Assembly: GCA_977017575.1 (NCBI GenBank)
Contig: CDRNVI010000066.1
Location: 1 to 64,000 of the forward strand
DNA from: Paramoeba atlantica
Lineage: Eukaryota > Protista > Discosea
Length of the DNA: 64,000 bases
Reading direction: 5' to 3'
Below are positions 1 through 64,000 of this stretch, in pieces (position 1 is the first letter of the stretch; each line of letters starts with the position of its first letter). The position numbers were made by a program, and so were the translations under genes. A model generated the notes under the pieces. The model was given only the letters and a program-made list of their open reading frames with translations, did no database searches and was not told the origin of the DNA.

Positions 1-233
1 TTCGGTAAAATAAATTGAGGAAACTACAGTGAAGTATTCAAATACGAGTGGATTATATTACGGTTATTTTTAATTAAGATTATTTTTAGCCCCGAAAGTG
101 AGGTCGATGGTGATAGACATGAAAAAAAGGATTTGTTTTCGGGGCTAAAAGTAATCTTAATTAAAAATAACCGTAATATAATCCACTCGTATTTGAATAC
201 TTCACTGTAGTTTCCTCAATTTATTTTACCGAA
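1..233. repeat. Long palindrome/foldback: arms 1-97 and 137-233, 39-nt spacer; contains TA|CAGTG...CACTG|TA unit 27-207
   Basis: Reverse complement of 1-97 matches 137-233 with one mismatch. Partial copies occur at 5053-5178 and 6872-6919. Confidence 0.9.
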
Positions 234-472
234 AGTATCCTGTGAGATGCTTTAAGTAGCCCACGAGGCGAATAACAAAACCTACCCCGCTTCTGCACCT
301 TTTTTATTATTCGAATATGACCTTTTCTGGGGCATATTAGTGTAGTAGGATCAAAAAAGTCGATAAATTCACAAAAAAGCATTTTTTTCAAAAAACTACA
401 GAGTTCTGCACTTTGAAAAATCATGATTTTTTTTTATTTTTTAAAAACTTTAAAAATGAGGGAAACGCATTA

Positions 473-1250
473 TCACATGACACGTAACTCTGCGAGAGCT
501 CTCGAATGCGCTATTGTTTTCCACAATTGGCCCGGGTATATGAATTTTGACCACCCCCATATTTTCGTGCACCCCCCTGTATATTCTAGCTGGGTTAATG
601 TGGAGAACGAAAAGGCATTTTCTAAGGCGCACAAGGGACGTACATGGAGCATCGCGAAGGAATTAGTCAAAAAGCTCCCACGAGTCGCTCAACCAATTGC
701 GGGTAGTAAATGTGAACGGGGGTCATCAATCTTCAGCGTCACCGAAGAAAATATTTGTTCACTCTTTCCCCTCACGAATGCCGTGCCCTCGACGTAATGT
801 ACAATGTGTAGTGCCTCACAGGCAAATTTGCTGCAAGGGGCTTCCGGGTGGCACTCGATGGTGAGTCTCCAGATCGCCATTTTTCGTCGTAAACAACAAC
901 GACTCATAGCGAATTCACAGGTGCTCAAAGTCTTGCAGGACGCGACCCCGGTACTTCGCGCAGGGGGCTTCCAAACGCTGGAAGTCTCCCACGCGACGAG
1001 CAAACACGTTGTATGCGTGTTCTAGAGGATGTTCTATGCACCTCTCTTGCTCACCAGCCGTGGTGGATTCTGTGGGACCCCGATGCCCATGATGCGTCAT
1101 GAATCATGACTCCATTTGCCAGCATGCATTCATGAGCCTGACCATGTTGTATCATGAACCATGGAAGTAATTTGTAGCATGTACGATGGGAATACCATCC
1201 GCGTCCCACAAATCTGTATATATTTCCTGGAGCATTGCGCTCACTGAACA
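473..1250 (-). pseudogene. Possible heavily decayed retroviral-type (rve) integrase relic
   Basis: Frameshifted, stop-interrupted frames give THHGH, C-x5-CE, LHIVHY..G, KYF/VTLKIDDPRSH and a downstream CDNA. This loosely follows the copia pre-integrase/integrase motif order. Weak. Confidence 0.25.
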
Positions 1251-1427
1251 TCTCGGGACATCTTATCCCGATAAGGCCGTTTCTCTTTGCTTTCCCGGGG
1301 CTGATATCCCGCGCATTTCCCTGTGTCGCCGCCGAAGGCGGCAGGTTCAGCAGGAAACGCCCTTTGCGTCAACCCCTGCTGAACCCAGTATCTCTACAGG
1401 TTGTCGCCCTGTATGAAAAAACAACTA

Positions 1428-1866
1428 GGGTCAAAAGGGCATATTTTTGTACCATTTTTTTTTCAATGACATTTCTCCCAGACGAGTGGAAAAAAATTCT
1501 TAAACTTAAAGAATCATTTTATCGTTCCTCATTAATAATGTACAGAAATATTACAAATGCTTGTATTGCGGAATTGCAATCAACTTTCACCTTCACATGG
1601 TGCTGAAGAGTTTTTGGAAATTCTAGGAAGGAATGATCATCCGGTAAGTAAATGGTAGGATTTTACTCACTCAAATATGTCGCACCTTTCGCAGCAGAAG
1701 CTCATATTGTTGCGCGAAATAGATTTTTAAAGGTGATGCAAACTTTTTTTATAACAGTTCCTTTGTAATGGAGGATTTCAATAAAATATTTAAATATATT
1801 CAAATATTACAAAAATTGTTTTCGGTCAATCGGAAGAGTTGGTACAAAAATATGCCCTTTTCACCC
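1428..1866. mobile_element. MITE with ~27-bp TIRs GGGT(C/G)AAAAGGGCATATTTTTGTACCA and 6-bp flanking duplication CAACTA
   Basis: 1428-1454 gggtcaaaagggcatatttttgtacca versus 1840-1866 tggtacaaaaatatgcccttttcaccc. caacta lies on both sides; the AT-rich interior is non-coding. Confidence 0.8.
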
Positions 1867-2397
1867 CAACTAGCGTACCTAGGCTGGAACTAGGGAGCCA
1901 TTCATGTATCTCTTCGGGGACGAACGGCTCTGAAAAATATCAGAGTGTGAAGAAAATATCAGAAATTGGTCACTTTTCTTGTCATGTAAGATACGCAGAT
2001 ACGCAAAGACTGTGAAATACGCAGGAATAACCTCTTTTGCTAGTCAGAATATTGCGAAACTGACTAAATCGACTGACTAAATCTATCGAGATTACGCGAG
2101 ATCATGCGAAAGCTCTCGGGAGCTGATTTCACCCGGGAGTGTAGTTGGACGATGCCCAAACGAGAACACGTGAGATCAAGCGAGATCATGCCCGCAGTCC
2201 TTCTGTATACAGAAGGAAAAAATGGGGGGTGGATTCGCTTAACTTAGATTTACTACAATTTTGGAAAATTACACCGCATTCGAGAGCTCTCACAAACTTA
2301 CTTGTCATATGATACTGCATTTTACGTACACAGTAGTTTCCGGGTATATGCTTTTTCCTGAATACCGTAAAAACGGAAAGTACAACTTTTACTTCTG

Positions 2398-2478
2398 AGA
2401 AACCTTTTTGAAAGTTTTTAGAATAAAGAGTGACTTTAAAGTATTTTCTTGAAAGTTTTAAAGTTTCAGTGAACCTTG
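2398..2478. mobile_element. Solo degenerate right end of the hAT-type family seen at 5243-5874
   Basis: gaaagtttttagaa..aaagagtgactttaaagtattttcttgaaagttttaaagtttcagtgaaccttg aligns with ~5800-5874. Confidence 0.8.
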
Positions 2479-3042
2479 CCTTTTAGGACGTAAACTCTGA
2501 AATAATAATCTAATAGTACTTTTACAGTTTACAAGTAAAAAGGCAAAGAAACCCATTAGAGCCCCAAGAATACAGGGCACCGGAAACCATTTTACCGGAA
2601 GCCATGGACGATCGTTGAGTATGTAGAGCACAGCACCAAAGCAAGGAAATAAAACCCAAAAAGAAAAATGAAGAAAAAGACGTTCGGAAAGCTTTTTTCC
2701 TTTATTTTCTCCTGATAAAAGTTTCCATCGATCTCTACCCATTACATAATTCAATAACCATTCCAGCATTGTAATGCGCTTCGCTTTCCTTAGTACTCGC
2801 TGTAACCGACGTGCCGTAACCGGTGTCCCTGACGACTTTTCGGGAGTTTTGGGATCTGTCATACAATAAGCCCATATAAAGGAATGACTGAAACCTCTGA
2901 ATAACATTGTCAACAACGCGGCGAGACTAAGAGCGCCCAAAAAATTTTTTAGTGGTGATGGGCCAAAATAGGACACTCCTATTAAAAAAGCAAAGAAGTC
3001 CCTAAAGCGTTCCATCGAAAGTGTTTTTATGGACTGCTTCAT
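2458..3042 (-). CDS. Hypothetical multi-pass membrane protein (194 aa)
   Basis: ATG ORF on the cluster strand with about four hydrophobic segments; no family recognised. Confidence 0.65.
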   Translation of the reverse strand: MKQSIKTLSMERFRDFFAFLIGVSYFGPSPLKNFLGALSLAALLTMLFRGFSHSFIWAYCMTDPKTPEKSSGTPVTARRLQRVLRKAKRITMLEWLLNYVMGRDRWKLLSGENKGKKLSERLFLHFSFWVLFPCFGAVLYILNDRPWLPVKWFPVPCILGALMGFFAFLLVNCKSTIRLLFQSLRPKRQGSLKL

Positions 3043-3699
3043 AGCCTTCTACGAGGTGCAAGGTTTCTAGTTTTGAAGTTTCCTATAGAAATTGCATACG
3101 GTGAATCGCTGGTATAGGAGAGAGATTTTGGGACGGCGAGATCGTCAATTTGCAAGCACATACAAAATAAATTAATAAGATTAATTTACACTAGTGGATA
3201 CCATATACTATGGTGGTACACCGAATATTGTCTAATTACGTGTATGTATTTCTTTTTAAAGATTTGTGTTCTTTTCTTTTTACTGCCATCCCATAAATGC
3301 CAAATGGGACACGAATCTCCAATTTTCGCATAAGGATTGTGAGTAGTATACTACAAACTTCCTGTGATATACTACGAATTCAATATTTCAAAAAATGTAT
3401 AAAAACAAGTGGGAGGGAAGGGGTTTCGTATTGTATAAGTTGTACAACTTCGAACGCAGATTCGAACGCGCATATCCGTTTTGATATTGCGTAAGAAAGA
3501 ATTTTAATACAATGCGCCTACAAAAACATTTATGTATAAAAACATTTAGGAAGTCTGTTAAGTTAAATTTCACACTATGCAACGAAACTCACGACTCCAA
3601 AAATTTGATCTGAGTGCACCGCTCCTTATACAAGTACGATACAGCACGTTCATGTTTGCACATACGAGTTCTACAATCAATAATATTAAAATGCGCCTT

Positions 3700-4155
3700 T
3701 TACGTAATGAGATTTTCGGATCCTGGAATGCTAACTTGACCACCGGCCTTGTGTTTCAGCAGCACTCCGGGTTTTGTGCTCGCGAGCTCAGCCATTTCTT
3801 TTCTACGATATTCTATCCAAGATTCGGGCAAATTTATTGTTATACCAAGAATTTCTTTAATAAGGAACGTGTGACCAGTGAGAAAAGTGTACCAGTCAGG
3901 CTGCATCATAAAGATAAGAGCGGCGTACATTGTAGGAAACATAAGTAACGAGTGTCGCAAATGAATGCGGCCCATACGATGCGCAAAGTGACCGAACGAG
4001 GCAGGGTTTGACCACCCTCGATTTGCTGGTCCACCGCTGAGCGTTATTGGATATAAATTGTTAAAAGGGGTTCGAAAAGAGATTGTAGTCCAATTGATGC
4101 CAAGAAAATCGGGATGAAGCACACGACGTAATAAAGATCCCTTAGTGCGCGCCAT
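3700..4155 (-). CDS. Hypothetical single-TM protein (151 aa), possibly a mitochondrial inner-membrane complex subunit
   Basis: ATG ORF on the cluster strand with a basic N-terminus (MARTKGSLLRRV) and one hydrophobic stretch (LLMFPTMYAALIFMM). Confidence 0.7.
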   Translation of the reverse strand: MARTKGSLLRRVLHPDFLGINWTTISFRTPFNNLYPITLSGGPANRGWSNPASFGHFAHRMGRIHLRHSLLMFPTMYAALIFMMQPDWYTFLTGHTFLIKEILGITINLPESWIEYRRKEMAELASTKPGVLLKHKAGGQVSIPGSENLIT

Positions 4156-4477
4156 AATAATTTAAAAGACAAGATCAAGAAAAATGAAATATAATTTTGA
4201 TGAGATTTTAAGAAGGGGTGTCGGCTTGACTTTGACAATGCCCTGTTATTGTAATCTTTAAATCTATATTTTAAACCGAGTGATAGATAGTAAGTAACGT
4301 TTTTTTCAAATAAAATGCGTTAGAAGTACCTTGTACTTAATAATCGAATATTAAAATCTTTACACGGCAATTCAAAAAACCAGCTTGCTTCTTTTCATCG
4401 TCTATCTTTACTTCTTTGTCGTTTGGAAAAGTTTGGACTCTGTACGATATTCACAAAGTGGAAATAACATGGTAGCA

Positions 4478-4903
<426 letters not shown>

Positions 4904-5052
4904 CTACACACTAATTTCAAAGAAGTATAAATTTCAAGGAAGTATAAATAGTAAGTATAATAAGTACGTTTTGTTTATTCGAACATGTTATAAGAAAACG
5001 AGATGTAACAAATCCATTAGAGGACATGAATATTAAGTAAGTAAGGTAGTTT

Positions 5053-5178
5053 CAGTGAAGTATTCAAATACGAGTGGATTATATTACGGTTATTTTTAAT
5101 TACGGTTATTTTTAATTAAGATTTTTAGCCCCGAACAAAAATACTTTTTTTCATGTCTATCACCATCGACCTCACTTT
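5053..5178. repeat. Partial inverted copy of the 95-207 foldback unit, with a 16-bp internal duplication
   Basis: cagtgaagtattcaaatacgagtggattatattacgg...ttttagccccgaa...tcatgtctatcaccatcgacctcacttt is the reverse complement of 95-207. Confidence 0.9.
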
Positions 5179-5242
5179 TATACGAAACACAAGCCTTTAT
5201 AAAATGATCACAGACGAATCCAATGGCTTGGGCGCTTAAAAG

Positions 5243-5874
5243 CAGGGTTCGCGGAAACTTTTTTATAGTAAAAAAAAGTTTTTTTTTTCAGTGGATGAAA
5301 GTTACTTTAAAGTACTTTTTATACTTTTTTTTACTATAAAACTTTCAACACGGCCCTCGACCAGTCAACAAACCTCCGTTTAACGGCCGAGCCGTCAAAC
5401 ACCGATATATTAGGTCCCAAACTCTCAAAAAACGGTCTAGGAGTTGATTTCGGAAAAATATGTTTTTTTTATTTTCATCCAAAATTTTTCAGTTTTATTT
5501 CTCAAAAATTCAAATATTGCTATGATCCCCCTGGTGGGGAGGGGGGGGGCAGGGGGTACCCATCGGAATTGTTGAAAAACTAGTGATCTTGTCACTCAAT
5601 TCGATTCATACGTCTTTGTAAACATTTTTTTCGAAAACTCACCTGAAACGATATCGGGCCACAAATCGGGCACGACGAATTAACCTACGGTAGCGAGGGA
5701 GTAGTATCTCCCTCAATAAATTGTAATGAATACAGACGAATCAAAATCATGATGAAAGAAATTCTGTGATTCTAAAGTATACGAAGAAAAAAAAAGTTTT
5801 TGAAAGTTTTTAGAAAAAAAATAAAGTAACTTTAAAGTACTTTCTTGAAAGTTTTAAAGTTTCCGCGAACCCTG
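5243..5874. mobile_element. hAT-type non-autonomous element (632 bp), 19-bp perfect TIR CAGGGTTCGCGGAAACTTT, 8-bp TSD CTTAAAAG
   Basis: TSD at 5235-5242 and 5875-5882. CAGGG terminus plus 8-bp TSD is the hAT signature. Confidence 0.92.
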
Positions 5875-5905
5875 CTTAAAAGTTACTCAAAAAGTGTGTT
5901 CAAAA

Positions 5906-6853
5906 CAGAGGTCCCTAAAACTATTTTAAATAGTTTACTATCTATAAATATTTTATAGATAGTTTATAGTGTTTCAAGAAAATTTATAGTACTATAAACC
6001 TCATTTATAGTACTATAAACACTATACTGTATGGTACTATAAAAACTATATGGTCTTTATCAGTGTTTCATGTCCAGGAAGGCACTCGGTAGACAGATCG
6101 GTCGATGGACCTGGAGGAATTTCGCGGGGCAGGAGAGAGCCGATGGAGGTATAGAGGCTTAGAGGGGTCACGAGATGTCAGGTAGAGCAAGTGGCGTGGA
6201 TACGCTGACGCGTAGAAAAAAGTGAAAAGAGTTGTACTTTTTGTGCAGAAATGGAAAAAGTCGGGATCCTATAGCTCACAAGTTCTTCCCATAATGCTCT
6301 TCCTTGTAGCGTGCAAACATTATAGTTGTCCAACGATTACGTCCGCATTACAGTTGTCCAACGAGTTCCCGTTAGATCACTCGTTGGATCCTAGACGTGG
6401 CGTATTCAATGGCAAGGTAAAACACAAAAACACATCACAGAGCCTGTAAGATTCAATATCTGAAAAATTCATAATCTTTTGAAGAATTTCGATGAATCAC
6501 TTACCCCCTATTTCACATTTACACATTGTACTTCGACAGGAAAAGCGACCTAAGAAGACAAGGCGTCTGGGCTGGAACACATCTGAAATTAAAGTAGGTC
6601 GACTTCCCCATCGACTCCAACGAAGTGTGGAAAAATGATTTGAGCTTGACCACGACGCTTGTTGGGCATAGTGGTGTGAAAAACAGTGAGAAATCTTTCA
6701 AGAAAACGGGAGTGATAAAAAATGAATTGCGTCGAGTCGGCATTTCAAGCAATACTTTTAGAAAAAACTTTCTAAGGAAAATAGTAAAAAAAATATAATT
6801 TATAGTACTATAATAGTACTATAAAATAGTTTTTGTAGTTTTACGGACCTCTG
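5906..6853. mobile_element. Second hAT-type element (948 bp), TIR CAGAGGTCC(C/G)TAAAACTA, 8-bp TSD GTTCAAAA
   Basis: TSD at 5898-5905 and 6854-6861; TIR 17/18 identical; subterminal tactataaa-type repeats at both ends. Confidence 0.92.
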
Positions 6854-6956
6854 GTTCAAAAATTATTAATTTACGAGTGGATTATATTACGGTTAATTTA
6901 ATTAAGATTAATTTTAGCCAAAAATAACCTTAAAAGCGTAATTAAATAATTAAATA

Positions 6957-7391
6957 CCGTAGAAACTTCAATTAAGGGTAATTAAAATTAAGGCAACTTT
7001 AATTAAGGCAGCTTTAATTAAGGAATAATTATTTTTTTGTCATTTTGGGGAAAAAATTGGGAAAAATTAATTTCATGATTCTGACTCAGACTTCTCCTTT
7101 CAATGATCGTTTTAGCATTTCTCTCACATGTTGAATTGGTTGAAGACCGTAAAGGTAGGCGAAACAGGCGAAGCTCGTCTAGAAAAGTTCGAAAAATATG
7201 ACAAATGATCAGAAATTGAGCACTTTTAGCAGAAGTGTGATACTTATGCTACAAACGACAATATTTATATAAGACCTGTTTTGGGCTTTTATCAGCGCCA
7301 TTTTAATTAAGGCAACTTTAATTAAGGCAATAATTAATTTTTAAATCCGTTCTGCCTTAATTACTTTTATCCTTAATAACCGTTTCACCGG
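6957..7391. mobile_element. Tc1/mariner (pogo/Tc2-like) MITE, TA|CCG...CGG|TA, degenerate ~40-bp TIRs
   Basis: taccgtagaaacttcaattaagggtaattaaaattaaggca versus RC of right end taccggtgaaacggttattaaggataaaagtaattaaggca. TTAATTAAGGCA subrepeats lie near both ends. Confidence 0.7.
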
Positions 7392-7566
7392 TATAACACT
7401 GTATACTAAAAGCACTCTTTTAGCAAAACAAATTCAACTTCATTATTGAACTATCCAGACCCTCTAATATAGAATTCGTGCCCTTCTCACATCCATAGTT
7501 ACACTTCAGATCCTGATTCTGGTATTCACTACGAAGAAGTTATTGTTTCCTTTTTTACTGTTTCTC

Positions 7567-8577
7567 TTAAATTTCCTCTTGAGCGTATCGATCAATAAGC
7601 ATGAGACCACATGCGACATCAAGTATGGACTTAAAAAAGCTTTTACCCCAACTCTGCACAACTTCGGCAAACTTCATTCGAAGTTTGTCTGCTTCATAAG
7701 TTTCCAACTTTAGAAATTGCGCAGGCCTATGGTACATAAGAGCCTCGATCATTGGCGAAGATAAATATGCAAGAGTAACTGATTCACCATCATCAACGTA
7801 AGCACGAGCGACAAATTGATTTTCCATCACCGATAATGGAGGAAGCAAAGAAATTATTTCTGCAGATACAATAAAAGGAGTTTCGCTCCCTTGAACTGGT
7901 AATTGAGAAATTTTCATGGTTGCTAAGGAGGGAGAAGTTTGCTCAGGAGTATGCAGCTGGCCTTGAGATATGGTCTTTGCTCCTGTGCAAGGTGTCGCTT
8001 CGATTTCTGATTCAAGATTGTGAAGCATGCGAGTTCTATTGAAACGTTCGGCTCGTTTTTTTCGTTTCTGAGTGTGCTGTGCATCTAGAGCGGCAACAGA
8101 ACCTCCTAATACAGTCATGCAGCTGTCATTAAGAAGAAGAACACGATTTCTGATTCGAACGTTTTCAATGAGGACTTTTGCACCCGGAACCAGACCTTCA
8201 TCAAGCTGAACGCATGGGGAGTGTTCAATTGCAATCCAATCCCTCACACCGTCCGTCAGGCAAAGTTTGCGTGGTCCTTTGCAAGTTGGCATGTGAGACG
8301 CGGATTCTGCCTTTGACTGTTCCAGGAGACTTTGAGAAATATTTTCTATTTCATTCAGCTGAAAAATATGTCGTGAGGTTATAGTGCAGTCATCCACTAA
8401 TGGAAAGCCTTTCAAAAAGGGAACGCGTCTGAAATCTTGATAAAGAAGCATCGTTAGAGCCTCTAAATCATTTTGTGCTGTAGAACGGCACCACCATTCC
8501 TTCCACCACTTGAGCTCAAGATCAATATTACAAATATTTTTCAGCGTGCTGCGTACCACATTCCATGGATCGCTCAT
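7567..8577 (-). CDS. RMI1: RecQ-mediated genome instability protein 1
   Basis: OB-fold motif RKLCLTDG..IAIEH..L..L.PGAKVLI.NV.IR..VLLL plus a C-terminal YVDDG segment. Confidence 0.85.
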   Translation of the reverse strand: MSDPWNVVRSTLKNICNIDLELKWWKEWWCRSTAQNDLEALTMLLYQDFRRVPFLKGFPLVDDCTITSRHIFQLNEIENISQSLLEQSKAESASHMPTCKGPRKLCLTDGVRDWIAIEHSPCVQLDEGLVPGAKVLIENVRIRNRVLLLNDSCMTVLGGSVAALDAQHTQKRKKRAERFNRTRMLHNLESEIEATPCTGAKTISQGQLHTPEQTSPSLATMKISQLPVQGSETPFIVSAEIISLLPPLSVMENQFVARAYVDDGESVTLAYLSSPMIEALMYHRPAQFLKLETYEADKLRMKFAEVVQSWGKSFFKSILDVACGLMLIDRYAQEEI

Positions 8578-8678
8578 TCAAAAATACGGTGCATTCGAAG
8601 ACGCTTGGCAAGTAAAATTTTATGCGTTTTAGTTTGTTGAATTTTTTAGCTTGTAAGATTTTAGCGAAACATAAACTA

Positions 8679-9140
8679 CCCCATGCCATTAATAACGATA
8701 ATGATAAACACCATTTTTTTTTGAGATTGCTATTATTGCCATTGGAGGGAGTGCAAGTGGCCCTTCGAAGGTCTCAAAAAATACCTACAGCGTTCGCCAC
8801 CGGTCGTCACCGGTCGTCGCCGACTCCCAGAAAACGACACTTTGAAGGCCAAAATGCTCAACTTTATGACTGACTGATCAATATAATTATACATCGGCAA
8901 AAACAATTTAGCATTTTATATACCACCAGTTTATACATTCCTAACTATTTAGTTCCATTAATGCAAAATTCTCGCTGTGCTAAGAAATTTTGTGATACTT
9001 GTGGGGAAGATTAATGGTCGATCCTTCGAACCTCAAAAAATACCCACAGCGTTCGCCACCGGTCGCCATCGATCGTCACCGGTCGCCATTGGTCGTGACC
9101 GTTCGGCAGCGACCTACAGGTACTGTCTGCACCCCCTCCA
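8679..9140. repeat. Decayed copy of the family at 49405-50917, including two copies of a block with 10-bp ACCGGTCGYC-like repeats
   Basis: 8679-8720 resembles the 49405 TIR region. ccttcgaa..ctcaaaaaatacc.acagcgttcgccaccggtcg occurs at 8762-8823 and 9024-9140, and inverted at ~49985-50105. Confidence 0.8.
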
Positions 9141-9189
9141 TTGGAGAATACGCGGTCAACAGCAGATACCTGGAGACATGTGGGGGAGA

Positions 9190-9330
9190 TACCTGGGAGA
9201 TATGATAAGAAATTGCTCTACGGTTTTCTAGCCGTTTGGTTTCACAATATACCACTTCTTGCCTCCTACCCAGAGCTCAATCCGCCTTGTGGCGCTCTGG
9301 CCTATGATCACAATAGGCGATTAACCAAGA
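9190..9330 (+). pseudogene. Possible Tc1/IS630-type DDE transposase relic
   Basis: FGFTIYHFLPP then, after a short gap, PELNP (9270-9284) and LW. This resembles the LPPYSPELNPIE..W motif. Confidence 0.4.
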
Positions 9331-9394
9331 GAGGATTCGTGTGTCCCTAGGCATGATGTTAACTTCGAAATTTGACCAAACCTGCGAGATAATC

Positions 9395-9700
9395 ATTTAG
9401 AAGTTAGATGGTGAGAAGTCAACGACTAGAAGATCATGAGTTCGATGTTTAGAACTACAGGTTGAGCGACTAGAGACTAGATGAGGTCTGAGTTAGATGC
9501 TTTGACAGTGAAGCTTAGAAATTAGATGCTTAGATAACGGATGTTAGAAGTTAGACGTTTGGAAATAGAAGTTGAGAAATCAGGTTCCGTGAGGTCTGAG
9601 TTAGATGCTTCGATGTTGACTTTGTAGGTTAGGTGCTTAGACGGCGGGTGTTAGAAGTTAGGTGCTAAAAATGGAGTCTCAGAAGTAGGTGATTGGAAGT
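9395..9700. repeat. Degenerate TTAGRN-rich tandem array with ~109-bp higher-order repeat
   Basis: Recurrent ttagaagttagatg/ttaggtg; tgaggtctgagttagatgctt at ~9482 and ~9591. Confidence 0.75.
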
Positions 9701-9730
9701 TATACTCTAATTAAAATTCCAGCAAGTTAG

Positions 9731-10015
9731 ATGTTTGAGAAGAAGACCTGTACCAGGCAGATTCCTAGAGACGCAAGGCCGAGTACTGCAGATAGCGAGA
9801 GACTGCAAGTAGCAAAGCTTCTCGAAGAAGGGAAATACTCCGACCAGAAGGTGAGCGGCAGCTTGTTGTTAGGGATTGTAAAGGTATTCCAGGCGCGAAA
9901 GCAGGCGCTTGACGTTCAGGAAGGGGGCCCTGAAGACAAGTTGCCTAGCGAGAGGATGACTAGAGAGAAAAGAGGTCCACTTCATGGTTTGATTGACACC
10001 TACGATGATCTTTAG
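9731..10015 (+). CDS. Orphan 94-aa ORF with a Rad21/Rec8 N-terminal-like motif
   Basis: KVSGSLLLGIVKVFQARKQAL resembles kleisin [21 protein letters not shown]. It lies opposite to the cluster strand inside the repeat island. Confidence 0.3.
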   Translation: MFEKKTCTRQIPRDARPSTADSERLQVAKLLEEGKYSDQKVSGSLLLGIVKVFQARKQALDVQEGGPEDKLPSERMTREKRGPLHGLIDTYDDL

Positions 10016-10762
10016 CCTCTTGCTCTTTATACAGTGTGTCAAGCCCAGCACGGAACAATTTGAAGGAGCCAACGCGAAGAAGATTGCGCCAGAAGCTAAA
10101 AACAACTTTAAGCGGCGAAGCTGAATGTGAAGTATTCGAGACGCTTCTGTTTTCCTTCTGTCTCTGTTAATCCTTATGCTTTTGTATCCAATTTTTTAGT
10201 TGGTTCGTTAAACGTGGAGATTTTCAACGAGGAGCGCGCAGGGGTGGCGAGTGACTACTATCAGCGCAAAAAAAAGCAACCTACATACTACGTTTCTGAG
10301 AAACGTTAAAATACTAAAATATATTTAGGGGGCAGTTAAATGTTCAGAGGGAGCAATATTTTCACAAAATATCAAGGTATATTAACGTTGACTTTGTGGA
10401 ATATCATCATAGAGAATTAAGAAGAATTGCTTACCCTATTCGCCGAGTGCTCGTAAATATAACGCGATATAGTAAATCGCGACACAATAAATGAAGAGAT
10501 GATAAATCACGGGAGAAAGTAAGAAGGGAACACAACAAAGTTCATGACGTTTGCACCATCATTCAGTTGGAAGTGCTACGGAAAATTGCGAGCTCCCAAA
10601 TATTCTTCCCCATACAGAGAGAAACATAATTTTTTCTTATGTAAAATAGGGAAAACGTGACTATAAACAAGTGAAGTTTATATACAACTGCATTTAAAAG
10701 TTTATATACAAAATGTATTATGCAGTCCAGGCCACACTGTCGGCCCCTCAGGCCACAAAGTA

Positions 10763-11514
10763 CACCGTGAGAGCTTTTGACCTAATTCCTTCGGCATTCG
10801 ACAGATCTAAAAAAAGTGGAACGTTTCCCGTATTTTTTTCACACGTGGAGCCCCCCACATGAGTAACGGGTCAAAAAAACATGAAAAAAGGCAATTTTTT
10901 GAAATATTTCGCGAAAAGTACAATTTTTAGGTGTTTTTTCCTATAAAATGGTAGCTCATCACATGCTATTTAGGAAAACCCCTGTTAAATCTACTGAGAA
11001 TCTACTGAGAAACTTATTCTAACACATTCCGGAACGAACCCCCCCAATTACGCACAAGATAGCCCGATGCGAACTCTCTGAACGTCTTAAAATCATTCGT
11101 CAGACCAAAAAAAATCAGTTAAAGAAATTAACTGGTTAATTTCTTTAACCTTTGGTTAAAGTTCTTTAACCTTTGGTTAACGGTCATTAAAAAAGCTTTT
11201 GTGATGATTAAGCGCAGTCCCCGTCAGGCTCTGAATTGTATGACTTCAATGACCAAACGCATGTACATGTAAATTATGCAGCGTGTAAAGGGGAACCATA
11301 CAAGGTACATGTATTGGTTTGTCCCTTCAAATAAGTATTTTTTGTGATATTTTTCATTTTGTTTGTCAAAAAAGACTTTTTAAGGGAAAAATCAACTTTG
11401 GGGGTGCACACAGGGGGTCTAGGGGTCTCCGCGGATGAAAAAAATACGGAAAACGTTTTACTTTTTCGAGATCTGTCGAATGCCGAAGGAAATAGGTCAA
11501 AAGCTATGTCGGTG
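10763..11514. mobile_element. Inner element with ~94-bp TIRs (CACCG...GCTTTTGACCTA.TTCCTTCGGCATTCGACAGATCT...)
   Basis: 10763-10856 versus RC of 11422-11514. Confidence 0.85.
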
Positions 11515-11606
11515 TGCTAGCTCCTCCGTTAAATAGCGGTGGCTGTTGGTAAACGGGCTTCGCAAATTGCTTCCCACTAACGACGCCGCGTATGGCTGAA
11601 AATATA

Positions 11607-11699
11607 ACCGCCGGGAGTCGAACCTGCGACTACCAGATTATGAACGGCAGGTCTTGCCAAATGGATTACCTGGGTTCGAGTCCCGCAACCTACGTTTTT
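11607..11699 (-). ncRNA. tRNA(Met)-like relic with two oppositely oriented B-box/T-arm motifs; not a foldable tRNA
   Basis: Minus strand reads taatccatttggcaagac-ctgccgttCATaatctgg-tagtc-gcaggttcgactccc. Plus strand has gggttcgagtccc (11672-11684) followed by TTTTT. Acceptor and anticodon stems do not pair. Confidence 0.35.
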
Positions 11700-12041
11700 G
11701 AGCACCGTGATTTGTGCCTAAATCGAGGATGGAGGGGGGCTGGACCCCCTTTTCTCACCCTGCTGGATCCACCCTGCCCCGGACACCATAAAGAAGGGAG
11801 AGGCGGAGGTTGTATACAACCCCCGCAAACACGGTGTACTCCGTGGCCTGGGGGGCAAACAGTGTGGCCTGGACTGTACCCCCCTACTTATCTGTCACTA
11901 CTTTTCGCGAAAAGACGACAGATACATGTAAATAGGGGGGATAGGGGTGCGTCAGATATCTAGGCGGATCAGTGTGCGACAGATAACTAGGGAGGGGGTA
12001 TGTCACAAAAAAAGTCAGAACATGGAATTACAGAAACGATT

Positions 12042-12297
12042 TAAACCCCATTCCGGGTTAATGTACCTCGCTATTGTACCGGGGGGTACAATAACTGGGA
12101 ACGCTTGGTTTTATTGTACCCCCCCCTGCGCAAAAGAGGGCGCCGCGAAGCGGCGCCATTTTTTTCGCCTTTTTACAGATTTTCATTTTCATTTTGATTA
12201 CAAATTTACCATTTCTACCAGCGAAGACATGAAAATAGAGAAGTATCTGTATGTAGTTATTATACCGGGGGGGATACATTAACCCGGACGGGGTTTA
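12042..12297. repeat. Small inverted-repeat element, 14-bp perfect core TCCGGGTTAATGTA / TACATTAACCCGGA
   Basis: 12052-12065 and 12275-12288, extendable by AAACCCC/GGGGTTT. The interior holds gtacc(c/g)-run motifs and a GCGAAGC hairpin. Confidence 0.75.
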
Positions 12298-12390
12298 TAA
12301 TGGCACCACGAACGACCATTCGCTTTAAACACAAAAAGAAAAAATGTAAGTTTCATTTTATGATTTTTAAAAAAAAAACTATTCTTTATA

Positions 12391-12481
12391 CTCTTCGTTA
12401 AACGCGATGGTTGTTTTCAACTTAGAAGTCACTCATGCTGCGCGCTTCGCGTTGAAAACTCCCACGGCGTTTAACGAAGAG
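12391..12481. repeat. Hairpin with 31-bp arms (27/31 paired) and 29-nt loop
   Basis: ctcttcgttaaacgcgatggttgttttcaac ... gttgaaaactcccacggcgtttaacgaagag. Confidence 0.85.
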
Positions 12482-12671
12482 CCTAAAAAAGAAAAATCGC
12501 AAAAAAATGATCATGAATAACTATTTTTTTGGGTCAAAAAGCCCCTCCTCCTTTTAGGCGAAAATTGCGAAAGTTTACTCCAAATTTGGGCCGTTTTTGA
12601 TGCCTTACCAATAGGGGTATGAGGCGAATCTGACGAAAAAAACTCTGGTAGCTGGAAAAAAACTGGTAGCT

Positions 12672-12850
12672 GAGGTCCAAAACTCTCAAAATACGTTTTA
12701 GGAGTCGATTTTGGAAAAATATTATTTTTACTTTTTTTTGGGTCCAAAAAAAGTTTTTTGTTCACCTCAAAAATTTCGGAAATTTTGACGTTGTCGGACC
12801 CTTCCTACGCGTACCAGGGGGGGTACCCCCAGGTGGGGTGGTGGAAAATC
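12672..12850. repeat. Dispersed repeat homologous to the interior of the hAT element (5412-5580)
   Basis: ggtcc.aaactctcaaaa.acg...taggagt.gattt.ggaaaaata and the GC-rich ggggtaccc block are shared in direct orientation. Confidence 0.75.
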
Positions 12851-13470
12851 ATAGCCGCGGCATACTCTAACACTTCCCTGCGCTCGATTTTGAAAAGCAA
12901 AAAATTCGAAAAAATTAATAATTAATGGCAGGGAGAGTACATAGTTTTCGACAAAAAAACGCGATTTTCAGGCCAAAATGTGAAATTTTAACCCGAATTT
13001 GGTCCGTTTTTGAAACCTTACCAGTAGTATTTTAGTTTTTTTAAGCTTTAACGGACGTTTTTTTAAGACACAAATTTTTTGTAAGAAAATCCTGCGTGCA
13101 TGAAAATAAGTTGATAATATTTATTATCAACGTATTTAATAGTGCCATTGTGTTGTGTGCAGCAAGGTTCTGGTGAAAACAGTTGTGCAATTCACGTGAT
13201 AAATAATATGTATCGCACCTTATTTGAAAACCTTATTTGAAAACCGTGATATTGACATTCTTTCCCGTCGTAACCTTTGTGAAAATTGGAGTCCGATAGC
13301 TCCCTATGTTCTACTTTAACCCATATAATATATGGGAGAGACATGTATGAGTTTACAAAGGAAAAACAATGAGAAAATTATAGACTGACGGAAAAACACC
13401 TAGGTAAACCTACATGTATTAATTATGTATGTATTTATTATGTGGTTATCGAATGTATTAATATTTTTAA

Positions 13471-14344
13471 TTAGCGGACACCCGCCTTCCTCCACTCTTT
13501 TACCGCGGAGGATAGTATCGCGGCGTTGCCTTTTTGAACAGCCACATTAATGGCTTGTAGTGCATGACGCAGGAAACCTTTCCTGTCATACGTATACCTT
13601 GCGATCTCCTTTAGGAGGAGTACGGTGTGCTTCCCTGCCACACCAAAAACGGTAAATGCAAGGGGGTAGAAATGCATACCCCTTTTCGTGGCCATGTCAC
13701 TGTGCGCTTTTACTTTCAAGCTTTTCACCCTTTCTAGAGTGTTGCCAGGCGCTACCCATTCGGCCTTAACATAAGAAGGGGCAAGGGGGTTAGCGACGGT
13801 CACGTCCACCAGACATATCTTCCCTCCCAGCATAAAGCAGACGTCGGGGCCCTGACCAGCAGAGAATCGGGGTTCATGATTGTCAGGAGTGAATCCGTAC
13901 TGTCGTAGCAAGTGCACGAAGGCATTCTTAACAAGTTTGTGGCGAGTGGCCGCAGTGTCGCCTTTTGAATACAAAAAACGTTGCTAAATATAATGTGTAT
14001 TCTTAGTCTCTGGTTAGCGGCATCTTTTAAGAAGGATGCAGATCCCTGACGATGATCCATTTCCTTAAAGCACAATTTCGAAGTACTGTCAGCATTCTTG
14101 CAATCACACAAGACGAAATAAAATAAAAGGATAGATCTCCAAATTTAAGTGGGTGCTCAACGTTCCCAGACTGAACATTCTTCGCATTGCTTGAAATATC
14201 CGTGACCTGTCTCATTGTGGTCAAGCTTAATTGGCTTGGTCCATCAGCCACCCGCTGATTAACAGCATCGCATAGTTCGTTGCTAATACGACGCGCTGCT
14301 CGCTTCCGAGACCTTGGAGTAATATCTGACTCTTCCATGGTCAT
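13471..14344 (-). mobile_element. 3' fragment of a CRE/SLACS/CZAR-like non-LTR retrotransposon; REL endonuclease ORF 13471-13974 is open, upstream part frameshifted
   Basis: RH..V, PDV, DVTVANP..PSY, K.K, FYPLAFTVFG..G and AVQKGNA form the restriction-like endonuclease C-terminus typical of CRE-clade elements. No RT domain lies in the window. Confidence 0.8.
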
Positions 14345-14440
14345 ATCAGGATACTAACTTGATTAACGAACAGTTTAAAGTAACTAACACTTATGACTTT
14401 GATTAAAAGTACACGAGCGTGGGAAAAAGTATGGGGAATA

Positions 14441-15483
14441 CTCCCCCTTTCATAATTCTTTATAAGTTCGAGCCCAAAATGATTCATGGTTCTATATAAA
14501 TTTATATACAACTTTAAAACGCCTGAAAAACGCCAAACGATCAGTGGAAAAAACGGAGCTCGCGGCGCTGCGCGCCGAGTATTTCTCATTCTGATTCGCG
14601 TATCAAATGTATATTTTGAATTTCCTTTTTTAGACATTAAGCAGTTTAATACTTTTAGAAACTTCTCTTTCGTTTCTTTGTTTCGGTCCTCTTTTTTTGT
14701 CAAATTCATCAATGTGGTCAAATGTGTGTGACTTTACATATCAAATTCGGTCACCTATTCATGCAAACACACCATGAGAGCGCATAAGAACTAGTAGAAA
14801 TAATGATCATAATTTATATAAATATTTTTATAAGTAAACCCACCTCGGTACCAAACACTTATAAAGCTTTATAGTCTGCGTCATATTGATCCCCCCTCTC
14901 TGGAAATTTTAGTTTTTTTATCCGATTTTGCTCATCTATGCAGCATTCGAGAGATCTCATTCCCATAGGAAAGTACTTTGCCACTGTTTTTACCTTTTAG
15001 CCAGACGCCTCGAAATAGTGGAAAACTACACGTTTTTTTACTAAAATCTTGAATAAATTTAAAAATTGCTTATTTTTTCATTACTTTTTCTTCTTCCAGC
15101 ACCCCGAAGAGGCCGAAACGGCACGTATCCTCGTCTGAATCCCTTAAAAATACCTTTAGTTACATGAAAAATACGAATTCCTCGAAAAAACGCTTTGTAG
15201 CAAAGCGGCGATCACACATGATTTTTGTCATTTTCCTAACTTTTTCTGTTTTTTCCTAACTTTGGGATTCTCTCCAGGAGGCACTCCCCCTCCTTACGTT
15301 TATTGCGGCAAAATACTTTCCTACCGGAACGAGATCTCTCGAATGCTGCAAAGATGAGCAAAATCAGATAAAAAAACTAAAATTTCCTGAGGGGGGGATC
15401 AATATGACGCGGACAGTATAATATAAATATAAATCGCCGAAACACTTATAGTTTATATTTATAAAGAATTATGAAAGGGGGAG
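14441..15483. mobile_element. Stowaway-like Tc1/mariner MITE, perfect 25-bp TIR CTCCCCCTTTCATAATTCTTTATAA, TA TSD on both sides
   Basis: TA at 14439-14440 and 15484-15485; TIRs at 14441-14465 and 15459-15483. Confidence 0.92.
14874..15416. mobile_element. Nested MITE with ~110-bp TIRs, right end GACGCGGACAG|TA
   Basis: 14874-14985 versus RC of 15307-15416 (gcgtcatattgatcccccc...gcagcattcgagagatctc...ggaaagta.tttgcc). Confidence 0.9.
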
Positions 15484-15688
15484 TAGTAAGAAGTTGGATA
15501 AAAGGTACGAACGCCTTTATGTAGGTCCCAGAGGCACAATAACATCGTATTTTGCACCACAAGAAAGCAGAAACCCTGTATTAGTACCGAAACTTTTTTC
15601 GGTAAAAAAGCCCCCTGTATCACTTAGAACACAATTAGATAGGATAATGTAAGACTTTTTAGAAGTCACTCTGTAAACTAAAATATGT

Positions 15689-15728
15689 GGTAATAGGAGG
15701 TAATCGGAGGTAATTACCTCCTATTACC
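15689..15728. repeat. Perfect 16-bp stem hairpin
   Basis: ggtaataggaggtaat-cggaggta-attacctcctattacc. Confidence 0.85.
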
Positions 15729-16380
15729 GTCCAGGGTATGATATATGTAACGTAATTAATATTTTAACCCGATAAAATATGTGTAAATTACTCTCTGGGC
15801 TTCTTTTAACCCGTAGGCGCATGCCTTCAGCTTGTAGTACCCCATTGGGGTAGAAAGGAATCTTCCTAGGCAATAAAGATACCGCTTCTGTAACATTTCG
15901 TTCCCTCGCTTTTTTTGGCGACGGACCCCCCTAGTTATCTGTCGCACCCCTACCCCCCCCCCCTGGTTATCAGTCACCTTTTCTCGAAAAGTAGCGACAG
16001 ATAACTAGGGGGGGTACAGTATATACAAAGTTTATTTAACAAATGAAGTTTACATTATAAAATTATTGTACTTACTGTATCCCCGTAGTTGTCTGTCATT
16101 ACTTTTAGGAAAAGATGTCTCCTCTTTCAGTCTTGACGGATCATTTCATGCTATCTATCCTCTCCAACAAGGCCGAAGCCACGAATTTGTGGGTTTCCAT
16201 ATGGTTTCGGTATTTTCGGAGCGTACTACCTTATTCGCGATTCGAATCACTACATCTATGAGCAGCTCTGCTGCGAGCAGACCCGGAACTTCTCCTCTCT
16301 CTACGGCTGCCGGAGAGAAGCAATCCGAAGGAGTACTGCGTGCGGGACTCCGACCGGAGCAATCATTTTATTGCTTGCTG

Positions 16381-16668
16381 CTACTCCTTTGCGTCGAACA
16401 TATCACATTTATAAGCCCGTAGAACAGATTGACCAAAGGCTAGCAATAAGCTATCCCCTTGAACCTCTTTTACTAAGCGTTCTTCCTCTTCTTCATTGAT
16501 ACAAGATAACGGAATTTCTGCTTGCGGTATCACATGGGTTGTAGCGGATACTGTCTCTGTGGTCATATAAATTTTTTTGGTATCGGGCTCAAAGCTATCC
16601 TCCTTGTGTCTACCAGAATATTTTGTGGAGGATAGATGCAATTGATCATCGGATTCTCCTCTATTCAT
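16381..16668 (-). CDS. Hypothetical protein (95 aa), possibly truncated
   Basis: ATG ORF on the cluster strand. Coding-like sequence continues after the stop toward the TE island. Confidence 0.45.
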   Translation of the reverse strand: MNRGESDDQLHLSSTKYSGRHKEDSFEPDTKKIYMTTETVSATTHVIPQAEIPLSCINEEEEERLVKEVQGDSLLLAFGQSVLRAYKCDMFDAKE

Positions 16669-16908
16669 AGCTCACTTTAAAATCATAGAGAAAATCATAT
16701 TAGCAAAAGATAAAAAAGATTTAAAAATGGTACTTGGGACCTCAAAAATGATCTGAATCAGTAAATGGTAGTACAATGCACTATGATGTTTACATCTAAA
16801 CTACATGTACATGTAAATACGTGGTTCTGCAACACAAAATGCGTAAAATTTCCGGATTGAAGTATAGTGATCGCGGCTTTGAAGGGCAAACGATTGGCAT
16901 GCAATCAA

Positions 16909-19900
16909 TTATGAATTAAACAAATCAACGTAACGATTGACTAAGTTGTGAGCGGAATGTGTAGAGTCTGAAGGCGCATCAATTGCGATTGGATTAATAA
17001 GATAAGAAAGTTGTGCTTCGGATTGAGCAGCGCTTTGGAATGCAGAATAATCCTGAGGCTGAGTAATTTGCAAGTTAGAATGTAAGGATATTTCTGGAGT
17101 GGATGTAATTGATACTGTTTCGGGAAGAGGGGGGCCAGCGCGCGCTCGACGTTCTTGTTCAATCTCCTGTGCAGTAGATTGATACCCTTTTAATTCCCAT
17201 TGCCCAGTCAAAGCGTTATATACCGGTTTCTCATTGTCTTCTGGAAGGAACACTTCCTTGGGACCTTCTTCCGTTCGGTTGCCCTTGAACGGCCACCATG
17301 ACCTTCCGCCAGAAGTCGGAATTTTGAATGTATCCTTCTGTTCACTTTCATGTATTTCTGACATTTTCTTTTCCGATAATCTCGAGACAGATCTTAAATT
17401 AGGCTGTAAAGTTCGAATTGATTCAGAAAATTCTCTGTGTGAGTCTTTTCTTCCCCATAGCCAGCGAGAAATTACATTTCCTTTAGAAATATGCCCCGTA
17501 CCTTGTATTGTGTCAAGTAGCTGTATTTGTTCCTGTACAAGGTAAGATAAATTCTGCTGACATCTTCGTAAATCGCCAGCGAAAGATATTTCTTTTTGAA
17601 GTTGGATTAAAATCTTCCGCCCTTGAGTAGTAAAACCGCATTCATTAAGAATAATAGCATGTGCAAACCTGAATGACGAATAGCTGTGATGCGATTCAGC
17701 GCGTGGCGTTGCTACTCTTGATTTATTCAACGTGGCATCTCTTAGACGTAAAAATTGGAATAGTTCGGTTTGAAAAAAACTTCTTTCGTTCAAGTACGAG
17801 GAACGCCACATGTTTGGCTTTTGAGTCCCGCCCCAGAGTGCAATCTTTCGCAATGGATAATTCGGTTCGTCTAGTTTGTGTGCCAGCAAATAGCAGATTT
17901 GAGCTTCTTCTGCTTTATCATGCAACTGCAGTGCGTCAGACCATCTCACAAGTGCCGTTGAAACGCATGATCTTTGCGACATATTAACTAGCAATATACG
18001 AATATGATCCTCCCATCTTTCAATAGATGGGGCTGAAATATCGGGCGATAGCGCGTTACCCTCCAGAAGCAGCGTGGTAAGAGGAGAACTTGTAGCAAGT
18101 GTAGCCTCAACAAAGGAAGATATGACTCTTTTGTAAGCGTCCCGGTCGCAAAGCGTTGCAATCAAAAGTGCAATGGCCCAGTTTCGCCCGGATAACGCCG
18201 CTTCAATCGCTTCTTGACGCTTTCCTTGTAAAAGGTAGGGCGTAATTTCCTTATCAAGATCTGAGTTATGGTTTTTCATACTCTCTCGAAATTCATTTTC
18301 ATGATCGGTGAATGCATTCTTCCCAAAAATTTCATCAAAAGATCTGTGCTGGTTTTCAGCAGACCAATCCAGGGGTTGATCTAAGTTCGCCAATAAATAA
18401 CGCTGTAGTGGCCCGTAAGACGGGAAAATTAAGCGAAGATATTGTATTATATCATCTGTCTTAGCTGCGTTATTTAACGGCCCGGGATATTGATCAAGAT
18501 TCTTAATATATTTTCCTCCTAAAGGAGTCGCACGGTTTTCTGCGAGGAGATTACGGATTTCTTTTACCTGTAGACGTTTGTTCACGGTATCCTGAATAAG
18601 GATGTGTCCAAACGGGAGAAAACGTACTTTGGGACTCTTCATTTTTTCATCCACCCAAAAACGTAACAATGAAGCTCTCGAGGTTTTTGCAATTTCCGAT
18701 TCTTGACAAATATTTTGTGGGGCGTGCCGCTCCACGGAAGGAAGGCTTGTTCTCTCTAAAGTAATTTCTGCAGTTGAGTTTGTTTGACTTAGAGATGCAA
18801 TCTCTTGATCAAATGATTTTGAATTTAATCGATTGGCGCATGTATTTCTGGAAAAGCCTTTGGATGGAGGTTGACTCAGTCGTCTCATCAATTCTTCTCT
18901 TAGAAAATAGGCCCGTTCGTACGGCATTGATACAGGAATTCCTCCTGACAAAAGTACTTGTACTGTTGACAAATCAGAAAGTTCAAAACAGACGTCGTCT
19001 TGCTGCAGAAATATTTGTGGAGAGCTTTGCAACTGTATCGCAGCAGATTCTTGAATATGCTCCGAAAGATGTGCTTTAGGTATGTCTTTCACACGAGTTG
19101 TGGGGTTTGTTGAAATTAGTTCTATAGTTGCTTCCTTAGCGCAGGAATTACCAGCGCATGATTCTCTATGATGACGGTTTCCCACTTCTTGTGCTATTTC
19201 GGGTGCCTGTGTCATGTCCGGATATACGTGTCGTGTTGGCTTCAGATTTCTACTGTCAACGTACTTAACAGCTTCTGTTGTTGTCGGAGAACAACGAATT
19301 GACGTTTCTCTACCGACAATACCTACCGATAGATCTGTTGATGCAATGCTCAGCGTTGATGGCACCGTGGCTTCAACTTCTTTTGAATTGTCGTGAATAA
19401 GAGGAATTCGTTCCGATATTTTGTTTTCTTCGTCCGTTGGATGTTCCATTTTCGAATTGTGGATGAGATGGCAATTACTTGCATCTAGAGCCGAATTTTG
19501 TAACGACGAGGACGTTGCAAAAGGTTGGATATTTGAAGCGCTAGGTTGAACACAGATGTCTCTTTTTGGATTATCCTCACCTGCTTTGGACTTCAGTGAT
19601 ATGTCTTCCTCAGGGTGTGTAGGATAAGCGAGTATTTCTTCTTTGATACAGCATTCGCCCGCATTGATATCAACATTTCTAGACAGCTCTTCTGTGCAAA
19701 AGCTGGCTTCCCGTAAACCCAAAAGATTAGATGACTTGCGGGGAATGTCAAAAAGTTCATCAATTTCAGATCTAGGATGCGATTTTTGAGGTGTCAAAAC
19801 CGCTTCTTGTGGAGACTTCTGCCTCATTGTGGAGCATGACACGTCAGTGCTCCACTGAAATATTCTCTGCGTTGAATAGGATGCCTTTCCAGGAACTGGT

Positions 19901-20241
19901 AAGGGAGAGAAGGCTGACTCTGAAGACATTTTGGAAGGCTCCATTTCCTGAGCTTCTAGGTCTATTGTACCCCATCCTGATACAGATTCATCGATAACGG
20001 TTTGAGGCCTTATTTCATCATTGCTATTGCTGCTCTGAATAATCAACTCGTCACCTAAAATCGAGCACTGTGATGCGAGATTCTCGTTGCTACTCAGGGC
20101 ACTGCGTTGCGAAGTCAGCGAACATGAACGCGTAGGAATTTGCGTAGTGGACAGCACACTTGTTACATGGTTAAGCGTGTTCGTCGCCATGTGATCGTCG
20201 TACACACTGCAGAGACTCTGCGAACTATGACTACTCCGCAT
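16909..20241 (-). CDS. SEC16: COPII coat assembly protein Sec16-like
   Basis: Long S/T-rich disordered N-terminus, then central helical domain (LLQGKRQEAIEAALSGRNWAIALLIA...V...F; AQICYLLA) and a C-terminal helical motif. Confidence 0.8.
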   Translation of the reverse strand: MRSSHSSQSLCSVYDDHMATNTLNHVTSVLSTTQIPTRSCSLTSQRSALSSNENLASQCSILGDELIIQSSNSNDEIRPQTVIDESVSGWGTIDLEAQEMEPSKMSSESAFSPLPVPGKASYSTQRIFQWSTDVSCSTMRQKSPQEAVLTPQKSHPRSEIDELFDIPRKSSNLLGLREASFCTEELSRNVDINAGECCIKEEILAYPTHPEEDISLKSKAGEDNPKRDICVQPSASNIQPFATSSSLQNSALDASNCHLIHNSKMEHPTDEENKISERIPLIHDNSKEVEATVPSTLSIASTDLSVGIVGRETSIRCSPTTTEAVKYVDSRNLKPTRHVYPDMTQAPEIAQEVGNRHHRESCAGNSCAKEATIELISTNPTTRVKDIPKAHLSEHIQESAAIQLQSSPQIFLQQDDVCFELSDLSTVQVLLSGGIPVSMPYERAYFLREELMRRLSQPPSKGFSRNTCANRLNSKSFDQEIASLSQTNSTAEITLERTSLPSVERHAPQNICQESEIAKTSRASLLRFWVDEKMKSPKVRFLPFGHILIQDTVNKRLQVKEIRNLLAENRATPLGGKYIKNLDQYPGPLNNAAKTDDIIQYLRLIFPSYGPLQRYLLANLDQPLDWSAENQHRSFDEIFGKNAFTDHENEFRESMKNHNSDLDKEITPYLLQGKRQEAIEAALSGRNWAIALLIATLCDRDAYKRVISSFVEATLATSSPLTTLLLEGNALSPDISAPSIERWEDHIRILLVNMSQRSCVSTALVRWSDALQLHDKAEEAQICYLLAHKLDEPNYPLRKIALWGGTQKPNMWRSSYLNERSFFQTELFQFLRLRDATLNKSRVATPRAESHHSYSSFRFAHAIILNECGFTTQGRKILIQLQKEISFAGDLRRCQQNLSYLVQEQIQLLDTIQGTGHISKGNVISRWLWGRKDSHREFSESIRTLQPNLRSVSRLSEKKMSEIHESEQKDTFKIPTSGGRSWWPFKGNRTEEGPKEVFLPEDNEKPVYNALTGQWELKGYQSTAQEIEQERRARAGPPLPETVSITSTPEISLHSNLQITQPQDYSAFQSAAQSEAQLSYLINPIAIDAPSDSTHSAHNLVNRYVDLFNS

Positions 20242-20458
20242 TAAAGAGTGCTATGTATACCATACTTAATAGATTTAATCCTCTTTAGCACAAGCTTAAA
20301 TGAAATAACATTTATGAAGCAATACATACTGTATTAATTTAATGACATAGAGTGAAGAATAAATTGGCGGAAGTACCGTTACTCCCCACAAGGCACAGTT
20401 GAAGAATAAATTGAAGAGTGATACTAAATGAACATTAGAAGTAGCTTACAAGAGCATT

Positions 20459-22375
20459 TTATACATCGGTCGTCGAATCAACTGCTTCGACACCAGAAAT
20501 GGGCTGCTCTGTAGAAGATTGCAATAATCTGGCAGCGCAGTACATTAATTTAGAGTTAAAGAAGATCGCTCTTTGCATCCAGTTAACATGAAATACGACA
20601 TTCGGAACTTCCTTCCCGTCCACAAGATCTGGATAATCTCGCAGAGGTATTCCATCCTCGTATTCACTGTCGGTCAAGCGATCCAGTAGAGAATCCAACT
20701 CCGAATGTCGCCGCCGAAAAGCACTTAGGTACATTTGCGCTTCTATGGATTTCCGCTCGACATACTTTTCTGTCCCTTCCTCAGAGCAGGAAATATCCAT
20801 TGTCGCCTGATGTAGTGTCCCAGGATTAGTGCCAAGGTACCTTTCCAAAATGTCAATATCATCAGGATTCATGCGAGGACGGAGGAGAAGATTCGCATCC
20901 CCTGGAGTAAGGTCCTGAATCCACCTTAAAATCATGTCATCATACATTTCAGGATAAACATGAACTCGTGTGTGATCAATCTCAGAAATGGTGGAAGCCA
21001 TTTTTAGATCACGGGATATATGGCGTTGTTGATTTAGAACAACGTTGACAAGTCTCTTGTTTTCCAGAAAGTCATCCCCCATGCGTAAGGAATATACTAT
21101 GATAGGCATGATTCCGTTTTTCTGTGATACCTTACTGAGAGTCTCTTGGGTAAACGTCGTTAAATCTCCACATGCCGCAAGGTTGTCAACTCCAAGAGCA
21201 CGCACTAAGGCTTTAGTCAGATCTTCATGAGACCAACCGATACGAACAGCAACATGTACCACACCAGGCAAATCACGTAACGCCCTGCGAACAACTGTCG
21301 ACTTTCCACATCCCCGAGTTCCTATCACAGCCACTGATTGTGGCGATCCCATGACTGAAACACCTCTTGGAATCAAGACGTCCCCGTCTTTACTAGGGAA
21401 ATGAACTATACGACGAAGAATGTCAGCCTCACGAGTATGATCACTAGATTTGTCTTGCTTTGTTTCCGAAGCGTCCCTGCCATGAACATTATCGGTTGAG
21501 GTCTCTAAGTAATATTCCATCCTTGTGTCGTCTCCAGCACACATAACATTTGGTGAGGTAAGCCGAGCAATAGCCAGTTCCATCTGATAGTCCCTCCTAC
21601 CTTTCCTCCAATTCAAATAATTCCAAAGAAAGACAGAACAGACACCAAAGCTGGCAAAGGTAGCGGAGACTACACCGGCATACTTCACCGTAAAGTAGCT
21701 CCAAGAGAGGCGTTCCTTTTCGCGTTCCCGTTCCTTTTCTCGCCACACGCGTCGGCTTTCCATTTCCCACTCAGCAAGCTCAAGAATTGAAGCGCGTGTG
21801 CTCCGATGCAGATGTTGTAGCACGGCGACGTCTTCATCTTTTAGCAGGTACATCTTTTCACGACGCCACCCATTCTTACAGAGCACAAGGGCCGCGAGCT
21901 CTGCATCTGTCTTGCGTTCAACACCCGCTTCAAAGGCCCACTCGGCGAGGTTCTTACATCTGTCGGTACTAAGCAGTGGATTTTTTCCTTCGGAAGCCAC
22001 AATGCGATCTCGTGCTACAACATCCTCAAACACGCCGCTGTCCATTAGGACACTATAGGTGCCATCATTTCGAACTTTTGTTATGATTCCCGTCGACGCG
22101 CGGTCGTCACTTTGAACCCAGACGCTTGTTGTCACCTCCAGAGGGACATGGGGACCAACATTCACGGAGTCGAACTTTACAAGAAATACGTCACTTCCCC
22201 CGCTCTCTCCCCCATTCTCACTGGCGGGTCCGATAACTTTACCAAAACCTAGAATCTTGCTCCCATCCACAAAGGCACTGACACGGACATAATTAGCGGT
22301 GAGTAACGTAACCGGGACCCCCTTGGATTCCAGCAGTTTTAGGCTCCGCTGAAAAAGAAAGCTGCATTGAGTCAT
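20459..22375 (-). CDS. Tuzin-like protein (TM segment plus P-loop domain)
   Basis: TM segment followed by VAVIGTRGCGKST and ALGVDNLAACGDL, matching the trypanosomatid tuzin pattern. First ATG used. Confidence 0.8.
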   Translation of the reverse strand: MTQCSFLFQRSLKLLESKGVPVTLLTANYVRVSAFVDGSKILGFGKVIGPASENGGESGGSDVFLVKFDSVNVGPHVPLEVTTSVWVQSDDRASTGIITKVRNDGTYSVLMDSGVFEDVVARDRIVASEGKNPLLSTDRCKNLAEWAFEAGVERKTDAELAALVLCKNGWRREKMYLLKDEDVAVLQHLHRSTRASILELAEWEMESRRVWREKEREREKERLSWSYFTVKYAGVVSATFASFGVCSVFLWNYLNWRKGRRDYQMELAIARLTSPNVMCAGDDTRMEYYLETSTDNVHGRDASETKQDKSSDHTREADILRRIVHFPSKDGDVLIPRGVSVMGSPQSVAVIGTRGCGKSTVVRRALRDLPGVVHVAVRIGWSHEDLTKALVRALGVDNLAACGDLTTFTQETLSKVSQKNGIMPIIVYSLRMGDDFLENKRLVNVVLNQQRHISRDLKMASTISEIDHTRVHVYPEMYDDMILRWIQDLTPGDANLLLRPRMNPDDIDILERYLGTNPGTLHQATMDISCSEEGTEKYVERKSIEAQMYLSAFRRRHSELDSLLDRLTDSEYEDGIPLRDYPDLVDGKEVPNVVFHVNWMQRAIFFNSKLMYCAARLLQSSTEQPISGVEAVDSTTDV

Positions 22376-22625
22376 CTGAGGCAATAGGAAAAAAGTGGTA
22401 GCATTGCACAAGTGGATGATTTTCTTCTCATCCCGCTAAGCATGCAATGCGTATTGGGAAAGCAGAGTTAGAAAATTAAGACTAAAAGAAAACATCTAAA
22501 TCTTTCATTATCTAAGACAATGAGAAAAAAATCATACGCTCACAAAGAATGGGGTGTATTTAGTAATTGTTTTGCAATATGCATGGCATGAAGAAAAACA
22601 ATACGATAGTCGAACTTAATATCGA

Positions 22626-23369
22626 TTACGTTGCATATTTGTTCTTTGCCTTTAAATATAAATCGGTGACCTTGTTGCGCATTATGGGCTGACCCTTTGA
22701 GGTTCGAGTTTTTAAAAAACGTCCCGTTTTGTTTTTATAACTTTGTAGTGCATTTTTAGATGTTTCTGAGCCGAGATCCTCATTCTGATTGAACCCCAAA
22801 AATTGAACCACAGAATCCTGATGCACAATTTTCTGTTCTGTCTCAGCCGGCAAAGACTGAGGAGAATTTCTTTTTCTGCTTGGACGAGACACAAACGTAT
22901 TTGCCTCTGAAGTGACGTCAGACTCGTCGTCCATGTATGGAAGGTGAAATTTTTGCCTTCGGTATGACGAGATTACGTCTTCAGCGCTCCCTTCTGGCGC
23001 AGCAGTATCATTTTCTTTTGAATTAATTTTCAAGTCTTGATCAACAGATGAGAGACCCTGTTTCGCCAGAACTTTTTTCCAATGATCGCGTTCCACGCGT
23101 CTTTCCCTATGCCATGCTCGTTTCCTGAGCTTGCTCTTGCTTAACGATTCCCTGGAGCAATCACGTGCATTCTCAAGTTTCTTTTTCAGCTCTGCCTCTT
23201 TAAGATCAATTTCCCTTAATCTCTGAGACTCGATTCCGGTTTCTACTACTAGCTTGCGATAGTTATCAATCCTCTTCTGGCGTTGGTTAATTTTGTTCTC
23301 CCACCTTTTCTGTCCCAGAAAAAGCGACCTATCAGTTTTCCAGCTCTTAGTGTACTGTGATTTGGCCAT
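22626..23369 (-). CDS. FYV7/TAP26(CCDC59)-like rRNA-processing protein
   Basis: Basic coiled-coil protein ending KTRTSKGQPIMRNKVTDLYLKAK. Confidence 0.6.
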   Translation of the reverse strand: MAKSQYTKSWKTDRSLFLGQKRWENKINQRQKRIDNYRKLVVETGIESQRLREIDLKEAELKKKLENARDCSRESLSKSKLRKRAWHRERRVERDHWKKVLAKQGLSSVDQDLKINSKENDTAAPEGSAEDVISSYRRQKFHLPYMDDESDVTSEANTFVSRPSRKRNSPQSLPAETEQKIVHQDSVVQFLGFNQNEDLGSETSKNALQSYKNKTGRFLKTRTSKGQPIMRNKVTDLYLKAKNKYAT

Positions 23370-23596
23370 CTATTGCAAGATCAAATCCTATGGTCTGATG
23401 TATATAACTTAAATGAATTGCTTTCTGCATGAATGTTATGATCCAAAAATCAGTCTACGTTGTGTATAATTTACTAGATACCATATAAATGTAATGTCAA
23501 ATAACGAGTTATGTAGAAAAACATTCTATGAACAATTCATGTCTTCTGTTTTATTGTACAAGGCCCATGAAGTGTAGTGAAGGTAAAAGACAAAGA

Positions 23597-24433
23597 TTAA
23601 AGATCATACTGCTTAGAGAGTTTTACTATTTCGTTCAGTTCGTCGTCACATGGTTGCATCACTTCCATTCTAAGAAATTCTTCCAACTCTGTGCCTGTAA
23701 GATTCTCGATTTCGGTACCGTCCCGCACTTGTCCTTGAGAGCGGTCCGATGTTCTACTCGGCGACCGAGAATTAGGATCCAATTGCCTGCACTCCTCTTC
23801 TTCTTGCCTACTTTCCAACATGTGACAGGATATCATTTCCCCTTTGGGACTGGAGAACAATCTTTCTATTTTGGGAGATCGAGAAGAAATATGTTCGGCA
23901 AAGTTTTGAAGCTTTTTAATGGGTGACTCAGTGTGGTCAGGTGTAAGCAAGTGGGTGATGTCTTCATCGGTTTCGCACTTGATTTCGTCAATTTTACTTG
24001 AAACAGAATTACTAGTATTAGATGCTTCATGAAGCGGTTTCGTAGAATTTGAAGATGTACCGTCATTTTTGTGACTATTCTGATTATTTATCTGCGACAC
24101 AGAAACAAATGTACTCTCAATATCATTCGAATTTCGGACATATTTGGCTTTAGACTCTACATTCACATTTCTTTTCGTGCAGTCAACGTTTTGACGCAAG
24201 TCTGCAGCCTTTACGTCCTTTTGCTCTGTATCATCGTAGGATCCAACTGCTAATATGCGCCTTTTTGGTGGACGAGTCAAAGAAATGTTGTTTCCCCTAG
24301 ATTCAGCACAATTGCTGCCAGAAAATTTATCCTTGATTGTGTTAGAATCCACTGGCGTTAGTCCTCTACGTGCCACTTCAACGTAACTTTGACAAATTTC
24401 TTTTGGATCGTCCTGATTTGCAAACGCGCGCAT
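23597..24433 (-). CDS. Hypothetical low-complexity protein
   Basis: Long ORF on the cluster strand; first ATG at 24433; no family recognised. Confidence 0.65.
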   Translation of the reverse strand: MRAFANQDDPKEICQSYVEVARRGLTPVDSNTIKDKFSGSNCAESRGNNISLTRPPKRRILAVGSYDDTEQKDVKAADLRQNVDCTKRNVNVESKAKYVRNSNDIESTFVSVSQINNQNSHKNDGTSSNSTKPLHEASNTSNSVSSKIDEIKCETDEDITHLLTPDHTESPIKKLQNFAEHISSRSPKIERLFSSPKGEMISCHMLESRQEEEECRQLDPNSRSPSRTSDRSQGQVRDGTEIENLTGTELEEFLRMEVMQPCDDELNEIVKLSKQYDL

Positions 24434-24821
24434 CACAGAGATGTGATAAAGTAGATCTAAGACCAAAATTTACAGAAGACAGGTAGATTAGAAAAAAAAA
24501 TAGTAGATTAGAAATTCAGAAGTAACACAAAACTGTAAAAGATATTGTTTTCTTAAAATATCATTTTTTAAAGGCGCGTTTCGCAAGTCAGGAAATGCAT
24601 AAAATACTGTCGCTATGTGAAGATAACAAAAAATGTACTTTTTCTGAAACTACACTATTCTTGCTCATGATGAAAACTTGATATGGCTGATATGGATGTG
24701 AATGGTCTATTATCGCGCTGATGAAACATGTACTAAGACAGTTATTCCATACTTGCTACTACAGATTACGTCTCAGACCAGTTTCGCTATAGCAACATAA
24801 CTAGAAGATTTCTTTTGCTAA

Positions 24822-27644
24822 TCATAACAACTTTCTCTTCCACTTCTTTCGCGCAGCACTATCACTTTGCGAGGCTCCAAAAGAAAATGCGTTGGACGAG
24901 CCATCAGTTTCGCTAGGATTTACACCAAATGCATTTACACTAAAAGGATTTGCTGTTGTATCCGATTCGGAAGTAGCGCCCATGTTGGAAAGATTCGTGG
25001 GCAGATTGGCACTCCACGCACTGAGACCTTTATTCGCTCCAAAACTCGGTGGATTAATTTCGAGCAGGTTCTTTTGATCAAGGCTTTGTGTACGGGTAGT
25101 GACCGAACTGCCCATGGCAAAAGGATTCAAAGATTGGCCAGAATTCGAGCTATGTTCAGAGGAAACTTCTCCAAGCAATGGATTTGGTCCCTTCTCTATA
25201 GCGTTGGTTTTACTCTCTATGCTTGACCCACCCAAACTAAAAGGATTCGGTATGATTGCATGATTCGCGCCAGGAAATTCGTTGTCTTGTTCCGGCTTTT
25301 TTCCGTCAGACCCAAACGTTGCAAAAGGGGAGACGCTATTTACGGCAGTAGACAGTGATGCAGGGGCTTTCTTTTCAAAACTTTCTAACCCGCCCATTTT
25401 ATTTCCAATTGCACCAAAACTGCTCTGGGATCTCGAAAAATCTCCCCTTGAACCGGTAGAACTACTCGTGATAAACGAGGACGAACCTGAGGAATGCGGA
25501 AGAGTTCCAACCAACATTTGCACACTCGGAGGTCTATCGTGCACCGAACTCTTACTGGCTTCCGCTTCAATCGTGCTTTTATCTGCGACTACACCAGAAG
25601 ATGCCCTCCACGCATCACGATGATGAAAAGAAAAGGGATTTGAATCAATTCCGCTGGACAAAGCATTATCTTCTTGAATTTTCAATGTATGACTGCTCGG
25701 TAACACATCGGTATTTTTGATTTGATCATCAGAATGTGGTGTTTCTTTCTCCACATGAATTCTCTCCGCCGTATCAAAGAGGGGTGTTAAATTTTTAGTC
25801 GGTCTCCCGCCTTCAATATTTTCTGCAAATTCGTTTTTTAAACTTTCCGGCAAGACCTGGGCTTTTCCACTTGCAAAAGCAGTGAAAGGATTTGCTGAAG
25901 ATGTGAGAAGATTTGAAGAGGATAAAGGATCTGAGAAAGCAAATCTCGGTGCATTGTCGTGACTAGGTTGTGATGCAGCTTTATTAGTGATTGCCGTGAA
26001 AGGGTTAGAAGAACTGTCGGAAAATTGCGAAGGTTCAAAGGGATTAGTAGAAATATTAGATGGTTTTTCAAAGGACCCAGTAGATCCACTTGCTTTTTTC
26101 GAAGGTACTATAGGCAAAGCAGCGTTATTGACTTCCCCAGAATTGTCTTGATTGTCATCAGATGATTCCGCGTTAGAGGCAAAACCGTCATCCTCGAATG
26201 TGACGGCAAGCGGTCCTGAGCGAATAAAACCGTTTTCATTTGATTGATCCTTAAACAGAGCAGTTAACGATGAAGTTTCACTTTTCTTTGTTCCCATTTC
26301 GGATAAGGAATCTTTTCTGAACGTCATGGCGGAAGACAAAGGCGACGGCTTATTGTTCTTTGGGTTAATCGTGGGATCAATATTCGCCGTTATTTCCACA
26401 TTGGCAGAAGATTTGTCCTCCAAGCTTTTCATATAAGAAGGAAGCTCAGTGCTAGAAGTAAATCCACTATCCTTGGGCGTGGGTCTTACAAACCCTGAAG
26501 GCATAAAACTGGCACCACTCTGAACTACTCCGGGCGCTGCGAATGGATTCGTAGGCTGGCCACCATCTGAAACAGCAGATTTCACAACCGATGTAACATC
26601 TGTGTTGGATTTTATCGTCCAAGTTTCGGCTAGCGCATCTCTTTCTTGGTTAACTTTCTTCACTTCGCGAGTTGTTTCAAAGGAAAAATCAATAGGGTTG
26701 AGTGGCATCCCGACGTGCGTACGTTCTTCAGGAAGTCGAACGAACTTCCTGGAAGGTTCTTCAATACTATTGCTTTCGAACGATGCAGAGACATTGATTC
26801 CCTTCGATGTCTCGGAAGAGCGTAAGGATTGCTTGGTCTCGAGATCTGTTTGTATACCAGTCGACACCTCACGTTTCCGTTTCTGAAGAGTCTCACTATG
26901 TTGATGGGTTTCAGTGTCACGTTTGCGCGACGGAACCCACGATGAAGCGGATCTCCGTGGCTTTGTAGAATCTGACGTGAACCAAAGTGTGGAGTTTGTT
27001 CCAGGTGCTGGAAGAGGAAGGCCACTGGCACTAATAAGCTTCACTCGTTCATTGTAAGCATTAGTTACCAAAGTAGGTGCAGGTGCAATTGGAGTTTGGT
27101 AGGGCGTCTGGTAGTAGAAATTGTACACAACTGATTGAGGAGCCTGAGGAGGGATAGGTGCGGGAGAAAATGGAAAATCGGAGGAAGGACGATATGATGT
27201 TGGAGTAAGTGCATCGAAATGTTCTCTCAGACCCTGTTGAGGCGATTCTTCAGTTCCTTTCACTGGATAAGAGTACGCGCTGCTAGCCTTGTCAGCCACT
27301 TCCTTAGGAATATTACCATAAGAAGTATTTGCCCGATCAACAAAAGTTGAGTGATGTACGTCGCGCTTCGCATGTGACTGCAGAAGATTATTCGTTCTTC
27401 TATGTTTAAAAACAGGGGATTCATCCGATATTTCTTCGTTGGGGTCATTTTCCGTAGAGGCAGTTTCCTCTTTCTTACCGACGCACGCATTCCAGAACCC
27501 TTTGGCAAAGTGCCCCACTAATTGAGCAGTATCTTTTATTGTGTCTACGTAGATGTTTGCCACATCTTTTGTACTTAAATACCCTGGTCGCTTTCTTTCC
27601 GAAATGCCGGATCTATCACGTTCCTTGTCAGATATATAGACCAT
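24822..27644 (-). CDS. Nucleoporin-like disordered protein with NPF/FG repeats and basic C-terminus (nuclear-basket type)
   Basis: Eight NPF and five FG motifs in an S/T-rich region; ends AFSFGASQSDSAARKKWKRKLL. Confidence 0.6.
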   Translation of the reverse strand: MVYISDKERDRSGISERKRPGYLSTKDVANIYVDTIKDTAQLVGHFAKGFWNACVGKKEETASTENDPNEEISDESPVFKHRRTNNLLQSHAKRDVHHSTFVDRANTSYGNIPKEVADKASSAYSYPVKGTEESPQQGLREHFDALTPTSYRPSSDFPFSPAPIPPQAPQSVVYNFYYQTPYQTPIAPAPTLVTNAYNERVKLISASGLPLPAPGTNSTLWFTSDSTKPRRSASSWVPSRKRDTETHQHSETLQKRKREVSTGIQTDLETKQSLRSSETSKGINVSASFESNSIEEPSRKFVRLPEERTHVGMPLNPIDFSFETTREVKKVNQERDALAETWTIKSNTDVTSVVKSAVSDGGQPTNPFAAPGVVQSGASFMPSGFVRPTPKDSGFTSSTELPSYMKSLEDKSSANVEITANIDPTINPKNNKPSPLSSAMTFRKDSLSEMGTKKSETSSLTALFKDQSNENGFIRSGPLAVTFEDDGFASNAESSDDNQDNSGEVNNAALPIVPSKKASGSTGSFEKPSNISTNPFEPSQFSDSSSNPFTAITNKAASQPSHDNAPRFAFSDPLSSSNLLTSSANPFTAFASGKAQVLPESLKNEFAENIEGGRPTKNLTPLFDTAERIHVEKETPHSDDQIKNTDVLPSSHTLKIQEDNALSSGIDSNPFSFHHRDAWRASSGVVADKSTIEAEASKSSVHDRPPSVQMLVGTLPHSSGSSSFITSSSTGSRGDFSRSQSSFGAIGNKMGGLESFEKKAPASLSTAVNSVSPFATFGSDGKKPEQDNEFPGANHAIIPNPFSLGGSSIESKTNAIEKGPNPLLGEVSSEHSSNSGQSLNPFAMGSSVTTRTQSLDQKNLLEINPPSFGANKGLSAWSANLPTNLSNMGATSESDTTANPFSVNAFGVNPSETDGSSNAFSFGASQSDSAARKKWKRKLL

Positions 27645-27940
27645 AAATTAAAATAAGTACTTTATTCCAAATTGATCTATTCAATATTTTCTCATTACTC
27701 ACCTTTCTATCATAATACTCAATAACTTCAACTTCCTATAAATTTGATATCCAATGAAGATGTGTAGCCTCATATACCTATGTAGTCCTTCTGTAGACTT
27801 CATACGATCCTTCATGTGGTTATGAATGGAAGGGTTGTTTGCTGCTCTCGCAATCCTGCCCTGAGCGAATCTCAACATTCGTTGAATTAGGCAAAGCTAA
27901 AACAAAAATTCAAGACACATGAGGCTGCGTTCTCTTTTTT

Positions 27941-30400
27941 TCATTTTGAATTTACCGCAAAAGTGGAAAGCACTCCAAAATGATCTGAAGGAAATAAATA
28001 TTCCGGACATGTGGTAATGCATAATTCGGTACGAACATCTCGCCTTCCCACAAGTTCAGAAGCAGAGGCGGAGAGTGTGGGTGCTCGAAAGTATATACGA
28101 TCGGCACGTCCAAAGAAATCGGGCTCAATAATTAGTGAGGTATATTTGTTGCGATCGCCGTTTATGGTGTAAGCATCTGCTTGTGTGTCCGGATCATCAC
28201 CGTGTGCCTCAACCCACGCATCCTTTAAACCTAGGGAAGGCGGGAAGCTCAACATATTGGTTGGATAATCATTGAAGTCTCCGAGAAGGATGAATTCTTG
28301 CTGATGATACCGATTTTCTAATCTTCTTATTAAATTAGTTACTTGAGTTTTTCTATTGTCTTCATTTTCCGTGGTAAAAGGGGCCATGAGATGAATACAA
28401 ATGATGTGTAACGCTCGGGTAGGAGTCATTTGAATCGTTATTATTGGTGCAATACTACGATGTCCTGCAAAGCCTGGAAGATTCACATGCTGTAAAGCGC
28501 TAATGGGAAGACGTCGATTTATCAGTACAAGGTTCCCCCAAGGAGAAAGACAGTCTCCGTCTTCCGCACTGCTTAGATAGTAATGCTTTCGAACCCAATT
28601 TTGAGAAGTTAAATATCTCCACCAAGGCGACTCACACTCCTGCATTGCAATAATATCGGCGTCTGTGTCTGAAAGAATCTTCGACAGCGCAATATATCTC
28701 GTATCTGAACACCAATCAATTCCGGGACGACCTAGTGGTGTCTTCTGTCCGGAAAAACGACTAAATTGAACATTCCATGTGACAATCTTCAGTTCCCTGA
28801 ATTGCGGAAAATCAGATTGGTTCTCTGGCAGAGTTTTAGCCGCTTCGTAAGCTTCCCAAATTGTTTGACTAGCATCATATCCTATGAGGCGAGGCGTATT
28901 TCCTTTGACCACCTTGGTATCCTCGAAACCCTTCCCCGCAGCCGCGTTTATTCGAACGTCGTGCCGTCGAGCAAGGCCTCCGAGATCACACGCGAAATAG
29001 ACGTAGCCTGGAGGGGGGCCCATTGCCCCGGACACGCGCATCCACATGTGAGTGGGAGCTTCCTTCAACGCCTTGTGACGCGTTCGAAGATCCTTTAACA
29101 TGTTGCGTGCGTCATTTAACGCGTCAAAAGTATCTTCAATGTTAATGAGCTTTTCAACTGTACCGGTATTGTATTTGTAAAACTTTGATGGAGCATAAGT
29201 CTTCAATGCTTCACTTAGTTGTAGCTCTGTATTAAGCGTTGTAAGAAAGTACTCAAGCGGATTTAGGCGTTCGCTCGAAGACGTGCAGTACAGACGAGAT
29301 GTTTTCAAGAGTTTCAGTTGAGAATAGAGACTGTCAGCGGTTACCAGATTGAGTGCTTTCTCCGGATCTGCCTTGGTAGGTAAAGAATACATTTGGTTGC
29401 TTATTCCACCAACTGTAAGCATATGATGGGCTTGTAGTACGATCTCTAGGTAATCCTCTGCTGACGACTGTCTAGCCTTCTGCTGCCTTGCTTTGTTAAC
29501 GCGTAGCAATAGTTTTGTTAAAAGAGCTACGTCGAGACCTACTCTACCAGGCTCTTCTTCGAATAAATAGACTTTTTCTGATACACAAACGTTGTGGTAT
29601 GCCTGAAGAAGGTCCTTGGCATCCATACCAGATACATCGCCTACTTCACTCACACTCCACCCTTCGAGAAAGAGCAACAAAAGGACAACGTCGGTCCGTA
29701 TACGTGAGAGTGCTCCCAGTTCCCCGTTTTCCATAAATCTATTCAAATCGAGCCATTCTAAGACTGCAGGTAATGTGTACATTCGAAATTCTCCCATATC
29801 AAATTTTAAACAAGTTATGTTTAAGAACGGAGTGATACCCACCGCCGTCATAAAAAGTTGCGTACTTCCAATCAAACATATGGACTCATTCTTCGAAACA
29901 TCCGTACGAGCAGCAAGGTCCAGTGCCCACGATGCCATTTTGGATTCAGCGCACCCTGGTGTCATGGTCCCACTAAACAAAAGTTCCGAAGGTGATTGGC
30001 GAGTTAGCAGTGCGCATTGTAGACGGTCCTCAATAGCAAACACAAGCGGACTTCCAGCGGTTCGTTGAGTATATCCGTCTTGTTTTTTAGTCATTCGTTT
30101 CCGATATTTTCGACACTTCCACATCCCCTCGGTTCCGTCAAGAAGAAACACTAGTGACTTTCGAGCATGTATCTTCCGGAGGATATTCGTAAGGTTGTTC
30201 TGAACATGCTTATACATAGGCTCAAACCTATCTGACCCCACAAGGTTTCTAAACTCTTTAGCCCTATACGCATTTGCGATGAGGTCTCCTAAATCAATAG
30301 CAACGTGATCGAATTCTTCTTTCTTTCTTGTAAGTGAGGTGCATACTTCTTGAATCCTCTGTGTTCGAAAATCACGGCGGAGGAAGGAGCGAAAAAACAT
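27941..30400 (-). CDS. KREX1/KREX2: Editosome U-specific exonuclease KREX1/KREX2-like (XRN-like N-domain plus EEP domain)
   Basis: Mitochondrial-type presequence, XRN-like segment (DLGDLI, LDG, PGCAESK), and intact EEP motifs VTWNV, MQE, LGDFN, PSDH. Confidence 0.85.
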   Translation of the reverse strand: MFFRSFLRRDFRTQRIQEVCTSLTRKKEEFDHVAIDLGDLIANAYRAKEFRNLVGSDRFEPMYKHVQNNLTNILRKIHARKSLVFLLDGTEGMWKCRKYRKRMTKKQDGYTQRTAGSPLVFAIEDRLQCALLTRQSPSELLFSGTMTPGCAESKMASWALDLAARTDVSKNESICLIGSTQLFMTAVGITPFLNITCLKFDMGEFRMYTLPAVLEWLDLNRFMENGELGALSRIRTDVVLLLLFLEGWSVSEVGDVSGMDAKDLLQAYHNVCVSEKVYLFEEEPGRVGLDVALLTKLLLRVNKARQQKARQSSAEDYLEIVLQAHHMLTVGGISNQMYSLPTKADPEKALNLVTADSLYSQLKLLKTSRLYCTSSSERLNPLEYFLTTLNTELQLSEALKTYAPSKFYKYNTGTVEKLINIEDTFDALNDARNMLKDLRTRHKALKEAPTHMWMRVSGAMGPPPGYVYFACDLGGLARRHDVRINAAAGKGFEDTKVVKGNTPRLIGYDASQTIWEAYEAAKTLPENQSDFPQFRELKIVTWNVQFSRFSGQKTPLGRPGIDWCSDTRYIALSKILSDTDADIIAMQECESPWWRYLTSQNWVRKHYYLSSAEDGDCLSPWGNLVLINRRLPISALQHVNLPGFAGHRSIAPIITIQMTPTRALHIICIHLMAPFTTENEDNRKTQVTNLIRRLENRYHQQEFILLGDFNDYPTNMLSFPPSLGLKDAWVEAHGDDPDTQADAYTINGDRNKYTSLIIEPDFFGRADRIYFRAPTLSASASELVGRRDVRTELCITTCPEYLFPSDHFGVLSTFAVNSK

Positions 30401-30573
30401 AACAACTATTCTTTTATAAATTGAATGTCTTCTCTTCCCAAAAGAATATATTTGATCAATAAGAGACTAATTTTATCAACATGCCTTTTGAATTGTTTGT
30501 CCCAAATCTTCGTTATACCGGAAAGTAAAAAGCTATGTATTGATAACCACGAAAAGCGTATTCTCTAGCCCCA

Positions 30574-31467
30574 TTAATCTGGATCAACACTGCTAATGAG
30601 CTTTTTTTGTATACTGGTGCGGAGAAATGTCTCAACCACGCGCTGGGCTGTATGCGGTACAACCCAATCGTACCAAATTTCGCCTTGTTGCGAAGCAGAC
30701 AACCTGCGGGCTTCTTGCGGGGTGTAAGAAAGCGTTCTTCCATCAATCACTGCGCATGTCGTGATAAGAGAGGAATGCTCACTATTGTGCAACTGGGTAC
30801 AGTCACCTGACCGAGCAGCCCTTTCCGATTCGGGATCCGTTGGAAGAGTCGGTTGACCCCAGCACGTTATGTCAGTATAGGTAAAATTAGTTTTCCCTCC
30901 AGAAGGTGTGCTTTCATCTGAACCTTCTTCTGAGTCGACGTGCCGAAGGGTTGTAAAGGTTTCGGTCTCGGAAGTGTCCTCCTCCAATCGCAAGACTGAT
31001 TTCATGCTTACTACGCATTCCCTTTTCCAGCACATGGCAGGACCCATCTTCCTTGGTCTGTGAATAGTTGCAGCTGCGACGCTTTTTCCCACCTTTTCAA
31101 TGTGCGGCGAGTACCCTAACACGATTTCAAAGGGAATCCACACTCGATATAAAGAATAGTCTGATGCGCATTCAACTTTCCCAATTGGTGGATTAAAATC
31201 CAACCATTGCCGAATGAGAGAAACCATGAAACATGGAAGCCGCTGCTCCACATTCTTTAATGTATCGGTTCTGATAAGAAACGGGTAATATGATTGAGAG
31301 TGTGGACTGCGTAGATACCACCCAGGACATGGATATGCGCAAGGACAAGTCTGAGGAGGAAGTTCTTGCAGTGCTTCTACCTTTTTACGTAAAATAGACT
31401 TGTATTCGCGTCGATTTTCTCGAGGAACATACTCGTCTCGTCGATGATGAGAGTTCAGTTGCTTCAT
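30574..31467 (-). CDS. Hypothetical protein (297 aa)
   Basis: ATG ORF on the cluster strand; no family recognised. Confidence 0.75.
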   Translation of the reverse strand: MKQLNSHHRRDEYVPRENRREYKSILRKKVEALQELPPQTCPCAYPCPGWYLRSPHSQSYYPFLIRTDTLKNVEQRLPCFMVSLIRQWLDFNPPIGKVECASDYSLYRVWIPFEIVLGYSPHIEKVGKSVAAATIHRPRKMGPAMCWKRECVVSMKSVLRLEEDTSETETFTTLRHVDSEEGSDESTPSGGKTNFTYTDITCWGQPTLPTDPESERAARSGDCTQLHNSEHSSLITTCAVIDGRTLSYTPQEARRLSASQQGEIWYDWVVPHTAQRVVETFLRTSIQKKLISSVDPD

Positions 31468-31789
31468 GGTCTAAATTTACCCCAAAGATCCTTGCGTCAA
31501 AGTTCTGAGCATATTAAACGTTTTAGGCAATTTTTAAGTTGATACCCATCGGCTTGATTATTCTGTACTTCAACTACTAGAGTGTACTGTAACTTACTTT
31601 AAACCATTTTACCTGCAGTAAATTTTTTACCTGCATTCTGTATATTGTACTTGCAGAGTAGACAAACTGAATTTTCGACATACAAAGGTACAGTCTTATC
31701 TTGAGCTCAATACGCGGCTCCAGTCCGCCAATGTTTACCGAAAAACACAGATAAAGTATCATAAAAAAGATTAATGCGCACCCTATCCA

Positions 31790-32218
31790 CTATTTCTTAC
31801 TCAAAGTTGAGTTTTGAGGGAAATGTTCTCGTACCAATTTTGCGAATTCTTCGTAGGATTTTTGAAAGTGAACTTCTTTATCTTTTATAGTTTCATTCAC
31901 TTTGGCTTTACGGTGGTCACAATTGTCGAGATCTTGTCCAAGTTGGTTTTGGTGATGCTCTACGGAATTAAGGAGATCGGTCACGGGAGCTAGAACGAAT
32001 GCTCGCCCAAGTGCTTCGTAGCATCTATGTGTTTTAGATAATTTTTGCAGCTCTCTAAGTGTAATGGAAGCCTTCTTTTTGTCTCTTTCCAGAATCAGCT
32101 GCTGCGTTTGTAGCTGATTTTGCTGCATACTCAATTTTGATAAATCATCCCTCATTTCGTTGATTCTTTGTTCATATTCGACCACTTCTTGTTGACCAGA
32201 TGTTAACTGCGGAGCCAT
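31790..32218 (-). CDS. PFDN1: Prefoldin subunit 1 (beta type)
   Basis: Coiled coil - ELQKLSKTHRCYEALGRAFVL hairpin - coiled coil. Confidence 0.8.
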   Translation of the reverse strand: MAPQLTSGQQEVVEYEQRINEMRDDLSKLSMQQNQLQTQQLILERDKKKASITLRELQKLSKTHRCYEALGRAFVLAPVTDLLNSVEHHQNQLGQDLDNCDHRKAKVNETIKDKEVHFQKSYEEFAKLVREHFPQNSTLSKK

Positions 32219-32479
32219 TGTTAACCGAAAGATAAAATTCCCAAGAATTTAAATATTCAAAAACATGCCGAAAAAAGGTGTAAAGTATCAATACTATGAA
32301 TACTCATGTAAAAAAAACTATGTTTGCTCTATCAGAGAAACTTGGCGCTGCTTTCAGTACCTTTGCATACGGGAATCCGTTTCTCTATGCATCTACATGC
32401 ATAAAATCTACGTGCATAGAAAATCTACATGCATATGTATATCCTGAAATATAATGTCTATCTGACACCGTCGTACCGC

Positions 32480-33802
32480 TTACCTCGTGGTGAGCATAAT
32501 ACATTTTCCTGACGACGTCGGTTGCTCCCCTTTCTCTGCCACCCATGTATTGTACTTCATCCTAAATGACTGCATCGCTTGGGAAGAGAGCATGGCAACC
32601 ACCAAGGTGTGAGGAGGTATGGTCCGTACCGCGTGTTCCAGTGTATGCGCAGTACCCGAGGTAACATAGTGCAAGTGGGCGTCGCTCCCTAACGCCTCCT
32701 TACGGTATGAACCCAATGACCTCTCTAGCCGACGATCCAGCGGGGTGTCCATTGACCACCCCGGAGGTTTCAGATACATCACATGGAGATTAGGCACCGC
32801 GGGGAGAGGGTGAGTTCCTTTTGCTACGGCCCCCCCTCCCGTAGGTTCCCCCCTCCGACATGCCCGGATTTCCTCAATAAACTGCAACCCGGGTGCCACC
32901 CCGGTGGGGTCAAGCAACAGAAGTACGTGGCGGAAATCGCTCCTATTCCCCCGGGGGTAGCGCAGCACACATTCCCCCTCCCGTACCACCACGGTGTCTC
33001 CTACCTCGTGGGAGTGATACAGTGCGGAATGAGATGGGGCGTTCCACACTAACAAGTCAAAGTACCCCTTGTGGTGGTCCGAGGGGATGGCAAAGTAGGG
33101 TACCCCGAGAGAAGGGCCACCCTGAGCTCCGAAATCCCCCGAAATACGCTCTTTTTGCGTATCTACGTTTTCCTTGTTTTTCGAACCCTCACTCGTGGGG
33201 GTTGCGGGCTGTATGTAGACGGTAGAGACCCCCCGGGGGTGGATCGGGTCGCTTGCGCGGGGAAGCGCAAACCGGATTAGCCGAGAGTGTCCCTTGTGCT
33301 CCTCGTAGGAGCCAAGAGAGGTGTAGGGGGTGGGCGTGGGTGGGGGAAAAGGGTGGGGTGTGGAAATCCGAGGATTTCGAGTTGCTGAGAGAAAGTACGG
33401 AGAAGGGGATGTTGAATCCGTAGGAGAGTGTTGAGGGTTGTAGTGAAGGGGTGATTTTGCAGTGATGGGCGCGGTACCGGATTGGGAACTCTGACCTCGT
33501 GGTTGTAAAATCCACTGCGTTCCGTTAGGAGTTGTGCAACATTGCAGCGTTACACCAGCGTGACAAATTTCCTCATACGGATTATAGTCATGTGAATCGT
33601 TCCGTATCCATGGATCTGGTGTGGTGTGCTCTCCAAGAAAACCGGCTTGTGCATTATGCCAGAGAGGACTATTTTCTCCATGTGTATCATGGAGAGATGT
33701 GATGGCTAACATATCGGCTCGGACTACGGGGTTTTGAAAAACATTGTATACCACAAACACACCGCTAGATACTGCCGTAAAGGTGAGCAACCCCTTAATC
33801 AT
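32480..33802 (-). CDS. Divergent NADH-cytochrome b5 reductase-like (FNR-fold) protein
   Basis: N-terminal anchor; HSRLIRFALP, PYFAIPSDHHKGYFDLLV, VGDTVVVR, PTGVAPGLQ follow CYB5R motif order but are degenerate. Confidence 0.7.
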   Translation of the reverse strand: MIKGLLTFTAVSSGVFVVYNVFQNPVVRADMLAITSLHDTHGENSPLWHNAQAGFLGEHTTPDPWIRNDSHDYNPYEEICHAGVTLQCCTTPNGTQWILQPRGQSSQSGTAPITAKSPLHYNPQHSPTDSTSPSPYFLSATRNPRISTPHPFPPPTPTPYTSLGSYEEHKGHSRLIRFALPRASDPIHPRGVSTVYIQPATPTSEGSKNKENVDTQKERISGDFGAQGGPSLGVPYFAIPSDHHKGYFDLLVWNAPSHSALYHSHEVGDTVVVREGECVLRYPRGNRSDFRHVLLLLDPTGVAPGLQFIEEIRACRRGEPTGGGAVAKGTHPLPAVPNLHVMYLKPPGWSMDTPLDRRLERSLGSYRKEALGSDAHLHYVTSGTAHTLEHAVRTIPPHTLVVAMLSSQAMQSFRMKYNTWVAEKGEQPTSSGKCIMLTTR

Positions 33803-34133
33803 GGGCCACGTGAACGCAACGATACGTCTTCAAGGCTGAAATGCGTCTCGTGAACACCGCTTTGGTCTACCTGCTCATGCAACATACTCAAAACCAGATG
33901 GGTCAACATTGCAGAGAGGTGATTTTGGAATGTAAAGAACATAACGAACTATACTTCCATAACATTAGATTTTTTGAGGCACGTAGAACATAACTTAAGT
34001 TGTCAATCTTTTAGTAGGAGTAGGATTTTTTAAGGGAGAATACATGTATATTTAAAAGATGGATGCAGATTATTAAAGGAAACCAGTTGGCAATTCGTGA
34101 ACCTGTCAAAGATATTGTAAGAACCACAACTTT

Positions 34134-35654
34134 CTAGCTATGAACCCAATTGGTCGCTCCTGTTCTTTGTCGCTTAAGTTCTAGATACTGGCCCCGACGA
34201 AGCGTTTGCCCTTCGCGATCCTCCAATTCCTCGTCATCGGGTTTCCACTGCTCCTGCTTCTGGTTTTCCAATTGGGAACACAGTTTCTGCCAAAGAATGG
34301 TGGCCTCATTTACAGAAGTAATGCCGTGCAAATGAGGCGTATTCGGTATACCCAATCGGGCTAACGCACTGATATGAAAAGATTCCTTAAAGTGCTGCTC
34401 AAAGATTTGTGGTCCTGCGTATATCTTTCCGCATATTTCACATTTTTGCTTTACTTTCAAGCCGTGCGCTTTTCGGAGCCATACAGGAATTTTGTTTCCA
34501 TCCCACCCCAATTCTTCTTTTTCCACTGCCCTTTTCTCCTTGTCTAATGTAGAACAGTCAGGTGAGAGCAGTACACCTTGCGTATAATCAATGAGCTCAT
34601 TCGTCTTGAGAACAGATTCCCGCATGGCATCCTCTTCCCGGAGCTCGGCGTCCATAAGTTCTTCGGGAGTAATGGTAATCTTGTTCTCCTGCCGGCGTAT
34701 CGTATGGATCAGACGATGACCTACTTGAGAAATCCAAAAGCGTACTCGATCTTCCAGTTGATTAATCATTACGGCCCTGCATGTCGCCGACTTTTCTTTC
34801 AATATATTCCAGGTGCTTTCAATTGTGCTCTTGTCTGTAATAGCGCATTCGCCAGATTTTTTTGTCGCAGATGATAACGAGAAACGTGCTTCCTTTTCTA
34901 AAAGACATGTACCCTCTAGTGGAAAAAGGCGCAAGTGCGCATCTCGAAGTGTATTTCCCAAATAGGAAAGATAATCGCAGTATGCCTGACTTCCACTGAC
35001 ATGTTTCTCGTCTTCTTCCACTACAAATTCATCTGGAATCAAGCGTATATACTTAGGCAAAACCTCGAAATCGCTCAAATAGCGTTCAAGATAGACCTTG
35101 TAGGCTATGGGCCAAACTGGTGCTGACTCTTTCACCTCCTGACTAAAATCATTCCAAAGTTGGACGTACGCCTGATGTGCTTCTATCAAATCAAGATACT
35201 GGCCAAATCCCTCCTCTCCACTGAACTTCCCTTTGGTTGTATAGCGAGAGAATGAGTTCACGGTGGATTCGATATAAGGCGTTATCGGGCACATTGGAAT
35301 GTTTTGCTCTGACCTTTCTCCAAGTCTTCCCCGGGATGCAGTGTGCTTTATTATCTTTTGCATCTCGCCTTGGAATTGTTGTAGAGCAACGGGCAAAGTA
35401 TTGCTGTCTGGTGATCGAAGTGTGGTAATGTCAGATCCCCGGTAGATCTCCACCAGAGTACGGGATGTTTTTTGAGCCTCTAGCAACTTTTCGCAAATGT
35501 AATGACGCATTAGGACGATATGTCTTGGGTGCAGAGTTCGACGATTGATTAATAGCTGCGGAGTAATGGAACGATAACACTGCTCAAGGTCACTATGCAA
35601 AGTGCGAATTTCTTCTAGTATGGACGGATTAGCGACTTCTGCAGCTTCTGGCAT
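34134..35654 (-). CDS. SF3A3: Splicing factor 3A subunit 3 (SF3a60/Prp9)
   Basis: FSGEEGFGQYLDL, LGWDGNKIPVWLRKAHGL, CEICG zinc finger, EELEDREG. Confidence 0.95.
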   Translation of the reverse strand: MPEAAEVANPSILEEIRTLHSDLEQCYRSITPQLLINRRTLHPRHIVLMRHYICEKLLEAQKTSRTLVEIYRGSDITTLRSPDSNTLPVALQQFQGEMQKIIKHTASRGRLGERSEQNIPMCPITPYIESTVNSFSRYTTKGKFSGEEGFGQYLDLIEAHQAYVQLWNDFSQEVKESAPVWPIAYKVYLERYLSDFEVLPKYIRLIPDEFVVEEDEKHVSGSQAYCDYLSYLGNTLRDAHLRLFPLEGTCLLEKEARFSLSSATKKSGECAITDKSTIESTWNILKEKSATCRAVMINQLEDRVRFWISQVGHRLIHTIRRQENKITITPEELMDAELREEDAMRESVLKTNELIDYTQGVLLSPDCSTLDKEKRAVEKEELGWDGNKIPVWLRKAHGLKVKQKCEICGKIYAGPQIFEQHFKESFHISALARLGIPNTPHLHGITSVNEATILWQKLCSQLENQKQEQWKPDDEELEDREGQTLRRGQYLELKRQRTGATNWVHS

Positions 35655-35969
35655 TGAAGAGATCAAAAGAGTGGAAATGAAATGAGTTTAATTGCAGGTC
35701 ACAACAGTCTCAAAATAAATGGGAACGAACAAGAAAGCTATAAAAATGCTTTACAAATGCATTGAGACTAAGAGAATGAAGAGGAATTCCACTCATGAAA
35801 CGGTTTAAAAAACAACCTTTCGTAAATTTGTAAATTACTTCAAAAGATCACTCTTTTTTAACAAGAATACCCATCCCATCTTTTACTAACCAGCATGTAT
35901 ACTTTCGTTCCTCAATGATATAACAAATTCTTACTGAAAACCCCCACACTTATTCAATCTCCCACCTCT

Positions 35970-38039
35970 TCACGTACCATACTCCTCACTCCGCTTCCGG
36001 TAGGCCTGCAACACACCATACGCCTCCCGCACCCTCTCCTGCAAGTCCGCCGGGTGGCTTAACAACCGCACCAACTCCTCCGGCTCCGTCTCCAGCAGCA
36101 TTCCCGTAATCTTCGGCGCCTCCTCAGGGTAGATCCCATGGATCGCCACATACAGCCGCTCCCCCAGCACCCCATGACGCTCCTCCACGGACAACCCCGC
36201 GAGGTCCTCCACCTTCAGTGTCGCGGACAGCATCGGGGAGGGCAGCGGCACAGGTCGCGTCCCCACAGGGGTCCCATGCATCCGGGAGGGGGTCTTGCCC
36301 ACCCCACCCGCGGTACTACCCCCCGTCTCACTACGTAACGCGGGAGTGGAGGGCACCGAGGGGAGGGCCCCCCCCACCCCAGGTCCTTCCACCAACCCCC
36401 CGGTTGGAGGCACTAACCCCCCGGTTGGAGGCACCAGCCCTGCTCCTGCTGCTTCTGTTGGATTTTCCACAAGATGCTGTTGCTGCTGCTGCTGCTGCTG
36501 TCTGTCATGATATACACTTTGGGGCTGCGGTCGACGAGAGAGGCGTCGGTCATGGTAGGCTGCTGCTGCTGCTGCTGCTCGGTAGGGGACGCGACCACGT
36601 GCCGGGGGGAGCTGTCGTCGGGACAGGGGACGGGGGATAGCGTACGGGGGGAGCCCGCCTCCTGCTCCGTGAGAGGAGGTCGCGGGGTCGTACATAAACA
36701 ACGCCGCGGCCTGGGGGGAGGAGTACCACCGAAAAGGCATCAGGGCGGTGTTGACGCCGTAGCTGGAGGTGAGTCCAACGGTGCCGTACCCGGTGTAGGC
36801 CCCCGGGAGGTTGCCGATGCCTTGAGGACGACTGAACTGGATTTGGAGCATGGTGCGGCGGGTTTCTTTCTTTTGTGCCACGTTGACATAGAGGGGTTTG
36901 TTGTTTAACAGGCGGCCATTCATCTCGCGGAGAGCTTGGCTTGCGGCGTCGGCTTTGGAAAAGCACACAAAGGCGTACCCACGGGGGGCTCCGGTATCAT
37001 CCTTGGCGACAAACACACTGTTAATCTCACCGTACTCGCGAAACAAATCTCGCAGTTCTGTGCTGTCATGGTCTCCGAAGTTCTTCACATACAAGTTGTT
37101 GCCTTTGGATCCCAAGCCGGCAAAACGGTTTTGCTCGTAACGGGCTCGTAGCTCTGCTAGACGTTCCCATCTTTTCTGGGCTCGTTGGACATAAAGCTTA
37201 AGATCTGCATCAGTGATGCCTTCCACGTTCTTGTCATGTGATTCCTCAATCGCTTTTACAGCTTCGTCGTGCTTCGAGAAGCTGCAAAATGCGAATAGAC
37301 GACCCGTGGGGTCCTTTTTTGTGCATGTACTGGTGATACTCCCAAATTGCTTAAAGTGCTCACGGATATCCTCTTCCGTAGTCGCTGATTGAAGATGTTT
37401 GATGTACACATTGGTGTAATTGTTTTGCATTTGCTGTTGGCGTATGGCACGTCGCACGAAAGGGGCCACATAAAGCTCCAGACTGTTGACAAATTTCCCA
37501 TTGAAATCCTTAATTGCCACTTCGGCATCTCCTTCGTTTGCGAAATGAACAAATCCATAACCCCGGCTTTTTCCTTTTTCATCGACGACTACCTTGCAAC
37601 TCAGAATATTGCCTATGGACCGAAACATATCGAGCAGTAAGTTTGTGTTCAAGTCAGGTGGCAAATTCTTAATAAAAATATTTCCCGCTGCGTTTCGCCG
37701 TGTGGTAGGATCCCTTTGCACGGGCATTACACGAATACAAGATCCAGTAAGATACGAACTATTTTTGGTCTCAATGGCGGTTTGTGCATGGGCAGCATCC
37801 GCAAAATTGACGTATCCATACCCCAAGGATTGGCGAGTAATGGCGTCACGACAAATACGCACTGACGTCATGGGACCCACGGATTGAAAATGCTCAAAAA
37901 GCGCTGTCTCGGACACATTGGGACCCAAATCTCCGACATAAAGAGATCCCCCTACTTCATGAGAGACTACGGAGCTGACACTGTCTGTTTCAACATCTCG
38001 AGCGGCAAGAGGAGCTTCATGAACTGCAACAACACTCAT
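35970..38039 (-). CDS. PABP: Poly(A)-binding protein
   Basis: Four RRMs (SLYVGDL, SLGYGYVNF, NIFIKNL, GYGFVHF, NLYVKN) and MLLE domain (LGERLY...KITGMLLE). Confidence 0.98.
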   Translation of the reverse strand: MSVVAVHEAPLAARDVETDSVSSVVSHEVGGSLYVGDLGPNVSETALFEHFQSVGPMTSVRICRDAITRQSLGYGYVNFADAAHAQTAIETKNSSYLTGSCIRVMPVQRDPTTRRNAAGNIFIKNLPPDLNTNLLLDMFRSIGNILSCKVVVDEKGKSRGYGFVHFANEGDAEVAIKDFNGKFVNSLELYVAPFVRRAIRQQQMQNNYTNVYIKHLQSATTEEDIREHFKQFGSITSTCTKKDPTGRLFAFCSFSKHDEAVKAIEESHDKNVEGITDADLKLYVQRAQKRWERLAELRARYEQNRFAGLGSKGNNLYVKNFGDHDSTELRDLFREYGEINSVFVAKDDTGAPRGYAFVCFSKADAASQALREMNGRLLNNKPLYVNVAQKKETRRTMLQIQFSRPQGIGNLPGAYTGYGTVGLTSSYGVNTALMPFRWYSSPQAAALFMYDPATSSHGAGGGLPPYAIPRPLSRRQLPPARGRVPYRAAAAAAAYHDRRLSRRPQPQSVYHDRQQQQQQQQHLVENPTEAAGAGLVPPTGGLVPPTGGLVEGPGVGGALPSVPSTPALRSETGGSTAGGVGKTPSRMHGTPVGTRPVPLPSPMLSATLKVEDLAGLSVEERHGVLGERLYVAIHGIYPEEAPKITGMLLETEPEELVRLLSHPADLQERVREAYGVLQAYRKRSEEYGT

Positions 38040-38444
38040 TGTACTAATTCCACTAATCTATAACAATAAAATAGTATGACGTGTTGAAGTTTAGTAACGT
38101 CAGATACTTCAGTGTTTTTTTGATGTTGAAGTACGAAGGATAGGGTTTGATTTTATTTCTTCTGATGGAGGAAGCATATAATGAGGCTTAGTCCATGGAA
38201 TATGAAGGTGATAGATCTAAGATAGCGCGTAAATAGTCAGCACGTGTGAATTCAGGTAGAAAATAGATGCAATGGTGATGATGTAAAACAATGCTTCAAA
38301 AACTAGTATCCCCCCTTTAAAGTATTTCCCCATTGAACCCTTTTAAAGCAATGCATAATATATGCAACGTACTGACGATATGTAAGTCATTGGTGGGATG
38401 AGCCAAAAACGAGTCAAAGTGCAAAACAACTGACTTTACAGGTT

Positions 38445-40631
38445 TTACTTTCTATCAACGGAATGATAGTTCAACATAGCTCTGGCTTTTACTGGAAGGG
38501 ACTTCATATCTACGTTGTCTGCACCCGGAATGTCTTGATCGAAGGCTAATGCCATGGGATCTGTCTCGGACCACTTTGCATCCAATGCTTTTACGATCAA
38601 CTGTTTTGGATTGCGCACTCGACTCAACGCCACATACAGCAAATGAGGGCAAGAAAACATTTTTGTCAAGTCCAATATAACATTACCTGTCAACGTTAAG
38701 CCCTGTACTTTATGAACTGTAAACGCGTAGGCTAACTGCAGCGGTATTCCTAACAAATAGGTGGAATAGTACTCCGTGCCAACATCGCCTCCGACGGGAA
38801 TGGCCAAAGGGGGGACTAGAACGAGCTCGTTATTATTGAACCGCACAAGAGGGAGTAGCGGTAGTTCCTGCTCTTGGGTTCTCAAAAAATCCATGTACTT
38901 CGGTACCTCTTCGTACATCCGAGGAGGAATGCTTCCCTGGTACTGTGCCTGAGTACTTGGGTCCGCATATCCCTCCACTATTCCCACTGATCCATTAACC
39001 AGAGTTCTACTCAAGTTCCAACGAAGCATCACACGCGCGCCGACACGCAATCCCAAGGGCTCGTAGAATAACTCCTTTCGCGCCCTCTCCTGAAGCCTTG
39101 TTTGAATGTGGATAGGGATGTCGTCCGGCGTTGCTACCTCGGAGAGTGTTTCATAACCCATGTTGCTCAATGATACGCGGAGCCCCTGCAGGACGCTTAG
39201 GGTGGCAGTTTCCACCACCTCAGCACGCCGTGCCTCATCTTCAATGTACACCGATAAGACCTTAGCCCGAATGGCGCACCTCAAATCCTGTGCGTTGTCC
39301 AAATCCAAAGGATATACCGAAAGCACAATGTCCCGAAACTCATTTTCACTTGCCCTGTTTTTCTCCATCTCATGGGCAACGCGACGTTTAAGATCAGCAA
39401 GTGAGCTGCCCATTTTTTCCTCAACCTCGCTGAGTTGTATCACACACTTTGGTGTCCAATCCTCGATCAATTCCGTTTTTCCTAGTTGACTTGGAAAAGA
39501 CTGGGTCGAACCGGGCAATAATGCAAGACGGCGAGAGTTACGACGCAGTACGTCTTCGTTTCGTGGAAAAATATAGATAGCGCCCGGCTCTTCCGGCAAT
39601 TCTTCGTTGCTTGAAATTGTTTTTACACAATTAAAAATGCTGGAAGGTAGCTGCCCATACCGTACTTCTTTCAGAATGTGGGAAAACTCATTTTGTTGCT
39701 CTACAAGGCGATGAATTGTTGTTAGTTTCACATGAACGAAATGTTGCATAAAAAGGTCATTGTAAAAAAGTGGGTGATTAGGAATGCCTCCAAGTTGCAA
39801 AAAATCTCCACAGAGTATCAGTTGAATGCCTCCAAAGGGCATAGAATTTTTTCTTGTCGCTCGAGCAGCAATATCCAGATGAGCGAGCAGTTCCGATTGA
39901 ATCATTGAAACTTCGTCAATCAGGATTGCGTCCAAATTTTTCAAATGTGTGGTCAATAATCCATCTAATCCAAACAAGTGATGAAAGGTATATCCATTGA
40001 TATTTGCAGCCGCAACGCCCGTGGAGGCTGTCACAGCAATGCGGAACTTTCTTTCATGTCGAAGAGTATTTACAATTTCGCGGAGCACTACTGTCTTACC
40101 CGTCCCAGCGGATCCCCCAAGATATAAGTTATAACCCAATTTTGCAATTTCTAACGCATTTCGTTGATCTGTTGTAAGTTGTGTAAGATCAACCCGTTCT
40201 CCAATTGAATCCCCGCCGATGCCAAAGTCAATGGTCTCAGGGCTCTGTGACTGACGACGGCAATACTCCTGTGCTTCACGATCCAGATACTTATGTAATT
40301 GATCGATGAGTTCAGTTGCTGAATTGCTGTCGTGCACCATGTGAGAAAGCGTTTGCGAGGCGTACTTTCCCAAAGGTTTGAGTAGAGACTTCAACCCTTC
40401 ACCCGAAAATTTAATCGCGAGGAGTTCGTTAGCGAGCTGCCAAAAAAGGTACTCATTTTCAAGATAGAGAGAGGAGTTTTTGGATGGTTGAAAGCCAAGG
40501 TTAACCCAGCGTTCCATTTGTTTGCTTTTCATAGGAAGTGCACGTCTGGTAAGTGGATTATAAACAAGTGATGCACGAACATCCTTCGTGTCGAAGTGAG
40601 ACAGCTTGAATAGGCGAACAGATCGATACAT
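38445..40631 (-). CDS. PIF1: PIF1-family DNA helicase, probably mitochondrial
   Basis: GSAGTGKT, TASTGVAA, DEVSM, GDFLQL, AFTVHKVQGLTL, YVALSR; presequence-like N-terminus. Confidence 0.95.
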   Translation of the reverse strand: MYRSVRLFKLSHFDTKDVRASLVYNPLTRRALPMKSKQMERWVNLGFQPSKNSSLYLENEYLFWQLANELLAIKFSGEGLKSLLKPLGKYASQTLSHMVHDSNSATELIDQLHKYLDREAQEYCRRQSQSPETIDFGIGGDSIGERVDLTQLTTDQRNALEIAKLGYNLYLGGSAGTGKTVVLREIVNTLRHERKFRIAVTASTGVAAANINGYTFHHLFGLDGLLTTHLKNLDAILIDEVSMIQSELLAHLDIAARATRKNSMPFGGIQLILCGDFLQLGGIPNHPLFYNDLFMQHFVHVKLTTIHRLVEQQNEFSHILKEVRYGQLPSSIFNCVKTISSNEELPEEPGAIYIFPRNEDVLRRNSRRLALLPGSTQSFPSQLGKTELIEDWTPKCVIQLSEVEEKMGSSLADLKRRVAHEMEKNRASENEFRDIVLSVYPLDLDNAQDLRCAIRAKVLSVYIEDEARRAEVVETATLSVLQGLRVSLSNMGYETLSEVATPDDIPIHIQTRLQERARKELFYEPLGLRVGARVMLRWNLSRTLVNGSVGIVEGYADPSTQAQYQGSIPPRMYEEVPKYMDFLRTQEQELPLLPLVRFNNNELVLVPPLAIPVGGDVGTEYYSTYLLGIPLQLAYAFTVHKVQGLTLTGNVILDLTKMFSCPHLLYVALSRVRNPKQLIVKALDAKWSETDPMALAFDQDIPGADNVDMKSLPVKARAMLNYHSVDRK

Positions 40632-40933
40632 GGTATATCAGTTTGTGGCGCTAGAAGTCAAGAGTGTGGAACCATAGGCAAAGATTTTTCTGAGCTTTAG
40701 GAAGTGACACTGGTAAAACTATATCTATTAAATCAAGGAAAACGTAAATTATGTATGTGGCACTACAATAGTCAATGTACGTCAATAGTCAATGTATGTG
40801 GCACTATTCTAGTCCAGAATAGTCTATTCTGGACTAGAACGATGTGCAACCAAACATGTGTACATACGATAATTGAGGTCAAACATGCTAAATTCGCACT
40901 TGAACAAAACTTCACATGAAAGAGTAGGCAGGA

Positions 40934-42373
40934 TTAAAACCTTCGCAGAGGGAACAGAAGTTTTTTCCAAGCCCTTTTGTAACGGCCCATAAAGCGCATT
41001 TTGAAACGACTGCATACATAGCCGAATGTCGTTCGCGGTAGGAGGGCGTAGTCAAGTAAACTCTGGTGATGCGAATACATCTTTTCGACCTCGGGACGAC
41101 GCGTTTCTTGCAGCCAGCGTGGGGCGTTGACAGTATTACTGGCTAGTTGGGAGCTAAGTTCCATACAATCCTGAAAGGCGATTGCCTCTGTGACGTCAAT
41201 CGCATCAGTGTGTGAACAGTGCGCCGAGTGGCCTATGCGAAGAAACTTCCCATCCATCTCTGACCAAAAGGGGAGAACGTACTGCGGGGTACGGTAGACC
41301 AGAAAGTCTCTCGCCGTTGTGTACTTTTGCGTGTGAAGAATCAGAGGTTTAAACATTGTGTGGGAAATGTAGCCCGGGAGATTGCCAGTGAAGACGCGCA
41401 CCAGCTCTCGCCAGAAGGTAGTGGGATCGCAACTCGTACGGCGAGGATCGGAAAGTTCCTCGGAAAGGCTCAAAATGACACTGTAGTACAACCGTGAAGG
41501 GCTCATCATCGGTCTTACAATCACCTTAGACTCTGTTGGAGTAAGAATTTCAACGATTTCTTGACTCCCAGGGGTAAACCGTTTTTCCATGTCCGTGACG
41601 GGTGAAAACTCTGGTACTTTGTACTCCAACCACCGAAGAGATTTCGCGTCACTTAATGTCTCCTCGTTCTGCACATGGTACCTTGTTTGCTCATCCGTTT
41701 GAGAACAGTCGGGGAGTATCGAGTGATGACGTGATGTAGCAATCACTTTCCGGTACACCCGTGTTACGCCTGGGTTGTTCAGAAACCGAAGACTGACGCA
41801 ATCTTCTCCCGCCACGGTCATTGTCCGCGCATCCACAACTGAGCCTGGGGAAAGTACTGTACATGCGTACTGGCTGAGCCGGCAAAGTGACAGCAGAGAG
41901 TCCTCAATGCGTTGCCGATCGCAGCAGTAGAACGTCGGTGCCTCATCGCCCTTCTCACAGAGTCCCGCGAGATCGAGATCGCAGAGGTCATTCCCTACGT
42001 GGTCGAATGAGATCAGCCGACCTGCCACACTACCGTGGGGGACGGAAATCCCCATGACATCCCCGAGCACTTGTGTGGCACCCGGGGTAAGCACCACGGA
42101 CCCCCGGTCCTGGTCACTCTCCGGACTCTCGGTGATCGCGAGATCACACTCTAGCCCACGAAGGCGAAGGCAAAGCGCCATAAAGGGTGCAGTGATTCCC
42201 TCTCCCAGAACGAGGTACCGGTTTGAGGGCCCCGAGGAAGCACCGGGCTGGAAAGTAGGGGCTGGAGCAGGTGGGATGGGGTAAGAGAATACTCCTGCGG
42301 CTTTTGCGCCACGACTGCTGAGAAGGTGAGACGGAGAACGTTGAAACGAAAGACGAGGTGTAGAAGGTTGCAT
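40934..42373 (-). CDS. FAD-dependent monooxygenase-fold protein with degenerate motifs
   Basis: YLVLGEGITAPFMALCL Rossmann-like start; IGHSAH at the GD motif position. First ATG used. Confidence 0.65.
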   Translation of the reverse strand: MQPSTPRLSFQRSPSHLLSSRGAKAAGVFSYPIPPAPAPTFQPGASSGPSNRYLVLGEGITAPFMALCLRLRGLECDLAITESPESDQDRGSVVLTPGATQVLGDVMGISVPHGSVAGRLISFDHVGNDLCDLDLAGLCEKGDEAPTFYCCDRQRIEDSLLSLCRLSQYACTVLSPGSVVDARTMTVAGEDCVSLRFLNNPGVTRVYRKVIATSRHHSILPDCSQTDEQTRYHVQNEETLSDAKSLRWLEYKVPEFSPVTDMEKRFTPGSQEIVEILTPTESKVIVRPMMSPSRLYYSVILSLSEELSDPRRTSCDPTTFWRELVRVFTGNLPGYISHTMFKPLILHTQKYTTARDFLVYRTPQYVLPFWSEMDGKFLRIGHSAHCSHTDAIDVTEAIAFQDCMELSSQLASNTVNAPRWLQETRRPEVEKMYSHHQSLLDYALLPRTTFGYVCSRFKMRFMGRYKRAWKKLLFPLRRF

Positions 42374-42459
42374 GTTAAGGGGTTGTGATCTCAGTTTAGT
42401 GACAAAAACGTTATGTTGATCCAATATGATAGTAGATAAATTTTAGCACTCTTCTAGTA

Positions 42460-42640
42460 CTGTTCCCCCTCCTTTAAAGCGCACCTCAATTTTCGTCAAA
42501 AGTGCACTTAAACGGGGGAAGGGTCTGAATCACTACATAAAAGAAATTGGCGCTGTTTCGCGGCACTGCAGTTTGCACCTCAACTGTATGTGCACTTAAA
42601 CGGGGGATCGGACCGGGTACGCTTAAGGGGAGGGGGACAG
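42460..42640. mobile_element. 181-bp MITE, TA|CTGT(T)CCCCCTCC...GGAGGGGGACAG|TA
   Basis: TA at 42458-42459 and 42641-42642; ~21-bp TIRs; internal gcacttaaacggggga occurs twice. Confidence 0.85.
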
Positions 42641-43026
42641 TATTTCTTCAAAGTTTAGATGAACACATTTTTTTCGAATACAAAAGACCCAACGTTACCA
42701 CCAATGTGTGTATTATTGTAGCATATTGTAGCATATTGTTTTCGCGTTCGCTGACGGCGTTGTATTTAATTTACGTTGTCTGATAGCCACGTGAGCTATG
42801 CCCTAGCACAATCACGCACAGAGTGACCATAAAATGATGCCACACACATTGATTGATGCCACACATTGATTCTGCTGAAAGTATTTCAACCGCCGTCATC
42901 CCACCATTTAAGCGCAGACGAGCATGTTACGAGTACGTGCAGAACACGTTAAGATCTTCAACTTACCGAGATCTTAAACATCTCTCTACGAATCAAGCTG
43001 TCCAAGCGGTAAGGAAGGAATTCACT

Positions 43027-43869
43027 TTATAATTCGTCCTCGCCATAATAGCGAGATACAATACTTCCCCCAGGTGGGAATCGGTGGGAAGTGTTCTGCT
43101 CTTCTTGGTCTCCGGTGCTATGAAGTAATGGGTCATTCGCTTTTTTCAAACCGTAGGGAAAATCGTGATGCGTCTCAATGGGTCCAAAAACTCGAGCCCT
43201 ACTGCCGCGCAAATGGCAAATTTTATCCTCATCGGTAGAAGAACTTTCTTCTTGAGCATTAATCTGTTTTTTATGGCCTTTAACTCTTTTCTTTGTCTCA
43301 TATTTATGAAGTTCGTGCTCAACGGCTATTGGGTCAACCTCTTTTACTGTAACCGGAAGGACTGGAGTTTCGTAAGACTGACCTAGCGAGACACAAGGTT
43401 TGCCAGTGGTAACAGAGAGCGATCGTTCCATTTCGTTGCGCTTTGGATTATCACCAAGTAATCCCGATGTAGATGATTCAAGAATGCGGCGCTGCACTTC
43501 TATTGTCTCGTCCGTTCGTTGTTTTTTCCAACAGTGTTCCTGCTCACTAACTATGCTTCTTCTAGTCATCACATTGTCTGCAGAACTAAGGTGGGGATTT
43601 ACTGGGTTTATGCGATCCCTCTGTGTTACTGACATTCCGTACTGCATATCTTTCACACAACATTGACACACATTTTTTAGACGTGCACAGGTGTAGCACA
43701 TTACTGTGGAAGCAAGCTTTCGTGTTACAGTGCTTGGACGCCACTGATAGCTCGTATAACGTCGTTGACATATGTTGCATTCCTTCCCATTTGTCTTTTT
43801 CAGGAGTTGAACCTTTCGATTAGACCCCAGGCAACTTGAACACAATAATGGTATGTCCGTTTCTTGCAT
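43027..43869 (-). CDS. RBM22: Pre-mRNA splicing factor RBM22/Slt11/Ecm2-like (N-terminal zinc domain only)
   Basis: PLLCSSCLGSN, GKECNIC.R.YT.YQWRP, C.TCARLKNVCQCC..D..YG. Confidence 0.85.
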   Translation of the reverse strand: MQETDIPLLCSSCLGSNRKVQLLKKTNGKECNICQRRYTSYQWRPSTVTRKLASTVMCYTCARLKNVCQCCVKDMQYGMSVTQRDRINPVNPHLSSADNVMTRRSIVSEQEHCWKKQRTDETIEVQRRILESSTSGLLGDNPKRNEMERSLSVTTGKPCVSLGQSYETPVLPVTVKEVDPIAVEHELHKYETKKRVKGHKKQINAQEESSSTDEDKICHLRGSRARVFGPIETHHDFPYGLKKANDPLLHSTGDQEEQNTSHRFPPGGSIVSRYYGEDEL

Positions 43870-44269
43870 GATTCAGAATGCTATCATTTCATTTTACAAG
43901 AAAAAGCTTATTTTCAAGATATACGCTCTGATATTTATTGCGCTCTTATTATGATATTCATGCGCTAATATTATGATATTTATGCGCTCCTATTATTGAC
44001 TTTACCTATAAACTAATTTTAGTGACATACAACTACGAACTTCGTCGAAGTAATATTGGACCAATATTTACAAGCGTTTCTAGGCGCTCTCACCCAGTCA
44101 CTCTTCTTAGTATTAAACAGCTACGCTGTACTATTGCGAAAGTTCACATAGAACTCTGAAAAAAAAGAACCCCACAAAATCCAACAGGGATTGTTGACTC
44201 ACAAGTTTAATTATTCCAATACATTCTTCGAGTCGAAGTCTTCGTCATGCTAGGAGTGCCAAGAAAGAA

Positions 44270-46192
44270 TCACATACCGCCCCAGTTAAAAACTTCTCGT
44301 AAGAGAGAAGTTGCATAGCTTCCAGGAGGCAGTGCGAAAGATAAATGGAGCGATCTCATTGGCTTCGATTCCTCAACTATTTCCCTGTTTTCAGGTGTTG
44401 TTAATTCCTCAGTGGAGAAGTCCATCTTGTCAGGTTTCACTATGAGGTATCGGTAACTGCCCTTTATGTTGTATTCACGTGCTTGGGTCGTAAATATAGA
44501 TTCACAACCCAATTGCGCTAATACCCTTTCGTAAAACATGCGATTTATGTGATGCTCAGGGAACAAGAGTCCTGGATCAGATCCCGGCAAAGGCAAGACA
44601 ATGTCGGTTATACAACACTTTTCAATGTTCTCACGCGTTACCACTTGTGGCTTGTCAATACTCGATGCACATGTTGTATCGTTGTGGGAAGATTCTGACG
44701 TGTCAAGATCAAGATCTGATTCTGTTCTCTCATGCTGACATCCAGTATTTGGCAGCATGAGATCTCCGACCACTACAATACTCCCAAAACAACGAATTCT
44801 CTCCGATGCTACACAATTCCATACCCAGCTTTGGACAGCATGAACGTACAGACTTCGAGTATTGCGTGGTAAGGTCATCCAAGCTCTTTGATAGTCATGA
44901 GGTTCAGAAGCCAGAGATAATAAAATTCCCTTCTCAGTCCTGAATTTAAAATTCAGCTCAGCCGCTGCCGAGGAAAATACACCTTTGGAGCCCGGTTGTG
45001 CAGACACAGACTTGATATCAGGGAGGTTTATTGCTCGCGTAGCATTGGCAAATTTCGGAGATGTTTGAGAAGCGTTCAAAAATATTAGACCGATTGCCCT
45101 ATCCAGCTTGCCCAGCAATACTTCTATGCCTATTTCATGTGTTGCTATTGGTGCGGTACCAAAACGTTGAGGTCCATAAAAGTTAATAAAACCAACGCTT
45201 CGGATATTTGCAAGGAGTTTATCTTCGCATACTCCCCAGTGCGATACTTCTCTCACTACAATTTTAAAGTAATTTCCGCGATGTGCGCCAAGCCAGAGCT
45301 TATCAGGTTTGCGCTCAGGAGAACTGACTGATACTCGGCCATGTGTATTGAGCTTTTCAACTTGACTCCAATCCCCTCGGTAAAGTGAAACACGTTGGAA
45401 TGTTTGCGCCCTTTTGTCTTTTGCACCGGAAAATCCGAATAACTTGTGAGATAGATGCAAGCTACGGGAAAGGTATTGGATGGCAGAAGCTGTATCCATG
45501 TTCCTTTTTTCCAGCGTGAAATGCAAGTAATATGGACTCTCGCATGCACGGGAGCGTTTGCGATCTTCTGATCTGCAAACTCGAATATCAAAGGAGTTGT
45601 CACCACAATATGTAGAGGTTAACAGTGGAAAACAAAATCTTACAGCTTCGTGCACTCTCGTGCGTTGTTCTTTGTTCATAGGAACTAGGAGTTTGATATT
45701 CATTATTCCTGTACGTGGCAGTTCGGAGAGCTTCTCTTGAGTAGAAGTTTCTAATGCAAAGCCCGCTTTTGGTGTTGCACCCCCTAATTTAGATTCTCGA
45801 TCCCTGTGGGAAGGCGTTTTCTTACTGCAAAGCTGCAGTACCGTTTCTAAGGCGTGCGTACCAAAGGAATCCTTAAGGAGTTGAATGTGATCTTTTTCAG
45901 CATCACTTAGTTCGGTTTTTGCTGGCGTACATGTATTGGTATTTATAGGAGGATCTTTGGATCCCAACATACCCTGATCGCAGCCGTCCGCCTCTTTTGA
46001 ATATTCTGCTATTTGCGGGACATGTATGCCCGCAATACACCCGTCTTGGCCAATTTCATGCACGATAAAATCTTCAGCGCACGCCTTCAGAACTCCACTA
46101 GGAGATATGTTACTGTGCTTGGCGAACAGCTTTGTTATAACGCCCATAGAAGCATCACTTCGATACGTACTTGGAGGCTGCTGAGAATTCAT
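44270..46192 (-). CDS. PUS7: TruD-family pseudouridine synthase
   Basis: GAKDKRA.T.Q catalytic motif, GNYF.IVVR, FINFYGPQRFG, YVHAVQSWVWN, F.LPPGSYAT..LRE. Confidence 0.97.
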   Translation of the reverse strand: MNSQQPPSTYRSDASMGVITKLFAKHSNISPSGVLKACAEDFIVHEIGQDGCIAGIHVPQIAEYSKEADGCDQGMLGSKDPPINTNTCTPAKTELSDAEKDHIQLLKDSFGTHALETVLQLCSKKTPSHRDRESKLGGATPKAGFALETSTQEKLSELPRTGIMNIKLLVPMNKEQRTRVHEAVRFCFPLLTSTYCGDNSFDIRVCRSEDRKRSRACESPYYLHFTLEKRNMDTASAIQYLSRSLHLSHKLFGFSGAKDKRAQTFQRVSLYRGDWSQVEKLNTHGRVSVSSPERKPDKLWLGAHRGNYFKIVVREVSHWGVCEDKLLANIRSVGFINFYGPQRFGTAPIATHEIGIEVLLGKLDRAIGLIFLNASQTSPKFANATRAINLPDIKSVSAQPGSKGVFSSAAAELNFKFRTEKGILLSLASEPHDYQRAWMTLPRNTRSLYVHAVQSWVWNCVASERIRCFGSIVVVGDLMLPNTGCQHERTESDLDLDTSESSHNDTTCASSIDKPQVVTRENIEKCCITDIVLPLPGSDPGLLFPEHHINRMFYERVLAQLGCESIFTTQAREYNIKGSYRYLIVKPDKMDFSTEELTTPENREIVEESKPMRSLHLSFALPPGSYATSLLREVFNWGGM

Positions 46193-46711
46193 CTAGCTCA
46201 AACTTCCTTGGATGTCCTCCACCTTTAAGTTCTACTCCTCAGATGTAAGGCGGCTTTGATGGAAATACCAGTAAAATGCAACCCAGGAACATTAAAAGAG
46301 TAAACGCCAAAATCCCGCACACTAAGTAGATTTCATTACAAACATATTTTCTTGTATAGGCCACATGAAACAGAAACAGATTGGCTTGAAGTCCTTCAAT
46401 AGGCTAATGAATAATGAAGAAAAGGAAGTCGAATAGAAGTAAAAAAGGATGGGTACTGATCTACATACAGTAGTCTATTGCACATACAGTACTGTACATA
46501 CAGGCTATTGTGCGCCCAATAAGAAAGCTCAATAAAACATAAAAAGGATTACCGATCTCCAATCCTTGCGCAAGTGGTCACGAAAGGGAGGTTGACTCCT
46601 CCATTTCTTCATGTCTCTAGAACATTCCTAGCTTCATGTCTTTAGAACAAACAAACTTCCGATGTGAAAAAGTATGAGGACAAAAAATCTTTCATCCATG
46701 TTTGACGCATT

Positions 46712-49183
46712 TTATGAATGAGGTTTTGGGTGAGACTTTCGGTTGAAATATTTACCCTTTTCCTTCGATGATTTAGGTGTTGTCACCGTACCGCGGGAGT
46801 CACCACCAGCAGAAGGTGCTTTCTCATTTGAAGGCGCAGATCTCGGCGGAGCATCCGAGCTCTCCAGACTACTGGACTGTGAGGACCGTACCGGCGACTC
46901 TCTCTGCATCCCCGCCACTGTTTTTGCGGGCATTTTCGTTGAGGATGGCGGAGTAGAGGGCCGATGGCGATGACGCGAGATGCCTCCTCGTGAGCTCCCT
47001 TCGACCGAAGCCTCGCTTTGTTCAACCTCTTTCGTAGGTAAAATCGGCCGTGTAGATCCCGCAGAAGCACTTGTTATGATCGTAGGAACTACCGGAGCCA
47101 CGGTGACCCCCGGAGGAGTAGTTTGCGAGTTTGGCTCAAACGACACTCCCGTGGCAGTGAGGCTCCCCATTGGACTCCCGGGGGGAGGAGGAAAATTCAC
47201 CGGGGTCGACGCACTCAGCTGCTCTGCCAGCGGCTTGCGCTCCCGATCGTATCTCCCACGAGGGGCATGCGTAGCCCCGGTGGAGGCAGCACGTCGACCA
47301 CCCCCACCCCCTGTAGATTGCTTTGACTCCGGGTAATGCGTCCTTGAATAGTAATGTGAACCTCGACCCGTAGCACGGTTCGAATACTCCCCACTCGGCA
47401 TCGTGCCGTGCGCTATCCCGGAAACAAAAGCCTCACCTCCCCGTCCACTCCTTAACGGCTTAACCCGCGGGTCGTAGGCGCCCACATGGGTGTGAGCTAC
47501 CGGGTACCGGGCCTCCCAGGACAGCGGGGTGGTGTACTGAGCTGCGTACCCGTGAGGGTCGGGGTAGGGGTAGTGAGGGTAACCCGCGTGTGACGCTGTT
47601 GTGTAGGACCCGGACTGCCGGGCCTCATGGGACGGAACCGTCTCGGAGGGGTGGTAGTAGTACTCACTCGGGGTTCCTCCGAGAGAGCTCTCGGCGTAGA
47701 GGTGGTGCCCCGAGCCGTAGGGGGTGGTCATCAGCGGGGTAGGTACCTGGGCGCGTGAGGGTTTGAACTCCGGCGGGAGCTCGGACATGTCGGAACGGAG
47801 ATGACCCACATAGGGGGTAGAGGGGGTTTGGTGGGGGTAGGCGGCCGAGGAGGATGCGGCGGAGTGAAGGGCTTCGACGTCCCAAGGCTCTACCACGGTT
47901 CCGTCGGAGAGTGCATAGGTGTAGGTACCGTAGTTCACTGGAGGAGTGACCGAGGGGGTGATGATGCCATGGGTGTCCCCCGCGGGGCGAGGAGGGTAAA
48001 GGTGAGGCTGCGTCGAGACCGCACTGGTGCTCATGTCCTCTGTGGGCTTTGAGTACAGAGAGGATTCCGGGGTCTGTGAAGCATAGGATTCTGTGGCTGG
48101 AATAGCCCTCTCGGCGTTGGGGTGACGTAGGTGTTCCTGTTGACAGAGGTGCCGAAGCAGGCCGTCCTTTTCGCGAAGAAAAGAGATTCTAAGATCTGGT
48201 TTCCAAGTGTTTGGAGGTGATTCTGTGACCGTTTTAGCTGTTTTCTCTAAAGAAGTCACAAAACTAGGAGTAAAAGCACGTGCATTGGGATTCAGAAATG
48301 TTTTTGAAGCAGTTGTCTCTTTCGAAACGTCCGGAGTTTCTTCAGAAGTAGTTTGCTTGTCAATAGGTAAGGTACGTGGAATCTCATCTACCGACCTAGA
48401 TCTCGGGGCTTCCTCTTTAACTATGTTCTCGCTTATGAGTAACCCAGAAGGTGTTCCAGCTTCACGACGTCCAGGAGGAATGTATGCGTTGACATTCAGG
48501 CCACCTATCAGGTCACGAGACTTTTTCGGAGAACTTCTTCCTTTAGGACGTTCCACGCCGCTAAAAAGCCTTTCCTCATCATAATCTGCGCCTATCTCAA
48601 TGCCACGATCCACCGCATGTTGAAGATTGACGACCTTACCGCGTTCTATTTTTCTGGCCGCACGTTCAGCATATTCACGCTGATCCCTTGTAAGATTTTT
48701 AGGAATAGAAGTAGTATAAAGAAGCTCATCGTAAGTGCTTTTCCCGCGTACAAGGTGCTCATTTGCTTTAAATTGGTCCCAAGAGCCTGCTCGATGTGAT
48801 TTCTCCTTCTCCAAAACGTCATCTTCATCTTCGTCGTCCTCATCTGCCCAGTTCGCAAAGCTTGTCACTGATTTATCACAGCTTTCGCTTCTCGTGATTT
48901 GCTTCTCTCGTAAATGTCTCATGATGGAGCTTTGTTCTTGACAAATACGGGAAAATTTTAATTGAATGAGGTTAACAGTAGGAATCACGGACACATCCTT
49001 GGCATCACTATTTTCAGAAAGACTGTGTACTTCGCTGACTAGTCGTCGGCACTTTAGAAGCATTATCGCTTTTTCAACGGGGGAGTAGGACGCAAAAACA
49101 CCTTCTAAAATGGTACCATCAGCTAAATGGGCCGTGGCAACTTGTCCTACCATTTCCACAAAAGTGAATAAGATTCGTTCCAT
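46712..49183 (-). CDS. PBP1: Ataxin-2/PBP1 homologue (Lsm, LsmAD, PAM2)
   Basis: WDQFKANE...STYDELLYTT...A.R.AR.IE......H...RG LsmAD; PAM2-like FLNPNARAFTP; P/S/Y-rich tail. First ATG used. Confidence 0.92.
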   Translation of the reverse strand: MERILFTFVEMVGQVATAHLADGTILEGVFASYSPVEKAIMLLKCRRLVSEVHSLSENSDAKDVSVIPTVNLIQLKFSRICQEQSSIMRHLREKQITRSESCDKSVTSFANWADEDDEDEDDVLEKEKSHRAGSWDQFKANEHLVRGKSTYDELLYTTSIPKNLTRDQREYAERAARKIERGKVVNLQHAVDRGIEIGADYDEERLFSGVERPKGRSSPKKSRDLIGGLNVNAYIPPGRREAGTPSGLLISENIVKEEAPRSRSVDEIPRTLPIDKQTTSEETPDVSKETTASKTFLNPNARAFTPSFVTSLEKTAKTVTESPPNTWKPDLRISFLREKDGLLRHLCQQEHLRHPNAERAIPATESYASQTPESSLYSKPTEDMSTSAVSTQPHLYPPRPAGDTHGIITPSVTPPVNYGTYTYALSDGTVVEPWDVEALHSAASSSAAYPHQTPSTPYVGHLRSDMSELPPEFKPSRAQVPTPLMTTPYGSGHHLYAESSLGGTPSEYYYHPSETVPSHEARQSGSYTTASHAGYPHYPYPDPHGYAAQYTTPLSWEARYPVAHTHVGAYDPRVKPLRSGRGGEAFVSGIAHGTMPSGEYSNRATGRGSHYYSRTHYPESKQSTGGGGGRRAASTGATHAPRGRYDRERKPLAEQLSASTPVNFPPPPGSPMGSLTATGVSFEPNSQTTPPGVTVAPVVPTIITSASAGSTRPILPTKEVEQSEASVEGSSRGGISRHRHRPSTPPSSTKMPAKTVAGMQRESPVRSSQSSSLESSDAPPRSAPSNEKAPSAGGDSRGTVTTPKSSKEKGKYFNRKSHPKPHS

Positions 49184-49688
49184 TAGTGACGTGGGTGTAT
49201 GTGTGAATAAAGTAATCAAAAAAAGATAACATAGAAAGTAAGTGGAAGTGTTCAGGTATTGACGAATAGTGCAGTATAAATTATGCAATATTTATATTTA
49301 ATATGCAATTGCAATACTTATATGTATGAACAGTTCGAAAAGCAATTCTAGACTATCAGATTTACAGGCTATGTGTTGGCTAAAAATTAATCAAAAGAAG
49401 AGTACACCCCCTCTCATAAATAATGATAATGATAATAACATTTTTTCCGAGAGAATATCATTATTATTATCATTATCATTATTTCTGAATGCAATAAGGG
49501 GAGATGAGAACAAAAATACATCTGTTTAGTAAGATACACTTAGTCTAAAACGGGGAAAAAACAAGACGAGATTAAAGAGATCACGGAAAAACCCTCAAGC
49601 CGACATGGAGGAGTAACGATAGAATGAAATATTTGCGATAATTTTTGAGTAATTGTCACGGCCCGAGGTGAAAATCTTTTTTCAATTA

Positions 49689-50893
49689 CTGTCACCCCCC
49701 CTTTATACTTACACCGGTTTCGGTACTTTTGGAAGTATAAAGGGGGGTCTGACTTTCCTAAGTATAAAGGGGGGGTGACACTTAAGCGCAACCAGGTTTT
49801 GGCCTAACATTGCGCATAAGTAGCCGGGTCAAAAAAAGAGGTGAAAAAAAAATTTCGCGCCGCTTCGTGACGCGTGTTTAAATCATGAGTTATGTACGCG
49901 GGGTGCCCTGGGAAAAATGAGTTATAATTATATTTATTAAAATTAATTAAAGAAAATGGTAGTTGGTCGGCGTTAGTACCATCAGTGGAGGGGGTGCAGA
50001 CGGTACCTGTAGCTCGCTGTCGAACGGTGGCAACCAATCTCGATCGGTAACGACAGATCGCGACCGGTTGCGAACGCTGTAGGTATTTTTTCGAGGTTCG
50101 AAGGGTTTACCGATTCATTGGAAGATCAGTCGGACAGGGGGTGACGTGTGAGAGATAACTAGGGAGGAGGTACAGTACTTCGCTTGTATGGTTACTTATG
50201 CCCGCGAATGACCACATCACGAGGTAAGTGCCTTTTTCGCGAGCACCCGATCAATTGTAGGAAAAGAACGGACTTTTAAGAGCTTGGGTCCGAAATATAA
50301 ATTAAAGTTTAGTTTATCATGCACTTGTAGTGCAATTACCCACGTTATATTTACCCGCCCTACATCTAGGCGGTGCCGCACGCTGGTGCACTGATCATTT
50401 CAAAGGCGTACAGTACGTGGCAGGAGAGTTCCTCTGATGTACAGTACAGTATAGAATGCAAAGACTCGCCGTACAGATCGGCGGAGGTCAGTGTGGATCA
50501 GAGGAGATCGATGGAGATCATTTTTCAACGCCCAAAGGGACTGCCTGCAGACTCTCCATTTCAACAGCGGCGAAAATTGGTACAAAAATTCGTACCACAA
50601 AAAAAAATCGCGCCGCTTTGCGGCGCTGTTCTTCTGAACGATGCGTCAAAATTGCGCTTAAGTGGCCGGGTCAAACGGTTGCGCATAAGTAGGGGGGGAC
50701 AGTATCTCTACACACACCTCTAACGTTTTAAAGAAAAAAGTAGAAAATTGTTCAAAAAAAAAGATTGCGCCGCGAAGCGTTTTCGACCGGAAGTAAAGGT
50801 TTATAAAGGGGAGGTGCTGATTTTTCGTCTGGATGAAAACGGAAGTATAAAGGGGGGGTGACCCCCCTGAAGTATAAAGGGGGGGGATGACAG
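49689..50893. mobile_element. Nested element, TIR CTGTCA(C/T)CCCCCCTTTATACTT, TA TSD
   Basis: TA at 49687-49688 and 50894-50895; aagtataaagggggg subrepeats at both ends. Confidence 0.85.
49779..50702. mobile_element. Third nested element of the 42460 family; right end GGGGGGACAG|TA intact, left end eroded
   Basis: 50651-50702 RC (ctgtcccccc.tacttatgcgcaacc...cacttaagcgcaat) matches 49779-49830 and the 42460 TIR. Confidence 0.65.
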
Positions 50894-51080
50894 TATCATT
50901 ATTAATGAAAGGGGGTGTATTGCAAAAAGCATTAGTTGAAGCATAAAACTAGAGAACAAACTAGTTAACATTCTTTTCAGTTTTTTTGATGTCTTCTACG
51001 TCAAAGTACAAGAAATTCCTATTTACTAAATAGTACTTTGTATGCTTTTTTCGTATGATATTTCAGGCTATAGAAAATAT

Positions 51081-51347
51081 GGGCCAAAGTAAAGGAATAT
51101 TGCATAAGTCAAGGAATATTGCATAAGTCAGGAAATATTGCGTAAGTCAGGAACCATTGAAATTAAAGCCCTCGCACTTCTGTCCTGCACCCGGTGAGGC
51201 CCCGGAGTTGCGAGAGGCCTCCATACCCCACAACTACCACCTTCCCCCCTATTTAGTGGGGGTCGCGCGAGCGACCCCTGATAAATGGGGGGAAGGTGGT
51301 AGTTGTGGGGTATTCCTTGACTTATGCAATATTCCTTGACTTTCCCC
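51081..51347. mobile_element. Foldback element: GG termini, TIRs built from 19-bp AAGGAATATTGCATAAGTC repeats, internal ~43-bp-stem hairpin, near-perfect 8-bp TSD
   Basis: Repeats occur three times at 51092-51149 and inverted at 51312-51343. Hairpin 51223-51313 has a GCGA loop. Flanks are gaaaatat / aaaaatat. Confidence 0.8.
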
Positions 51348-51395
51348 AAAAATATGCACTCCTAAAACATGAAATCTTCTGATGCTTCTTCTACC

Positions 51396-52304
51396 TTACG
51401 GCACTGGTTGGTGTACCACACATTGGTCGAGCTCTATGCCGTTGTGTATTATACCGTGGTAGCCCTCGAACTTATTTCCTCTTAGGTCTATGCGCGTTTT
51501 CTTATGAACACCTCTTAGATCTACGAAGCCTGTAAGAGCATTATATCCCAAGTCTATGTTGATTCGTGGATAAGACAGAGACGTCACTTCCACTGCGCCT
51601 TCAAATGTATTCTTGCAAAGCTCCAATCTGGAGAGTTTTTTGGGTAGCCTCGTTAGATCTAGCGATCCTGACAGTAAATTAAGCCCAATCTCCAATTTCG
51701 TAAGGTGTTCTGGGAGCCTCGTGAGATCGATCGTTCCTTCAAATCTGTTTTTGGTGGCTAAAAGTCGTGAAAGCTGAAGGGGCAGAGAAGTAAGATCAGC
51801 GGGGCCATTGAACAAATTGTGATTGATATAAAGATCTATCATATCATGTGGGAGTGTAGTAAGATCGAAAGGCCCAGTAAACTGATTGGCGCATAGTAGT
51901 AAATGTTCAAGACACGGAGAAAGCAGATGAGTATGAATCTCCCCTCGGAGCTTCCCAGGCGTGTTTGGCCAACGCTGGCATCGAAAGCTCGTCACATGAG
52001 CAGGAAAGTGATTCCAGTCGAGAACTCCGGTAAGACTTGTGTCTTTAAAGTCGATTTTTGTTATTTCCTTGGCCTTGTTGCAAAAAATCCCCTTCCATTG
52101 ACATACATCGCGTTTCCAACTAGCAGGGGCGGAAGTAAGATTATGTACGAACAGCTTCATTGTCTCCTCATCACTAAGCAGAATATTCCTGACCTTTGCG
52201 CCGTATCTGCGACGTTTTGCAGGAGGTTGATCATCGGCGCTGTTTAAGTAAAGGAGACGTTTGATGGGAAAGAAGCCGATGCGAAGGGATGAAAACATGT
52301 GCAT
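51396..52304 (-). CDS. Leucine-rich repeat protein
   Basis: Cap W..DVCQWKGIFCN followed by repeats such as N.F.G..DLT.LP..L..L. Confidence 0.92.
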   Translation of the reverse strand: MHMFSSLRIGFFPIKRLLYLNSADDQPPAKRRRYGAKVRNILLSDEETMKLFVHNLTSAPASWKRDVCQWKGIFCNKAKEITKIDFKDTSLTGVLDWNHFPAHVTSFRCQRWPNTPGKLRGEIHTHLLSPCLEHLLLCANQFTGPFDLTTLPHDMIDLYINHNLFNGPADLTSLPLQLSRLLATKNRFEGTIDLTRLPEHLTKLEIGLNLLSGSLDLTRLPKKLSRLELCKNTFEGAVEVTSLSYPRINIDLGYNALTGFVDLRGVHKKTRIDLRGNKFEGYHGIIHNGIELDQCVVHQPVP

Positions 52305-52597
52305 AAGATATTACACAGCGTTATTGTTTTCATAAAATTTGGCACTTAAAATACTAGAAGTAGTAGCAAAATAAAAAACTCCGAGAAACTTTTTTTAAAA
52401 ACCGTTTTTACGAGAACGATTGAAGCCTCGAGAAAAATGAGGTCCTCCGCTTACCTTACGAATTCAAAGTTCGTACAAGTCGAATAAAGGTGAATCAGAA
52501 ATCCTTTGAAGAAAGAAAAATTATATCGTAACGTAAAATGATCGTCTAGAAAAGGACCTACTGTATGTAGGTCTATAAGCAGTACGTTGGTTGTGCT

Positions 52598-53257
52598 CTA
52601 CGTGCTGAATACGTCACAAGAATTAATGAACTGCTTGCCCAAAGCCTTCTCCACATTGAACAAGCCAATCGGAATGTGTGGAAGTGAGATATCAAGTAGT
52701 CTCCAGCGACCAGCTACGTGTAAAAGATCGTAGATGAACGTATCCATGTAATATTCATCGTCGATACTTTCGAATTTCTGTGTAATCGTGCGTTCCTCAG
52801 ATTCGACAGGTTTCATACTCACTCTTAAAGGGCGGAAATCTTTTAGAAATGGAGAAAGAATTTCCCAACAGTCGACAGCTCCACAAGCTAGCCTCACGTA
52901 AACTGCTGACAAAGCGGTCACGTATTTAAAATGAGGCTGTCGGAGACATTCTAAAACGATTTCTGGCTCAGGTTGAAGCTGTACTAATTTAGCTAAGTAA
53001 AGCTGGGCAGGTGACAAAACGGATTGTGGTGCTCCATAGCAAGTGATTTCTTGTACATTTCGTACTGCGTTTTCAAGCCATTCGCACTCATTCCACAATC
53101 GCATACGCCTCCAAGAGAAGCAGGACAAGAGACGTGCCCGAAATGTGGCTGGAAGGAGGTTCCATGGTTGGCCACTGCGACAAACAAATGAAGGTGCAGA
53201 GGTTGTACCGACGTCCTCAGCGTGCTCAGCCCTCTCTGATGACAGTGATTTTTTCAT
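52598..53257 (-). CDS. PRP38: Pre-mRNA splicing factor Prp38
   Basis: LAKLVQLQP, HFKYVTALSAVYVRL, L.PFLKDFRPLR, YMDTFIYDLL. Confidence 0.9.
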   Translation of the reverse strand: MKKSLSSERAEHAEDVGTTSAPSFVCRSGQPWNLLPATFRARLLSCFSWRRMRLWNECEWLENAVRNVQEITCYGAPQSVLSPAQLYLAKLVQLQPEPEIVLECLRQPHFKYVTALSAVYVRLACGAVDCWEILSPFLKDFRPLRVSMKPVESEERTITQKFESIDDEYYMDTFIYDLLHVAGRWRLLDISLPHIPIGLFNVEKALGKQFINSCDVFST

Positions 53258-53612
53258 CTACATCGAATTAGTCGCAAACATTTTCAAACGTGTGCTTCTC
53301 GATGAAGGCATGCAGAATTTTAGATTTCTTTTTGAAATTTTCATAAAACTTCGAGACTTTTGGTTTATCATTTTTTAGTTTTAATAACATTATAATATTC
53401 TTCGATATATATGATATGTATCCATATGTGATATATGATATATATCTGTATATAAGCAATTTGAAAGACAAAAACAAGGTACATGCAAAATGACAGTAAT
53501 TCGCTACGAATTTCAGATTTCTGTGTCTCGCTCGTTTCTTTTGCTGACGATCAGGTAGAAGTAGGAAAGCGAAAATTCGTATTTTTCTCTTTATTTGAAT
53601 TTCAGTATTTTC

Positions 53613-54428
53613 TTAGTAATCGTGTGAAGGCAACCACAGGCCCTTCGTATTGGAAATTTTATGTTCGCAAAGATCACAGTATAATTTGTTGGAATGAGTA
53701 ATCATCTGAAGCGTAAAGTTGCTATCGTAGAATTTACCCTCACGTATCAAAGCGTTTTTCGGCTTACCATCGATTGTTTTGTAGTTAATAAACCATGATT
53801 TTATTGCTTCCAATTCATCACGTGAAACGGTACGTAATATATCACTGGCTTCTGTATCGCACGGGATGGCCCTAGCAATCACTTTCCAATCCATCTCGTT
53901 CTCGTCAATCAACCCAATACTACCGATAATTCGTATTTTTCGAATTTCTCCAACCGCCATAGGGGTTTCAGATAATTCAACTACGTCAACGGGGTCTCCA
54001 TCACCATGTAACCCCTCAAAAGTATACGGTCCTAGCGAAGTCGCGTCACATCCTTCCCAAGTCTGCGGCAGACTTCCGTAATTAAAAGGAATTCCTTGAT
54101 TTTGATATCGAAGATAACGTAGGGCTCCTTTCTTGGTATCTTGTCGAATAGGATTTAGTGGCTCCTGGGTTCGTATTTCGTATTTCGCATAAGAACCTTT
54201 CGGTATTTCGTTCACAAACTGCAGAGTTGGATTGCTGCTAAATTTAGAACCAGGGAAGAGCAGGTTGATATCGTGCCACGGAGATATACGTCTCAAAAAT
54301 TGTATCCGACAATCATGTGTTCCAAGTTGACTACATTCAGTGAACACTTTACTATGATGTTGTCTTGTAGAATGTGCGAAGATGTTGTAGCACAGCGAAA
54401 AAGACCTATTTTTGGCAAACGCGGGCAT
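53613..54428 (-). CDS. PPA: Soluble inorganic pyrophosphatase (family I)
   Basis: SPWHDI, EIPKG..AKYE, PFNYG.LPQTWE, GDGDPVDV, GLIDENEMDWKVIA, WF.NYK. Confidence 0.97.
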   Translation of the reverse strand: MPAFAKNRSFSLCYNIFAHSTRQHHSKVFTECSQLGTHDCRIQFLRRISPWHDINLLFPGSKFSSNPTLQFVNEIPKGSYAKYEIRTQEPLNPIRQDTKKGALRYLRYQNQGIPFNYGSLPQTWEGCDATSLGPYTFEGLHGDGDPVDVVELSETPMAVGEIRKIRIIGSIGLIDENEMDWKVIARAIPCDTEASDILRTVSRDELEAIKSWFINYKTIDGKPKNALIREGKFYDSNFTLQMITHSNKLYCDLCEHKISNTKGLWLPSHDY

Positions 54429-54710
54429 GAAAAATGAGTTTTAACAAAGACTGACTTTCTGCAATTCTATTTATAACAACATTATTTTCTATTTTCTGCA
54501 GAATAAGCTTAGTTTATTTCTATCTTAATTAGAAAGAAACATTTCTTTTACTCTCCCCTATTCTAACTTTTCCGGGTGCTAACAAAATGCAACGCTAAGA
54601 AGGGTGTACCGGGGCAACACTAGGATATGGGGTAGTATTTTGATAAATATGGCTACAAACGCTGTGATGAATGATTAAAGTTGGTTTTACTTTTTTTAGA
54701 GCTTTAGAGA

Positions 54711-56852
54711 TTATGAAAGTTCGAGCGCGTGAATATCCTCTTGTGTATACTCGACTCGACAGGAAAGAACAGTAATGATTTCCCACGAGGTAAGCTTCCA
54801 TTTTTGCACGCCTCGTATAACACTCAGGACATCCGGAAGCTTTTGCGTGTTTAGTAAGGAAAGCTGTTGGAAACACTTACCAAACTGATCTCGCACAGGT
54901 GTGGAAGACAAACTTGATAGAAATAATATGAGGTCGTTCAGATCTCTTTCAAGCTGCACAGCGCCAACTCCGTTACATCTCTTTTCCAAAAGAATTTGCT
55001 CCATCGAGCGAGCTGCAACGGAAGACAATTGATACAAAAAAGCAGAAAAAAGTGTCTCCCGCATTAATTTACGATAAGGAGTAAAAAATCGAGACCACGC
55101 CTGAATCGTGCTTTTGACCCACGCGCTAATAGAAATCTGTGGTTTAGCAATTTCGTACGTGTATTCCATAATTTCGAAGAACCCTCCATGAAGAAAAGTT
55201 TCTGAAACATGAGCTGCAAGTTGATGAGCGAATTTATGGACAATTTCAAAAGAAACATTGCCGAGCAGCTTCAGCTCGTTAGCGATTTCTCTGCACATGA
55301 GAAATTGGGACGCCTCTAAGTCACGTTTCGTGCATTCAATAATAACATTTTCGTGAAGTTTTGCTAAATAGTCTGCAGCTTGGACGCCTATATTAGCCCA
55401 TTGCATACGCTTGATGATACTGTTCGAGAGAGCTTGCTCATCAGTAGGCTCCGTATAACCCAACCATGAAGTTCCTTCGTTCTCATTTGCCGCTGGAATC
55501 TCGTCCAACATACGTTTAATATGTCCCAGAAAAGTTTCTCGTAAAAAATCAATCATGATATTCAAAGAGCTGCAGATCATCAGAGGAGTTCCTCGCCTTA
55601 TCGCTCTAGTGATGCTAACCCTTACTACATAACTCACATCATCAAGGAAGACTTTTGCCAGTGCTTCATCAGTGGTAGAAGTCTCTCGAAATAGAAGAGA
55701 GTTATACTCGCTTTGCACGGATAAAAAAAGAGCGACAAGATTTTGCAACACATCCTGTAATGGCTGATTAAAAGCCAATATCACGTCTTCACTATTCTCC
55801 CTGTTCGAAACGCTAGTACAACACTTCGTTATGTATCTTATGTAACGGTGACAGAATTCTACGCACTGAGATAACGCTTCCAGCTGACGATCGAACAGCT
55901 GTAGGTCGCTTTCACCTGAAGGAAGCGTCGTCCTCGGTTGTAAAATAGAGCTTCGCATTTCTTGCATTAGATTTCTACTAAACTCCGAACAAAAGGCTGT
56001 TATTTCCTCGATAAGAACCCTGAAATGCTTTCGGAATGACAACGAGCAACTATCCGAAAAGTCAATATTCGACACATTGGACACATCAACAGAAAGTGTT
56101 GTTTCGATGTGTGTTGGTAAGTTTTGGTCATCATCAAGGTGTTTCATCAATTCTCCTGTTTGTTTAACTTCGTTAAGAGATAATAAAAAAGCCCTCGAAA
56201 TTAGCTCTATTTCGCGAAACACAATATGTTTGGACGAGTCAGAAACCCGATCTTGGGAGCCATTATCAGGTTTGACCTGTTCTTTTATTCTACGAACGGC
56301 TCGATTAATACATCTCTGCGTAACCTCTAGTCGGAGACCACACATGACCCACCGATTTGCATGCCGTAGAAATTCAACGTCATCGAAGGTAAACTCACAG
56401 ATATTTATCTGCACCTCAGACTTAACTTTCTCTAAAATATCAGAAAAATGTTTCAAGCAGTCACTTCCGTAGATTTCGAGAGCATGCGGAATGTCTATCA
56501 TCTTTTTACAATGATGCACCATCAGCGCTGCCACATCAATATCATTGTCGTCGATTGCCTCAACAGCTGTTCGCAAGTTGCTTTCGAAGCACTTTCTTTT
56601 CTCGACAATCTCTTCTAGAAGCTGTAGCCGCTGACACTTGACCTGTGTTTGTCGAATGTCATCACAAAGTCTTCCGACTCCTTGAGCTTTCGATAGGACC
56701 TTTTGTAACAATTTTCTCCAAACGAAACTTGCATTTCCACTTGACGCATTGTAAATATCTCGAGATACGTTTTGTACAGGGTCAGAATTAGAGTTTTCAG
56801 TGCCCTTCTCGTTTCTCGGAGGATTTACGTTATTTTCATACTTGTCCCCCAT
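54711..56852 (-). CDS. COG4: Conserved oligomeric Golgi complex subunit 4
   Basis: N-terminal coiled coil, helical body, C-terminal CNGVGAVQLERD...VRDQF...Q..SLLN...W.LT..EI..VL..RVEY. Confidence 0.85.
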   Translation of the reverse strand: MGDKYENNVNPPRNEKGTENSNSDPVQNVSRDIYNASSGNASFVWRKLLQKVLSKAQGVGRLCDDIRQTQVKCQRLQLLEEIVEKRKCFESNLRTAVEAIDDNDIDVAALMVHHCKKMIDIPHALEIYGSDCLKHFSDILEKVKSEVQINICEFTFDDVEFLRHANRWVMCGLRLEVTQRCINRAVRRIKEQVKPDNGSQDRVSDSSKHIVFREIELISRAFLLSLNEVKQTGELMKHLDDDQNLPTHIETTLSVDVSNVSNIDFSDSCSLSFRKHFRVLIEEITAFCSEFSRNLMQEMRSSILQPRTTLPSGESDLQLFDRQLEALSQCVEFCHRYIRYITKCCTSVSNRENSEDVILAFNQPLQDVLQNLVALFLSVQSEYNSLLFRETSTTDEALAKVFLDDVSYVVRVSITRAIRRGTPLMICSSLNIMIDFLRETFLGHIKRMLDEIPAANENEGTSWLGYTEPTDEQALSNSIIKRMQWANIGVQAADYLAKLHENVIIECTKRDLEASQFLMCREIANELKLLGNVSFEIVHKFAHQLAAHVSETFLHGGFFEIMEYTYEIAKPQISISAWVKSTIQAWSRFFTPYRKLMRETLFSAFLYQLSSVAARSMEQILLEKRCNGVGAVQLERDLNDLILFLSSLSSTPVRDQFGKCFQQLSLLNTQKLPDVLSVIRGVQKWKLTSWEIITVLSCRVEYTQEDIHALELS

Positions 56853-57170
56853 GTTTTAACTTTATGTCACTTTCCCACAGTTCTTCATTTTAGGAAGAAC
56901 GTTCACATTAGAAAAAAACGTAGCCGAAGTTATTTTAAAACTACTGTAATGTATTTGCAACTAAAGCTTTAATCTTTTTTAATAACTTTCTTTAATAACT
57001 TTCGCAACTATAGTCATTTTCATTTTTATTTGGCTTTTATTAGTCGTTAGTTGCGCAAAAGGTGCTTTATGATTCGAATTTCATCAGACCTTTTAACAAG
57101 TTGACTACCGAACTCGGGTATATAGGAGAAGCGAAAGTCGCACACGACGTACTAGAATAGAAAATGACTT

Positions 57171-58112
57171 TTATATGTCGCGCAGCGTGCGTCTTCGGCG
57201 AGTGTGTGATGGACGCACCGGAGTATACTCCTCAAGAGTATCTAATGGGTTCTCCGCCTCATCTCGTCTTCTGGAGGGTTGAGTTTCATCTTGCAGCCTA
57301 TCTCCAGAATGTCCAGTCGGTCGAGATGCAGAGTCCGTTAGTACTCCTTCAGATGTTGTTGCGCGTGTAGACACAACTCTGGAGCCTTCGTATTCAGTAC
57401 TGGTTCGTATTGGAGTAACCAGTGATGAATCAACTGTTTTCGTAGCACTTGTCCCAAGATCTTCAAAATCTGTGGCACGAGTCGTTCCCAAAGTATAGCC
57501 GGTTGTAGGAGAAAGATCAGTAAAAGTAGAACTCCTCTCGGATGACGTCTCCAGGTTTTTATGGTACATCAACTCAAAGTCGGCGCCATCATCCAATATT
57601 CGAAGCATTATCGGGCGTAGTCGACGAAATTCCGAGGCAATGAGGTTTGTAACGCGAACTCCAGGAGTGATAATTCCAGAGGTGCGAAAAATTTCAAGAT
57701 CTCTCAACACCTTTGTCCACCGATGAATAAGAATCTCCCCAACGAGCTTACCAATCAGGTCGGCGCGATCCGAGCCGAAATCCTCCTCGCACTCGTTAAG
57801 TAACATCGAGGTAATCTCTGTGGCGTAATGTGGGAGCGCATAGAAGCTGTCATTATTCTTTTCGTATCGCAATACAATTTGAAGTGAATCAATCCCAAGC
57901 CATGCTGGAGGACGAATTATGCAAACCTTTGATTTCCGAAGCAGAAGCGCTAGCCACAGAGGTACCGACGTCTCGTGATGCAGTCTAAAAGGACCAAAAT
58001 TGCCACTCAAGAGCGAAATAGAGTCAAGAGTAAATAGAGGCATGATTGTGACTAGCTCTTGTTGAGCAAGAAATGCACAGTACTCTGCATTAAGGGTCCG
58101 TGATGGAAACAT
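57171..58112 (-). CDS. PSF2: GINS complex subunit Psf2 with long C-terminal extension
   Basis: AFLAQQELVTIMP.F.L..I.LLSG.FGPF.......VPLWLALLL...C.I.PP.WL. Confidence 0.93.
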   Translation of the reverse strand: MFPSRTLNAEYCAFLAQQELVTIMPLFTLDSISLLSGNFGPFRLHHETSVPLWLALLLRKSKVCIIRPPAWLGIDSLQIVLRYEKNNDSFYALPHYATEITSMLLNECEEDFGSDRADLIGKLVGEILIHRWTKVLRDLEIFRTSGIITPGVRVTNLIASEFRRLRPIMLRILDDGADFELMYHKNLETSSERSSTFTDLSPTTGYTLGTTRATDFEDLGTSATKTVDSSLVTPIRTSTEYEGSRVVSTRATTSEGVLTDSASRPTGHSGDRLQDETQPSRRRDEAENPLDTLEEYTPVRPSHTRRRRTLRDI

Positions 58113-58556
58113 GCTATATACAGCTGTTATTTTCCTTCTACTATTTAAACTGGTAAGTTGTAGTAATACAATCTATCTCACTAATGCATTTCGCTGCACA
58201 AATAGTACGAACATTTTCCACATTATGCATATCCATGTACTCGTAGATCCGCAAAAGGTAGGTACTAGTGTATCTTGATTAATCTCCGAAAAACCATCGT
58301 AAAGTTGAAAATATGTCTTCTTCGTACATGTAGAAATTCGACATTAAACCGACCCGTGCGTCAATTTGAAGAAATTTTAGAACTTTACAGAGTAACAAAT
58401 ACTTAAAATTTGTGCATTCGTAAAATTTAAGGAAATAACCTGGCCGACGTCCATAAAATAATGATTTAGGACTGAAATCAAATTACAGCAAAAAGAACAA
58501 TTTCTTGTACTGGGAGCCGAAGTTAAACATTTTTTAAGAATACGAGCAAAAATTAT

Positions 58557-59399
58557 TTATGGCTGAATTAAGGAAGCGAATTTTGACAATTCAGATGCAC
58601 AAGACGCTCTCAAAATGGCCGGTGAGGACTCATCATTTTCAGCTTCAAGAGCGAGTGAAGCTGCAAGTCCTTGTGGAAAGGAAACTTTCTGATCATTCGC
58701 ATCAATTTCCACATAGCGTGATCGTACTTCAGGACAGTTGAGCGCTTCTTCCACAGATTCGAAATTGGTCATCATAAGAAACAAATCCAAGGACATGACC
58801 GTGTATGTCCGGGCGAGTATGGAAAGGACAAATTTTTGCAATAAAGAGCGAATATCAATTTCTCCCCCACCAAGATTAAGCGCTAGTTCGGTGTAAGTAG
58901 GAATATTTTCCCATATTTCAAGAAAACTCGCTCTTTCCATACGATCTTGAAGACCAAGCAGTTCACGTAGCTCCGCCTTTTCGAACAGTTTCTCAGGAAT
59001 CAGAAACATGCAAGCCGAAAAAGCATTTTGTTCTGCACCAAGAAGGAGCGATTTTAGGCAAATTATGCAAATGGCATCATAGTTTGCTCTACTAGGATAA
59101 AATTGGTAGAGCTTCAATATAGCAACGTAAAGATCTAAATCGAACGAGCTAAGGGGTTCTGCTTTCAAGAGTGACTCAAGTTCCGGTATAGCATCGGATC
59201 TTAGTGAATTCGCGCGAGACATTACTCGTTCCGACTCAACCTTTGTGCTGGAGCCAATCATAAAGGACGTGGATACACGTGAGTATGAAGGAAAAGAATT
59301 CCAAAAATTCAGAATTGTCATCACGAATGTATATGCACACCATACGCAATGTGGTCCTCGCATGTCATATACACTATTCTCATCGCAGTACATCACCAT
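58557..59399 (-). CDS. EIF3K: Translation initiation factor eIF3 subunit K (true start may be ATG 59222)
   Basis: FDLDLYVAILKLYQFYP, ICLKSL, F.ACMFLI; PCI-type C-terminus. Confidence 0.85.
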   Translation of the reverse strand: MVMYCDENSVYDMRGPHCVWCAYTFVMTILNFWNSFPSYSRVSTSFMIGSSTKVESERVMSRANSLRSDAIPELESLLKAEPLSSFDLDLYVAILKLYQFYPSRANYDAICIICLKSLLLGAEQNAFSACMFLIPEKLFEKAELRELLGLQDRMERASFLEIWENIPTYTELALNLGGGEIDIRSLLQKFVLSILARTYTVMSLDLFLMMTNFESVEEALNCPEVRSRYVEIDANDQKVSFPQGLAASLALEAENDESSPAILRASCASELSKFASLIQP

Positions 59400-59650
59400 G
59401 TGATGTTGGTCTACATATGAAAATGTAAATTACTAATGCAAATTCAGTATGTAACATACTGAATATACTAGACGTCGTTTGTACGGCATGTGCAGTAACA
59501 AAACATGAGTAACAAAGTCAGATACACAGTGTATCATACACGTAAACCATCCATACATATCACCAACTTAGGTGGTACTTTAGCAAGAAAGGAAAAAGAG
59601 GAATTAAAAATTGAATACAAACTACGAATACAAACATTTAACGGAATCGC

Positions 59651-62600
59651 CTAATCAGTGGGAGTTTCCTGTGAAGAACGCTTCCCAGAACGGGTTCTTT
59701 TTGTTCCGAGACCTTCAGTACCGCTTTCTTCGCGCTGTTTTTCAGCAACAAACCTGCAGGCAAGACCGCGGAATCGAGCGATGATCTGCGCAGGCGTCCT
59801 TGAGCGAATGTGAAAATCAAAGCGACATTCGGGAACTTTATTGAGCTCTCGTGCAACAACAGAAAAATTTGAGAAATCGTTTTCTTGTGCTAATCGAATA
59901 ATATGCTGGTCAATCGCTTGATCATACAACTGTTCACGTGAAATCGCACCACGACCCGTGGGTGCGTCTTCATTTTCCAGTCTGCGAAGCTTCCAAGAAA
60001 TAGCTTCTTTCACCTTTTGCTCTCGTTCAAGTTTCTTTTCTCCTTTTTCAATGTGTTTCAAGACATTCTGCCAAGCTGCGTGGTCATAGCATTCTTGCCC
60101 GCGCTGCCAAAAGGCGCGAACGTATGCTCGTACCTTTTCCGGCGTCTTTGTGTCTTTCAAAACATCGCATATATTTTCCAAATTTAAGCGACCATGATGA
60201 ATCATTGCATTAGTCACCTGTCTCACCTCTGTGTACGTCCAATCAGTGAATTCCTCACACGTCTGAAGAAGACGCGCTTTCTCTTCTTTTCCCTCCAGTG
60301 TTAATTCAAATTCCAAAGGATTTATCTCTTCTTCAACAGTACCCTTGTCTGGAGTGTCTGTCTTCGGTGATTCCGATCCTGGAACAGATATGCGTTTCGC
60401 TTTCAAAATTTCAACCTGTTTCTCCCATTTGCGAATCATAAGAGAGACTTCGGTGTCGTGAATTTCTGTCAAACGCTTCTGCATTGTTGGTGATACTAGG
60501 TGAAATTTCTTAAATTCGGGTAATTTGGGAATCTTTGGCATTTTAAGCGCTTCAATAGCCTGTTGGCGCTCATATTCTGCCACTCTTTCCGCCGTAACCT
60601 GTTGACGCATTCGTGCTCGTGCTCCGCGACCAAGCTCTTCGGCGGCTTCATCGGGCTTGACGTCGTCCAACATTTCCTTTGAAATGAATGTGTCCTGCGT
60701 TACAAAAGTAACCTTGATATTAAGACAGTCTTTTAAAATTTTTAGCCTTTGTTTAACTATTTTTGCACTCTCAATACTTTTAAGATACAGCAAGGTTTTG
60801 TCGCGTTCTGGGCTAATGAATACCTGCGCCGGCGCAATATCCCATTGAGAAAGTGTGTTTTCAATATCTGCTTGGGAAATAGTTTGGTCGATGCCTTCTA
60901 CAAGGAGCGTCTTCCTGGGAACCTCGTCACTATAGTTGATGCCTTCGAATTCATACATGTTGCTTTCTTCAATCCCAAGATGAAAATTGGCAAGAGTAGT
61001 TTCTTGCTTTTCTAATAGCTCTTCTCGCAACGCTTTTACCCGCGTTTCTCCTCGATTAAGCAGTACATCTAAATCTTCTTCCTGCAAGGGCTCGTTTTTA
61101 TTTTTGAACATGGCCTCTACGCCAAATCGTATCATGCCAAGCATTTCCTTAGCACCAAGCGAATCTTCTTTAGCCTGCATTCTTCCTTGCTGAACGACCA
61201 TCGCGTCCAGATAAAGTTTTTTAAGTGCACGTTTGTATATTCGCTCTTCCAGTGTACCTTCACAAATAAAGCGCAACACTGTTACATGTCTTTTTTGACC
61301 CAATCTATGAGCACGATCCTGCGCTTGCAAGTCTTGCTGCGGATTCCAGTCACTATCATAAATGATAACGTAATTCGCTGCCTGAAGGTTAATTCCAAGA
61401 CCTCCGGCGCGTGTAGAAAGAAGGAAAAGAAACATATTGCTTTTCGGGTTGTTGAACTCATGCATTTGACGATCTCTGTCAGCAGCAGATGTCCCTCCAT
61501 CAATTCTTCCAAATCGATACCCACGGTAGTTGCAATAGTCTTCAACAATGTCAAGCATTCGAGTCATTTGAGAAAATATGAGTACTTTGTGCTGCCTCTC
61601 ATCGTCGTATTCGGCCCTAAGTTTTTTGATTAATCGATCCAAGAGTGATAGTTTTCCGCTGGCTTGAACCAGAGATTCGTTCGTAATAAAGGGAGGACCA
61701 TCTTCAACACCGTCAAATAGATATGGATGATTGCAACACTTGCGTAACTGCATCACTATGTTGCTGAGTTGCTTCATCTGAGAGGAGCCTTTGTTAATGG
61801 TCTCGTAATCCTTTGCTAAAAGCGCAGTGTATTGTTCTTTTTGCATTCTTGTTAATCCACACTCTACATAAATTTCTTTTTTGGGTGGTATACTTGTGCT
61901 GACTTCGCTCTTCAGGCGGCGCAACATTAAAGGTGCAAGCAGCTTGTAGAGGCGGGATATGACACTCTCATCTCCAGACCCTGTAGAAGTATCAAACCAG
62001 GAATCGAACTCATCGGCATTCGTAAACAAATCAGGAATTACAAAATTCAGCAGCGTCCACAGCTCTCTTAAATTGTTTTGGAGAGGTGTCCCGGTCACAA
62101 GGAGTCGATGTGACGTATTCAGTGAGCGCACTGTGCTTGTTGTCAATGACTCATCAGATTTCAGTCTGTGAGCTTCATCGACGATTAAGTAGTTCCACAT
62201 GATTTTACGAAAGGAACCAAGTTCCATTCTTACCATTTCGAATGTCGATATTATGACGTCGTACCTTTTGAGCTGAGAGGGATTCAAAACCGCTTTTATC
62301 ATCATATCTCGATGTTCGTGACCAGTATGAAACCTGTACACATGCAATGAAGGACACCACATCCGAAATTCGCGAGCCCAATTGCCCAGAACACTTTTAG
62401 GACAGAGAACCAGATGGGGGCCTGGTATACTCCTTCCAAACTTGAGGTAAGCTAAAAATGCTATCGTTTGAAACGTTTTTCCTAACCCCATTTCATCTGC
62501 TAATATACCGTTCACATCGTTGTCGTGAAGTGAAACGAGCCAGTTGACTCCGTTAAGTTGGTAGGAGCGAAGCTCCCCGGAAAGATATGGTGGAGTTACT

Positions 62601-63094
62601 TGTAGCCTTGAACGCACAGAAGAGGGTGTCAAATTGATCTCACTCTCTGTATCCTCCTGTGAAGCACATTCGTCCTGAGAGTATACCCGCGCGGGTCCGG
62701 AGCGCTGCTTTCGAACCGGAGATTGCGTTACCTCACTCTCATGAGCAGGCGTCGTACTCATCCACAACTCTGTCTGCTCCAACAATGCATCAAAGGAAGA
62801 AAACCTTTTAGTTGTAGTCTTGGTAAGCAGTGCAAGTGCCCTTCTCCGTTGGGCAACGAGGTGACGCGACCTAGCTTGTTCGGTTTTTAGCTTTTCATCA
62901 TACTCTTCGGGGCTTCGAAAAGGTATTATCGCATGCAAAGAGCTCTTGAAACGAGAAGTTGCCTCATCTAGTGCGTTGGGGTCCTCTCCGTGATCGAGGA
63001 AGGACTGAATTTCCTTCTTTTCTAGAGATTGGGCAAGTTGGTCATTGATTCTTCTCAGATCCTGCGAAAGATTTTGATCTTGCCGTATGCGCAT
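59651..63094 (-). CDS. ISWI: ISWI/SNF2H chromatin remodeller
   Basis: GILADEMGLGKT, DEAH, TGTPLQNNL.ELW, STRAGGLGINL, DWNPQQD.QAQDRAHR.GQ; HAND-SANT-SLIDE-like tail. Confidence 0.95.
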   Translation of the reverse strand: MRIRQDQNLSQDLRRINDQLAQSLEKKEIQSFLDHGEDPNALDEATSRFKSSLHAIIPFRSPEEYDEKLKTEQARSRHLVAQRRRALALLTKTTTKRFSSFDALLEQTELWMSTTPAHESEVTQSPVRKQRSGPARVYSQDECASQEDTESEINLTPSSVRSRLQVTPPYLSGELRSYQLNGVNWLVSLHDNDVNGILADEMGLGKTFQTIAFLAYLKFGRSIPGPHLVLCPKSVLGNWAREFRMWCPSLHVYRFHTGHEHRDMMIKAVLNPSQLKRYDVIISTFEMVRMELGSFRKIMWNYLIVDEAHRLKSDESLTTSTVRSLNTSHRLLVTGTPLQNNLRELWTLLNFVIPDLFTNADEFDSWFDTSTGSGDESVISRLYKLLAPLMLRRLKSEVSTSIPPKKEIYVECGLTRMQKEQYTALLAKDYETINKGSSQMKQLSNIVMQLRKCCNHPYLFDGVEDGPPFITNESLVQASGKLSLLDRLIKKLRAEYDDERQHKVLIFSQMTRMLDIVEDYCNYRGYRFGRIDGGTSAADRDRQMHEFNNPKSNMFLFLLSTRAGGLGINLQAANYVIIYDSDWNPQQDLQAQDRAHRLGQKRHVTVLRFICEGTLEERIYKRALKKLYLDAMVVQQGRMQAKEDSLGAKEMLGMIRFGVEAMFKNKNEPLQEEDLDVLLNRGETRVKALREELLEKQETTLANFHLGIEESNMYEFEGINYSDEVPRKTLLVEGIDQTISQADIENTLSQWDIAPAQVFISPERDKTLLYLKSIESAKIVKQRLKILKDCLNIKVTFVTQDTFISKEMLDDVKPDEAAEELGRGARARMRQQVTAERVAEYERQQAIEALKMPKIPKLPEFKKFHLVSPTMQKRLTEIHDTEVSLMIRKWEKQVEILKAKRISVPGSESPKTDTPDKGTVEEEINPLEFELTLEGKEEKARLLQTCEEFTDWTYTEVRQVTNAMIHHGRLNLENICDVLKDTKTPEKVRAYVRAFWQRGQECYDHAAWQNVLKHIEKGEKKLEREQKVKEAISWKLRRLENEDAPTGRGAISREQLYDQAIDQHIIRLAQENDFSNFSVVARELNKVPECRFDFHIRSRTPAQIIARFRGLACRFVAEKQREESGTEGLGTKRTRSGKRSSQETPTD

Positions 63095-63233
63095 TAAAAA
63101 GGAACACTAATAATAAATATACGGGGTTCATATTTCACAACACATACGTCCGAATTTTGTTTTACCAAAAAGGATATACGAAAGGAACATGTCAAAACCG
63201 GCTATTTTCCATTATTCCTATTTATTTTGTATG

Positions 63234-64000
63234 TTATAAGAGGTCTGACACGTTTTCAACTGCACCTTCCGGATCCTCCCTGTATAGAAAGAGAAAGCCC
63301 TGCAGATGTGCCATGCTGATCGTTGACACGCAGGAATCTTTCTTGTCCGCGTCCGATATTGAAGTATTCACTTCAGGGATTCGCTCAATAAACTTCTCAG
63401 CAAGCAGTTCCTCGTTAGGAAAGAATCGCAAGAAGAGAGACCGAATTTGGTTTTGAGTGGCATAACCAATGTACGCACGAACATCGACCCTTCCAGGACG
63501 TATGAGTGCCGGGCTAAGCTTTTCCACATGGTTGGTGGTGAGGAAAAGAATCCTCCCCTCTTGTGCGGCAACCCCGTCCAACGCATTCAACAGCCCCGAC
63601 ATCGTCACCCGGCTCTCCTTATGAAACGCCCGGTCAATATCCTCCAGCAGCAGCACACACTTTTTCGGCGACGCATTCAGTAACTGCGTCAATGACTCAT
63701 CATCCAGCGAATGATGCGACAAACACAACACACAAATCGCCATCGAAAGCTCCCCCGCGAGCGCCAACACCAACGAACTCTTCCCACACCCCGGGGGACC
63801 ATGGAGCAAATACCCCCTTCGGTACGGAATCCCCATCTCATGGTACCACTCCGCACTTTGTAGAAAATCTCTCGCATCCTTCAGCAGTGCCTCCTGTCGT
63901 TGATCATCTAAAATCACACTCGACAGGGGCCGTCTTCTCCTCGGCTCCGCGACCCGAATCCATCGGCTTCCCGCGCTATGATAAAGCACCGTCTTGTTGG
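63234..64000 (-). CDS. BCS1: Mitochondrial AAA chaperone BCS1 (5' part beyond the window)
   Basis: PRRRRPLSSVILD, WYHEMGIPYRRGYLLHGPPGCGKSS, LSGLLN-type MSGLLNALDGV, TTNHVEKL.PALIRPGRVD. Confidence 0.96.
   Translation of the reverse strand, partial: NKTVLYHSAGSRWIRVAEPRRRRPLSSVILDDQRQEALLKDARDFLQSAEWYHEMGIPYRRGYLLHGPPGCGKSSLVLALAGELSMAICVLCLSHHSLDDESLTQLLNASPKKCVLLLEDIDRAFHKESRVTMSGLLNALDGVAAQEGRILFLTTNHVEKLSPALIRPGRVDVRAYIGYATQNQIRSLFLRFFPNEELLAEKFIERIPEVNTSISDADKKDSCVSTISMAHLQGFLFLYREDPEGAVENVSDLL

Follow-up and report, generated by a model that had tools for sequence, protein, structure and literature searches.

Transposons of the hAT superfamily are characterized by 8-bp target site duplications (TSDs) and YARNG tips (PMC3014272). 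Hermes, one of the autonomous hAT models, shows a preference for the target pattern nTnnnnAn and carries subterminal AAGT repeats to which its BED domain binds (PMC10368747). Merlin elements have TSDs of 8 to 9 bp, a conserved terminal 5'-GG-3', and terminal inverted repeats (TIRs) of 24 to 462 bp (PMC8101967). Kinetoplastid genomes are described as containing only retrotransposons and, in Bodo and Perkinsela, degenerate Merlin relics; the copies of Bodo saltans and Perkinsela are without TIRs and TSDs (PMC8101967). Neither a hAT element nor any class II element besides Merlin is reported for kinetoplastids in the searchable literature.

The locus described here lies in a window of 64,000 nucleotides (the whole stretch of DNA analysed), in which two adjacent elements, E1 and E2, are located between an RMI1-like gene and a ubiquitin-eL40 (UBA52) gene (Table 1). 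Rereading of the sequence bears out the coordinates, TIRs, and perfect 8-bp TSDs that an earlier, sequence-only reading had given for both. The TIR of E1 is CAGGGTTCGCGGAAACTTT, the inverted ends matching at 19 of 19 positions, and that of E2 is CAGAGGTCC, then C or G, then TAAAACTA, with 17 of 18 positions matching. E1 and E2 alike start with CAG and end with CTG, the tips being CAGGG in E1 and CAGAG in E2. The two insertions are separated by 23 bp.

The region is AT-rich and filled with repeats, a setting that favors the view that inverted and direct repeats occurring by chance, or an artefact of the assembly, mimic transposons here. The probability of such TIRs and TSDs arising by chance is nevertheless negligible, with 0.02 to 0.05 occurrences expected per TIR pattern in the window and a probability of ~3e-5, under the local composition, for an exact 8-bp direct repeat in a given place. 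Precise empty sites, the same structure in an independent assembly, and related ends plus a third TSD-bounded copy at other loci, all described below, also contradict this explanation and render it highly improbable. E1 and E2 are confirmed as real TIR/TSD insertions.

Table 1. Features of the E1/E2 locus and of related or accompanying elements. Positions without a label refer to the window; L numbers denote contigs and loci of the ENA assembly.
Feature	Position	Strand	Remarks
Solo right end, E1-related, ending ...AAAGTTTCAGTGAACCTTG	2405..2478	+	86% identical to E1 5797-5874
Ubiquitin-eL40 (UBA52) gene	4478..4867	-	Downstream neighbour on the coding strand; PDB matches to eL40 fusions
Host repeat left of E1	5040..5234	.	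5053-5178 match the palindromic repeat at window 27-207; high run depth
E1 left TSD, CTTAAAAG	5235..5242	.	Same 8-mer as 5875-5882; one copy kept at the empty joint 5233->5874
E1, 632-bp non-coding TIR element	5243..5874	+	TIRs 5243-5261 and 5856-5874
E1 right TSD, CTTAAAAG	5875..5882	.	Same 8-mer as 5235-5242
E2 left TSD, GTTCAAAA	5898..5905	.	Same 8-mer as 6854-6861
E2, 948-bp non-coding TIR element	5906..6853	+	TIRs 5906-5923 and 6836-6853
E2 right TSD, GTTCAAAA	6854..6861	.	Same 8-mer as 5898-5905
Host repeats right of E2	6862..7387	.	6861-6919 repeat 5058-5114; high run depth
Separate multi-copy repeat, 434 bp	6954-7387	.	Copy at L123:3046-3448, 88% identity
RMI1-like gene	7567..8577	-	Upstream neighbour on the coding strand; Pfam RMI1_N_C, E = 4e-22
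E2 solo end	L123:19443		95% identical
CAGGGGTCTGAAAATC end with E2-type motif	L126:13411		
End with E1-type TIR	L129:2647		Every E1 ACTTT changed to ACTAT (E2-type motif)
1.6-kb element with E1-type right end	L131:7462-9057		8-bp TSD GTATGTTT on both sides
Tc1/mariner transposase ORFs, apparently intact, 336 and 373 aa	L128:9944-12062 and 13372-14493; L131:15444-16454; L130:10001-11122		DDE_3 and HTH_Tnp_Tc3_2
PIF/Harbinger-type DDE_Tnp_4 ORFs, 245 and 189 aa	L124:5263-6000; L129:7748-8317		

Four public runs from the same organism yielded contigs that were compared with window positions 4300 to 8700 (4,401 letters). Run contigs join 5233 to 5874 with 9 ambiguous bases, which is the E1 site lacking the element and carrying one 8-mer. 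Three runs show the corresponding E2 site, a joint from 5897 to 6854 with 8 ambiguous bases and again a single 8-mer, and further run contigs skip E1 and E2 together (5240 or 5241 to 6854), leaving a variant 23-bp spacer in between. These empty sites fix the tips of both elements at CAG...CTG. Word depth in run X1 amounts to 43 to 80 for unique genes and to several hundred to ~3,000 over positions 5035 to 7386, an excess indicating that the elements and the surrounding sequence are multi-copy; in the run contigs, the depth of the elements is several-fold to tens-fold that of the unique flanks. The empty-site joints themselves have a depth of ~400 in X1, compared to 43 to 80 for the unique flanks. 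At this depth, the empty sites of E1 and E2 must represent paralogous copies of the host repeat, not an allele.

The linkage of the elements to UBA52 and RMI1 is reproduced in an independent ENA assembly (ERZ24900291), in which a 99% identical match to the RMI1-like protein (P0001) is encoded on the 86.5-kb contig L121. This contig is collinear with window positions 1 to 18548 at 98.8% identity, and its copy of UBA52 contains the Pfam domains ubiquitin and Ribosomal_L40e. It shows the order UBA52-E1-E2-RMI1 with TSDs identical to those of the window, and a chimeric origin of the locus is thereby excluded. Differences between L121 and the window amount to 6 of 632 positions in E1, 10 of 948 in E2, and ~1% in the remaining spacer. 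RMI1 in the run contigs carries the L121 variants, which makes the window a second genotype or haplotype. As the E1 and E2 insertions are common to two genotypes ~1% apart, they predate the split between these. The recent invasion proposed in the sequence-only reading is not supported, given this common presence and the several diverged sister families at other loci.

Both elements are embedded in host repeats (Table 1). According to the empty sites, the spread of the host repeat came first, followed by the insertion of E1 and E2 at their close spacing into this particular copy, with each insertion leaving its own 8-bp duplication. The window contains further repeated sequence outside the locus. 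Its start is the centre of a long palindrome (window 1-582 and L121:18370-18949), and in L121 the mirror symmetry extends over at least 580 bp on either side of a ~230-bp foldback repeat (window 3-232). This palindrome could be a genuine inverted duplication or else an artefact of foldback during assembly, and the beginning of the window near it suggests an assembly break. A ~520-bp element with TIRs of ~90 bp (GCGTCATATTGATCCCCCC...TAGTTTTTTTATC...) occupies window 14874-15410. The ORF at window 13471-14344 (L121:4229-5105) groups at 90% identity with proteins of up to 1143 aa in a cluster of 23; several members carry RVT_1, which identifies the ORF as a fragment of a multi-copy non-LTR-type retroelement.

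Neither element has recognizable coding capacity. E1 contains no ORF longer than 52 aa, and the longest ORFs of E2 comprise 75 and 77 aa. The ORFs of both are without a match in Pfam, and searches with the two E2 ORFs yielded no homologues, the cluster being a singleton and the search returning the query alone. The ends of E1 are occupied by subterminal repeat zones covering roughly the first and last 110 bp. The 110 bp next to each tip together contain 17 copies of the motif AAAGT, and the 412-bp interior contains 0, compared to a mean of 1.1 and a maximum of 5 in 2000 shuffles. In E2, the motif TATAGT is found 10 times in the ends versus once inside, a count reached in 0 of 2000 shuffles, and it is mostly part of the palindrome ATAGTACTAT, which is present at both ends. 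Small size, the lack of coding sequence, TIRs with TSDs, and many copies are features of MITEs and other non-autonomous elements, although E2, with 948 bp, is above the usual MITE size.

The interior of E1 contains an additional feature, a module of ~65 bp (5412-5475) with the organization GGTCCAAAACTCTCAAAA.ACG.TTTAGGAGT.GATTT.GGAAAAATAT. Copies of this module with 75 to 84% identity lie outside any E1 ends at window 12673-12734, L125:2282-2347, L127:1951-2014, L129:2259-2313 and 4595-4649, and L130:11592-11657. A G-rich GGGGTACCC stretch follows the module both in E1 and at window 12673-12830. To judge from these sequence matches, the E1 interior seems to have been borrowed from another dispersed repeat.

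Eleven further loci of the same ENA assembly (209 kb), reached via protein clusters of a retroelement and of Tc1 transposases, contain relatives of both elements (Table 1). The related ends at other loci are 75 to 95% identical and form several families. Within an end, all copies of the subterminal repeat change together across the families, as would be expected if the repeat were a protein-binding site. The L129 end mixes an E1-type TIR with the E2-type motif and thereby places E1 and E2 in one clade, which comprises several diverged families with a likeness of 75 to 86%. The L131 copy (L131:7454-9065 including the duplications) has kept both 8-bp TSDs and is missing exactly the first 15 bp of the left TIR, which may be the trace of a failed excision or repair. 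Its ORFs show no Pfam match, and a 178-aa ORF matched itself alone in an exhaustive representative search. A metagenome scan with the 16-base tip of E1 returned at least 120 loci, 2 of which extend to 19 bases and 0 of which continue into the element. These tip matches were rejected as relatives and are attributed to chance, since none continues into E1. BLAST of E1, E2, and the region in the metagenome follow-up yielded nothing.

Assignment to a superfamily relies on the structural comparison with described elements. All three complete TSDs (CTTAAAAG, GTTCAAAA, and GTATGTTT) have the hAT length of 8 bp, YARNG fits both CAGGG and CAGAG, the TIRs are short (18 to 19 bp), and arrays of short subterminal repeats are present at both ends, as is typical for hAT elements. 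The likeness to hAT elements of non-autonomous type, Ds-like derivatives and hAT MITEs for which Ac, hobo, Hermes, and Tol2 are the autonomous models, also includes the ~100- to 140-bp extent of the subterminal repeats, the non-coding interior, the multi-copy occurrence, and, from few sites, an apparent leaning of the targets toward nTnnnnAn. In contrast to known hAT elements, no hAT transposase was found with these ends in the sampled loci, the host is a kinetoplastid-like euglenozoan, and E2 is larger than a typical MITE.

The fit to the nTnnnnAn target pattern, claimed by the sequence-only reading for the TSDs of E1 and E2, persists as a tendency. Among the three complete TSDs, T2 and A7 fit 5 of the 6 positions (p = 0.017) and, with the flanks of the solo ends included, 10 of 14 (p = 0.004), from few sites; the L131 TSD GTATGTTT breaks the A7 rule. 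The E1 repeat AAAGT contains the Hermes-type AAGT.

The P superfamily has to be weighed against hAT at this point. P-superfamily elements reportedly have TSDs of 7 to 8 bp and CANRG tips, following Yuan and Wessler in 2011, and both the 8-bp TSDs and the tips CAGGG and CAGAG would fit non-autonomous members mobilised by a P-type transposase encoded elsewhere. Because these features are common to the two superfamilies, CAG termini and an 8-bp TSD alone are insufficient for hAT, which they had been said to define. The targets, however, lean to the nTnnnnAn pattern described for hAT, and the AAAGT subterminal repeats resemble the AAGT sites of Hermes; with both features pointing to hAT, membership in the P superfamily is considered unlikely.

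No hAT transposase domain was found among the called genes of the window region or in the 209 kb of further loci, where the transposon-type domains found are RVT_1, DDE_3/HTH_Tnp_Tc3_2, and DDE_Tnp_4 only. Ten long unannotated ORFs show no hAT domain in Pfam. The motif ER.FS is characteristic of the hAT C-terminal domain, and a regular-expression scan of the sampled loci for it gave no credible match. Protein searches revealed no homology in the interiors of E1, E2, or the L131 copy. Of the hAT identity proposed from the sequence, the structural hallmarks therefore hold, but no hAT transposase accompanies them in the window or the 209 kb.

That no transposase is linked to the E1 or E2 ends in the window and the 209 kb is also what would be seen if the elements belonged to another or an undescribed superfamily with 8-bp TSDs, such as short-TIR MULE, Merlin, Novosib, or Zisupton-like elements. 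Three complete TSDs of exactly 8 bp each argue against this explanation. For Merlin, the terminal 5'-GG and TIRs of at least 24 bp are incompatible with the tips CAG/CTG and the 18- to 19-bp TIRs of E1 and E2, and this candidate was ruled out. The Merlin copies of Bodo saltans and Perkinsela resemble E1 and E2 as class II elements in a kinetoplastid-type genome, with a TSD of 8 to 9 bp for the superfamily, whereas the two elements described here combine CAG tips and short TIRs with perfect TSDs. Such a different superfamily is accordingly rated as quite improbable. The preferred reading, considered probable as a whole, is that E1 and E2 are two independent non-autonomous class II insertions, most likely of the hAT superfamily, in an older multi-copy repeat between RMI1 and UBA52, two genes of a one-strand array.

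Under the hAT reading, a multistep mechanism can be proposed. Here, a transposase encoded elsewhere would bind the subterminal arrays, AAAGT in E1 and ATAGTACTAT in E2, followed by pairing of the 18- to 19-bp CAG...CTG ends and excision of the element. The last step would be insertion across an 8-bp staggered cut, the repair of which would give rise to the 8-bp duplication. Both the hAT identity of this transposase and its binding to the subterminal repeats are inferred.

The host is called a euglenozoan of kinetoplastid-like type. A run of long ORFs without introns occupies the window from 16.9 to 64 kb; every one of them lies on the minus strand, and their products are ordinary eukaryotic proteins. 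A one-strand polycistronic layout is found in kinetoplastids and also in diplonemids (PMC10161547). A contig of the ENA assembly that shares a retroelement cluster of at least 90% identity with the window region contains a gene whose product has the Pfam "Kinetoplastid PH-like domain," and the best Atlas cluster of this protein is euglenozoan. In PDB rankings for eL40, pyrophosphatase, and SelD, trypanosomatid chains come first, marginally; four further proteins of uncertain lineage gave no match in the PDB.

Five loci carry a spliced-leader-like ...GATACAGTTTCTGTACCTTGTTG, with GT next in two of them. The core CAGTTTCTGTAC is that of the kinetoplastid and diplonemid spliced leaders. Rfam revealed no spliced-leader RNA family, and the spliced-leader-like string had no match in the searchable literature. 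The TE-rich loci show ...AAGATACAGTTTCTGTACCTTGTTG at L122:~5092, L125:6134, L126:2941, L129:~12934, and L130:~4188; two of these loci continue with GTAC, as in an SL RNA gene, and in others unrelated sequence adjoins the string, as in SL-headed retrocopies. Five tRNA genes and a tRNA-Sec gene are tightly clustered at L125:787-1503, on the same contig as a selenophosphate synthetase gene (18317-19393).

E1 and E2 are not the only class II sequences in this genome. The Tc1/mariner transposase genes (Table 1) fall into 90% identity clusters with 12 to 13 members on different contigs, and two of the ORFs are arranged head to head in L128. Together with the PIF/Harbinger-type genes, they indicate an abundance of class II elements in this genome. 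The scarcity of class II elements assumed by the sequence-only reading, which knew of Merlin only, agrees with the searchable kinetoplastid literature (PMC8101967) but not with this genome and its Tc1/mariner and PIF/Harbinger genes.

Structurally, E1 and E2 are ordinary non-autonomous transposons, and the novelty lies in the host lineage. The broader proposal is that they represent a diversified, possibly still mobile hAT clade in a kinetoplastid, the first hAT for Kinetoplastea, alongside Tc1/mariner, PIF/Harbinger, and more in a rich class II repertoire; its chances are judged to be slightly short of even. If true, it would overturn the view of kinetoplastid genomes as essentially without cut-and-paste transposons, and class II elements would have been lost in the parasitic trypanosomatids and not be missing from the group as a whole. 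It would also make endogenous cut-and-paste systems available in a lineage whose genes stand in one-strand polycistronic arrays, in which intergenic insertions must coexist with trans-splicing signals.

Follow-up and report, generated by a model that had tools for sequence, protein, structure and literature searches.

The window, a stretch of 64,000 nucleotides from Paramoeba atlantica (contig CDRNVI010000066.1, assembly GCA_977017575.1), carries an array of same-strand, apparently polycistronic genes. Gene order and a spliced-leader core point to a host genome of the kinetoplastid type. Small elements with terminal inverted repeats (TIRs), putative MITEs, lie between the genes in the spacers of the array. 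Ten TIR families were counted (A, A′, B, C, D, E, F, G, K and X) in five end-sequence groups; the initial annotation had proposed at least five TA-targeting families. The elements are 68 bp to about 1 kb long and multi-copy. Their TIRs range from 13 nt in A′ and 25 nt in A up to about 114 nt in B. Open frames inside the window elements gave no Pfam match. Rfam scans of the elements, with gathering and E-value thresholds, identified no ribozyme or RNA family and yielded sub-threshold hairpin matches only. The coordinates first given for the elements of A, A′, B, C, D, E and G proved exact at single-base level. TA adjoins each of these elements on either side, the left flank of E being the exception.

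Family G is represented by a predicted MITE of 435 bp at 6957..7391, located between the ubiquitin-L40 and RMI1 genes. Its ends begin with CCG and contain repeated TAATTAAGG motifs, and TA is present at 6955-56 and 7392-93. The genome contains 79 candidates of this family. Their alignments extend from TA to TA, and 15 of 16 end contexts are TA. Family E occupies 10723..11876, 831 bp without its insert, and has 47-nt inverted ends beginning with CAGTCCAGGCC. This copy is flanked by TG on the left and by TA on the right, and it contains a non-TIR insert, H, at 11506-11828. Other E copies (L095-L098) are TA-flanked and free of H.

The right end of E overlaps by 3 nt with the left end of a family F element, a predicted MITE whose left part is located at 11874..12383. 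The end reads CTGTACCCCCC, followed by GACAGATAACTAGG repeats. K splits the element, which stops short near 12383, where a hairpin-bearing element truncates it. Family F comprises 85 genome candidates, and complete copies elsewhere are 320-420 bp long and TA-flanked. A second F copy, a truncated and inverted left-type end, was found at 15921..16019, with TA next to it at 16020-21. In repeat layout it is a mirror image of the left end of F and not of the right end. Positions 11874 and 16019 had been listed as an element pair; this pairing is not confirmed, for both are left-type F ends in opposite orientation. Nor is a single element of 4.1 kb supported, given the size of complete F copies. Nested in the first F copy is a family K element absent from the earlier list, a predicted MITE of 252 bp at 12044..12295 with TA at 12042-43 and 12296-97. 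The core of the K end has 86 exact hits in the genome, mostly as pairs 250-370 bp apart, versus 0 in the control. Two K-ended candidate intervals of 2.2 kb are also present in the genome, at C16:175442-177631 and C29:217849-220051.

The family A element, a predicted MITE, is located at 14441..15483, 500 bp without its insert, with TA at 14439-40 and 15484-85. Its inverted ends begin with CTCCCCCTTTCAT, and the perfect 25-bp TIRs reported initially were confirmed as perfect inverted ends of 25 nt. A genome search for this end gave 50 hits at ≤3 mismatches and 0 in a reversed control. About 12 independent loci supplied 18 distinct end contexts, and every one of them is TA. Nested in A is a family B element, a predicted MITE of 543 bp at 14874..15416, with inverted ends of about 114 nt and TA at 14872-73 and 15417-18. 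The family end is CAGTCCGCGTCA, with 23 end hits in the genome. The window copy lacks 2 nt at the left end, and its right end reads CTGT. An earlier assignment to a CTGT type holds for the element and its coordinates but not for the type, as the family end is CAGT and CTGT is a change specific to this copy.

In the distal part of the window, a family C element (predicted MITE, 181 bp) lies at 42460..42640, where a spacer of 600 bp separates two genes on the same strand. Its ends consist of CTGT, a C run and TTTAAGCGC, and TA is found at 42458-59 and 42641-42. A first look at the genome gave 108 candidates; 40 of 40 scored were positive, with 78-84% identity. Among 15 fetched copies, TA adjoins the left end in 13 and the right end in all 15. 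The family A′ element at 49405..50917, a predicted MITE of 308 bp without its insert, has ends beginning with CACCCCCT(C/T)TCAT and TA at 49403-04 and 50918-19. Uninterrupted A′ copies are present at two other loci (L050 and L051), and six of six ends are TA. A family D composite of 1205 bp at 49689..50893 is nested in A′. Its ends read CTGTCACCCCCCC followed by TTTATACTT, with TA at 49687-88 and 50894-95. A TA-flanked relative of 68 bp, a micro-copy, was found at L079:1064-1130. The 59-nt match to the D end beside a Tc1 element at this locus turned out to be this separate 68-bp micro-element. Inside D lies a family X element at 49780..50702. The full length of X is about 1 kb, and the left end is short by about 12 nt in this copy. 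The right end shows a G run, ACAG and then TA, and the ends of X resemble those of C. Hits of X at 84-95% identity are spread over many contigs, and L106, a full copy, is TA-flanked at either end.

Every element initially listed is multi-copy in the genome, as the end hits of A and B and the candidates of C, F and G attest. Identity between other copies and those of the window is 78-97%. Near-identical contig pairs are frequent in the assembly, and hit counts are therefore about twice the number of independent loci; the window itself is matched at 99.2-99.6% by a twin contig (C44:314754-379480). Such pairs inflate copy numbers and would suit a reading of the repeats as duplicated segments, assembly twins or structural palindromes, the TA being part of the repeat. 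This reading is extremely improbable. The copies are embedded in unrelated flanks at at least a dozen loci per family, and empty sites have one TA, filled sites two. Of 80 distinct end contexts, 74 have TA next to the element, the background frequency of TA being 0.06-0.07.

The nested elements show the TA duplication directly. Nine uninterrupted A copies have a single TA at the position where B (14874-15416) resides in the window. The site of D (49689-50893) within A′ is empty, with a single TA, in the two copies at L050 and L051, and the site of K (12044-12295) within F is empty in seven F copies. In all three cases, one TA became two upon insertion, and the filled sites are exactly 2 bp longer; the TA boundaries noted at the outset are borne out. 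A duplication of this size is incompatible with PIF, piggyBac and hAT elements, which duplicate 3, 4 and 8 bp, respectively. TA-rich flanks could mask a TAA/TTA or TTAA duplication, so that the elements would be Tourist-like (PIF/Harbinger), piggyBac- or hAT-type MITEs with TA as part of a longer duplication. This is hardly credible, since the gain is 2 bp and not the 3-bp TAA/TTA of Tourist and PIF/Harbinger elements, and the third flanking bases differ between the two sides, contrary to the 4-bp TTAA or 8-bp duplications of piggyBac- and hAT-type elements.

The 2-bp TA duplication, the terminal inverted repeats and the short, non-coding, multi-copy constitution are those of MITEs of the IS630/Tc1/mariner superfamily. 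The families are very probably non-autonomous cut-and-paste DNA transposons of this superfamily. The initial reading of TA duplication and TIRs as its signature is supported by the filled and empty sites together with DDE_3 and DDE_1 genes in the genome. A transposase made elsewhere in the genome would bind the inverted ends, cut the element out and insert it at a TA dinucleotide. Gap repair would then leave TA on each side. The TA-rich interiors would allow later elements to land inside earlier ones, and the nests found within spacers of the polycistronic array, at 10.7-16.0 kb and 49.4-50.9 kb, may have arisen in this way.

The same genome (45.7 Mb) contains hundreds of Tc1-like transposase genes and about 100 pogo-like ones, both of kinds that target TA. 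For DDE_3 (Tc1-like), 150 matches were scored out of 676 candidates, many of them in open frames of 330-365 residues. The Tc1-like proteins combine HTH_Tnp_Tc3_2 and DDE_3 domains. One of them matches the catalytic domain of Sleeping Beauty (5CR4, E 5e-16), and in four proteins the second D and the E are separated by 35 residues, the DD35E spacing. DDE_1 (pogo-like) gave 106 matches, and many of them fall within open frames 450-700 residues long. The mariner profile PF01359 had no match, and control genomes were equally silent.

Among about 40 transposase loci examined, no autonomous element was found with ends matching any of the ten families, and the MITEs showed no similarity to transposase loci beyond MITE copies nearby. 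The one apparent master, for family A, was rejected. At L047 (C55), an A-type end is followed by a Tc1 frame of 373 residues. At its other end the Tc1 borders on the interior of family A, and the locus is thus a Tc1-alpha copy nested at a TA in an A copy, with TA on each side where uninterrupted A copies have one. L030 (C4) is likewise a Tc1-beta copy at a TA inside another A copy, with one junction read. A pogo-like frame 1 kb from a partial G match (L107) is not the master of G, as it lies next to a complete G variant.

Sequence similarity to a Tc1 family with its own transposase is confined to family B, and an exact master was found for no family. Local similarity between the ends of B and of Tc1-delta reaches a z of about 9. 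E is similar to Tc1-delta when compared with one delta copy, but the other copy gives no such result. The long inverted ends of B and E, about 110 nt, begin with CAGT, as in Tc1-delta of this genome, and recall the long-ended Tc1-like DD34E/DD35E elements Sleeping Beauty and Tc3; in contrast to these, B and E are devoid of a transposase. The Tc1 transposases of the genome align to the Sleeping Beauty catalytic core. B, E and the Tc1 families also share AGATCT at a fixed subterminal position some 80 nt in, possibly a second binding site. The motif was seen 79-108 nt from the end in every one of 14 ends of Tc1 alpha, beta and delta, in all 13 ends of B (about 80 nt) and in three of five ends of E (80-81 nt). 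The other families lack it, and the background is about 0.09 per end.

The pairing of families with transposases is inferred from such likenesses. B, and with less certainty E, appear to descend from or to share ends with the long-ended Tc1 families. K, with ends beginning AACCCC as in the Tc1 alpha and beta families, shares their end layout. No Tc1 end matched A, A′, C, D, F, G or X, and some or most of these may be moved by pogo-like DDE_1 rather than Tc1-like DDE_3 transposases, which is conceivable but rather unlikely. Pogo-like DDE_1 and Tc1-like DDE_3 enzymes have their superfamily in common, and TA is duplicated by either. The DDE_1 matches and their many long open frames speak for a pogo-like partner; the sole pogo-like locus fetched, L107, speaks against it, being located beside the complete G variant and not around G.

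The MITE families may be old fossils, moved by transposases now extinct, with nothing mobile today, and this stands at close to an even chance. Copy identities of 78-97% and the failure to find a master are in agreement with it. Between the window and its twin contig C44, no MITE presence/absence difference was detected. With these identities and with all window elements common to the twin, no recent movement is seen for these families. The Tc1 elements argue otherwise: a deleted Tc1-alpha copy of 930 bp is present in one twin contig and absent from the other (L037 vs L036), twin-gene Tc1 elements have arms that are 100% identical, and many transposase frames are intact. The L036/L037 difference was not called as a Tc1 footprint, because a tandem-repeat difference of 127 bp blurs the empty site. 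Metagenome scans with the ends of A and K found nothing.

As Tc1/mariner-type MITEs, the families resemble plant Stowaway and animal, fungal and some protist MITEs in being small and non-coding, with TIRs, strict TA duplication, many copies, nesting and intergenic location. They differ in the host, here a probable kinetoplastid-type protist, and in ends unrelated to any named family tested. Stowaway is a plant MITE family moved by mariner-like Osmar transposases (DD39D). The first 13 bases of A bear some resemblance to the Stowaway end, as does the end of A′, and the initial term Stowaway-like denotes this resemblance only.

Lack of DNA transposons is, to our knowledge, a textbook trait of kinetoplastid genomes. 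A survey of 57 trypanosomatids in 2025 recorded none. For kinetoplastids, the papers searched report retrotransposons and immobile Merlin relics only (PMC8101967, PMC12278014), and the relics of Bodo saltans and Perkinsela are the only DNA transposons among them (PMC8101967). No report of MITEs or Tc1 elements in kinetoplastids was found in the searchable literature. The initial proposal of an apparently undescribed class II mobilome, in a lineage considered nearly free of DNA transposons, is consistent with this record of Merlin relics alone. The relics are likewise class II elements of non-trypanosomatid kinetoplastids. However, they lack both ends and duplications and have been considered immobile, whereas the window families have clear ends, TA duplications and hundreds of copies, and belong to a different superfamily.

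Tentatively, and with somewhat less than even confidence, this organism would be the first kinetoplastid shown to have a cut-and-paste mobilome that is large and diverse and has been mobile at least in recent times, including ten or more TA-targeting MITE families in the spacers of polycistronic arrays. The kind of element is ordinary in itself. The hundreds of Tc1-like and pogo-like genes in such a relative, together with its many MITE families, would indicate tolerance of cut-and-paste elements in the ancestor of the group, and trypanosomatids would then have lost their class II elements secondarily. Transcripts of MITE hairpins from the gene arrays could in that case supply RNA silencing or change sites of trans-splicing and polyadenylation. 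The genome would offer a system for asking how cut-and-paste elements coexist with polycistronic transcription.

The assembly comprises 45.7 Mb of eukaryotic sequence in 248 contigs, and the window forms the initial 64 kb of contig CDRNVI010000066.1 (C66). From 16.9 kb to the window end, all long open frames lie on the minus strand and encode housekeeping products (Sec16, PIF1 helicase, poly(A)-binding protein, ataxin-2, PUS7 and COG4). Ubiquitin-L40 and RMI1 were called within the first 17 kb, on the minus strand like the rest of the array. A copy of the spliced leader, its core reading CAGTTTCTGTAC, is located 11 kb past the window. The same-strand gene array and the spliced-leader copy are consistent with a kinetoplastid-type genome. 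The whole window is twinned on contig C44 with an identity of 99.2-99.6%. Many genome matches occur as twin-contig pairs, so that match counts overstate independent loci about twofold.

Sequence inspection located in place every element of the initial annotation, which had proposed at least five TA-targeting Tc1/mariner-type families of short non-autonomous inverted-repeat elements (MITEs). Ten families were counted, falling into five end groups. The elements are multi-copy with consistent TA junctions; in the pooled families, TA accounts for 74 of 80 distinct end contexts, versus a background TA frequency of 0.06-0.07. Families A and A' share the ends C(T/A)CCCCCT.TCAT. Family A (14441-15483) has inverted ends perfect over 25 nt, with TA outside each. 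This 25-nt pattern was found at 50 genome sites versus none in a reversed control, and TA adjoins both ends at about 12 independent loci. Family A' (49405-50917) occurs at two further loci, with TA at 6/6 ends. In families C, X, F and D, the ends are CTGT and then a C run. Family C (42460-42640) yielded 108 first-look genome candidates; 15 copies were fetched, with TA at 13/15 left and 15/15 right sides. The abundant family X (49780-50702, approximately 1 kb) is located inside D (49689-50893), which has a 68-bp relative elsewhere in the genome. Complete copies of family F measure 320-420 bp. Positions 11874 and 16019, initially paired as one element, are both left-type F ends in opposite orientation. 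Families B and E end in CAGTCC and have inverted repeats roughly 47-114 nt long. The CTGT end first assigned to B (14874-15416) has to be corrected to CAGT as the family end; the window copy has lost 2 nt at the left end and carries one changed base at the right. Family E (10723-11876) is flanked on the left by TG in the window copy and by TA in other copies. Family G (6957-7391) has CCG ends and 79 candidates, whose alignments span TA to TA; TA was present in 15/16 end contexts. Family K, a 252-bp element at 12044-12295 with AACCC ends, had been overlooked.

Nested insertions were compared with uninterrupted copies to distinguish a TA duplication from a TA internal to the repeat. The site of B in A is a single TA in nine uninterrupted A copies and TA-B-TA in the window. 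Likewise, the D site in A' is a single TA in two uninterrupted A' copies, and the K site in F a single TA in seven F copies; the window reads TA-D-TA and TA-K-TA, respectively. The filled site exceeds the empty site by exactly 2 bp in all three nests, which excludes target duplications of 3, 4 or 8 bp. The TA duplication at these sites bears out the TA-targeting Tc1/mariner-type classification.

Further repeats were observed in the window. A 323-bp insert within family E (11506-11828) lacks inverted ends and a clear duplication. It has at least 35 copies with 85-93% identity and tRNA-like stretches on both strands, while ARAGORN called no tRNA; the insert may be SINE-like. Just outside the MITE nest, 51086-51343 holds nested palindromic repeats, a perfect 27-nt inverted pair (51223-51249/51287-51313) within a 33-nt pair (51086-51118/51311-51343). 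A related arm is carried by L074, another genome locus, and the palindromes are probably another small inverted-repeat family. The contig opens (1-233) with an inverted repeat of 97 nt (99%), which may be a genuine palindrome or have arisen as a fold-back artefact of assembly; related sequence lies at 5039-5178 and 6842-6917. The spacer after RMI1 (8763-9143) has an inverted match of 109 nt (85%) to the X interior (49983-50091), and 8790-9110 contains decameric CACCGGTCGT-like repeats.

Transposase genes are present in the same genome. Of 676 candidates from a genome search with the Pfam model DDE_3, 150 matches were scored; many of these are in open frames 330-365 residues long. Sampled Tc1 proteins contain HTH_Tnp_Tc3_2 and DDE_3 domains. 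One aligns with the Sleeping Beauty catalytic domain (E 5e-16), and in four the second D and the E are separated by 35 residues. The pogo-like DDE_1 model gave 106 genome matches; the mariner model gave none, as did its control. Tc1 alpha and beta elements end in AACCCC, while Tc1-delta has inverted ends of 110 nt starting with CAG and a run of G. Mirror-image elements with two transposase genes (L067, C30:191300-196100; L068, C12:420700-425400; L069, C56:70400-75100) have arms of 1.2-1.3 kb, 100% complementary, and ends of CAGTAACT. TA flanks the alpha, beta, delta and twin-gene elements alike.

No ends matching any window MITE were found at the transposase loci examined. L047, considered as a master of family A, was rejected, being a Tc1-alpha nested at TA within an A copy. 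Within this Tc1-alpha lies a frame of 320 residues that has a Merlin-type DDE_Tnp_IS1595 domain (L047:2160-3122; C55:116959-117921), giving a three-layer nest. AGATCT lies 79-108 nt from the tip in 14/14 Tc1 alpha, beta and delta ends, and about 80 nt from it in 13/13 B and 3/5 E ends. None of the other MITE families has it (chance about 0.09 per end). The palindrome has a fixed position about 80 nt from the tip in three transposase-carrying and two MITE families (alignment A1), and could be an inner binding site or a host-factor site. B ends align with delta ends at z of about 9 against shuffles; E ends resemble one delta copy only. Family K has the layout of Tc1 alpha and beta: the tip reads AACCC, and a run of C follows about 23 nt inward. 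Its end core has 86 exact matches in the genome, and two pairs of K ends spaced 2.2 kb could be masters. The AGATCT position, the alignment of B and E with delta and the K layout are three indirect links from MITEs to Tc1.

Other MITE copies match those in the window at 78-97% identity. Elsewhere, a deleted Tc1-alpha of 930 bp is present in one twin contig and missing from the other, its empty site being blurred by a tandem-repeat difference. Every window MITE also occurs in the C44 twin. Recent activity is thus plausible for Tc1; these comparisons gave no sign of it for the window MITEs. The twin carries a 939-bp insertion (C44:329231-330170) without counterpart at window 49277/49278. It shows no target duplication and terminates in a long hairpin, which recurs inverted at window 12382-12490 and in L070, another genome locus. 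Possible identities of the insertion are a Helitron-like element or a non-TIR element of another type, polymorphic between the twins. Relative to window 50803-51046, the twin has lost 244 bp at a TTT microhomology, including the right-hand ends of both D and A' and 130 bp of flank.

Merlin relics in Bodo saltans and Perkinsela were described in 2021 as the first kinetoplastid DNA transposons, with neither ends nor duplications found (PMC8101967). No class II elements were detected in 57 trypanosomatids surveyed in 2025 (PMC12278014). In the searchable literature, no paper connected kinetoplastid genomes with MITEs or with Tc1 elements. The elements of the window are real and correctly classified; their kind is ordinary, but the lineage in which they occur is unexpected.
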